Shown here in pieces: positions 1-31,098 of a stretch of 31,098 nt of DNA. Source of the DNA: a virus (taxonomy: Duplodnaviria > Heunggongvirae > Uroviricota > Caudoviricetes). The notes under the pieces are model-generated. The model had not been told where the DNA came from and searched no databases. It worked only from the letters and a program-made list of their open reading frames with translations. A program made the position numbers and the translations under genes. Location of the stretch: IMG/VR virus record IMGVR_UViG_3300028591_000077. One strand, given 5' to 3'. How positions within the stretch are numbered: the first letter of the stretch is position 1; each line of letters opens with the position of its first letter.

Positions 1-1
1 C

Positions 2-712
2 GACCCTGATAAAGATGGAAAAGATGATGAAAAATATGCATGTCCAGGCTCTGGTGGCGGCGGTGGTGGCATCCTATGAGGTGTTATAAATCTTACCGGT
101 AGTGACGCAAATCATGGCTATAAAATAACCGTTGGAGCAGGTGGTAGCTGTGGAAAAAATGCTAGAGCTGGTAAAAATATTTTAGGTGCAACCGGTGGAA
201 ATGGTGGAACAACTACCCTTTTAGCTAATTTTTCAGACTGATCCACTAGTAGCACTGGCTATAAAACTCTTGCACAAGCACATGGTGGAAGCGGCGGTAA
301 TTATGGCCACTGGACTGGTGTAATTGGTGGAGGAGCTGGTGGAACATGTGAATACGACGATCGTTGCAAAAACCGTTGAGTATATCTTGGAGATAGCAAT
401 GGTGGTTCAGGAGCTAGCTGTGACCAAAATAATGACACCTGAAGTGAAGGAACTGATTTTGCAGTTATGTTCCTAAATGATGAATCTGAAAATGGTTCTT
501 ATACTTTAAAGGTTACAAACAATGGTATTAAAGCCTCACGTTCAGCAGATATTAATGCTAAAATCCCTGGTGGTTGTTCTTATGGAAGAGGCTCTAATCC
601 GGGAGGCAGTGCTAATGCTCAATATGGTGGTGGCGGTGCGAATTGTGGCGCTGACGATTCTACTTACACCGCTGGTAGCGGTGCTAAGGGCTATTGAGCG
701 ATTTTTTACTAA
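2..712 (+). CDS. Glycine-rich tail-fibre-type protein, C-terminal part (5' truncated; TGA=Trp)
   Basis: Frame open from nt 2 to TAA 710-712 if TGA at 77, 239, 377, 440 and 695 is Trp. GGGGGG, TVGAGG and GGNGGTT motifs and a GSGAKGYWAIFY end are typical of Gly-rich phage tail domains. Confidence 0.75.
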
Positions 713-801
713 TAAATAAATTATTATTTATATAATATATTATAAATTACATATTAATAATATTATTAAAATATATATTGTATAATATAAAAGGAGATTA
801 T

Positions 802-1248
802 ATGGCATTATTATTACAAAATAAAACATATTTAAAAGTATATAAAAACGGTGCCTTTGAAATATATAAGACAAAAGCTTCAAGAAATAGATTTAAAAAA
901 GCCACATCTCCACAAGAAGTTATTGATAAATATAATGAAATATTAAATAGCTTTATGAATAATGTTTCTCGTGAGCAAGCATACTATGACCCAAATGCTT
1001 TCTCAGACGATGCCATTGCTTGACAAGATGAAGCCTATAGATATTATAAAAACTTAACAAATTATAATACTGCTGAAGAATATCCATTGATGTCACAATA
1101 TATTCAAGATGTCAAAGATACGATTCCAGAGCTTGTCGAGTCAGGTGAAATATGAGTTCCTGATACTTGCAAAAATGTTAAAGATGTTTATGAATATATA
1201 AAGGAATATGAAATGTTTGGGCCAACAACAGAAGTAAAGGATGTTTAA
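802..1248 (+). CDS. Hypothetical protein, 148 aa (TGA=Trp)
   Basis: AAGGAG RBS before ATG 802; in-frame TGA at 1021 and 1153; TAA 1246-1248 abuts the next ATG at 1251. Confidence 0.8.
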
Positions 1249-1250
1249 AA

Positions 1251-1925
1251 ATGAAAGATTTAAGTATTTATGCAGTTCCAATGGTTCCTTCTAAGGGACA
1301 AAATCCAGATATTATGAAAAAGCAATTTGTCTGGAGAAAAACAGGCGTTTATGATGGCAACAGCGAAATTGTCGTTGCTCTTATGGAAGAGCCTATCTGG
1401 TGGAATAGACCATTAGAATCTGATAATTTATGTAAATTAGAACCAGATGGTATTTATAGTTATAATTTACCATTCTTATGGGATAGAGGATTATATAAAT
1501 CAGGCTATAACCTTTTATTAAATAAAAATTCCGTGCCTGTTGCAGCACAAATAAAAATCAATCCAAATTGGACCGCTGCTCAATTAAATTTATTACATCA
1601 TTTTATGATCAACGCCGCCTATGATGCTTTATTAGCTTTAGGTGTTGATGCTAAGAGATTAGAAAAAGTTCATAATGATTTATTATTTGATGGTAAGAAA
1701 TTTATGGGTGGTGAAGAAATTGAGCGTGGTGGCTGGTTTACTTCAGACTACATTATTACAATGCAATATAAGCCTGAAAAAGAAATCTTTGATAGATTAA
1801 CTGGTGAATTTGCTCAAAAACGTGGCATTACTGGTATTATTGAAGAAACTAATTTATTTACCAAAGAAGAATTTACCACAAAACTTTTAGAAAAAATTAA
1901 AGCTATTTTTGATCAATTAGATTAA
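1251..1925 (+). CDS. Biotin/lipoate-protein ligase (BPL/LplA/LipB) catalytic-domain-like protein
   Basis: HNDLLFDGKKFMGGE matches the family NDxxxxGxKxxG motif; the canonical RRxSGGG loop is not evident. Confidence 0.6.
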   Translation: MKDLSIYAVPMVPSKGQNPDIMKKQFVWRKTGVYDGNSEIVVALMEEPIWWNRPLESDNLCKLEPDGIYSYNLPFLWDRGLYKSGYNLLLNKNSVPVAAQIKINPNWTAAQLNLLHHFMINAAYDALLALGVDAKRLEKVHNDLLFDGKKFMGGEEIERGGWFTSDYIITMQYKPEKEIFDRLTGEFAQKRGITGIIEETNLFTKEEFTTKLLEKIKAIFDQLD

Positions 1926-1941
1926 TTAAATGTCATTAAAA

Positions 1942-1978
1942 ATAAAATAAAAAGCCATTAATTGGCTTTTTATTTTAT
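1942..1978. terminator. Bidirectional intrinsic terminator
   Basis: 16-bp perfect inverted repeat ATAAAATAAAAAGCCA-ttaat-TGGCTTTTTATTTTAT. Confidence 0.8.
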
Positions 1979-2069
1979 GTATATAAAAAATAGATTTATT
2001 AAATTTATTTTTTATAGTATTTGCTAAATTATATGATAAAGCCTATAATAGGAGGTTTAATGATATTAT

Positions 2070-5000
2070 ATGATTACAAAAGGTATAATTACTGCTATCG
2101 ATTTAACAGGCAATACTTGTAAAGTTCGTATGCCTCTTTTTGAAACCGCTGGGAATGACCCTATCATTGGTGATGCTACAATTTCAAATACTCCTGGAAG
2201 CTATAATGGCTATAAGGTAAATGATGTTGTTTGGGTTGCTTTTGAAGATGGTCAAATGGACACCCCAGTAGTTATAGGCAAATTATACTTAGGTGTTGAA
2301 CGAGAAAAGAGTGACCCTCGTGGCGTTTTAAATGTTGTAGATTCTAGTGTAAGTAAGTCAGCTACAATTCCAGCTGATACAAAGCTTGGTGCAGAACTTG
2401 ATAAGAATGTTCCAAATACTACTGTTCCATATAATTCATTATTCAGCATTGCAACTAATGTAAGTGCACTTAGAACTGATGTAGATCAAAATGATAGATT
2501 TTATAATAATAAATTTACATCCATCATTAATGGTGTTGATGAGTGGGGAAATAAGTTATCTTCTATCATTGAGCAAACAGAGAAAGACATCAGAGCTGAA
2601 GTTAAAGGAAAAGTTCCTAAATATTCTTCAGATGATGCTGAATATGAAACAGGCTTTGGTTGGGATTTGACAGCCAGAGGTTGGAACGTATATAGACGTT
2701 CAAATAAAGATGACAAACCAAATAGCGAAAATTTATTTGTATCAATAAAAGCCATTAAAGAACTTGGACATGGTACTTATTTTTTCACAAACAGTAAATA
2801 CTGAAACAAGGTTTATTTATTTGCTTGGAAATCTACTGCTACAAATTCTCAAAACGCTGTATGGCCTGGTGTTGAATTAACAAATATAGTAGACAAAAAC
2901 GCGTATGAACAGAATATTTATAAATTTACATTAAACACTGAGCTATATGATTATATTATTTTTAATGATGGCACTAGCAGCTTTCCAACAAACCAAACCG
3001 TTAATATTTATGCATTAGGTTTAATAGGAAATAATAATGCTTGGTATGTTACTGATGAAAAAGATACAGAAGGTTCATCAGCAACCAGAAATGTCTGGAA
3101 GGCTGGACAGTGGCCTAAACCTGATGCTTCTGGTGATGATACTCGTGAATATGTAGATTATATCATGATTAATGATGCTATGACAGGAAGACTAGCATCT
3201 ACTTTGGTTATTGAAGAAGGTGAGACTTTAACAGAAGCGCTTTTAAAACTAAAAAGCGGAATTACTTGGGATGACTCTGCAAAACTTTGGAGATGGCCAG
3301 CAAATGATATCCCAGAATATGCAAATAAAACAATTAATATACCAGCAATCGCTGTTGACAGACGAAATATTTTAAGTGCTGATGAAAATGGTTTATCAGT
3401 TTATGGAACAATCAAAGCTACTGATGGCTTGATTGGAGAATTTAATATTGGTAAACGTCATGATTGCACAGCACTTGGACAACTAGCTTCTGGTATATAC
3501 ACGACAGGATATAAAGATACCAGCGGCAAACAAATCGAATCCTTTGAGCAAATACCAGCTACAAATGCAAAAGGCGTTTATGTTGGAACAGACGGCATTA
3601 GACTTGGTAGTAATTTTAGCGTTAGCACAACTGGCGAAGTTGTTGCCTCCGATATTACACTTACTGGCTATCCAACAGATGAGGAATTATCAGCGGCTAT
3701 CACGACAAAGAACGCAACATATTATGAGACTAAAGCAAATGATCCAGCTGTAGTCCACAGCGATACTATAAAAAAAGGTGATATTTGATTTATTACAGAT
3801 GCTGCAGATGGCGAAGAAACGATGAAACAATGAGATGGCACCAGCTGGCAAAATATAGGTGGTACTCTATTAGCAAAAACGCTAACTACAGAAATCCTAA
3901 ATGCAAAAAACATCTCAGCAAATTCATTGACTGTTAGAGATGCAGGCGATACCGGAAATCTAATATTCAGCGCAAATGACGCACAAAGCGGAACTACAAA
4001 TGCTGTTATAATGGGTGGTGAAGTACTACGTTATGGCTTACGTGTAAGCGCTACTAGCATGAATACTGCTGGTCTTGATCAATATACTGGTGGCGTTGGC
4101 TTTAATACAAGTGTTGAGAAGGCAGGTGCCTATAGAGCATACGTCCGTATGTATGATGCAAGAAAATATATAAACCTTTATGATATTGTTATTAAAGTTG
4201 TTAATATGAATGATCATAACACAATATATGGAACCGGTAGTATTGAAAGCTTTGACTATTGAAGTGATACAGATGTATATGCTTTATTTGATGTAAATAT
4301 ACCAGAAGGAATGATTGGCAAATATCTTTATCTCATAATTGAGGCTACACAAAGTAGCACCAGTCATTATAGTGACTATAAAATAGAAGGTGCATTATCA
4401 TTAAAAAACGTCGGATTTAGGGTTACAAACGGCATGATCAATGCCGGGGAAAACGGTTTTTATGGAAATATACTATTATCATCTGTGGGCACTCATGGTG
4501 TAGCCATGGACGAGTCACGTGATGACTGAACACTAAAAATAGGCCCAAATTTTGGCATAACATCTTTAGGTGACATTTATGCAAAAGAAGGAAAAATAGG
4601 TGGTTGAGAACTTACTAAAGATCATTTAATAAAGCAAGTGCCAGACCCAGACCGCACTGGAGAAAAGATTGCTGGCGTTATGCTGAATTCATCAGTCGCA
4701 GAAAAAGATGATGTAGCAATACGTACCCCATTCAGCATTGAAGGTGGATTATTTAAGTTTATTAGCAAATATATACCTGTAGGAGGTCTTGGCAGAAGCG
4801 TGTATGATGGCGGCATCTCACTAGATGATGGACTTTATTACGCATCTGGCTCTGGCGAGCGTATTGTTTATTCATATTTTAATATCTCATTAGCTCATTT
4901 ATGCCAAGCATTATATTGATATAGCGGTGAAAATGGTCTTATTGAAAATCCACGAATGTATGGCTCCGATAGAGCATGAATGCCAATTCGATGCACTAAG

Positions 5001-5249
5001 TATACCACAAGTAACGAGAGTGGCAGCAGAACATGGACAATAACCGCCGCTGATGCATATGCTTCAAAAATTATAGCTGCCATTTGTTACAACCGCGACG
5101 TTAAAGATGTCAGCGTTGCAGATGATGGCGGCTCGGTAACAATAACAACGATTAGTTCAGAAACATCAATATCTGCGTTAGTTTTCAGCATTAACTATAA
5201 TGACAATAAATGAGCGAAAAAATGGCAGTCAAATACTAGTGCCAGTTAA
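2070..5249 (+). CDS. Baseplate spike/tail fibre protein, 1059 aa (TGA=Trp), with Gp5/gpV-like OB-fold N-terminus and internal CBM26-like domain
   Basis: The track ORFs at 2070, 3165, 3927, 4311, 4638 and 4980 share one frame. They are joined by TGA at 2802, 3786, 3831, 4260, 4527, 4605, 4917, 4977 and 5211, ending at TAA 5247-5249. Motifs: DVVWVAFEDGQMDTPVVIGKLY, GDI[W]F...KQ[W]DGTSW, GKIGG[W]EL. Confidence 0.85.
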
Positions 5250-5273
5250 AATTAGTAGAAAGGTATATTAAAT

Positions 5274-5666
5274 ATGATTTATTATATACAGGATAAGAAC
5301 ACAAAAGCAATAACCTCAGCGATTTGTGCAGAACCACAGAATAAAATAGCCGACTTTGCAGCTTATGAAATCTGCCGAGAAGAAGATTTCGATATAGTCA
5401 ACGGCTTCGACGGCAAGCGCTATTTTAGAAAGGACACAGAAAGCCCAGAGTATTTAAAGCGCAAAGAAGAGCACCTCAAAGCTAGAGATATAGAAGACCT
5501 AAGAAAAAAGCGCGAAGAAGAGTGTTTTTCAGTAATAAATAGAGGAACTCTGTGGTATGAACAATTAACTGCAGAACAAAAAAACGATTTAAAAAATTGA
5601 TATAATGCCTGACTAGATGTAACAGATACAAAAAAAGCACCTGCAAAACCAGAATGATTAAATTAA
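5274..5666 (+). CDS. Tail-fibre-associated small protein (assembly-chaperone-like), 130 aa (TGA=Trp)
   Basis: Readthrough of TGA 5598, 5610 and 5655 gives LTAEQKNDLKN[W]YNA[W]LDVTDTKKAPAKPE[W]LN, a C-terminal motif I recognise from proteins downstream of Firmicutes phage tail fibres. Confidence 0.75.
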
Positions 5667-5705
5667 AAACAAGCTGTAGAGCTTACTAAAATAAAAGAAA
5701 TTATT

Positions 5706-5730
5706 AAGAAGGCTTAAAAACCTTCTTTTT
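5706..5730 (+). terminator. Intrinsic terminator ending the tail module
   Basis: AAGAAGG-cttaaaaa-CCTTCTT followed by a T tract. Confidence 0.7.
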
Positions 5731-5770
5731 ATTATCTCTAATATCGTATAATATTATGAGGTAATTTTAA

Positions 5771-6616
5771 ATGGCTGAAGAAATTAAAATACAAAACGTT
5801 ACAACTGAAGAGCTTAGATTCGGTCAACAAATGGAAAAAGCTGAAGATAAGCAACGACTTATAGAATTAGTTATTAAACTTGGATGCAAGCATGCGCTTG
5901 ACCTAGGTGCAGGCACTGGATTTATTGCTAAGCAATTAAGTTTGAATGGCGTAAAAGCCGATGCAGTTGATTGCAACTTCAAAACAGAAAGCTATCAAAA
6001 TACTGAAATGCTTACTTACTATCCGACAGACTTGCTCAAATATGTTGAGTCAACAGAGAAAACCTATGATTGCATTATCCTTAGCGCTGTCCTTCATGAG
6101 CTTCCTCCAAAAGTCCGTAAGAGACTTCAAAAGGGGTTAAGGAGAATCGCAGATAAAAACCATTGTTTGATTCTTATTCGTGAACCTTACTATGAAAAAA
6201 TGAAGGATGGCAGAATTCGTCCATATTTGAGCTTAGAGACACAAAAATCCATTGCTACTGAAATCGAACTACTCACTCCAGAAAAAGATGTGTATGAGTT
6301 CAAAAAGACTCACAAATTAAGCTCTGGATTAATAGATACAGTTCCATCTGTAATTAAATCATTAAACCTTGTTTTTACAAGAAGCTATGGAAGCCAAAGC
6401 TGGGAACGTGAAAAGCATGAACATCGATTCGCCTTTTCAAGAAAATACCTTGAAACATGGTGTAAAGGAATTCTCGGCGTAGGAATTAAATTCACACATG
6501 AAATTTATGATAAAGACTATAAAGAATATTTTAAAAAAGCTGGTTATACACCGAACATCGCAAACGGAATCGAGTATACCAACTGCCTCATTGCAGCAGA
6601 ACTTGGAGGAAAATAA
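5771..6616 (+). CDS. Class I SAM-dependent methyltransferase, substrate unknown
   Basis: ALDLGAGTG motif I, DAVD, and YDCIILSAVLHEL motif. Confidence 0.85.
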   Translation: MAEEIKIQNVTTEELRFGQQMEKAEDKQRLIELVIKLGCKHALDLGAGTGFIAKQLSLNGVKADAVDCNFKTESYQNTEMLTYYPTDLLKYVESTEKTYDCIILSAVLHELPPKVRKRLQKGLRRIADKNHCLILIREPYYEKMKDGRIRPYLSLETQKSIATEIELLTPEKDVYEFKKTHKLSSGLIDTVPSVIKSLNLVFTRSYGSQSWEREKHEHRFAFSRKYLETWCKGILGVGIKFTHEIYDKDYKEYFKKAGYTPNIANGIEYTNCLIAAELGGK

Positions 6617-6617
6617 T

Positions 6618-7196
6618 ATGGGAAAGAAAGACCCTTTAAATACTTTAGGTGCAACAAACCATAGCAGAAAAGAACGTAGTGTCTTAGATTACTATGGGAC
6701 AAACCCTGAGGCCGTAAAACAACTACTAGCCAAAGAAAAGTTCAGTCATTTGATTTGGGAGCCTACTTCAGGGCATAACAATATCACAAATGTTTTAAGA
6801 GAATCTGGATATGATGTTATGGCTACCGATATTTATGACTATGGCTGTCAAGACAAAATTATGGATTTCTTAGAATATAATGCCAGAGGCGTCGATCGTT
6901 GTGATATTATTATGAATCCACCTTATTATGACGCAGAACCATTTGTTACAAAAGCATTAGAAGCAGTCGCACCTGGTTATAAAGTCGCCGCATTCTTACG
7001 CCTTCTTTTCTTAGAAGGACAAAGCCGTTATAATAATATTTTTAAAGACAATCCTCCCAAGACAATCTATGTTTTCAGTAAACGTCAAGTATGTTCAAAA
7101 GTAGATGATTTCACCGAAGGTTCAGCTGTCGCCTACTGTTGGATAGTGTGGGAAAAAGGTCACAAGGGTTCTCCTGAGATTAAGTGGATTGCCTAA
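6618..7196 (+). CDS. Phage DNA (amino-)methyltransferase, NPPY type
   Basis: GGAGG RBS before ATG 6618; DYYGT.PEAV..LL, IWEPTSG and DIIMNPPY motifs. Confidence 0.75.
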   Translation: MGKKDPLNTLGATNHSRKERSVLDYYGTNPEAVKQLLAKEKFSHLIWEPTSGHNNITNVLRESGYDVMATDIYDYGCQDKIMDFLEYNARGVDRCDIIMNPPYYDAEPFVTKALEAVAPGYKVAAFLRLLFLEGQSRYNNIFKDNPPKTIYVFSKRQVCSKVDDFTEGSAVAYCWIVWEKGHKGSPEIKWIA

Positions 7197-7298
7197 ATAA
7201 ATTGGCTAAATTAAATGATATAAAATAGTTTTGAAATGCCCCAGAGGATGGGGCTTTCTTAGCCTTTTTAAGATACATCACAGAGAGGAAATAGATAA

Positions 7299-9539
7299 AT
7301 GGTAGTAGTAAAAAGAGACGGTACTGCTGTTGATTTTAATAGCCAAAAAATCAGAGCAGCTATCACAAAAGCAAACGCAAGAACAAACGAAATGAACGAT
7401 GAAGACATTGAAAGAATCGTCACAATCGCAGAAAACAAATGCATTAGACTTGGCGAAAAATTCAGTGTCGAAGACATTCAAGATATAGTAGAAGATACAT
7501 TATTAAAAAGTAAGTTCAATAGAACTGCAAAATCTTATATCTTATATAGAGATGAAAGAACAAGAAATAGACAAATAAAAACAAAGCTAATGAAAGACAT
7601 TAGCAAAAAATTAAATGCAACAAACATCGTAAACCAAAATGCAAATGTTGATGAGCACTCTTTTGGCGGTCGTAAAGGTGAAGCTGATAATGAATTAATG
7701 AAGTGGTTTGCTCTTAACAATATTGTTTCTAAAAAGAGCAGAGATAACCATTTAAACAACGAAATCTATATACACGATTTAGACTCTTATGCAGTCGGTA
7801 TGCATAACTGCTTATCAATTCCATTTGATAAACTATTAGCAGAAGGTTTTGAGACAAGACAAACAGACGTCCGTCCTGCGGGTTCAATTAACACAGCTTT
7901 CCAATTAGTTGCTGTTATATTTCAATTACAAAGCTTACAGCAATTCGGCGGTGTTGCCGCAACCCACTTAGACTGGACAATGGTTCCTTATGTTAGAAAA
8001 AGCTTTCTAAAGCATTATATTTTTGAGTATTTAAAAGATACTGAAGAATTCTATAATCTCAATCTTGAATCATTGTCTGATGAAGAAATCGACGACTGGG
8101 TTAAAGAAAACAAACATAAATATCTTGATATGTGGCAACGTAAAGAAGAAGACTTCTATATTGGCAATGAAGACTTAGACAGACGTTTCTATCAAAAAGC
8201 ATTATTCGAAACACGTAGAGAATTAATGCAAGCAGTTGAAGGTATGTATCATAACCTAAATACTCTTCAATCAAGAAGTGGCAATCAACTTCCGTTCACT
8301 TCAATTAACTACGGAACCTGCACCTTACCTGAGGGTAGAATGGTCATCAGAGCTTTATTAGAAGGAAGTTTGAACGGTGTTGGTCACCTACATAAGACTC
8401 CAATATTCCCTTGTGGAATTTTCCAAAAGATGAAAGGGGTTAATGATAAAGGTTCGCCAAACTATGATTTATATCAATTAGCTCTTAAATCTACAGCAAA
8501 ACGTTTATATCCAAACTATGCGAATGTAGACTGGAGTAACAATGCAGGTTATGACAGAAATGACCCAGCAACCTACTTTAGCACAATGGGTTGCAGAACT
8601 GCTAATGGTGCAGACATTAATGCTGAACCAGGAGTCAACCCACAAACCAAAGATGGTCGTGGTAATTTATGTCCTGTCACAATCATTATGCCTACTCTTG
8701 CCATGGAAGCCGGCGGAGATGTTGATTCCTTCTTGGCTATCTTAGATACTAAGATTCATGAAGCAAAAGACATGCTTATCGAACGTTATGAATACATGTG
8801 TTCTCAAGATGCCTCATCAGCAAAATTCATGTATAAGAATGGAACAATGATGGGCTATCATCCTGAAGAAGGAATTAGAAGTGCATTAAGACATGGCACA
8901 CTGGTTATTGGTCAGTTGGGTCTTGCCGAAACATTACAAATTCTTATTGGTAAAAACCACTTAACTCCAGAAGGAATGCAATTAGCAAAGCGTATTGAAC
9001 AATTATTCAAAGACAGATGCGCAGAATTTAAACAAAAATATAAATTAAACTTTGGCGTTTATTATACTCCAGCAGAAAACTTATGTTATACTGCTATGAA
9101 AAAATTCAAAGAAAGATATGGAGAAATTCCAAATGTATCTGACAGAGATTATTTTACTAATAGTATTCATGTTCCTGTTTGGGAAAAAGTTGATCCATTC
9201 GAAAAAATCGATATTGAGTCTCAACTAACTGGTTATTCAAATGCTGGCTGTATCACTTATGTTGAATTAGAGGGAGCAGTTATTAGTAATCTCGAAGCTT
9301 TGGAAGCCATCGTAGACTATGCTATGGAAAAAGATATTCCATATTTTGCAGTCAACGTTCCTAATGACACTTGCTTATCTTGTGGTTATACAGGTGAATT
9401 CAACGACAAATGCCCAATGTGCGGTTCAGAAGATATTCAACAACTCAGAAGAGTTACAGGATATCTTACTGGCAACTACAAAACTGCCTTCAATTATGGA
9501 AAACAAAAAGAAGTTGAAGATAGAGTAAAACACGCATAA
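7299..9539 (+). CDS. nrdD: Anaerobic (class III) ribonucleoside-triphosphate reductase with N-terminal ATP cone
   Basis: VVKRDG ATP cone, IYIHDLD, TMGCRT, CLSCG/CPMCG zinc site and RRVTGYL glycyl-radical motif. Confidence 0.97.
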   Translation: MVVVKRDGTAVDFNSQKIRAAITKANARTNEMNDEDIERIVTIAENKCIRLGEKFSVEDIQDIVEDTLLKSKFNRTAKSYILYRDERTRNRQIKTKLMKDISKKLNATNIVNQNANVDEHSFGGRKGEADNELMKWFALNNIVSKKSRDNHLNNEIYIHDLDSYAVGMHNCLSIPFDKLLAEGFETRQTDVRPAGSINTAFQLVAVIFQLQSLQQFGGVAATHLDWTMVPYVRKSFLKHYIFEYLKDTEEFYNLNLESLSDEEIDDWVKENKHKYLDMWQRKEEDFYIGNEDLDRRFYQKALFETRRELMQAVEGMYHNLNTLQSRSGNQLPFTSINYGTCTLPEGRMVIRALLEGSLNGVGHLHKTPIFPCGIFQKMKGVNDKGSPNYDLYQLALKSTAKRLYPNYANVDWSNNAGYDRNDPATYFSTMGCRTANGADINAEPGVNPQTKDGRGNLCPVTIIMPTLAMEAGGDVDSFLAILDTKIHEAKDMLIERYEYMCSQDASSAKFMYKNGTMMGYHPEEGIRSALRHGTLVIGQLGLAETLQILIGKNHLTPEGMQLAKRIEQLFKDRCAEFKQKYKLNFGVYYTPAENLCYTAMKKFKERYGEIPNVSDRDYFTNSIHVPVWEKVDPFEKIDIESQLTGYSNAGCITYVELEGAVISNLEALEAIVDYAMEKDIPYFAVNVPNDTCLSCGYTGEFNDKCPMCGSEDIQQLRRVTGYLTGNYKTAFNYGKQKEVEDRVKHA

Positions 9540-9552
9540 GAGGCAAATTGTT

Positions 9553-10092
9553 ATGTATTATAGTAAAATTTATAAATCATCTATTTTAGATGGCCCTGGG
9601 GTCAGGGTTGCACTATATGTCAGCGGTTGCAGAAACCACTGCGAAGGATGCCATAATCCAGAATCTTGGAATTTCACTTTCGGAAAAGAGTTCACACAAG
9701 ATGACGCAACTAAAATCTTTGAATTGCTGGAGCGTCCATATTGTGCAGGATTGTCTATTGTTGGTGGTGAACCATTTGAAGAGGAAAACCAAAAAGTTTT
9801 ACTAAAGTTAGTTAAAATAGCAAAAGACCTTTGTCCAGAAAAAACTATCTGGTGCTGGACTGGCTATGAACTAGAAGAGCTTGTTATCGGCGGAAGAAAG
9901 CATACAGAATATACCAAAGCATTGCTTGATAATATAGATGTTTTAGTAGAAGGAAAATTCATATTGGCAGAGCGTGATATTTCTGATGATAATCGCTGGA
10001 GAGGTTCTAGAAACCAAAGAGTTATCGATTTAAATGAAACCAGAAAACAAAAAACAAAGGTTTTCTTGAAAGGCATTCCAAATAATAATTAG
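9553..10092 (+). CDS. nrdG: Anaerobic RNR activating radical-SAM protein
   Basis: DGPGVRVALYVSGCRNHCEGCHNPESW, GGEPF and WRGSRNQR; adjacent to nrdD. Confidence 0.96.
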   Translation: MYYSKIYKSSILDGPGVRVALYVSGCRNHCEGCHNPESWNFTFGKEFTQDDATKIFELLERPYCAGLSIVGGEPFEEENQKVLLKLVKIAKDLCPEKTIWCWTGYELEELVIGGRKHTEYTKALLDNIDVLVEGKFILAERDISDDNRWRGSRNQRVIDLNETRKQKTKVFLKGIPNNN

Positions 10093-10114
10093 ATAATTGC
10101 TAAAAGCTATTCCA

Positions 10115-10148
10115 AATAAAAGGGCGCAAAAAATGCGCCTTTTTATTT
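10115..10148 (+). terminator. Intrinsic terminator after nrdG
   Basis: GGCGCA-aaaaa-TGCGCC followed by TTTTTATTTT. Confidence 0.8.
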
Positions 10149-10170
10149 TGTCTATATTGTATAATATAAT

Positions 10171-10587
10171 ATGAATATTTATGAAGAACTTAATAAATAT
10201 TTCAGTAAGTGTCTTGGTTTAATGATAACTCAGATGAGTGTTCAAAGCATGGAACCAGTTACTTCTTGGCTTCATGCAGGTCAAGTCGGTTTAAAAATGT
10301 ATAAAAGACAAGAATTAAAATTAGAGCTTATTCCCTTAGGCACAAATGCAGATAGAACATACGATCTTACCCTTGCTGTAGATGATTCTTTTTTTAACTG
10401 TAATAAAATTGCTTTTGATTCTGTGGAGGCAAATATTCCAGATGATATATCAGGAAGAGACAGGGTTGTTATGAGACTCGGCTATATGATTTACCAAAGT
10501 TATTTAGCTACAAAAAGTTCAGCTCAAGATTTAAAAAATTATCCAAGCTACTTAGTAGACTGGAAAGTATCAATGAGGATGATATAA
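10171..10587 (+). CDS. Hypothetical protein, probably leaderless mRNA
   Basis: 138-aa ORF; TG-TATAAT at 10158-10165 lies 5 nt before the ATG; no SD. Confidence 0.75.
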   Translation: MNIYEELNKYFSKCLGLMITQMSVQSMEPVTSWLHAGQVGLKMYKRQELKLELIPLGTNADRTYDLTLAVDDSFFNCNKIAFDSVEANIPDDISGRDRVVMRLGYMIYQSYLATKSSAQDLKNYPSYLVDWKVSMRMI

Positions 10588-10588
10588 T

Positions 10589-10822
10589 ATGGAAATTACG
10601 ACAGAACAAAAGCCAGTAATTATAAAATTAAGCCCGAGTGAATCATTAGCTATAATGAGCACTATTGTTGCTTCGTCTAAGATTCACAATATAGATACAA
10701 CTAATAAAAAAATTACATTAAAAATATATAATGATTTTTTTGTAGTTATTGTCGAAGAAAACAATAAAGTAACAAAAGAAGTATTTTCTGATAATTGGGA
10801 CTTTCATATTAAAGGAAAATAA
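10589..10822 (+). CDS. Hypothetical protein
   Basis: 77-aa ORF tightly packed in the operon. Confidence 0.7.
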   Translation: MEITTEQKPVIIKLSPSESLAIMSTIVASSKIHNIDTTNKKITLKIYNDFFVVIVEENNKVTKEVFSDNWDFHIKGK

Positions 10823-10835
10823 AAGGAGTAAAAGA

Positions 10836-11591
10836 ATGCAATACACAAATGAACAATTAAAACTTGCTATTTTGAATCATCCAGATGCAAGAGTCCACAT
10901 ATTAAAAGATCCTTATCCAAGATTACCTATTAAAGCAATTAGCATCTCTGGCGAGAACATTGTCATAGATTTCGGCTGGCTTGATTTCGATTATAATCCA
11001 TTTGAGCCTGGCAAACATCCATTTGAAAGCTTTGAATATCCATTAGATTCATATGGTGATAAATGGAAATTTGAAGATGAAGCTATATTGGCAAGTCCGG
11101 ATAAGAATGGTATTTACTCTTTAAGAGACTTCTTAAATAAACATGCATTTGGCGCTTATATTACCTTTGAATTCTATATTGATGGCGAACGTTACCGCTG
11201 CATTGGCACCGATGATTTCAAGATTGAATATGGAAGACGCTGTGAGCATCTACTAGATTCTTACGTCGTTTTAGACTACAAAGAACACTGCCATGGAAAT
11301 GAACAAGGGTCTGACTATGAGCTAACTGTTCAGTCTAAAAAAGAATACGAAAGAAAACAATTAGAAAATGGTCCGGTCGTTTATACCAAAGGACAATCCG
11401 ACATTATAGATAAATATTATGCTGCAACCATGGATTGCCTAATTGGCAATGCAGTTATTATGGACACAGGTTCTGGCTGGGATGCAATGGTCTGCGTTAT
11501 AGAAATGATCGGGAAACTTAGTGAGAGTGACAAAAACAGGATCAGAAGTATTGTCCTTGGCTATAATTATAAAAAATACGTAAAAGATTAA
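10836..11591 (+). CDS. Hypothetical protein
   Basis: 251-aa ORF with AAGGAG RBS. Confidence 0.8.
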   Translation: MQYTNEQLKLAILNHPDARVHILKDPYPRLPIKAISISGENIVIDFGWLDFDYNPFEPGKHPFESFEYPLDSYGDKWKFEDEAILASPDKNGIYSLRDFLNKHAFGAYITFEFYIDGERYRCIGTDDFKIEYGRRCEHLLDSYVVLDYKEHCHGNEQGSDYELTVQSKKEYERKQLENGPVVYTKGQSDIIDKYYAATMDCLIGNAVIMDTGSGWDAMVCVIEMIGKLSESDKNRIRSIVLGYNYKKYVKD

Positions 11592-11593
11592 AT

Positions 11594-11806
11594 ATGGAAA
11601 AACAAGATTTCATTCTTCTAAAAGCCATGGAACAGGGATATGTTTATTATCCGATCGATGTTCCCGATGACTGTTACAAATATACGATCGACTGTCTATA
11701 TTATAATACAAAAATGCAAAAGTATTACTTATATGTCAGCGATGGCGTCGGCGAGCTGTTTTCAGACGAATATAATGTAACTTGGTCATTGGATATGAAA
11801 AAATAA
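11594..11806 (+). CDS. Hypothetical protein
   Basis: 70-aa ORF followed by a terminator hairpin at 11805-11835. Confidence 0.7.
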   Translation: MEKQDFILLKAMEQGYVYYPIDVPDDCYKYTIDCLYYNTKMQKYYLYVSDGVGELFSDEYNVTWSLDMKK

Positions 11807-11886
11807 TACCAAAGCTTAAAATTTGGTATTTTTTTATATACTTACGCCTTTATATGTTGTATAATATTATATAGAGGACGGATACA

Positions 11887-12624
11887 ATGAAACAAGAAAC
11901 ATTTGAAATTATTAAAACAAATTTGGAGAATAGAATCAAGGCTTGTAAAGAACACCTTGATCATATTCAAACTACAGAAGACTTAGCCAATATTTCTATT
12001 AAAGAGTTTATTGAATTAAAGTCATTCGCGAAAAAAGAACAAGTCGACATGACTGAAATCATAATGGTCGACCTTTATCATATTCTTGGCATGGGTGAGC
12101 TTACTATGCCACAAAGAAATATATTTTTAAAGCTTATCAATGAATACATGTCTTATCGTTCAGATATCAAAATGCTATCTGTAGTCGATAATATTGAAAA
12201 GCTTCCAAAGCTTCCGAGTCGTTCATCATTCAAATTACATAAACTTGGCGATATCACGTTAGTGTCTAAGTTACGCGGACGCTGCGATGATGACGTTGAG
12301 CCAATAGTAGAATCAGTTAAAGTAGAAGATTATGGCGAAGCAAAGCACAATGACCTTGCGAATACCATTGAGCTGAAATCCATTGAACTTCAAGGAAACA
12401 TCATTGAGTTCAACAGGGAAGACGTCGAAGACGTTATTGCTGTAGTTAATCCTACCGCAAACAAAGACAAGATTTTTAAAGCCGCAGATGGTAGGATTGC
12501 CTATTGCGATATCGTTTGGGATTATGTAGATAATGACCATCAAAAAATCAAAGGCATCTTCGTTACGGCTGCAAAGCGCGATAGCGTTCGTGATAAATTA
12601 AAAAATAAAGGAATTATTCGGTAA
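11887..12624 (+). CDS. Hypothetical protein
   Basis: 245-aa ORF; GAGG RBS; TG-TATAAT at 11858-11865. Confidence 0.8.
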   Translation: MKQETFEIIKTNLENRIKACKEHLDHIQTTEDLANISIKEFIELKSFAKKEQVDMTEIIMVDLYHILGMGELTMPQRNIFLKLINEYMSYRSDIKMLSVVDNIEKLPKLPSRSSFKLHKLGDITLVSKLRGRCDDDVEPIVESVKVEDYGEAKHNDLANTIELKSIELQGNIIEFNREDVEDVIAVVNPTANKDKIFKAADGRIAYCDIVWDYVDNDHQKIKGIFVTAAKRDSVRDKLKNKGIIR

Positions 12625-12929
12625 TGAAGATTGGACATATCACACGTTTGCAAGGCCTTGAGTGGACCAACTATAAACGAACAAATAAATTACACCTTTT
12701 GGCAATTGGCAAATCATCTAACGGAAATTACGTGAGTTATACAATCGATGAACGCAATCATGTAGTTAGGCACTGGTTAGGCGCTTCTGAAGTGCAAAAG
12801 CTAGAACAATCTGATTGGATTAAGACAAATAAGATTTGGGATAGCAATGATTTGTATAATCACACAATACTATGTGCTTTGAAAAAAGAATTAAAAAACT
12901 ATTTACAAACAACACAAAACGCGATATAA
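12624..12929 (+). CDS. Hypothetical protein
   Basis: TAATG overlap with the upstream gene; 101 aa. Confidence 0.7.
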   Translation: MKIGHITRLQGLEWTNYKRTNKLHLLAIGKSSNGNYVSYTIDERNHVVRHWLGASEVQKLEQSDWIKTNKIWDSNDLYNHTILCALKKELKNYLQTTQNAI

Positions 12930-12951
12930 TAAAGATATAGAGGTAAACGAT

Positions 12952-13629
12952 ATGAAACGTGAAGACATAAACTATTTCAACAGCTGGGCTAAGAGCTTTA
13001 GAAAATGTTCGCCAGCTCAAGTCATGCAAGCAATCTTAGAAGGTATTTGGATTGCTAGCAACAAGGATCCTGAAGATATTTATTTGGTATATCCTAAACT
13101 TATTGTCCGTTCTCTTGGTGGAAGTGCCGAGGTAGACAAAGAGTTTGGCCTATGCCCTTTTGAGTTTTCCATTGAAGACGGCGAAACATATGAGTGGGAA
13201 AAAGAAGATAAAGAAGCTAACAAACCATCTTATCAACGCAGACACAAGGGCAGAGATATCAATAGCTTTGGAATCAACTGGCACTTAGATAAATACGAAA
13301 TGCGCAAAGCCGTTACTAAAACCGGTCTTGAACTTGCTAAGCGTTACAATATCACCGAGGAAGAAATAGTCGCGCTTCATAAGAAACATGGCTGGGATGA
13401 TGATGCCATGTATAAAGAGCTTATCGAAAATAGACCTGACCTTTGGGAATCACTTCATGATGGTGGACAAAAGTTCTGCAATCTTCACGATTTAGCTTTC
13501 AAAGACATTCGTGCTGCGTTCTGTCCGCACTTTGATACTATGTATAATTGGATGGATTATCCAGAAAAAGCTGGATTCCCTGAGATTCCAAACATCGATA
13601 TTAGACCTTGGGGTTGGTCTGCAGAATAA
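12952..13629 (+). CDS. Hypothetical protein
   Basis: 225 aa; own promoter at 12902-12930; GAGGT RBS; 9 Trp, all TGG. Confidence 0.8.
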   Translation: MKREDINYFNSWAKSFRKCSPAQVMQAILEGIWIASNKDPEDIYLVYPKLIVRSLGGSAEVDKEFGLCPFEFSIEDGETYEWEKEDKEANKPSYQRRHKGRDINSFGINWHLDKYEMRKAVTKTGLELAKRYNITEEEIVALHKKHGWDDDAMYKELIENRPDLWESLHDGGQKFCNLHDLAFKDIRAAFCPHFDTMYNWMDYPEKAGFPEIPNIDIRPWGWSAE

Positions 13630-13694
13630 AAAACTGTTTACAATATTATAAAAACGCGATATAATATTAATGAAGAAAATTGAGGAATAAGTTA

Positions 13695-13967
13695 ATGAAT
13701 ATTAGAGATATTAAATGGGATCAAATTAAAGATAGAATTGGTAGATGGGTAAGAACAGAAGCTCATGCAGGTCAAGTCAAATACGACTTAGAATCTGACT
13801 TGAGTGATCCATTTACTATTACTCAATTTACAGTTGACTTTGAAGACGAAACTGTTTCTACTGGTTGGCGTGAAGAACTATCTGGTTATCAAGAAGAAGT
13901 TCCGCTAACGCTAGCAGAAAGAGACGAAGCCGAACAAATGATCAAAGATATGAAAGGAAATAAATAA
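13695..13967 (+). CDS. Hypothetical protein
   Basis: GAGGA RBS favours ATG 13695; promoter at 13637-13665. Confidence 0.75.
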   Translation: MNIRDIKWDQIKDRIGRWVRTEAHAGQVKYDLESDLSDPFTITQFTVDFEDETVSTGWREELSGYQEEVPLTLAERDEAEQMIKDMKGNK

Positions 13968-13970
13968 TTC

Positions 13971-14525
13971 ATGGAAAAACAAATTGGAAAAGTAAACTTC
14001 ACAAAAGGTCATGTCACTGTCACAGACCCTTGTTATTCTAAAGGCACTTGGTGCGCTGCAGAAGTGGATAACGTCTTCAAAGGCGAATGGGAAGCCTCTA
14101 TCGATATGAAAGACTGCGGCGACTGGGGAAATAGAGTTGCCAAGTTAATCTTAAAAGCAGTCGGCCAAACTGCAGTAAAGTATCAAAAGCTTTCTGCAGA
14201 TATCGGCGTTGATGCTGGTGTTTGCGGCGTATTCGAAGACAAGCCAGATTATGGCGATGGTGCTTGGGGTAGTGTCTGCGATGAGCTTGGCTATAAAAAT
14301 TATGGTTTAGCAACTCCAACTAATAATTTTCACTGTGAAGGTGCTTGGTCATCTAGTGGTTATGGTGATGGAAGTTATGAGGCTACAATCGGAATCAACG
14401 AAGACGCTGAAGTAGTTGAAATCACTATTGACTATTTAGTCGACGAAGTTGATGAAGACGAAGAAGACTACGAAGAATCAGACGAAGATATTTCGGGAGA
14501 CGATGCAGAAGCATTTGAGATGTAA
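13971..14525 (+). CDS. DUF4241-like protein with acidic tail
   Basis: VTDPCY, GVDAGVCG and SSGYGDGSY motifs; D/E-rich C-terminus. Confidence 0.55.
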   Translation: MEKQIGKVNFTKGHVTVTDPCYSKGTWCAAEVDNVFKGEWEASIDMKDCGDWGNRVAKLILKAVGQTAVKYQKLSADIGVDAGVCGVFEDKPDYGDGAWGSVCDELGYKNYGLATPTNNFHCEGAWSSSGYGDGSYEATIGINEDAEVVEITIDYLVDEVDEDEEDYEESDEDISGDDAEAFEM

Positions 14526-14527
14526 TT

Positions 14528-14818
14528 ATGAAGAAATTATTTTTAGCACTATTAGCAACCATATCACTTTGCTTAACCGGTTGCGGAAACCACGACATCA
14601 GCTGGGGAAGCTATAACTTCCACTATGTTCACGTTCAGATGTATGGCATGACAGAACCTATCCATCTTCACGTCAAGTCTTGGAAAAGCGACGATGGCGG
14701 AATCGAGTTGAAAGTCGCTTTTGAAAAACAAGAGACCACTATCCTTTTAGGTGATGGAACATACATGATGTATGATACAGAAACTTGCCCTGTCTGCGGA
14801 GAAGTGGAGTACAGATAA
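14528..14818 (+). CDS. Small lipoprotein
   Basis: MKK + hydrophobic stretch + LTGC lipobox. Confidence 0.8.
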   Translation: MKKLFLALLATISLCLTGCGNHDISWGSYNFHYVHVQMYGMTEPIHLHVKSWKSDDGGIELKVAFEKQETTILLGDGTYMMYDTETCPVCGEVEYR

Positions 14819-14819
14819 T

Positions 14820-15149
14820 ATGTATAAAGTAAAAGATATCGCTGATGGAATGATCGTATGGAAAGGCAATACCGTTATCGGAGTTAAAGGAATGACCTTA
14901 CCAGAAAGCTTTTATGATTGTGATTGCATTAAGCTTCCAGGAAACGCTTTCGATTATTCACTTGCGCCATTTAATAAATATACAGAAGAACAACTTGCAT
15001 TTATTAAGAAGGCTGAAGCCGAATGGGATGAAGGCGACGAAGAAGTCGATCACAAACCAGAATATGGAATCAAGTATGGCGAAGACGAAGACGTTCCGCT
15101 AACCGATTTATTCAGCCAAAGCATTCCAGACGACGACTTACCTTTCTAA
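14820..15149 (+). CDS. Acidic protein ending in an SSB-like DDDLPF tip
   Basis: ATG 14820 directly after the upstream TAA; 109 aa; C-terminus SIPDDDLPF. Confidence 0.75.
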   Translation: MYKVKDIADGMIVWKGNTVIGVKGMTLPESFYDCDCIKLPGNAFDYSLAPFNKYTEEQLAFIKKAEAEWDEGDEEVDHKPEYGIKYGEDEDVPLTDLFSQSIPDDDLPF

Positions 15150-15160
15150 GGAGAAAAACA

Positions 15161-15637
15161 ATGGACAAAGTTCAAGAGCTAGACAAAGAAATCAAAAGCC
15201 TCGAAGCCCAGATTGAGGCTATGGAAAACAAGAAGTGGAAATTAGAGGATAAGAAAATCGCCATCGAAAGACAGAACCTCAAAGACAAAGTTAAGGACTT
15301 CTTCAAAGAAGGCGAAGTCTATATCGAATGGAAAAGCGATCATGATATCCCATACCACTGCGACCTTTTCACTATCCATGAATTCCTAGTCAGAAGCCAA
15401 AGCGGATTCAAAGTCAGGAGCTTCAGATTCCATTATTCAGACGGAGACGTTTTCACAGTCATCGAAAAAGAACATATCGCAGACGCAAACCTCATGGACA
15501 AACTAGAAGGCGACAAAATCCAAACGCTTGAATCCATCGGCTATGATTTAAACAAAATCATCGAAGAACTAGTGATGAACCCAGACAAAGCGGAAGACTG
15601 GTTCAAGGCGAACAAACCAGAGAACGTAAAATGGTAA
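15161..15637 (+). CDS. Hypothetical protein with N-terminal coiled coil
   Basis: AAGGAG RBS; heptad-like first ~40 aa. Confidence 0.75.
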   Translation: MDKVQELDKEIKSLEAQIEAMENKKWKLEDKKIAIERQNLKDKVKDFFKEGEVYIEWKSDHDIPYHCDLFTIHEFLVRSQSGFKVRSFRFHYSDGDVFTVIEKEHIADANLMDKLEGDKIQTLESIGYDLNKIIEELVMNPDKAEDWFKANKPENVKW

Positions 15638-15903
15638 TAGAAATATCAGAAGGCAAGAAACATAAGGTAATAGAATTCCCAAAGTATTTCGAGGATAAGG
15701 GATTCAGGAGATGCTATACCAAAGCTCAATTCGACTACCTGACCTCAGAAGACTACAGAACTCCCCGCATGTATTTCGACTACAAGAAGAAGTTGATATA
15801 CTTCCACGAGTGGTACGAACCTGCGCTTACAGGAGACTGCGACTACGCTTGGGATGCGCCTTGCGACTACAAAAAGAAAGTGTTCGTCATTTGGAGCAAT
15901 TAA
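15631..15903 (+). CDS. Hypothetical protein
   Basis: 90-aa ORF overlapping the upstream stop. Confidence 0.7.
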   Translation: MVIEISEGKKHKVIEFPKYFEDKGFRRCYTKAQFDYLTSEDYRTPRMYFDYKKKLIYFHEWYEPALTGDCDYAWDAPCDYKKKVFVIWSN

Positions 15904-15904
15904 C

Positions 15905-16150
15905 ATGAGAAGCCTTTCATATATGTCAGACAAAGACCTCAAAGATTACATTAAATCTACATTAGCCCTTAAAGATAAATTCGATATCCCTTACGAAGTA
16001 TTAAGGGAAATGAGCGACAGAGAATTCAACTGCCTAGTGGAGATAGCGCAAGAGAAAGCGCAGGTAAGACAGCGTTCTGTGATAGACGGACTAAGGGTGA
16101 ACCCAGGATTTGCAGGTCCGATAACTAAAATAAAAACCAACAAGAAATAA
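15905..16150 (+). CDS. Hypothetical protein
   Basis: GGAG RBS, ATG 15905, 81 aa. Confidence 0.65.
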   Translation: MRSLSYMSDKDLKDYIKSTLALKDKFDIPYEVLREMSDREFNCLVEIAQEKAQVRQRSVIDGLRVNPGFAGPITKIKTNKK

Positions 16151-16194
16151 ATGAAATCAACCAAATTTCGTTTTTCTTTATCGTATAATATAAC

Positions 16195-16346
16195 GGTTAA
16201 GAAATCAAAACGCGAGTTTCAAGGGAACGAATCCAGGTGACTCCAAAAAAGCGTTCCGGGTGATATACTGGAAAGGGTCATGCGACACAGTTAATCGGCA
16301 ATCGTCAAGCCTACATCCCGCCAGCCGAATAAGCTGGTCTTTTTTT
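16195..16346 (+). ncRNA. Putative structured ncRNA of unknown class (~150 nt)
   Basis: TATAAT at 16184-16189; GC-rich with no meaningful ORF; complementary blocks GGAACG/CGTTCC, TCCAG/CTGGA and GTGACTC/GGGTCAT; terminator CCAGC-cgaataa-GCTGG then T tract. Confidence 0.55.
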
Positions 16347-16419
16347 ATTCTCCGGCCTTTATAAAAAAATATATAGAGAAGATATTCACATTATAATCAT
16401 CAGCATACAGTTTCATTAA

Positions 16420-16605
16420 TATATATATAGGACAGTAAAGGACAGGAAAGCATATAGGACTATATATACGTCGACTGTATATCATATGGCGGGCGTCAGA
16501 AGGCATCAGAGGGCGTTAAGCAAACGTCAGACAATAGGGCGACGGCGAAATTTCGGCGATTTCGTTTTTTAATAATTTAATAATTTAATAAATTAATAAC
16601 AAAAT
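16420..16605. repeat. 10-nt-phased repeats, GATTTCGTTTT box and AT-rich tandem repeats (origin-like)
   Basis: AGGACAG at 16429 and 16439; GGGCGTCAGA/AGGCATCAGA/GGGCGTTAAG at 16491-16520; TTAATAA(A/T) repeats at 16570-16600. Confidence 0.5.
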
Positions 16606-16694
16606 TTACGCTAAATTAAGTGAAGAAGTTAAAAAAGCTAGTAATAGGCTCTTAAGCTGGTTTGCTTAAGATTTTTATTAAGGAGATGGTCTTT

Positions 16695-17081
16695 ATGCAG
16701 ATGGAATTCGAGACAGACAGACAGAGACGAGATTTGATTTACGATTGCGTGAAGCTCTTGGCCCAGGCGAAGTCCCTTCCTATATATGCTAAGGCGACGG
16801 GCAAAGGGGTCGGCGACCAATGCTACCACGTCACCATAGGCGACAAGACCGTCGCGGCTCACGTGTTGGCCACTAAGTATTCCACTAAGTTCTTAGGGCA
16901 GGCGGAGTTCGTCGTCAAGGTTCCTTTTGACATCTTCGACGTAGATTCCGCTGAGTATGCCGCCGTCGACATGAAGTTCGACGAGCATGAGAAGGTCGCC
17001 AAGGTATACGCGAGGGTCGGACAACTAATATATAACGAATGAATTGAATGACGTCGTTCTAAATGGCCGAAGATAAACTAG
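16695..17081 (+). CDS. Hypothetical protein (likely TGA readthrough at 17040 and 17049)
   Basis: AAGGAG RBS; readthrough gives NE[W]IE[W]RRSKWPKIN-TAG, and a terminator hairpin (17080-17106) starts exactly at that TAG. Confidence 0.7.
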
Positions 17082-17161
17082 ATTCGATTTTCTCGGATCT
17101 TTTTTATTTATGTGCGCAAAATTGGGGAGATTTCGTTTTCGGGCATCGTATAATATAATGT

Positions 17162-17662
17162 ATGGATCCAGATTACTTAAAGAAGTACGAACAAATTTAT
17201 AAGAAGACCGAAGTCGACAATAGGATGATGTATGACCCGGCGTCCATGAAAAGCGTCTCAGCCACTAACGCCGCACAGAGCGCACATCAGAAGGTCATGG
17301 TAAGAAAATCACTTGTCAAAGAGGCCCTTCTCTTATTGGCGAAGTATAAGAACACGAGACTGTTGCTCGACGACTTGACGGCCCAAGAGGCATGGGGACC
17401 TATGGATCCAGTCGGCTATTCGACCAGTTATATCTTACGCTTGGTGGACGCCGACAAACGTTACATGAAGGAAATGCTCGGCGATTGGAGCAATGTCAAG
17501 GATACGATGTTAATGTTGATTAACGAATCCGACTTCGAGCCTCAATACACTCCGACCGACTATGAGCTCGGCATTAAACGCGAAGACTACGACATCAAGA
17601 CGTTGGTGACGGTGAGAGTCGCAGCCAAGATATTCCTCGCTTGGCAGAACGCAAACAAATAA
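17162..17662 (+). CDS. Hypothetical protein, probably leaderless mRNA
   Basis: 166 aa; TATAAT at 17149-17154; no SD. Confidence 0.75.
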   Translation: MDPDYLKKYEQIYKKTEVDNRMMYDPASMKSVSATNAAQSAHQKVMVRKSLVKEALLLLAKYKNTRLLLDDLTAQEAWGPMDPVGYSTSYILRLVDADKRYMKEMLGDWSNVKDTMLMLINESDFEPQYTPTDYELGIKREDYDIKTLVTVRVAAKIFLAWQNANK

Positions 17663-17663
17663 G

Positions 17664-17694
17664 AAAAACGAAATCAGGGAGATTTCGTTTTTTA
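17664..17694 (+). terminator. Terminator built from two inverted copies of the GATTTCGTTTTT box
   Basis: AAAAACGAAATC-aggga-GATTTCGTTTTT. Confidence 0.7.
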
Positions 17695-17782
17695 CTATAT
17701 TAGTGAAATCAGGGCGTTTTCGTTTCGGCGGAATCGTCCTGTTTTCAATTTTGGGAGATTTTGAATTTTCTTGAAAAAACGC

Positions 17783-17855
17783 TTTACTTTACAAACTAAC
17801 CGTGATATAATATAATGGGAGGTGTTTTTTTTTAAATAAAAAAAACACCTTTTAT
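17783..17855 (+). promoter_or_regulatory. Sigma-A-type promoter immediately followed by a 13-bp hairpin/terminator, convergent with the sRNA
   Basis: TTTACT-17-TATAAT (17783-17811); AGGTG-T8/A8-CACCT stem at 17820-17850 then TTT. Confidence 0.6.
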
Positions 17856-17861
17856 TGTCTA

Positions 17862-17994
17862 TAAAAAAGAGGCTCGACGAACCGAAGGAACGTTGAGCCA
17901 AGGAGGAATTGCCTAGCAAGGAGGACGGGCTAGGCGTGAACGAATGTCATGAGTGCCGGGAATTGTTGTGTGAGGAATATTAATGGCACTCACT
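17862..17994 (-). ncRNA. Putative trans-acting sRNA with multiple anti-Shine-Dalgarno seeds
   Basis: Minus-strand promoter TTTACA-17-TATAAT with TG extension (18028-18000); three stems; unpaired AAUAUUCCUCAC, CCGUCCUCCUU and AAUUCCUCCUU; terminator with cUUCGg in the loop and a UCUUUUUU tail. Confidence 0.65.
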
Positions 17995-17999
17995 ATTAT

Positions 18000-18028
18000 A
18001 TTATACAGTATCTTTTTCTAAATGTAAA
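18000..18028 (-). promoter_or_regulatory. Consensus sigma-A-type promoter on the minus strand (the only one I found)
   Basis: Reverse complement reads TTTACA tttagaaaaagatactg TATAAT. Confidence 0.8.
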
Positions 18029-18147
18029 CGGCAAATTTACCTAATTTCGTTTTTACTAAAAATGTTAAAAAAACAGCTATATTATGCCTGAAAATGCTGT
18101 ATAATATAATAGGTAAGTATTATGAAATAATACTTAACGGGCAAATT

Positions 18148-18354
18148 AAGGAGATTTCATTTTCTAATAAATTAATAATTTAATAAACTAATAAATTAAT
18201 GATTTAATAAATTAATAAGGCTGAAAATTTCATATCTATACTAATATTAGTATAGTACTATATATTATAAGCCTTATATATGAGCTCTAAAGTATTATAT
18301 AATATTCTATATAAATATAAGACAAAGAGGCGCGCATGCGTACGCACGCGTATA
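18148..18354. repeat. AT-rich tandem repeats, 20-bp perfect palindrome and alternating purine-pyrimidine tract
   Basis: TTAATAAA-like repeats at 18165-18218; CTATACTAATATTAGTATAG at 18236-18255; GCGCGCATGCGTACGCACGCGTATA at 18330-18354. Confidence 0.6.
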
Positions 18355-18368
18355 AAGGAGATTATGAC

Positions 18369-18680
18369 ATGAAACCAGAAGTAAAATCCAATAAGTCAGC
18401 CGCCATCAGATGTCCACATTGCGGATGAGAATACCATCCTAGCGAAATCTACGTCGGCAATGAGCTCTGGGGCGTTCCAGATTCAGTGGTAAAGGATGCG
18501 TTGGGGAAAATCCTATATGAGGACTACGCCGACGGGGACGAACCACAATCGGTAGAGCATTTCGAATGCGAGAACTGCGGCAAGCCATTCGTCATAGAGG
18601 CCAATCTTAGCTTCAAGACCAAGAAAGAGGAAGAAGAGCTGGATTTCTCAGAACAATATGTCTCCCTATTGGACGACTAA
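18369..18680 (+). CDS. Zinc-ribbon protein, 103 aa (TGA=Trp)
   Basis: AAAGGAG RBS; CPHCG[W]EY ... CENCG; TGA at 18426. Confidence 0.75.
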
Positions 18681-18745
18681 TCGTAATTAGGGAGTTTTCG
18701 TTTTTGTCGAAATTTGGGTGTTTTCGAATTTAGGGAGATTTCGTT

Positions 18746-20461
18746 ATGGTAGAGATTACTGAAATTATGCCACCAGCGAAGGTCTCAGGACTTTCGTCTT
18801 TTTTGGTACGCTTCCAATTCAGACAAGAATTAGTGGATGCCTTGAAGACGATTCCAGGAGCATATTACCATAAGAAGCTACAGGTATGAGAAGTGCCTGC
18901 GAACCAAATTGCAGAAACACTTGATATTTTGACGTTTTTAGACCAGGTTAGTATAAACTTATACGACTACGAAAAAAGTGTCCCAGAACGCGAATATGGA
19001 GCTTCTGGAGGCATTCTGCTAAATGAGAATGAGATAAATTCATTTAAAGTCAGACCTTATGACCATCAGCTTGAGGCCATAAATTATGGGTTAGCGCATC
19101 CTAACTTCCTGCTATTGGATTCGATGGGTTTGGGGAAGACCAACGAAATCATCTGATTAGCGGAAACACTAAAGCGCAGAGGGCTCCTCGAACATTGCTT
19201 CATCATATGCGGGGTGGCTGGACTTAAGCAGAACTGGAAGAAGGAAATTCAGAAGTTTTCAACCGAATCTGTTTTAGTATTGGGAGAGAAGATTTCGAAG
19301 AACGGCAAGATTTCATATATGTCGATTCCAGAGCGCGCAAAACAACTAAAGGAACCTATTAGCGAATTCTTCGTCGTCACGAATGTCGAGACCCTCAGAT
19401 CCGATCAGATCATCGAAGCTTTCAAAAAATCCACTAATAAGTTCGGGATGATCGCCGTAGATGAAGCGCATAGGGTCGCCACCAAAACGTCTCAGCAAGG
19501 CGCCAACTTGCTTAAGCTCGATGCGCAGTACAAAATCGCAGCTACAGGTACATTAATCACTAATTCGCCGATTAGCTGTTATGTTCCATTAGCCTGGACG
19601 GGTAATGACCATGCATCGCTCACGCAGTACAAAGCTCAGTACTGTGAATTCGGCGGATTCAACGGTTATCAAATAGTGGGATATCGAGGACTCGATCTGT
19701 TGAAAGACGAATTGGATTCCTGCTCACTAAGAAGAACATTAGACCAAGTAAGGGATATGCCACCTAAGACAGTCACATATGAACTACTAGAAATGGATGA
19801 TGAACATCGTAAGTTTTACGATGCTATTAAAGATGGCGTAAAAGCGGAAGCCGATAAGATTGAGTTGAATTCGAATAACCTATTGGCATTGGCTACGAGA
19901 TTACGTCAGGCATCTGTCTGCCCCAACATCCTGACATCCCAGAAGGTAAATTCCACTAAGATAGCTAGAGCCGTGGAATTGATCCAGGATCTGTGGGATC
20001 AAAAAGAGAAGGTTGTTGTGCTTTCCATATTCAAAGAATCTGTAGCAACATTATCCAGGGAGCTGCAGAACATCGGAATATTTCCACTAATAGCTACAGG
20101 TGATCTGCCAGATCAAGTTTGTTTCGACAATATGCAGAAGTTCCAAGACTCCCCTAATCCAGAGGTGTTTATCGGAACCTGAGCAAAAGCCGCTACTGGA
20201 TTTACACTAAACGCAGCCCAATACATGATCTGTTTGGATACACCTTACACCGATGCACTCTTCAGTCAGGGTACAGATCGTATTTGGAGAATCACTAATG
20301 ACAAACCGGCTTTCGTTACCGTATTAGCCTGTGAAGATTCCGTAGATGAGCGCGTTATGGAGATCGTCGAAACCAAAAAAGAACTAGGAGATTTCTTAGT
20401 AGACGGCAAAGTTTCTGATTCATTTAGGGATGAGCTTCTCAGCATCGTCAAGGGGGCCTAA
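18746..20461 (+). CDS. SNF2-family (SF2) helicase/ATPase, 571 aa (TGA=Trp)
   Basis: The track ORFs at 18893, 19214 and 20225 are one frame, joined by TGA at 18887, 19154 and 20180. Motifs: LDSMGLGKT, VDEAH, ATGT, QGTDRIWR. N-terminal extension ends K.QV[W]EVP. Confidence 0.9.
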
Positions 20462-20463
20462 CC

Positions 20464-20919
20464 ATGGGGTCAGAAAAACCACTAATTAGAAAAGATAAAG
20501 GAGAAAAGAGCGCGCGATGCACAGGCGTATGCGTACGCGAAGGGTCAGAATGGCAGCCGATCGATTCGGTAACATACAGGAATTTCACTATTCCACTGTT
20601 TGAGGATCCGTACGGCAGCCAGATACGATGCATGTGGAAAGGTCAATGAATCGAATTCGGTACGGACAACACCATGTACATCGATGACATAAAATCACTA
20701 ATAGATGACGAATTAGATACAGTCTGCCGCTGGGAGGAGTACCCTGGCGCGAAACTTGCCTGATTCCAAAATGGTGATCATCGAGATTTGAAATTAGTGA
20801 ACTGGGGAAGAATCCTGAAAGTCTACCTTGTGGAGGATCCAGATAAAGTGAATCTTACCGCATGTACATGTGAGTGCGTTTCCTTATTAAAATATATAAT
20901 AGAACTGGAAAAGAAATAA
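20464..20919 (+). CDS. Hypothetical protein, 151 aa (TGA=Trp)
   Basis: Readthrough of TGA 20647 and 20761 extends to TAA 20917-20919, followed by terminator CTGGAA...TTCCAG-TTTT; start codon uncertain. Confidence 0.65.
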
Positions 20920-21067
20920 CTTCCAGTTTTCATTTACTTTGTGCGATCTTCATGTTATAATATAAATGAGACTCAGATGAGGGAAAGAAGGAAATGTGCA
21001 CATATGCGAACAAAAATTATGAAAAAAATCCTAAAACAACTGTATGATATATTGTGAGGTGAACGAA

Positions 21068-21160
21068 ATGAAAACTATTAAGAAAACTAATGCAACCAAA
21101 GGAGCACTTGCCAAGAAGTATAGAAACAACTTCATCAAGTCCCATAAAACTGCAAGATAA
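21068..21160 (+). CDS. Small basic peptide, 30 aa (missed by the ORF track)
   Basis: GAGGTG RBS; MKTIKKTNATKGALAKKYRNNFIKSHKTAR; followed by terminator 21161-21187. Confidence 0.55.
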   Translation: MKTIKKTNATKGALAKKYRNNFIKSHKTAR

Positions 21161-21246
21161 AAAGTTGGCGAATTGTCCAACTTTTTTATTTACAAAGTCC
21201 TCAATTCACGATATAATATTTATAGAATGAATGTGAGGAATTAAAA

Positions 21247-21909
21247 ATGAAAGTAATGATCAATCAAAACGAATTCATCAACGTGTCCGGACACACCGGC
21301 AAAATGGAAGGCATCCCTTCCGTCAGCACCAACAAATTCTTGAATGAGAACTGCAAGAGGATGATGAATTCAGAAAACCCAGATTGTATTTGCAAATATT
21401 GCTACGTCGATAGGGTTACTGCAAGATATAAGGATTTAGAACCTTGCTTAACGCATAACACTGAGATTCTAACATCGAGAATTCTAACTCGTGACGAAAT
21501 CAAGGCGTTTAGCAAATTCTTCCTAAATACGACGATCGTCAGATTCGAAAGCTTTGGAGATTTAAATAATGAAATTCAACTGATCAATTATATGAATCTC
21601 GCAAGACAATGCAAACATACCAAATTCGCATTGTTCACGAAGCACTTTAAAATCGTCCATGAGTTTTTCAGGAATGGAAACAAAATGCCAGACAATGTAA
21701 CTCTTGTGTTGTCAAGTCCATTTATGGATTACCAACTCAACGATGCACTTGTCGCCACCTTCAAGAAATATCACAATAGGGTCATCACCTTTACTGTTAC
21801 CAAAGACAAGCACAATAAAGGAATCAACTGTGGTAAGCGTAAATGTGTGGAATGTCGAAATTGTTATGATGCTCGATTCCCTCATAACGTAATTGAGTTG
21901 GTTAAATAA
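21247..21909 (+). CDS. GP88-like Cys-rich (putative Fe-S/radical-SAM-related) phage protein
   Basis: KMEGIPSVST, C..CKYCY, VRFESFGDL, FALFTK and C-terminal C...C.ECRNCY motifs. Confidence 0.6.
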   Translation: MKVMINQNEFINVSGHTGKMEGIPSVSTNKFLNENCKRMMNSENPDCICKYCYVDRVTARYKDLEPCLTHNTEILTSRILTRDEIKAFSKFFLNTTIVRFESFGDLNNEIQLINYMNLARQCKHTKFALFTKHFKIVHEFFRNGNKMPDNVTLVLSSPFMDYQLNDALVATFKKYHNRVITFTVTKDKHNKGINCGKRKCVECRNCYDARFPHNVIELVK

Positions 21910-21911
21910 CA

Positions 21912-21933
21912 AAGGTCCTTCAGGACCTTTTTT
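21912..21933 (+). terminator. Intrinsic terminator
   Basis: AAAGGTCC-ttca-GGACCTTT then T tract. Confidence 0.8.
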
Positions 21934-21939
21934 CATACA

Positions 21940-22175
21940 TCGATCCGTAGAGAATCCAGGGGTACCCCCCCAAATTCGGCGAACACCACTTAATTAGTGG
22001 TTTTTTACCCCCGGGATGCCCGCCCCAAGGCGCGCGCATGCGTACGATCGGCGATCGGGGTTCCCGCATCGGTAAATTTAGTAAAATTAGTGGTTTTTCC
22101 GCAGCTGCATCGTACCCCAATGATGTTCAACATTCATGTGTGCACTAATATATAAAAAGAAACGCGCGAAAGTAG
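21940..22175. repeat. GC-rich palindromic intergenic element, member of a dispersed degenerate family
   Basis: GGGGTACCCC, CCCCCAAATTCGGC (also at 29910), AATTAGTGGTTTTT twice (reverse complement at 20474; 13-nt match at 29870) and GCGCGCATGCGTACG (also at 18330). Confidence 0.6.
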
Positions 22176-22247
22176 AAAAAACCTATTTACAGAATATCAG
22201 AATCATGGTATAATATTAATGTGAGTGAATGAAGGAGGAAATTAGTA

Positions 22248-22760
22248 ATGTTCACGAATAAAGAAATCAAGGAGATGTTCCACAAACCTCTCATAGAAAA
22301 GTTCAAGGACCTAAAGACAAGCTATTCTTGCTATGGAATCACCAACACCGTCAAAGAAGTCTTGACTGAGGTCATCAAAGGAACTAAATACAATATCGAA
22401 GACTTTGAAATCAGAAACCCTTACAACAAACATTGGGTCGTCGAAATCATCTACAAGAAATGGGCGACCGTGATTGAGATTAGGGCAAAACGCCAAGTTT
22501 CCAAAAAGAGCTATTGGGGAAACGACTATTCCTACAAAGACTTCGAAGTCGACATCTTCGGATGGGACAAAGACTTCTGGGGTCAACTAGACGAAATCGA
22601 CGTCAGCGTCGAAAGACGAATGAATTCAGAAGCCGAACAAGATCGCAAAGCCTATGAAGTCCTGACTTACGTTATGGAAAAGTTCGCCTTGAAAGACTAC
22701 CAAGCGAGAGACCTTCTCAAGAGAGCGGTCGATAGGTATTACACCTTGCTTGGTAAGTAA
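22248..22760 (+). CDS. Hypothetical early protein
   Basis: Own promoter; AAGGAGG RBS; 170 aa. Confidence 0.8.
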   Translation: MFTNKEIKEMFHKPLIEKFKDLKTSYSCYGITNTVKEVLTEVIKGTKYNIEDFEIRNPYNKHWVVEIIYKKWATVIEIRAKRQVSKKSYWGNDYSYKDFEVDIFGWDKDFWGQLDEIDVSVERRMNSEAEQDRKAYEVLTYVMEKFALKDYQARDLLKRAVDRYYTLLGK

Positions 22761-22789
22761 TCGCTAAATTATTAGATAAGGAGATCATC

Positions 22790-22999
22790 ATGACGCCAAC
22801 AGAAAAAGTAATATTCGATCAAGTGTTCAAGAACTTCCAAGAGACTTATCCAGAAGTCAAAGTAGAACATCCATATGACGATGAGTATATGATATTCGTC
22901 GTTAACGGAAATGCGATAGACGGATTCAATCCAGAAGGACATAATCTATTATACTGTCTATCAGAACTTACTAAAGCCTACGAGTTCGAACTTCGATAA
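22790..22999 (+). CDS. Hypothetical protein
   Basis: AAGGAG RBS; preceded by GCTAAATT at 22763. Confidence 0.75.
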   Translation: MTPTEKVIFDQVFKNFQETYPEVKVEHPYDDEYMIFVVNGNAIDGFNPEGHNLLYCLSELTKAYEFELR

Positions 23000-23066
23000 A
23001 AAATAAAAAAGCCGTTTACGAAGACGGCTTTTTACGTTATAATTATTTATGTAAGGAGATGAGAAC

Positions 23067-23237
23067 ATGAAAATCAAAGTCAGAGTCATCGACAAGAAAA
23101 CCGGCAAAGTTCTCGAAGGCGAGAAGAACCTTCGCAACGAAATGCATTTTGAAGTTCAGAAGAGAACTCGTGCGCATGTTTTCGTCGATCGTCGTTTCAA
23201 GAAGCCTAAACATAAAAATAAGGTCGACGACGAATAA
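23067..23237 (+). CDS. Small basic protein, 56 aa (missed by the ORF track); KPKHK tail
   Basis: Own promoter (23015) and AAGGAG RBS; MKIKVRVIDKKTGKVLEGEKNLRNEMHFEVQKRTRAHVFVDRRFKKPKHKNKVDDE. Confidence 0.75.
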   Translation: MKIKVRVIDKKTGKVLEGEKNLRNEMHFEVQKRTRAHVFVDRRFKKPKHKNKVDDE

Positions 23238-23306
23238 AACCGTTTACGAATATCATTAAACATGATATAATATAATTGACAAAGATAAAAGGAGGAATTA
23301 AAATCT

Positions 23307-23741
23307 ATGTCAGACAATAAAGAACGTTCCGTCAGGGAATGGCAAAAACTATTTGAGGCTGGAGTCTTCGACTCTCATGACGTCCGCTGTCAGTGTGCCG
23401 CCGGTTGGTATGACTGGTTCTGCAAGGAATCTAGTTTGGCCGGCAAAACCAAAAGGTTAGGAAGCCTCGTCAAGCAAGTCAAAGACGGTGGTAAGGTTGA
23501 CCTTGACAGTATGTATGTCTGGTTCAAGAACAACTGTCCTTGTGTTGGTCCACTCTACGATGACTTCCGATTCGCCGATCGTGAAACCGGTGATGTTCAA
23601 TTCACTATCGCCGTCGGTGATACTCGTGCCGAACATCGTTATGAAGTTTGGGGTCGTCACAATGACTTTAGCGGTCCGATCATCGGCTTCGATACTTCCA
23701 AAGAATTGATTAAGTGGCTTAACCAACCTTGGCAAGAATAA
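23307..23741 (+). CDS. Hypothetical early protein (GWYDWFC...FKNNCP motif)
   Basis: Own promoter; AAGGAGGAATT RBS; 144 aa; 7 Trp, all TGG. Confidence 0.8.
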   Translation: MSDNKERSVREWQKLFEAGVFDSHDVRCQCAAGWYDWFCKESSLAGKTKRLGSLVKQVKDGGKVDLDSMYVWFKNNCPCVGPLYDDFRFADRETGDVQFTIAVGDTRAEHRYEVWGRHNDFSGPIIGFDTSKELIKWLNQPWQE

Positions 23742-23809
23742 ATTAAAAAAGGGGTTTACAAACCCCTTTTTTCGTGATATAATATATACAGAAAGAGTGA
23801 GGAACTATT

Positions 23810-23983
23810 ATGGAAAAAAAGAAAATTCACATTGTCGTCGCCGATGGAAGGGTTGAGTCCATCTTCTCTGATGAAGACCTTGACGTCGAAGTCATCGATT
23901 TTGACGGAGACTATGAAGAACAACAGAAGTTGGGCGACTATGTTGACGAACTCCGTGCCAACCTTAAGGAGGTTGTCTGCTAA
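23810..23983 (+). CDS. Small acidic protein, 57 aa (missed by the ORF track)
   Basis: GTGAGGAA RBS; MEKKKIHIVVADGRVESIFSDEDLDVEVIDFDGD...; TAATG overlap with the next gene. Confidence 0.75.
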   Translation: MEKKKIHIVVADGRVESIFSDEDLDVEVIDFDGDYEEQQKLGDYVDELRANLKEVVC

Positions 23984-24180
23984 TGAAGTTCGAGATTCAA
24001 TACATCCGTTCTTGCGGCGACCTTAACGAACATGTCTTGTATGAGGAACTTGAATTCAACAGCAAGACTAAAGCGTTAAAGCACGCTCGCGAAACCAAAA
24101 AGAAAATAGCGAGCGAATGTCATTACAGATTCCCTCGCGATATCATAAACTACATTATTAAAGAAATTGATAAAAAGTAG
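23983..24180 (+). CDS. Hypothetical protein
   Basis: AAGGAGG RBS; 65 aa. Confidence 0.7.
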   Translation: MKFEIQYIRSCGDLNEHVLYEELEFNSKTKALKHARETKKKIASECHYRFPRDIINYIIKEIDKK

Positions 24181-24236
24181 TTTACAAATCAAAGAAACCA
24201 TGATATAATACAAATATAGTTAAGGAGGAAAACATT

Positions 24237-24479
24237 ATGTCAGCATTTTATGGGATGGTCCGTGGAAACCGCGGAGCCGCAACTCGTGGAGGTTCTAAGA
24301 ACTCAGGTTACAAAGCAACCTGTCAGTCTTGGGACGGTTCAGTAATCGTCACTATGGATTATGACAACGAAGACAAGCTCAAGGTTCGCCTTGAAGTCGC
24401 CGATAGTTCTTCTACTTACGGCGATGTCGTCTTCAGCGGAACTCTTCAAGAGCTTAAGGAAAAGCTCTCAGCGAAATGA
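24237..24479 (+). CDS. Hypothetical early protein, ending at TGA (or TAA 24488 if read through)
   Basis: Own promoter; AAGGAGG RBS; ATGA overlap with the next gene. Confidence 0.75.
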   Translation: MSAFYGMVRGNRGAATRGGSKNSGYKATCQSWDGSVIVTMDYDNEDKLKVRLEVADSSSTYGDVVFSGTLQELKEKLSAK

Positions 24480-24646
24480 AGACCATAACGATCGAACTCA
24501 CTGAAGACGAAGCGGAAGTAGTGGATAACTACATATTCAGAAAGATGTGCCGACTTGAAGAAGCACATCTCGAAGAGTCATTCTGCTATCCTAACTTAGC
24601 CTCGGCACATCGTAAGATACAGCGAGCTCGAAAAGAAAATAAATAA
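24476..24646 (+). CDS. Small hypothetical protein, 56 aa (missed by the ORF track)
   Basis: ATGA-coupled; MKTITIELTEDEAEVVDNYIFRKMCRLEEAHLEESFCYPNLASAHRKIQRARKENK. Confidence 0.7.
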   Translation: MKTITIELTEDEAEVVDNYIFRKMCRLEEAHLEESFCYPNLASAHRKIQRARKENK

Positions 24647-24709
24647 AAAAAGGGTTTACAAAAGCCCTTTTTTATGTTATAATATATATATAGAAAGTGA
24701 GGAATGTAT

Positions 24710-25042
24710 ATGGAAACACATACAATCAAATTGGATACAGAAGTCGTCGGGACAAAGGTATTGTTCGCCGGCAAGACTAAAAAGATTGAACTCAATAAGT
24801 ATTATGATTTAGATGGAACAATCATCAATGAAGGCAAAGACACTATCAACTATGAAAATGAAGTGCCATTCGAAATCATCGAAAAGAAAGTCAAATACAA
24901 CTGGAAGTATGTCTCTCCGCAAGTATTAGAGCATTGGGAAATCAAAGTCAATGGCATGAGGATATGCACTGACGTCGAATTGACTGGATACAAAGTTCTC
25001 AAAACCAAATTAGTATTGACTGGATGCACAGGAGCAGGCTAA
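24710..25042 (+). CDS. Hypothetical early protein
   Basis: GTGAGGAAT RBS favours ATG 24710. Confidence 0.75.
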   Translation: METHTIKLDTEVVGTKVLFAGKTKKIELNKYYDLDGTIINEGKDTINYENEVPFEIIEKKVKYNWKYVSPQVLEHWEIKVNGMRICTDVELTGYKVLKTKLVLTGCTGAG

Positions 25043-25329
25043 TGGAAAAGTATTACAAAGTAAGAACAAAGAACATCGACTACGATGTTACAGCGGAAGA
25101 TTTAAATTACGACCGCTACGACATTGACATCGACGACATGGATGAAGCAGAAATCGATAAGCACATCGCTGAAGTCAAGAACAGCATTCAGCAAGAGTTC
25201 ATCTTGGAAATCGAATGCGAACCTGAAGACCTAACCGATATGGTGTGTGATGCCATCAGTGAAGAGTCTGGCTGGCTAGTCAACTCATTCGACTTCGATG
25301 TTCTTGAAGAAAAAGAAATAGAAGATTAA
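25042..25329 (+). CDS. Highly acidic small protein
   Basis: TAATG overlap; D/E-rich throughout. Confidence 0.75.
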   Translation: MEKYYKVRTKNIDYDVTAEDLNYDRYDIDIDDMDEAEIDKHIAEVKNSIQQEFILEIECEPEDLTDMVCDAISEESGWLVNSFDFDVLEEKEIED

Positions 25330-25332
25330 ATG

Positions 25333-25360
25333 CCACAGGGAAACCTGTGGTTTTCTTTTT
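25333..25360 (+). terminator. Intrinsic terminator with GAAA tetraloop
   Basis: CCACAGG-gaaa-CCTGTGG then TTTTCTTTTT. Confidence 0.85.
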
Positions 25361-25530
25361 TCGAATTTGTACGCGCATCGGATTGGATTTCCGATAAAAA
25401 CTACTAATAGTAGAAAATAGCTGCGCATCTGGATCCCCGGCGCGGATCGGTGGATCGAAAATAAGTTTAAAAAACTATTTACAAATATCTTAAGTTGGTG
25501 TATAATTATATTAGAGAGTGAGGAAATATT

Positions 25531-25839
25531 ATGAATTTAAGAAGATACTACATATTCCAATTACCACACAACAATCCTAAATTGTTTAGGCACTTTAAAG
25601 AAGATGAGACCATCGACTTAGGAGACTATACACCTGTATGGACCGATGAGTGTGGTTATCAGAATGACTTAGAACTCTGTGAAAAGTTATTCGAACAATT
25701 CAACATCAATCATCCTAAGAACTTCGCCGGCCATTCAATGTCAGTCAGTGATATCGTTATGATTAAAGATGGCAAAGACTGTAAGTTCTATTATTGTGAT
25801 GCCGTTGGTTTTAAAAAGATTGAAAAAATAACAAAATAA
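25531..25839 (+). CDS. YodL-domain protein
   Basis: YYIFQL...LFEQFNINHPKNFAGHSMSVSDIVMI...YYCDAVGFKKI matches the YodL-like family signature. Confidence 0.85.
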   Translation: MNLRRYYIFQLPHNNPKLFRHFKEDETIDLGDYTPVWTDECGYQNDLELCEKLFEQFNINHPKNFAGHSMSVSDIVMIKDGKDCKFYYCDAVGFKKIEKITK

Positions 25840-25899
25840 ACCGTTTACAAAAACGGTTTTTTATAGTATAATATAAGTAAGAAAAGTGAGGAATTAATT

Positions 25900-26622
25900 A
25901 TGTTTTACAAAAAAGGAATCGATATTACGAACGCAAAGTCTATGTATGACTTCCTGCACAATCATTATAAGTATTTTACTTTGAATAGCTGGAACTGCCT
26001 TAAGTCAGTCGCTAACAACGTTAAGCTATATAATCTCAATCTTGATGGCGATATGTGGGTAGCTCATGCTTTTATTCAAGGTGGTGAATACGAAGAGATC
26101 AATGAAATGATTCGTGAATTCGAACGTCTTCATCAAGGATACAAAGTCGGCTTCAATGGAAGAAGCGATGGTTATTTAGTCCTTTATAATAAGGATAATA
26201 ATAAGGATGTGCTTCCTGATATCATTGTCGATTATGACTATGAAGACTTCAAGTATTATGTCAAAGACTATTATGGCTCATTGAAGAACTATATGAGTGA
26301 ACTCGTATTCTATACTAAGTTAGTTCAGGACTTTGATAAGCTTTGTGACGATATCAGAGACTTCGTTAATGAATTGTCTAAGCTTGACTTCAAGGCTACT
26401 AAGCTCGAAGAAGCTGTGGAGATGTTCAATAACGACTACTGTGAAGACCTCGAAGCTTTAGAGTTCGGTCCATTGAAAGTGGAAGACGGCAAAGTCTATG
26501 TCGGATACATCAAGCAACTCAAATGTCTCTTTGAAGCATTTATCAAATATGCTGATAGATATGAAGACGAAGGCTATGAGTCTGTGTGCTCTGGCGAATA
26601 TGTTTATCTCAAGGAGAAATAA
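25900..26622 (+). CDS. Hypothetical early protein
   Basis: Own promoter; 240 aa. Confidence 0.8.
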   Translation: MFYKKGIDITNAKSMYDFLHNHYKYFTLNSWNCLKSVANNVKLYNLNLDGDMWVAHAFIQGGEYEEINEMIREFERLHQGYKVGFNGRSDGYLVLYNKDNNKDVLPDIIVDYDYEDFKYYVKDYYGSLKNYMSELVFYTKLVQDFDKLCDDIRDFVNELSKLDFKATKLEEAVEMFNNDYCEDLEALEFGPLKVEDGKVYVGYIKQLKCLFEAFIKYADRYEDEGYESVCSGEYVYLKEK

Positions 26623-26623
26623 T

Positions 26624-26941
26624 ATGGAAGAAATAAAAGTAGATTTAGAAGGTCTAGAGGACTTCGATCTGAAATCCGCCAAATATCAACTTTGGGTTTT
26701 CAAGTATGACAAGGACCAAAACATATTAGACGACAACATTATGCTTGGGGAATTCAAAACTCCCGATGCGGCGATCACTAAGGCAAAAGGATTAGTGATA
26801 AATTCCAAAGCTATGATGAATCTGGTTACCGACGAATCTTATTATCTTCAAGTAGAGGTAGAGACTGTCGTCGATACTGGAGACGGCGAAGAAAACGTCG
26901 GCACAATCTTTCAGGAAAACATACAAATGAAAGAAATTTAA
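26624..26941 (+). CDS. Hypothetical acidic protein
   Basis: AAGGAG RBS before ATG 26624. Confidence 0.75.
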   Translation: MEEIKVDLEGLEDFDLKSAKYQLWVFKYDKDQNILDDNIMLGEFKTPDAAITKAKGLVINSKAMMNLVTDESYYLQVEVETVVDTGDGEENVGTIFQENIQMKEI

Positions 26942-27013
26942 AAAAAAACTGTTTACAAATAGAAAAAATCAGTTTATAATATTATTGAAAGAAAATAAAG
27001 GAGAACAACTTTC

Positions 27014-27292
27014 ATGAAAAAAACAAAATATCTTAATCAGCAATTCGGTGTCTGGACTTGTGTTAAAGTCAATGTCTATCGTGTTCAACCTGCCTTCTTA
27101 AAAGGTTCTAAGGTTCGTTCCGCTCGTCCTCATCACCAAACCTACTCTTACGTTTTAGCTGCTAACATCTTAGGCAACGACGTTCATGTCGAACTCAATG
27201 CTAAAGAAGCTGCTCAAATGTATCGTGGCGAATTCGATCCTGTCTTCAAGGTCTTGGCCAAACAAGATAGTGCTGTCATCGCCATTCGCTAA
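27014..27292 (+). CDS. Hypothetical protein
   Basis: Own promoter; AAGGAG RBS; 92 aa. Confidence 0.75.
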   Translation: MKKTKYLNQQFGVWTCVKVNVYRVQPAFLKGSKVRSARPHHQTYSYVLAANILGNDVHVELNAKEAAQMYRGEFDPVFKVLAKQDSAVIAIR

Positions 27293-27328
27293 ACATTACG
27301 ACTTATTAATTGAAAGGAGGAAGTCACA

Positions 27329-28180
27329 ATGTTAAATGATATTAGAAAAGATTGTATCAAATACGCAAAGTGCTTAGGTGACTATCAGGCGATGTCTTGT
27401 GACGAACTCGCCGATGGTTATTGCAAAGCCCGCGATGAAGGAGATTCCATTAAGGATTCTCAATATCTTGCTGCTTTAGTCTTACGCTTTTGGTATACCA
27501 TCAAGAAAATCTTTGATAAGTGTCCAAATGTCGGTATGACTTTAGAAGATGCTTATTGCTGGTTAGTAGAAGCAATCGAATATGCCTGCAAATACCGTAA
27601 GTGGAAAGACTCTACAAATAAAGTCAATGCCCAACAATGCATCAATCAATGCATCGAGACCATTCGTTTACAACATTATTATGAAATGAACCTCGATAAG
27701 CATAAGGCTAACTATATGACCGTTTCTATGGAAACTCCTATCGCTGAAGATGGAGATTCTGAAAAGACTTTAGGCGAAACTTTAGTCGGAGACGATGGCG
27801 CTACTGACCGTGCTAAGAATGATGTCGAACTTACCGTTCAACAATTCATCGACCGCAACAAAGTCGTAGAAGCCATCATCATAGATACTATCGCTTTCAA
27901 CGATTGTCAGAAGTATACTAAAGAAGTAGTTCGTGGAGAAGATGAGGAAGGCAATCCTTACAAATACACTAAGACCTATTCCGAATTCTGGCCATTCAGA
28001 GTCGTTCAAATCTTAGGTAAACTTCCTGAAGACTACTTTGAATACTTCACTGGCAAATACAACATCACAACCGAAAAGTTAGATGCTACTCTTGCTGCGA
28101 TTCGCAAAGCAAACAATCAAAAACTCTACAAGTATGTCGATTCAACACTCGCTTCCTTGAAGAGCTACTTGAAAATGTAA
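27329..28180 (+). CDS. Divergent sigma70-family RNA polymerase sigma factor
   Basis: Region-2-like helices (ELADGY...ALVLRFW...EDAYCWLVEAIEYA) and region-3-like VSMETPIAEDGDSEKTLGETL (cf. SLDxPIGEDGD). Confidence 0.55.
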   Translation: MLNDIRKDCIKYAKCLGDYQAMSCDELADGYCKARDEGDSIKDSQYLAALVLRFWYTIKKIFDKCPNVGMTLEDAYCWLVEAIEYACKYRKWKDSTNKVNAQQCINQCIETIRLQHYYEMNLDKHKANYMTVSMETPIAEDGDSEKTLGETLVGDDGATDRAKNDVELTVQQFIDRNKVVEAIIIDTIAFNDCQKYTKEVVRGEDEEGNPYKYTKTYSEFWPFRVVQILGKLPEDYFEYFTGKYNITTEKLDATLAAIRKANNQKLYKYVDSTLASLKSYLKM

Positions 28181-28245
28181 TTTGCTAAATTTCGAAATAA
28201 AGGCTCCTTAATGGAGCTTTTTATATTGTATAATATAATAGGTAT

Positions 28246-28299
28246 ATGGAATTGAAGAGATTCCAAAATGGGCCATTCTGGGCTCAAATAAACTACTAG
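28246..28299 (+). CDS. Putative 17-aa leader peptide (uORF)
   Basis: ATG 11 nt after TG-TATAAT (28227-28234); MELKRFQNGPFWAQINY; its TAG overlaps the AGGAGGG RBS of the next gene. Confidence 0.35.
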   Translation: MELKRFQNGPFWAQINY

Positions 28300-28308
28300 G
28301 AGGGATTT

Positions 28309-29064
28309 ATGCCTGCATTAGACGCATTGTGCCCCACAGAGCACGTTATAGTTAATAAAACTGCTATTAAACTGTTAGGTTTAGAGACCGCAGTGTATTG
28401 GTCTGAACTTATGACAGTTCTTAAACAAGTCAAACTCAAAGGAACCGTAAAAAACGGGTTTTTCAAATTAGACAGAAAGTATATGGAGAGAGAAACGGGA
28501 ATTCCTCGCGATCGCCAATATCTCTGCGATGCTATTTTAGCGGAAAACGGAATCATGTTGATCTCAGAATCCGATGCGGATCATCTTGCGGTGAATTTGC
28601 CGAATTACGCCGCACTCATCATGGATGGGGAGTACGATGCGGTAATGGAGAATTCCACTAAGATTAGGGAAAAAGCCGAAAAGGCTGCCGCCCCGAAGAA
28701 AGCTCGCAAGGTTCTTACTGAAGAGGAGAAGGAAGCGAAGCGAAGAGGAATGATCGCTAATTTGTGCAATTTCGTCGTGGAGCCGGATACAGACCTACAC
28801 GATGCGTACTGTAAGTGGATTGCCACTTTAGTGGGAAACAGCCGAATCAACAGTACGACCGTTTCGACATTCGTCTCGACGATCCAGAAATCTGGGCTGC
28901 CAAAAGCTGGCCAGCTTTTCACTATCGAAAGAGCGACCGCTAATTGCTGGGTAGAAGCTTCTTGGGTGATCAACATCGCTCGTCAGGAAATGGCAAAGAA
29001 TCCGGCAGCATTCTCTACACCAATAACCACTACTAAAGTTGACAAGTCTGGACAAGGATTTTAA
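28309..29064 (+). CDS. Replication initiator/replisome-organiser-like winged-HTH protein
   Basis: NKTAIKLLGLETAVYWSEL...GFFKLDRKYMERETGIPRDRQ resembles phage initiator N-termini; C-terminal IERATANCW resembles DnaD-like ends. Confidence 0.5.
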   Translation: MPALDALCPTEHVIVNKTAIKLLGLETAVYWSELMTVLKQVKLKGTVKNGFFKLDRKYMERETGIPRDRQYLCDAILAENGIMLISESDADHLAVNLPNYAALIMDGEYDAVMENSTKIREKAEKAAAPKKARKVLTEEEKEAKRRGMIANLCNFVVEPDTDLHDAYCKWIATLVGNSRINSTTVSTFVSTIQKSGLPKAGQLFTIERATANCWVEASWVINIARQEMAKNPAAFSTPITTTKVDKSGQGF

Positions 29065-29138
29065 ATAATATTTAAAAAACTGTTTACAACCTCTTGATAT
29101 CATGATATAATAATATCAGAAAGAAAAGAGGAATTAAA

Positions 29139-29393
29139 ATGAAAAAAACAATCTACATCTTAACTGAAGCCGTCTCTGATGATGATGGAAACTTCTATGC
29201 TGATGTTTGTTCCGTCCATACTTCTAAAGACGAAGCGACAAAAGCACTTGCCAAACTTCATAAAGAAGTAAAGTCTTACTTCGAAAATCCAAATGACGAT
29301 TATTGTCGTGGAATGTGGTATGACATTTGTGAAGACGATGATATTGGCATTCGTCGTTCTGCTCGTATTGATAAGAAAGAAATCAATGTGTAA
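29139..29393 (+). CDS. Hypothetical early protein
   Basis: Own promoter; GAGGAATT RBS. Confidence 0.75.
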   Translation: MKKTIYILTEAVSDDDGNFYADVCSVHTSKDEATKALAKLHKEVKSYFENPNDDYCRGMWYDICEDDDIGIRRSARIDKKEINV

Positions 29394-29411
29394 TTAGGAG
29401 GAATTCAAAAT

Positions 29412-29789
29412 ATGGAAAAATTTTATCCTGAAGTCGGAACAGAACTCTATCTGTCTCAGAGGACTGGAAACTATTATGTCGATATGGTTAAGACTCCTTA
29501 CACCGTCATCGGCACGAATCGCGGCAAAGTCCAAATTCAATCTTGTAAGTTGATTGCTCCTGTCTATCACTGTGTCGGCAATCCTTATCTTGATAGACCT
29601 GACCTTGAAGGACAAAGAGTGTTCTTCTATGACACCGTTGCTGAGAGTATTGAACCTGACCCCGAAGGTGAAGTGTTAGAACTCAGTTGGGCTCCTAAAC
29701 ACGAACGTTGGCAAATCGACCGTTATAAAACTGGTTATCCTGAAATCGCTCACTTCGGTAAATACGAACACCAACCTTATCTCGATTAA
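29412..29789 (+). CDS. Hypothetical protein
   Basis: AGGAGGAATT RBS; terminator at 29798-29820. Confidence 0.8.
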   Translation: MEKFYPEVGTELYLSQRTGNYYVDMVKTPYTVIGTNRGKVQIQSCKLIAPVYHCVGNPYLDRPDLEGQRVFFYDTVAESIEPDPEGEVLELSWAPKHERWQIDRYKTGYPEIAHFGKYEHQPYLD

Positions 29790-30014
29790 CGAAAATCAAA
29801 CTGGCAAAAGCCAGTTTTTTATTTCGCAGTTTTCTCCGGAATCAATCCGAATCGTACGGAAATTTCGGAAAAAACCACTAATCTAGTAAGTTCTGCCAAA
29901 GCTTTCGATCCCCCAAATTCGGCAGGTAAAGAAGTTTGTAATTTTATGAATAAACTGTTTACAAGAAGTATAATCTGTGGTATAATTATAATATAAGAAA
30001 GAGGTAAAACAATT

Positions 30015-30302
30015 ATGGTTAAAAAAGAAAAAGACGTTTTCAAGAAAGACTTATCTACAGTCGAAGGAAGTTATACGAAAGAGTTGAACGATCACATTCA
30101 AGAAATCAATTCTAAGTTCGAAGACAACTCAATCGATACGAACGGTTATAGAGACTTCATCGTTAAGACTATTGAGAAGGCTCATGACACACCGGCAAAA
30201 AGAAAATTCCTATTCAATCTTTCTAAGAAGAAAACCAAATATGAGATTCTATTCTATGTGACGAGTTCATACTTGAACGGAAGTAAATTAGGAGTCATTT
30301 AA
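30015..30302 (+). CDS. Hypothetical early protein
   Basis: Own promoter; GAGGT RBS. Confidence 0.75.
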   Translation: MVKKEKDVFKKDLSTVEGSYTKELNDHIQEINSKFEDNSIDTNGYRDFIVKTIEKAHDTPAKRKFLFNLSKKKTKYEILFYVTSSYLNGSKLGVI

Positions 30303-30382
30303 TGACTTCTTTTTTATTAAAAAACTATTTACAAAGTATATAAAACATGATATAATTATTATATAAGAAAGAGAGCAAAAAA

Positions 30383-30694
30383 ATGAGCTACAAACAAAAA
30401 ATTCTCAATGACTTCTATGTCGACCTATTCTCTACCGTCTACAATGATTATCCTTCAGTCGTTCAGAACGCTAAGACCGACATTCTCTGCGACAACATCG
30501 AAATCAGTTTCGAAGACTGGCTTGATGAATTGATTGATACTTATTGCTACAACAACAAGCAAGACATCGAAGCCATCAAGAAAGCCATCGAAGCAGAACC
30601 TCAATTCAAAGAAGATCTGAAATCAGAATTTGATTATCTTAAAGAAGAAGTCGCCGAAGAATTTGAAGACTCCGACGATGAAGACGAAGATTAA
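30383..30694 (+). CDS. Highly acidic small early protein
   Basis: Own promoter; D/E-rich, ends EEFEDSDDEDED. Confidence 0.75.
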   Translation: MSYKQKILNDFYVDLFSTVYNDYPSVVQNAKTDILCDNIEISFEDWLDELIDTYCYNNKQDIEAIKKAIEAEPQFKEDLKSEFDYLKEEVAEEFEDSDDEDED

Positions 30695-30767
30695 TTCTTC
30701 GCCTTTTTTATTTACAAATATTGTTTTTCGCGTTATAATATATATAGAAAGAAAAGAGGTAAGCAAA

Positions 30768-31061
30768 ATGCACTTAAACACACAAGACTTAATCAACAAG
30801 ACGACTGGTAAGAACAAATCATTCTTAAAGAGAGTCGCCAAACATCAAGAAGAGAAATACGGAAACGTCGACATCTTCGAAGCCACAATTAAAGACGAAA
30901 ACGATATTGAAGTTTGCTTCGGAGAAAACTGGATTAGATTCTTCTTCAGAGATGGCAAAGTCTACGACACCATTGGAATTGGACAAGGGCATAAATACCA
31001 TCAGTCAATCCAAAACGTCGCCGAAGAACTCCATAAACAATGCGTGATTGGAAATCTATAA
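30768..31061 (+). CDS. Hypothetical early protein
   Basis: Own promoter (30711); GAGGT RBS favours ATG 30768. Confidence 0.75.
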   Translation: MHLNTQDLINKTTGKNKSFLKRVAKHQEEKYGNVDIFEATIKDENDIEVCFGENWIRFFFRDGKVYDTIGIGQGHKYHQSIQNVAEELHKQCVIGNL

Positions 31062-31098
31062 TAGACCTTTCTCCTTCTGCAAAAGGCTCGAAGATAAT

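Follow-up and report, generated by a model that had tools for sequence, protein, structure and literature searches.

Block-wise use of TGA as tryptophan codon, with a TGA apparently kept as stop codon, in a giant sheep-rumen phage

Introduction

The stretch of DNA analysed here (the window, 31,098 nucleotides) comes from an uncultivated giant phage of the sheep rumen and makes up the first 31 kb of a contig of 131,032 bp from ENA record ERZ27256846. The phage occurs in several data sets from sheep rumen, RNA libraries among them. A 96.8% identical scaffold, scaffold_44 of ERZ28612947, has a length of 237,135 bp. Some genes in the window are interrupted by in-frame TGA codons and others contain none, which raises the question of what TGA encodes in this genome, and why only part of the genes use it. 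The initial annotation proposed that TGA is reassigned to tryptophan in structural and some replication genes, through a code switch imposed by the phage on a standard-code host.

Phages recoded only in part and in blocks, whose early genes keep the standard code and whose replication genes are variably recoded, have been described previously (Borges et al., 10.1101/2021.08.26.457843; Nat Microbiol 2022), and the tool Mgcod annotates genetic codes block by block in dual-coded phages (10.1101/2022.06.29.495998). The published proteomic validation concerns TAG-to-Gln recoding only (PMC9523058), and proteomic proof of TGA-to-Trp recoding in phages seems to be lacking in the literature.

Distribution of TGA across the window

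A per-gene codon count over the 48 genes of the window revealed 27 in-frame TGA codons in eight genes, all on the plus strand. The recoded genes (8/48) correspond to the tail block and the Zn-ribbon/SNF2 helicase operon. The total is 25 without the gene at 16662-17081 (16695 in the initial annotation), and both earlier figures, 25 and 27, were reproduced.

2..712, plus strand: glycine-rich tail-associated protein, 3′ part (Pfam Gly_rich_2, PF21722); five TGA, at 77, 239, 377, 440 and 695
778..1248, plus strand: gene of unknown function; two TGA, at 1021 and 1153
1251..1925, plus strand: tail-block gene, TGA-free by codon count, with six TGG
2070..5249, plus strand: tail spike or baseplate-hub-like protein of 1059 aa with Phage_base_V OB domain and CBM26; nine TGA and 15 TGG
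5274..5666, plus strand: conserved 130-aa protein of unknown family; three TGA, at 5598, 5610 and 5655, at invariant Trp
5771..16150, plus strand: TGA-free block of 18 genes (methyltransferases, NrdD, NrdG and unknowns)
7299..9539, plus strand: NrdD, within the TGA-free block
9553..10092, plus strand: NrdG, within the TGA-free block
16662..17081, plus strand: 139-aa gene; two TGA, at 17040 and 17049, in the conserved C-terminal tail
18336..18680, plus strand: Zn-ribbon protein; one TGA, at 18426
18746..20461, plus strand: SNF2-family helicase; three TGA, at 18887, 19154 and 20180, and four TGG
20464..20919, plus strand: 151-aa gene, conserved neighbour of the helicase; two TGA, at 20647 and 20761

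The remaining 40 genes encode tryptophan exclusively by TGG (92/92) and possess no sense TGA (Fisher p = 4e-13 for the split between the eight and the 40 genes). Block 5771-16150 contains 57 TGG and no TGA, and block 21247-31061 contains 35 TGG and no sense TGA, so that the all-TGG tryptophan reported earlier for both blocks (56 and 34 codons) and the block-wise partition stand with slightly higher counts. The last block had also been described as avoiding TGA completely; this is correct for sense codons, but one in-frame, stop-like TGA is present at 24477. Lysine, glutamate and glutamine codons in the TGA-free blocks end in A in 78% and 69% of cases, and off-frame TGA occurs at 21-22 per kb. 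The absence of in-frame TGA from these blocks therefore reflects selection and not composition. TGA use is mixed even within the recoded tail block, since gene 1251-1925 lacks it.

In agreement with the earlier description, nearly all genes (47/48) end in TAA or TAG (TAA 44, TAG 3, TGA 1), and TGA is near-abandoned as a stop codon. Lysis genes were not seen in the window, and a terminase was detected neither in the window nor in about 97 kb of the 96.8% identical relative.

All public gene calls inspected split the tail and helicase genes into fragments. Because identical split gene calls recur in independent assemblies, the in-frame TGAs are not assembly errors. All nine TGAs of the part overlapping the 96.8% identical scaffold are also kept there.

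TGA corresponds to tryptophan in homologues

Judged by the homologue columns, TGA is tryptophan in the recoded genes. At eleven TGA sites, homologues have a conserved or matching tryptophan; the SNF2 helicase, gene 5274-5666 and the glycine-rich protein contribute three of these sites each, and gene 16662-17081 two. Codon 573 of the tail spike is one further site, while 10 of the 27 sites lie in variable columns or have no homologue coverage. The reassignment proposed earlier is borne out.

For gene 5274-5666, 682 representatives were found, and the family has no match in Pfam; the three TGA sites correspond to W in 148, 149 and 145 of 149 aligned homologues. At codons 48, 137 and 479 of the SNF2 helicase, 22, 16 and 16 relatives have TGG-encoded tryptophan. 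In gene 16662-17081, the two homologues that are read through in the standard code (P0033 and P0038) have W at both TGA sites, and the others end at the TGA point, where code-11 gene calling cut them. The five TGAs of the glycine-rich protein correspond, in order, to W, W, F, W and F in the standard-code homologue P0030. The last of these, TGA 695, is a sense codon, since it lies within the conserved C-terminal ...A(I/L)FY end.

Other sites are less uniform. In the tail spike, W is found in 5/6 homologues at codon 573 and in 3/8 at codon 588, and codon 245 is variable; homologue coverage is absent at six C-terminal TGA sites and likewise at GKIGGW. A search of IMG/VR with the tail spike retrieved no relatives, and its CBM26 stretch had no match among PDB sequences. 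Gene 778-1248 has no homologue, including in a search against phages. Homology of the Zn-ribbon protein crosses TGA 18426 in 24 relatives with a variable column (A in 15, Q in five, and others). Homology of gene 20464-20919 spans both TGAs, in columns with L (15) and with Y (15) or W (1). The initial annotation had placed TGAs at the tryptophans of several motifs. This holds for GDIWF (W in 5/6) and for WYNAWLD, whose two sites are W in 148/149 and 149/149 homologues, as well as for the SNF2 sites; for KQWDG it holds in part (W in 3/8). It fails for CPHCGW, where relatives carry A or Q, and for the CBM26 tryptophan, whose column is variable.

Two other meanings of in-frame TGA were rejected. 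Phages of Absconditabacteria and Gracilibacteria (code 25, TGA = Gly) also have in-frame TGA, but the columns here are tryptophan or aromatic, not glycine: they hold W, F, Y or L, and Gly occurs once, in one divergent relative. Selenoprotein genes do not fit either, because the columns are Trp and not Cys or Sec, and the 27 sites are spread over eight unrelated genes.

Putative early region, promoter array and a TGA stop codon

The TGA-free genes at the end of the window are accompanied by an array of consensus promoters.

20933..31098, plus strand: putative early region of about 20 small genes; no sense TGA, 14 promoter copies
24477..24479, plus strand: stop TGA of gene 24237-24479, with a TAA two codons further as backup
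27329..28180, plus strand: TGA-free gene with weak sigma-factor-like match (phrog_351, E = 1.9e-5)

The class-1 promoter TTTAC-N18-TATAAT (TTTACA-N17-TATAAT) occurs 20 times in the window, where 0.04 matches are expected; 14 copies lie from 20.9 kb to the window end and none in 1-12900. It corresponds to the sigma70/sigmaA consensus, and strong Shine-Dalgarno sites are present. Promoters of this region stand before genes, many of them adjoining terminator hairpins. On the basis of these promoters, the genes from 20.9 kb on are putatively early. The same term had been applied to the metabolic part at 5.8-12.9 kb, which has no class-1 promoter. Gene 27329-28180 shows 48-57% identity in 13 loci of relatives, and no sigma domain was detected in it with Pfam.

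TGA 24477 aligns exactly with the TAA stop codon of a homologue (L019) and is kept in the 96.8% identical scaffold, where further early genes end in TGA. Since an in-block TGA coincides with the stop codon of a relative, this genome appears to use TGA in two senses, as tryptophan and as stop.

Relatives of the phage differ in code. Fourteen related loci (L001-L014) have TGG at these sites and use TGA stops with TAA nearby, six (L015, L016, L018, L019, L020 and L023) are TGA-recoded, and two (L017 and L022) are TAG-recoded. This diversity within one clade, with TGA stops in some relatives and recoded TGA or TAG in others, favours recoding driven by the phage over a code of the host.

These observations bear on the possibility that the host itself uses code 4, similar to Mycoplasma or Spiroplasma; codon bias or recent import would then account for the TGA-free blocks. 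The isolated phages with related helicases infect Firmicutes, the larger group to which the code-4 Mollicutes belong, and the strong Shine-Dalgarno sites and sigmaA-like promoters would fit such a host. As in Mycoplasma, Spiroplasma and their phages, both TGA and TGG encode Trp here, but code 4 is genome-wide and constant in those organisms, whereas two thirds of the window avoid TGA and one gene ends in it. None of 92 Trp codons is TGA in blocks that favour A-ending codons, TGA 24477 stands at a homologue's stop, early genes of the near-identical scaffold end in TGA, and relatives have TGA stops or TAG recoding. In addition, about 90% of genes are recoded when the host shares the code of the phage (Borges et al., 10.1101/2021.08.26.457843), in contrast to 8/48 here. 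A code-4 host is thus very improbable. The closest cellular matches of NrdD (63-80% identity) are scattered over Bacilli, Clostridia, Erysipelotrichaceae and Prevotella and do not discriminate the host, and a near-DNA search among isolated phages gave no match.

Helicase operon and its control region

17663..18335, no strand: intergenic control region upstream of the helicase operon, with promoters, hairpin and repeats

The control region contains a class-1 promoter (17783/17788), directly followed by a hairpin and a T run, and a class-2 box (18099). It also harbours promoter-like minus-strand sites near 18000, as well as the motifs GGGAGATTTCGTTTT and TAATAAATTAATAA in repeated copies. The GCTAAATT box has five copies against 2.5 expected and is not significant by count, as 9/100 shuffles reach five. 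TGA use and promoter class do not match cleanly: a class-1 promoter and also a class-2 box precede the TGA-containing helicase operon, and TGA is absent from other genes that have class-2 boxes. That the helicase block is recoded had been considered notable, but variable recoding of replication genes was already reported by Borges et al. (10.1101/2021.08.26.457843).

The Zn-ribbon, SNF2 and downstream genes occur in the same order in 24/24 related loci. Together with the TGG that relatives have at the TGA positions of the window, this indicates a change from TGG to TGA in place. The alternative is a mosaic origin: the tail and helicase blocks would be recent imports from a code-4 phage, and the partition would reflect history rather than function. 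GC3 is indeed uneven (about 0.2-0.3 over the first 14 kb and 0.4-0.64 thereafter), and NrdD shares only 28% identity with its counterpart in the helicase relatives, which points to modules with different histories. Nevertheless, the conserved gene order and the TGG of relatives argue against import, TGA is found in low-GC3 and high-GC3 blocks alike, and the about 500 differences between the two strains (the window and the 96.8% identical scaffold) include no new TGA in TGA-free genes. Such an origin has very little probability.

tRNA genes

The window contains no tRNA gene. The 96.8% identical scaffold possesses 31 tRNA genes, including tRNA-Trp(CCA), directly behind a copy of the class-1 promoter, and the array runs past the stretch covered. 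Two related TGA-recoded contigs (G001 and G002) have 27-33 tRNAs and a tmRNA each, none with a clean UCA anticodon. Pfam lists for about 100 kb of gene calls include neither a release factor nor TrpRS. Exact-pattern scans of JGI metagenomes and IMG/VR with tRNA-Lys and tRNA-Trp segments gave no match.

These tRNA sets raise the possibility of weak read-through by tRNA-Trp(CCA) of the host or the phage, without a dedicated suppressor, which would tune dosage and involve no code switch. The tRNA-Trp(CCA) gene of the near-identical scaffold and the lack of a clean UCA anticodon in the two related contigs are consistent with it, as is the presence of a suppressor tRNA in only about 35% of published code-4 phage genomes (10.1101/2021.08.26.457843). 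At ordinary read-through rates, however, a tail protein of 1059 aa with nine TGAs would hardly ever be completed, and the nucleotide context after the sense TGAs shows no bias. We therefore regard weak read-through as very improbable.

Proposed mechanism

The best explanation, which we consider probable, combines a TGA of two meanings with a UGA-decoding tRNA supplied by the phage in a standard-code host. The genes probably translated first avoid sense TGA, and TGA serves at least once as stop codon. This first set would comprise the small genes behind host-type TTTACA-N17-TATAAT promoters and the nucleotide-metabolism block. The tail genes and the Zn-ribbon/SNF2 operon have TGA where homologues have TGG-encoded Trp, and these TGAs must be read through if complete proteins are to be made. 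Most likely, this works in the way that has been proposed for recoded gut phages: the host would use the standard code, and the phage would supply the UGA-decoding tRNA, probably from the large tRNA array that stands behind the same early promoter in the close relative. TGA-containing genes would then give full-length protein only after this tRNA has built up, and the outcome would be a translational delay of the tail proteins and, to a lesser degree, of the helicase operon.

For the standard-code host with a phage-imposed switch, as proposed in the initial annotation, TGA as Trp and the block partition stand, and the 5.8-12.9 kb part, which has no early promoter, is at most putatively early. 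The sigma70/sigmaA promoter array, the TGA 24477 stop and the codes of relatives lend the proposal indirect support at the sequence level. A further reading, in which TGA is stop for the first genes and Trp later, and the helicase operon with its early/middle-type promoters is held back by its six TGAs, is possible but doubtful. If true, recoding would govern the timing of a step in DNA replication in addition to that of assembly, and the delay would be set by the rate at which the promoter-driven tRNA array fills the cell.

Comparison with known recoded phages

In its pattern of recoding, the phage of the window agrees with the gut phages of Borges et al., and is a clear example of the code switch already described. 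The Jade, Sapphire and Agate clades of that study are TGA-recoded large phages of standard-code gut or rumen bacteria, and are defined by large-terminase phylogeny, while the likeness noted here is based on other features. Similar to these clades, TGA encodes Trp in some genes only, namely in structural modules across a large genome and variably in replication genes. TGA is also rare as stop, close relatives use codes 11, 4 and 15, the habitat is the animal gut or rumen, and GC is low. Unlike in these clades, the standard-code part of the window is marked by a consensus promoter array, and one TGA is aligned as a stop.

Dual-coded crAss-like phages (Mgcod) are alike in having genome blocks of standard and of stop-reassigned code. 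They infect Bacteroidetes and mostly recode TAG to Gln, whereas in the window phage the promoters and ribosome-binding sites are of the Firmicutes type and the helicase is nearest to those of Firmicutes phages.

New here are the promoter array over the TGA-free block, the TGA stop at 24477 and the mixed codes among relatives. Since unrecognised recoding fragments the tail and helicase genes, code-aware gene calling is needed for such rumen phages. With a promoter array, TGA-free putative early genes and a TGA stop, all seen from the sequence alone, the locus represents a clean case for testing the idea that a code switch may time phage gene expression.

Source and relatives of the phage

Exact-protein look-ups revealed that a 131,032-bp ENA metagenome contig begins with the window, and that Logan assemblies from other runs contain identical window proteins. 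The runs carrying the phage are labelled as sheep gut metagenomes and belong to several studies. A 237,135-bp ENA scaffold shows 96.8% DNA identity to window positions 6693-23797. A DNA-level search against isolated phages gave no match. The SNF2 helicase shares 33-37% identity with helicases of Clostridium, Bacillus, and Streptococcus phages, and 24 related loci (39-63% identity) were found in IMG/VR, on contigs up to 233 kb.

Distribution of in-frame TGA codons

All genes of the window are on the plus strand. Reading TGA as a sense codon makes eight ORFs whole, with 27 in-frame TGA codons in total:

2-712, plus strand, Gly-rich protein, 5 TGA
778-1248, plus strand, ORF, 2 TGA
2070-5249, plus strand, tail spike, 9 TGA
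5274-5666, plus strand, small protein, 3 TGA
16662-17081, plus strand, ORF, 2 TGA
18336-18680, plus strand, Zn-ribbon protein, 1 TGA
18746-20461, plus strand, SNF2 helicase, 3 TGA
20464-20919, plus strand, gene downstream of SNF2, 2 TGA

The initial annotation had restricted TGA to tail and helicase-block genes, and this partition is borne out and well outside chance (Fisher p = 4e-13). Genes in 5771-16150 contain 57 TGG and no TGA, and those in 21247-31061 contain 35 TGG and no sense TGA; the absence of TGA stands, the initial TGG counts having been 56 and 34. As also described there, nearly every gene (47 of 48) ends in TAA (44) or TAG (3), and one ends in TGA. The split is not compositional, since A-ending codons make up 78% and 69% of Lys/Glu/Gln codons in the two TGA-free blocks, and off-frame TGA occurs there at about 21-22 per kb. 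All nine TGAs within the overlap are kept in the 96.8% identical scaffold, and the ~500 differences introduce no new TGA into TGA-free genes.

Near 14500, third-position GC jumps: it is ~0.2-0.35 over 1-14 kb and 0.4-0.64 over 14.5-31 kb, a boundary that is not reflected in TGA use.

Residue encoded by TGA

Judging from the homologues, TGA is a tryptophan codon, with strong Trp evidence at 11-12 sites. SNF2 codons 48, 137, and 479 correspond to TGG-encoded Trp in 22, 16, and 16 relatives, respectively. In 5274-5666 the three TGAs come at the end and are potential stops; they fall on invariant Trp columns (148/149, 149/149, and 145/149 aligned representatives, from a family of 682 representatives at 50% identity). 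Both near-end TGAs of 16662-17081 match Trp in the two homologues called through, and other homologues are cut exactly there. The five sites of the Gly-rich protein align with W, W, F, W, and F, the last within the conserved C-terminus. Codon 573 of the tail spike is W in 5/6 homologues and codon 588 in 3/8; homologue coverage is absent at six C-terminal TGA sites. Two motif tryptophans proposed initially did not hold: the CBM26 site (codon 245) is a variable column, and relatives have A or Q at the CPHCGW site of the Zn-ribbon protein. The two sites in 20464-20919 align with L and Y/W. The homologue columns exclude the reading of TGA as Gly (code 25) and as Sec.

The 5274-5666 family consists of small proteins of about 120 aa, with four near-invariant Trp in the C-terminal part, encoded next to the tail spike. 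It has no family match in Pfam or PHROG.

TGA as a stop codon

Gene 24237-24479, located behind an early promoter, ends in ...LSAK-TGA-R-P-TAA. Its homologue in L019, a 201-kb relative, ends in ...LGRK-TAA, with TAA at exactly the TGA column (24477). Further early-region genes of the near-identical scaffold have TGA as their stop, and just downstream of it another TGA or a TAA. TGA therefore appears to have both meanings, stop and Trp, in one genome.

Promoter classes

The pattern TTTAC-N18-TATAAT (class 1) has 20 exact matches in the window versus 0.04 expected; 19 are on the plus strand, and none falls in 1-12900. Its usual form is TTTACA-N17-TATAAT, often with TGn ahead of the -10 box (extended -10). 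A further box (class 2), GTATAATAT(A/T)AT, lacks a -35 element and has seven copies versus 0.02 expected.

12902 and 13637, class-1 promoters
17783/17788, overlapping pair of class-1 promoters
20933-30739, 14 class-1 promoters ahead of small genes
5746, 10159, 11859, 17148, 18099, and 28228, plus strand, class-2 boxes
17995, minus strand, class-2 box

Many of the 14 clustered class-1 promoters stand beside a terminator hairpin, followed by a strong Shine-Dalgarno site. Small genes behind such promoter/terminator arrays are the typical early-region layout for host RNA polymerase in large virulent phages. In the near-identical scaffold the array spans the equivalent of about 20.9 to 44 kb, and the promoter is found again ahead of the tRNA clusters. 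Plus-strand class-2 boxes precede genes 5771, 10171, 11887, 17162, and 28309, and the 18099 copy lies upstream of the helicase operon (18336-20919); they may represent a middle promoter class dependent on a phage factor. Neither box is present at the tail genes. Promoter class and TGA use thus agree for the early array and the tail block, but not neatly for the helicase operon or the metabolic genes at 5.8-12.9 kb.

Directly downstream of the 17788 promoter is a hairpin, GGTGTTTTTTTT...AAAAAAAACACC, with a T run (17783-17870). This arrangement points to an attenuator, or to a very short transcript, in front of the helicase operon. Between the genes of the helicase module (16500-18745) lie many GGGAGATTTCGTTTT-like motif copies, and TAATAAATTAATAA repeats occur near 16560 and at 18160-18230. 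These may be iteron-like repeats beside an AT-rich unwinding element, and may mark a replication origin. The TGA-free early-region gene 27329-28180 has a weak phage sigma-factor match (phrog_351, E = 1.9e-5) and no sigma domain in Pfam; it is conserved in 13 related loci (48-57% identity).

tRNA array and proposed code switch

The rest of the genome was viewed through the 96.8% identical scaffold, out to a point corresponding to about 104 kb. Beyond the class-1 array (~44 kb) few genes hold TGA, one of them a 1,888-aa fibre with five. Genes for tRNA repair (Thg1, RNA ligases, CCA-adding enzyme) precede a tRNA array of at least 31 tRNAs, including Trp(CCA), which extends past the last locus covered. 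A class-1 promoter lies 49 bases upstream of its first tRNA.

The scaffold loci upstream of the array (L120-L123) hold a dense RNA-repair and translation-related gene set: Thg1, two RNA ligases, CCA-adding enzyme, PARG, nSTAND3, and a Pnkp-like AAA_33/Metallophos/RNA_lig_T4_1 fusion. The window's own contig additionally encodes Pep_deformylase, NADAR, and YqeY in this region. Two related TGA-recoded contigs carry 33 tRNA genes plus tmRNA (L055, G001:C1:112000-128000) and 27 plus tmRNA (L056, G002:C1:8500-13500); inspection of these tRNA genes found a clean UCA anticodon in neither. L055 also has a tRNA-like gene (9230-9305, minus strand) with a 6-base anticodon loop, CUCAAC, containing UCA.

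A code switch is the most likely model. From the observed sequence facts we infer a host reading the standard code, in which early genes would be translated at once and host polymerase would transcribe the phage tRNA set, probably including a UGA reader, from the same class-1 promoters. As this reader accumulates, TGA-holding genes would give full-length protein. The mechanism is that of the model of Borges et al. (10.1101/2021.08.26.457843).

Genetic codes across the helicase clade

The helicase genes of L001-L014 are free of TGA, and several genes of these relatives end in TGA with TAA within 1-5 codons. By coding density, L015, L016, L018, L019, L020, and L023 are TGA-recoded nearby, and L017 and L022 of the same clade are TAG-recoded (0.91 with code 15 versus 0.34-0.56 with code 11). 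The SNF2 gene of L015 has three TGAs, only one at a position shared with the window. That close relatives differ in code favours a change of code within the phage lineage itself over a mirroring of the host's code.

The L019 locus has 54% GC (window, 38%). Its SNF2 gene (10001-12388) is about 2.4 kb versus 1.7 kb, with an in-frame TAA inside the match, which suggests an inserted element, e.g. an intron or intein. NrdD matches on bacterial MAG contigs (L084, L086, L087, L090, L093, L094, L097, L098, and L108) span 3.1-3.3 kb versus 2.2 kb, suggesting introns or inteins in nrdD.

Comparison with known recoded phages

Borges et al. (10.1101/2021.08.26.457843) described large TGA-recoded animal-gut phages with predicted standard-code hosts, in which only 26-71% of genes are recoded: structural and lysis modules and, variably, replication genes. 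Codes 4, 11, and 15 are mixed within clades (Jade, Sapphire, and Agate membership being assigned by terminase phylogeny), loss of TGA stops comes before recoding, and suppressor tRNAs are detectable in only 35% of code-4 genomes. Block-wise dual coding was formalised in Mgcod (10.1101/2022.06.29.495998). Recoding of the helicase block, initially considered notable, is therefore within the known range.

The TGA recoding of the window, as Trp and by gene block, is thus confirmed, and its interpretation as a code switch is partly supported and of an already known kind. New here are the promoter-defined early array, a direct case of TGA as stop, and the Trp evidence at 11-12 sites.

Follow-up and report, generated by a model that had tools for sequence, protein, structure and literature searches.

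A conserved structured RNA element with candidate anti-Shine-Dalgarno seeds in TGA-recoded rumen jumbo phages

Genomic setting of the element

The DNA analysed here, a stretch of 31,098 nucleotides that we call the window, comes from an uncultured rumen jumbo phage. All its genes are plus-strand genes, some of which use TGA as a Trp codon. From about position 21000 onward, and also at 12902 and 13637, short gene cassettes stand in series, each running from an A tract through TTTACA, a 17-nt spacer, TATAAT and a 15-25-nt leader with a strong Shine-Dalgarno (SD) sequence to the gene itself. The SD sequences of these early cassettes are of two types, AAGGAGGAA and (U)GUGAGGAA(U). A different arrangement is seen at genes 10171 and 17162, which look leaderless because their ATG lies directly (5-7 nt) after a promoter-like TATAATATAAT box.

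The element studied here occupies positions 17863-18028 of the minus strand and consists of a promoter, three hairpins and a U-tailed terminator. It sits inside a 700-bp stretch without genes, between an upstream ORF and a pair of genes coding for a Zn-ribbon protein and an SNF2-type DNA helicase (Table 1).

Table 1. Features of the element and of its surroundings, in window coordinates
Feature	Position	Strand	Description
Upstream ORF	17162-17662	+	Function unassigned; 5′ neighbour of the element
Convergent promoter	17788-17816 (overlapping second register, 17783-17811)	+	TTTACA-17-TATAAT, 11/12; A tract upstream
A/U-rich near-perfect hairpin	17820-17850	+	AGGUGU8-9...A8CACCU, at the start of the predicted plus-strand transcript; structure conserved
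Predicted intrinsic terminator	17863-17899	-	GC-rich hairpin GGCUC...GAGCC with apical CCUUCGG, then UCUUUUUU
Seed 3, AAUUCCUCCUU	17900-17910	-	Single-stranded, between stem-loop 2 and terminator; unpaired probability 0.97-0.99
Stem-loop 2	17911-17935	-	7-bp stem; invariant 11-nt loop CCGUCCUCCUU is seed 2 (17918-17928)
Linker UGACAUUCGUUCAC	17936-17948	-	Single-stranded, unpaired probability 0.83-0.94; core UUCGUUCA kept in all relatives
Stem-loop 1	17949-17993	-	9-bp stem; 27-nt loop with seed 1 AUAUUCCUCACA, core 17969-17977
Predicted sRNA promoter	18000-18028	-	-35 TTTACA (18028-18023), 17-nt spacer, -10 TATAAT (18005-18000), TG just upstream of -10
GAAAT...ATTTC box, then T run	18029-18056	+	Just upstream of the sRNA -35 box
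Zn-ribbon gene	18369-18680	+	Downstream of the element
SNF2-type DNA helicase gene	18746-20461	+	Downstream, after the Zn-ribbon gene

A predicted small RNA gene on the minus strand

The predicted sRNA promoter, whose -10 region reads TGTATAAT, scores 11/12 against TTGACA/TATAAT and 12/12 against the TTTACA/TATAAT form that the phage itself uses. Its 15-mer TGTATAATATAATAG is common to the plus-strand promoters at 18100 and 28229. A first-pass annotation of the window, made from the sequence alone, had called it the only minus-strand consensus promoter. It is the sole intergenic minus-strand promoter of the window that fully matches the phage's own consensus, but one other minus-strand site, TTTGCA at 21615, reaches 11/12 and lies within a gene; there is no further one.

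From this promoter, an RNA of about 131 nt is predicted, with G17993 as its 5′ end and reaching the U tract at 17863. In the minus sense it folds into exactly three hairpins, with a minimum free energy of -38.7 kcal/mol (z -4.9) that none of 200 shuffled sequences equalled. Three unpaired segments each carry a CCUC motif, and in the window sequence the three seeds that they form have unpaired probabilities of 0.89-0.99. The element thus has the sequence signals of a stand-alone gene, namely its own promoter and its own intrinsic terminator, both of which are kept in relatives. Altogether, the RNA of about 130 nt with promoter, three stems and U-tailed terminator that the first-pass annotation had described is recovered in signals and in fold, and the stretches that it had listed as unpaired read exactly as it had written them.

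No known RNA family accounts for the element. Within the window no Rfam family reached its gathering score, and at 17600-18400 nothing had an E-value below 0.3, only noise being returned; the covariance models of RsaE/RoxS, LhrC, RNAIII and cuckoo (ar14) RNAs did not match anywhere in the window. Identity as a tRNA or tmRNA was ruled out, as ARAGORN found none.

Invariant loops on covarying stems in a narrow family

The family comprises 10 loci with 8 distinct sequences, from at least 8 samples of rumen and gut metagenomes. Two of the loci (L025 and L026) were reached through homologues of the upstream ORF (68-85% identity), and L028, L029 and L031-L035 were added through homologues of the Zn-ribbon protein together with one pattern scan of JGI metagenomes. 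A covariance model (R1) built from six of the loci found no match beyond the known loci in the 37 sources searched and no second copy in the window. A blastn search of INPHARED phages with 17600-18400 gave no match, nor did two pattern scans and one exact 23-mer search of IMG/VR, or a pattern scan of GTDB genomes. Through the SNF2 helicase (40-63% identity), 24 relatives were found in IMG/VR that keep the Zn-ribbon and helicase gene order and have neither the element nor a homologue of the upstream gene, relatives with about 62% helicase identity among them. In two further loci with about 70% Zn-ribbon identity (L039 and L041), the long intergenic regions are unrelated in sequence to the element. 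The sequence family of the element is new and belongs to a narrow clade of jumbo phages from the rumen that recode TGA.

For the comparison of these sequences we used a model-based alignment (A4), since MAFFT had misaligned loop 1 of L026. In this alignment 98.5% of the pair cells hold standard pairs, as against about 35% in controls in which the partner was slid. Six base pairs, divided equally between stems 1 and 2, are changed on both sides and still paired, a level of covariation that none of 500 column shuffles reached. In L026, for instance, three pairs of stem 2 differ (CCUAGC/GCUAGG has become CCCCGC/GCGGGG), and stem 2 of L032 contains a G-U pair that exists in the minus sense only. 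Judged by this covariation, the element is a real, conserved structured RNA element.

The loops behave in the opposite way. Over the 8 distinct sequences the seeds are invariant, as UUCCUCACA in loop 1, CCGUCCUCCUU in loop 2 and (A)AUUCCUCCUU in the linker before the terminator, the sole variation of seed 3 among relatives being one A. Even in L026, which has 27 extra nucleotides in loop 1 besides its three altered stem 2 pairs, the seeds including UUCCUCACA are unchanged, and in every variant the seeds are predicted to be unpaired, with probabilities of 0.74-1.0. A fourth conserved unpaired block is UUCGUUCA, in the linker between the first two hairpins. The invariance of the loops on covarying stems indicates selection on the loop sequence itself. 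The promoter shows a similar pattern, with -35 and -10 hexamers and 17-nt spacing kept in the relatives (TTTACA, TTTACT, TTTATT) and a divergent spacer sequence, and all of them have the U tract behind the GC hairpin (UUUUCUUUU in L026). The first-pass annotation had proposed looking for covariation across related phages and had named the loops in advance as a point on which its proposal might fall; the relatives bear it out on both.

Complementarity of the seeds to early ribosome-binding sites

Seeds 2 and 3 (UCCUCCUU) are complementary to the ribosome-binding sites (RBSs) of the AAGGAGGAA type and seed 1 (AUUCCUCACA) to those of the GUGAGGAA(U) type. Between seed 3 and the RBS at 23289 the match extends over 11 of 11 positions. 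A contiguous seed match of at least 9 nt (9-11 nt) is found at nine of the 51 RBS regions, which do not amount to nine independent events because the early RBSs belong to related cassettes. All nine genes are in the early cassette module (13695 and 21247-29412), and seed-matched RBSs are unequally distributed between early and other genes (Fisher's test, P 3e-4). When the flanks of the seeds were randomised and their UCCUC core was kept, only 0.6-1.4 genes matched, against the nine observed (P 0.000-0.002). The RBS matches that had been listed in the first-pass annotation are all present where it placed them, save for one given at 24696 that should be at 24697.

The duplex energies give the same picture. 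Seed-only duplexes of -12 kcal/mol or lower are predicted at 12 of the 23 cassette RBSs, at 1 of the 28 other RBSs and in 2% of control windows, and the energies at the matched RBSs range from -12 to -17 kcal/mol. These calculations replaced an RNAduplex comparison of the whole sRNA with RBS windows, in which RBS and control windows came out alike and which is uninformative since the sRNA's own structure is ignored. For the GUGAGGAA class, the duplex with seed 1 (-14 to -17 kcal/mol) is stronger than that with a generic Firmicute 16S tail, which serves as a yardstick only.

The motifs are also unevenly placed in the window. Every further copy of the seed-complementary 9-11-mers is at an RBS. 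On the plus strand AGGAGGA occurs seven times, five times at RBSs and twice in the element, and three GAGGA motifs outside RBSs lie together in 75 nt (Poisson P ~3e-5), a clustering beyond chance. These comparisons support the view that the complementarity of the seeds to both early RBS types exceeds what the CCUC core alone would give. The RBS-match statistic would also fit an RBS mimic in the plus sense.

Two further matches were noted. The RBS of gene 11887 (11870-11886, GAGGACGG) matches the 5′ flank of loop 2, CCGUCCUC, over 8 nt (-16.1 kcal/mol); beyond the early module there is no other strong seed match. Behind the 20933 promoter, the gap contains a possible ORF of 34 codons (ATG at 21075; 21055-21179), the leader of which, UUGUGAGGUGAACGAAAUG, has a 9-nt match, GUGAACGAA (21059), to the conserved sRNA linker as well as a partial match to seed 1. 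The GUGAACGAA match was noticed post hoc; the expected number of such 9-mers is about 0.7 for the whole window and about 0.03 for RBS positions.

Convergent transcription and the choice of strand

The plus-strand promoter at 17788 is conserved in all relatives and points into the sRNA gene. The hairpin that follows it at 17820-17850 lacks its T tract in L026, L031 and L034, and plus-strand transcription therefore probably enters the sRNA gene in these three; as the T tract is found in only some of the relatives, this hairpin is not a conserved terminator. On the far side of the element, the box at 18029-18056 takes the form of a perfect 8-bp A/U-rich hairpin with a U6-7 run in L025 and L033, and could be the end of a plus-strand transcript of about 240 nt. 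Both strands of the element may thus be transcribed. The one RNA run that contains the phage, a sheep-gut metatranscriptome, yielded low-depth unstranded contigs over 16938-17763 and 17957-19378 with a gap at 17764-17956, where assembly may have been interrupted by the perfect A/T hairpin at 17820-17850.

GAAAT-N5-6-ATTTC boxes, as a rule with a T run behind them, occur at 17664-17692, 17705-17722, 18029-18056 and 18139-18165. They resemble A/U-rich intrinsic terminators or protein-binding sites, and the one directly upstream of the sRNA -35 box could regulate the sRNA gene.

Watson-Crick covariation supports both strands equally. G-U wobble pairs exist in the minus sense only at four stem sites and in the plus sense only at one, a small tally taken from an alignment that was fitted to the minus-sense model. 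Together, the promoter, the terminator and the wobble pairs favour the minus strand. A weak hint in the same direction comes from the tip of the terminator, which in the minus sense reads CCUUCGG and includes a C(UUCG)G tetraloop motif. We consider that the minus-strand RNA is probably the main product.

If both strands are transcribed, the main partner of the minus-strand RNA could be the convergent transcript from the 17788 promoter, and full-length pairing or transcriptional interference would then set the stability or the read-through of the plus transcript, read-through here heading toward the AT-rich repeat region and the Zn-ribbon and SNF2-helicase genes. Such a sense/antisense pair would resemble P22 sar, P1 c4 and the plasmid copy-control RNAs of the RNA I type, and a three-hairpin antisense RNA is a classic design for kissing-loop control, which the layout of the element fits. 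The conservation of the plus promoter and of its 5′ hairpin in all relatives agrees with this reading, as does the absence of the early-stop T tract from L026, L031 and L034. In the more distant L041, too, two promoters converge at this position, in unrelated sequence. However, loops that are complementary by construction would be free to drift, yet all three are invariant while the stems change; their matches to RBSs at other places in the genome are more than chance would give, and within the overlap there is no conserved plus-strand ORF or RBS-plus-start to mask. We regard a mainly antisense function as unlikely. It is compatible with action in trans, in which case the plus RNA would be a built-in sponge for the sRNA.

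The L041 region mentioned above (1650-2050; Zn-ribbon about 71% identical) has a minus-strand TGTATAATATAATGTGAG box facing a plus-strand TTTACT-17-TATAAT promoter, and the interval between them contains two small ORFs on the plus strand, both with good RBSs.

We hold it to be just as unlikely that the plus strand is itself the functional RNA, transcribed from the 17788 promoter over about 240 nt, with SD-like or GGA motifs in its loops and linkers. Its fold is at least as good as that of the minus strand (-46.6 kcal/mol, z -5.8), and the motifs on display, GAAGGAA, AAGGAGGAAUU, AAGGAGGACGG and GUGAGGAAU, are the mirror image of the minus loops and copy both early RBS types, flanks included. 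An RNA of this kind could act as a 30S decoy, serve as a 5′ stabiliser of the STAB-SD type or sequester an RBS-binding protein similar to CsrA or RegA. Its promoter is conserved, the box hairpin and T run at 18029-18056 lie downstream, and the single plus-only wobble position appears both as G-U and as U-G. Against it, the four minus-only wobble sites turn into A-C mismatches in the plus sense, there is no canonical terminator directly after the element, and no CsrB/RsmZ-type or other Rfam model matches. Moreover, the conserved -35 and -10 boxes of the minus strand, their fixed 17-nt spacing and the U tract after the hairpin would be left unexplained.

That the plus strand encodes a peptide in the micro-ORFs (17936-17983; 17983-18021), such as the toxin of a type I system whose antitoxin is an antisense RNA, is very improbable and was rejected, as these ORFs, which the first-pass annotation had itself raised against its proposal, are not conserved in relatives: in the window a good RBS precedes the ATG at 17983 and the 12-residue product is hydrophobic, but the GTG start is lost in L026 and the ATG in L025 and L026, frame and length differ in L031, and a membrane helix needs more than 12 residues.

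Proposed mode of action

The best-supported reading is that of a trans-acting sRNA that occludes SD sequences through three seeds, a reading which we advance tentatively, at somewhat less than an even chance. Transcription, its strand, pairing in vivo and repression are all inferred from the DNA sequence. As proposed, an RNA of about 131 nt would be made from the stand-alone gene (17993 to 17863) and would keep three pyrimidine-rich anti-SD segments single-stranded, two in hairpin loops and one in a linker. The seeds would base-pair at the RBS with mRNAs that have a long SD sequence, chiefly those of the phage's own early cassette genes, with strong-SD host mRNAs as possible further targets. 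Pairing would keep the 30S subunit off the RBS and so block translation, and genes with a short SD sequence, as well as the apparently leaderless genes 10171 and 17162, would be spared. A point against this reading is that the sRNA promoter has the -35 and -10 hexamers of the early promoters, so that the sRNA and its proposed targets would be expressed together if no regulation intervenes.

A more far-reaching version of this proposal would see in the element an RNA counterpart of the T4 RegA protein, that is a global translational off-switch for early genes whose three seeds are tuned to the two RBS types of the early cassettes and which spares middle or late genes with a weak SD sequence or none, the convergent transcript acting as a timing sponge. 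We judge this version rather doubtful. RegA shuts off many early mRNAs late by occluding their RBSs (PMC3014915). The role proposed here would be the same; the resemblance is functional and hypothetical only, as RegA is a protein.

Of the multi-seed repressor put forward in the first-pass annotation, the conserved structured element, the invariant loops and the fit of the seeds to both early RBS types hold, while the conserved convergent promoter and the GGA/SD-like loops of the plus strand keep the other strand in play. Its claim to novelty was too strong, because multi-seed C- or CU-rich sRNAs that occlude SD sequences are well known and the c4 RNA blocks an RBS through its loops: LhrC, RsaE/RoxS, RNAIII, the cuckoo RNAs and c4 of P1/P7 all precede it.

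Relation to known regulatory RNAs

The kind of RNA proposed here is already known, both from SD-occluding multi-seed sRNAs and from RBS-masking phage RNAs such as c4 of P1/P7. The closest likeness in layout is to LhrC1-5 of Listeria monocytogenes, where the SD region is bound by three redundant CU-rich sites, one each in a hairpin loop, a linker and the loop of the terminator; any of them can prevent translation from starting, and several mRNAs could be bound by a single molecule (PMC4132741). Like the candidate, LhrC is a small stand-alone sRNA of low-GC bacteria with three CU-rich motifs in loop, linker or terminator. The two are unrelated in sequence and in Rfam, and the motif is CCUCC/CCUCA with long flanks (9-11 nt) in the phage and UCCC in LhrC. 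Furthermore, the candidate is encoded by a lytic-type jumbo phage, whose own early genes give its best matches.

Other UCCC or C-rich sRNAs of Firmicutes are RsaE/RoxS, RNAIII with its hairpins 7, 13 and 14, and IsrR (PMC2790875, PMC5419742, PMC9410917). They share with the candidate the use of unpaired C-rich loops as anti-SD seeds and the combination of conserved loops with variable stems. They differ from it as chromosomal regulators of metabolism or virulence, with no model match here, whereas the seeds of the candidate mirror two specific phage RBS types. Although its working mode is likened to theirs, the candidate is not homologous to LhrC, RsaE/RoxS or RNAIII. The cuckoo or alpha-r14 RNAs (CcsR1-4, NfeR1), whose loops carry CCUCCUCCC (PMC4615179, PMC8034643), likewise expose anti-SD-like CCUCC loops on tandem hairpins, but they are alphaproteobacterial and Hfq-associated, have another loop consensus and gave no Rfam match here.

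Among phage RNAs, the c4 antisense RNA of P1/P7 pairs through its loops around the RBS of a phage gene (PMC12197685). It is also a phage-encoded structured RNA with loop sequences that block translation at an RBS. In contrast to the candidate, which is a separate convergent gene with three seeds fitting many early genes, c4 acts on one operon (ant), is processed from that operon's own transcript and controls immunity.

Regulatory RNAs of lytic phages are, to our knowledge, few, and in the literature we found no described regulatory RNA of TGA-recoded rumen jumbo phages. The element is a covariation-supported candidate with a specific, testable mechanism proposed for it and a defined set of targets, the AAGGAGGAA and GUGAGGAA early RBSs. 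If the proposal is correct, an sRNA, and not a protein repressor, would set the timing of the phage's translation programme, and what would be new is the use of such an RNA by a lytic-type jumbo phage against its own set of early RBSs. Together with the RBSs that they match, the three short seeds would in addition provide a compact, portable translational off-switch for Gram-positive-type systems.

Other features of the locus

Besides the early cassette promoters, the window contains a second promoter-like class, (T/C)GTATAATATAA(T/A/C), which is without a -35 TTTACA and is found on the plus strand at 781, 10160, 16184, 17149, 18100 and 28229. The sRNA promoter and the 17788 promoter both join a box of this second class to an early-type -35.

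The region adjoining the helicase, at 18085-18360, is a candidate replication origin. The 18100 promoter and a conserved 5′ hairpin (GGUAAGUAUUAU...AUAAUACUUAAC) stand first in it; behind them are repeats of the TAATAAATTAATAA type whose copy number varies between relatives, a conserved palindrome, ATACTAATATTAGTAT, and a GC-rich palindrome just before the Zn-ribbon RBS.
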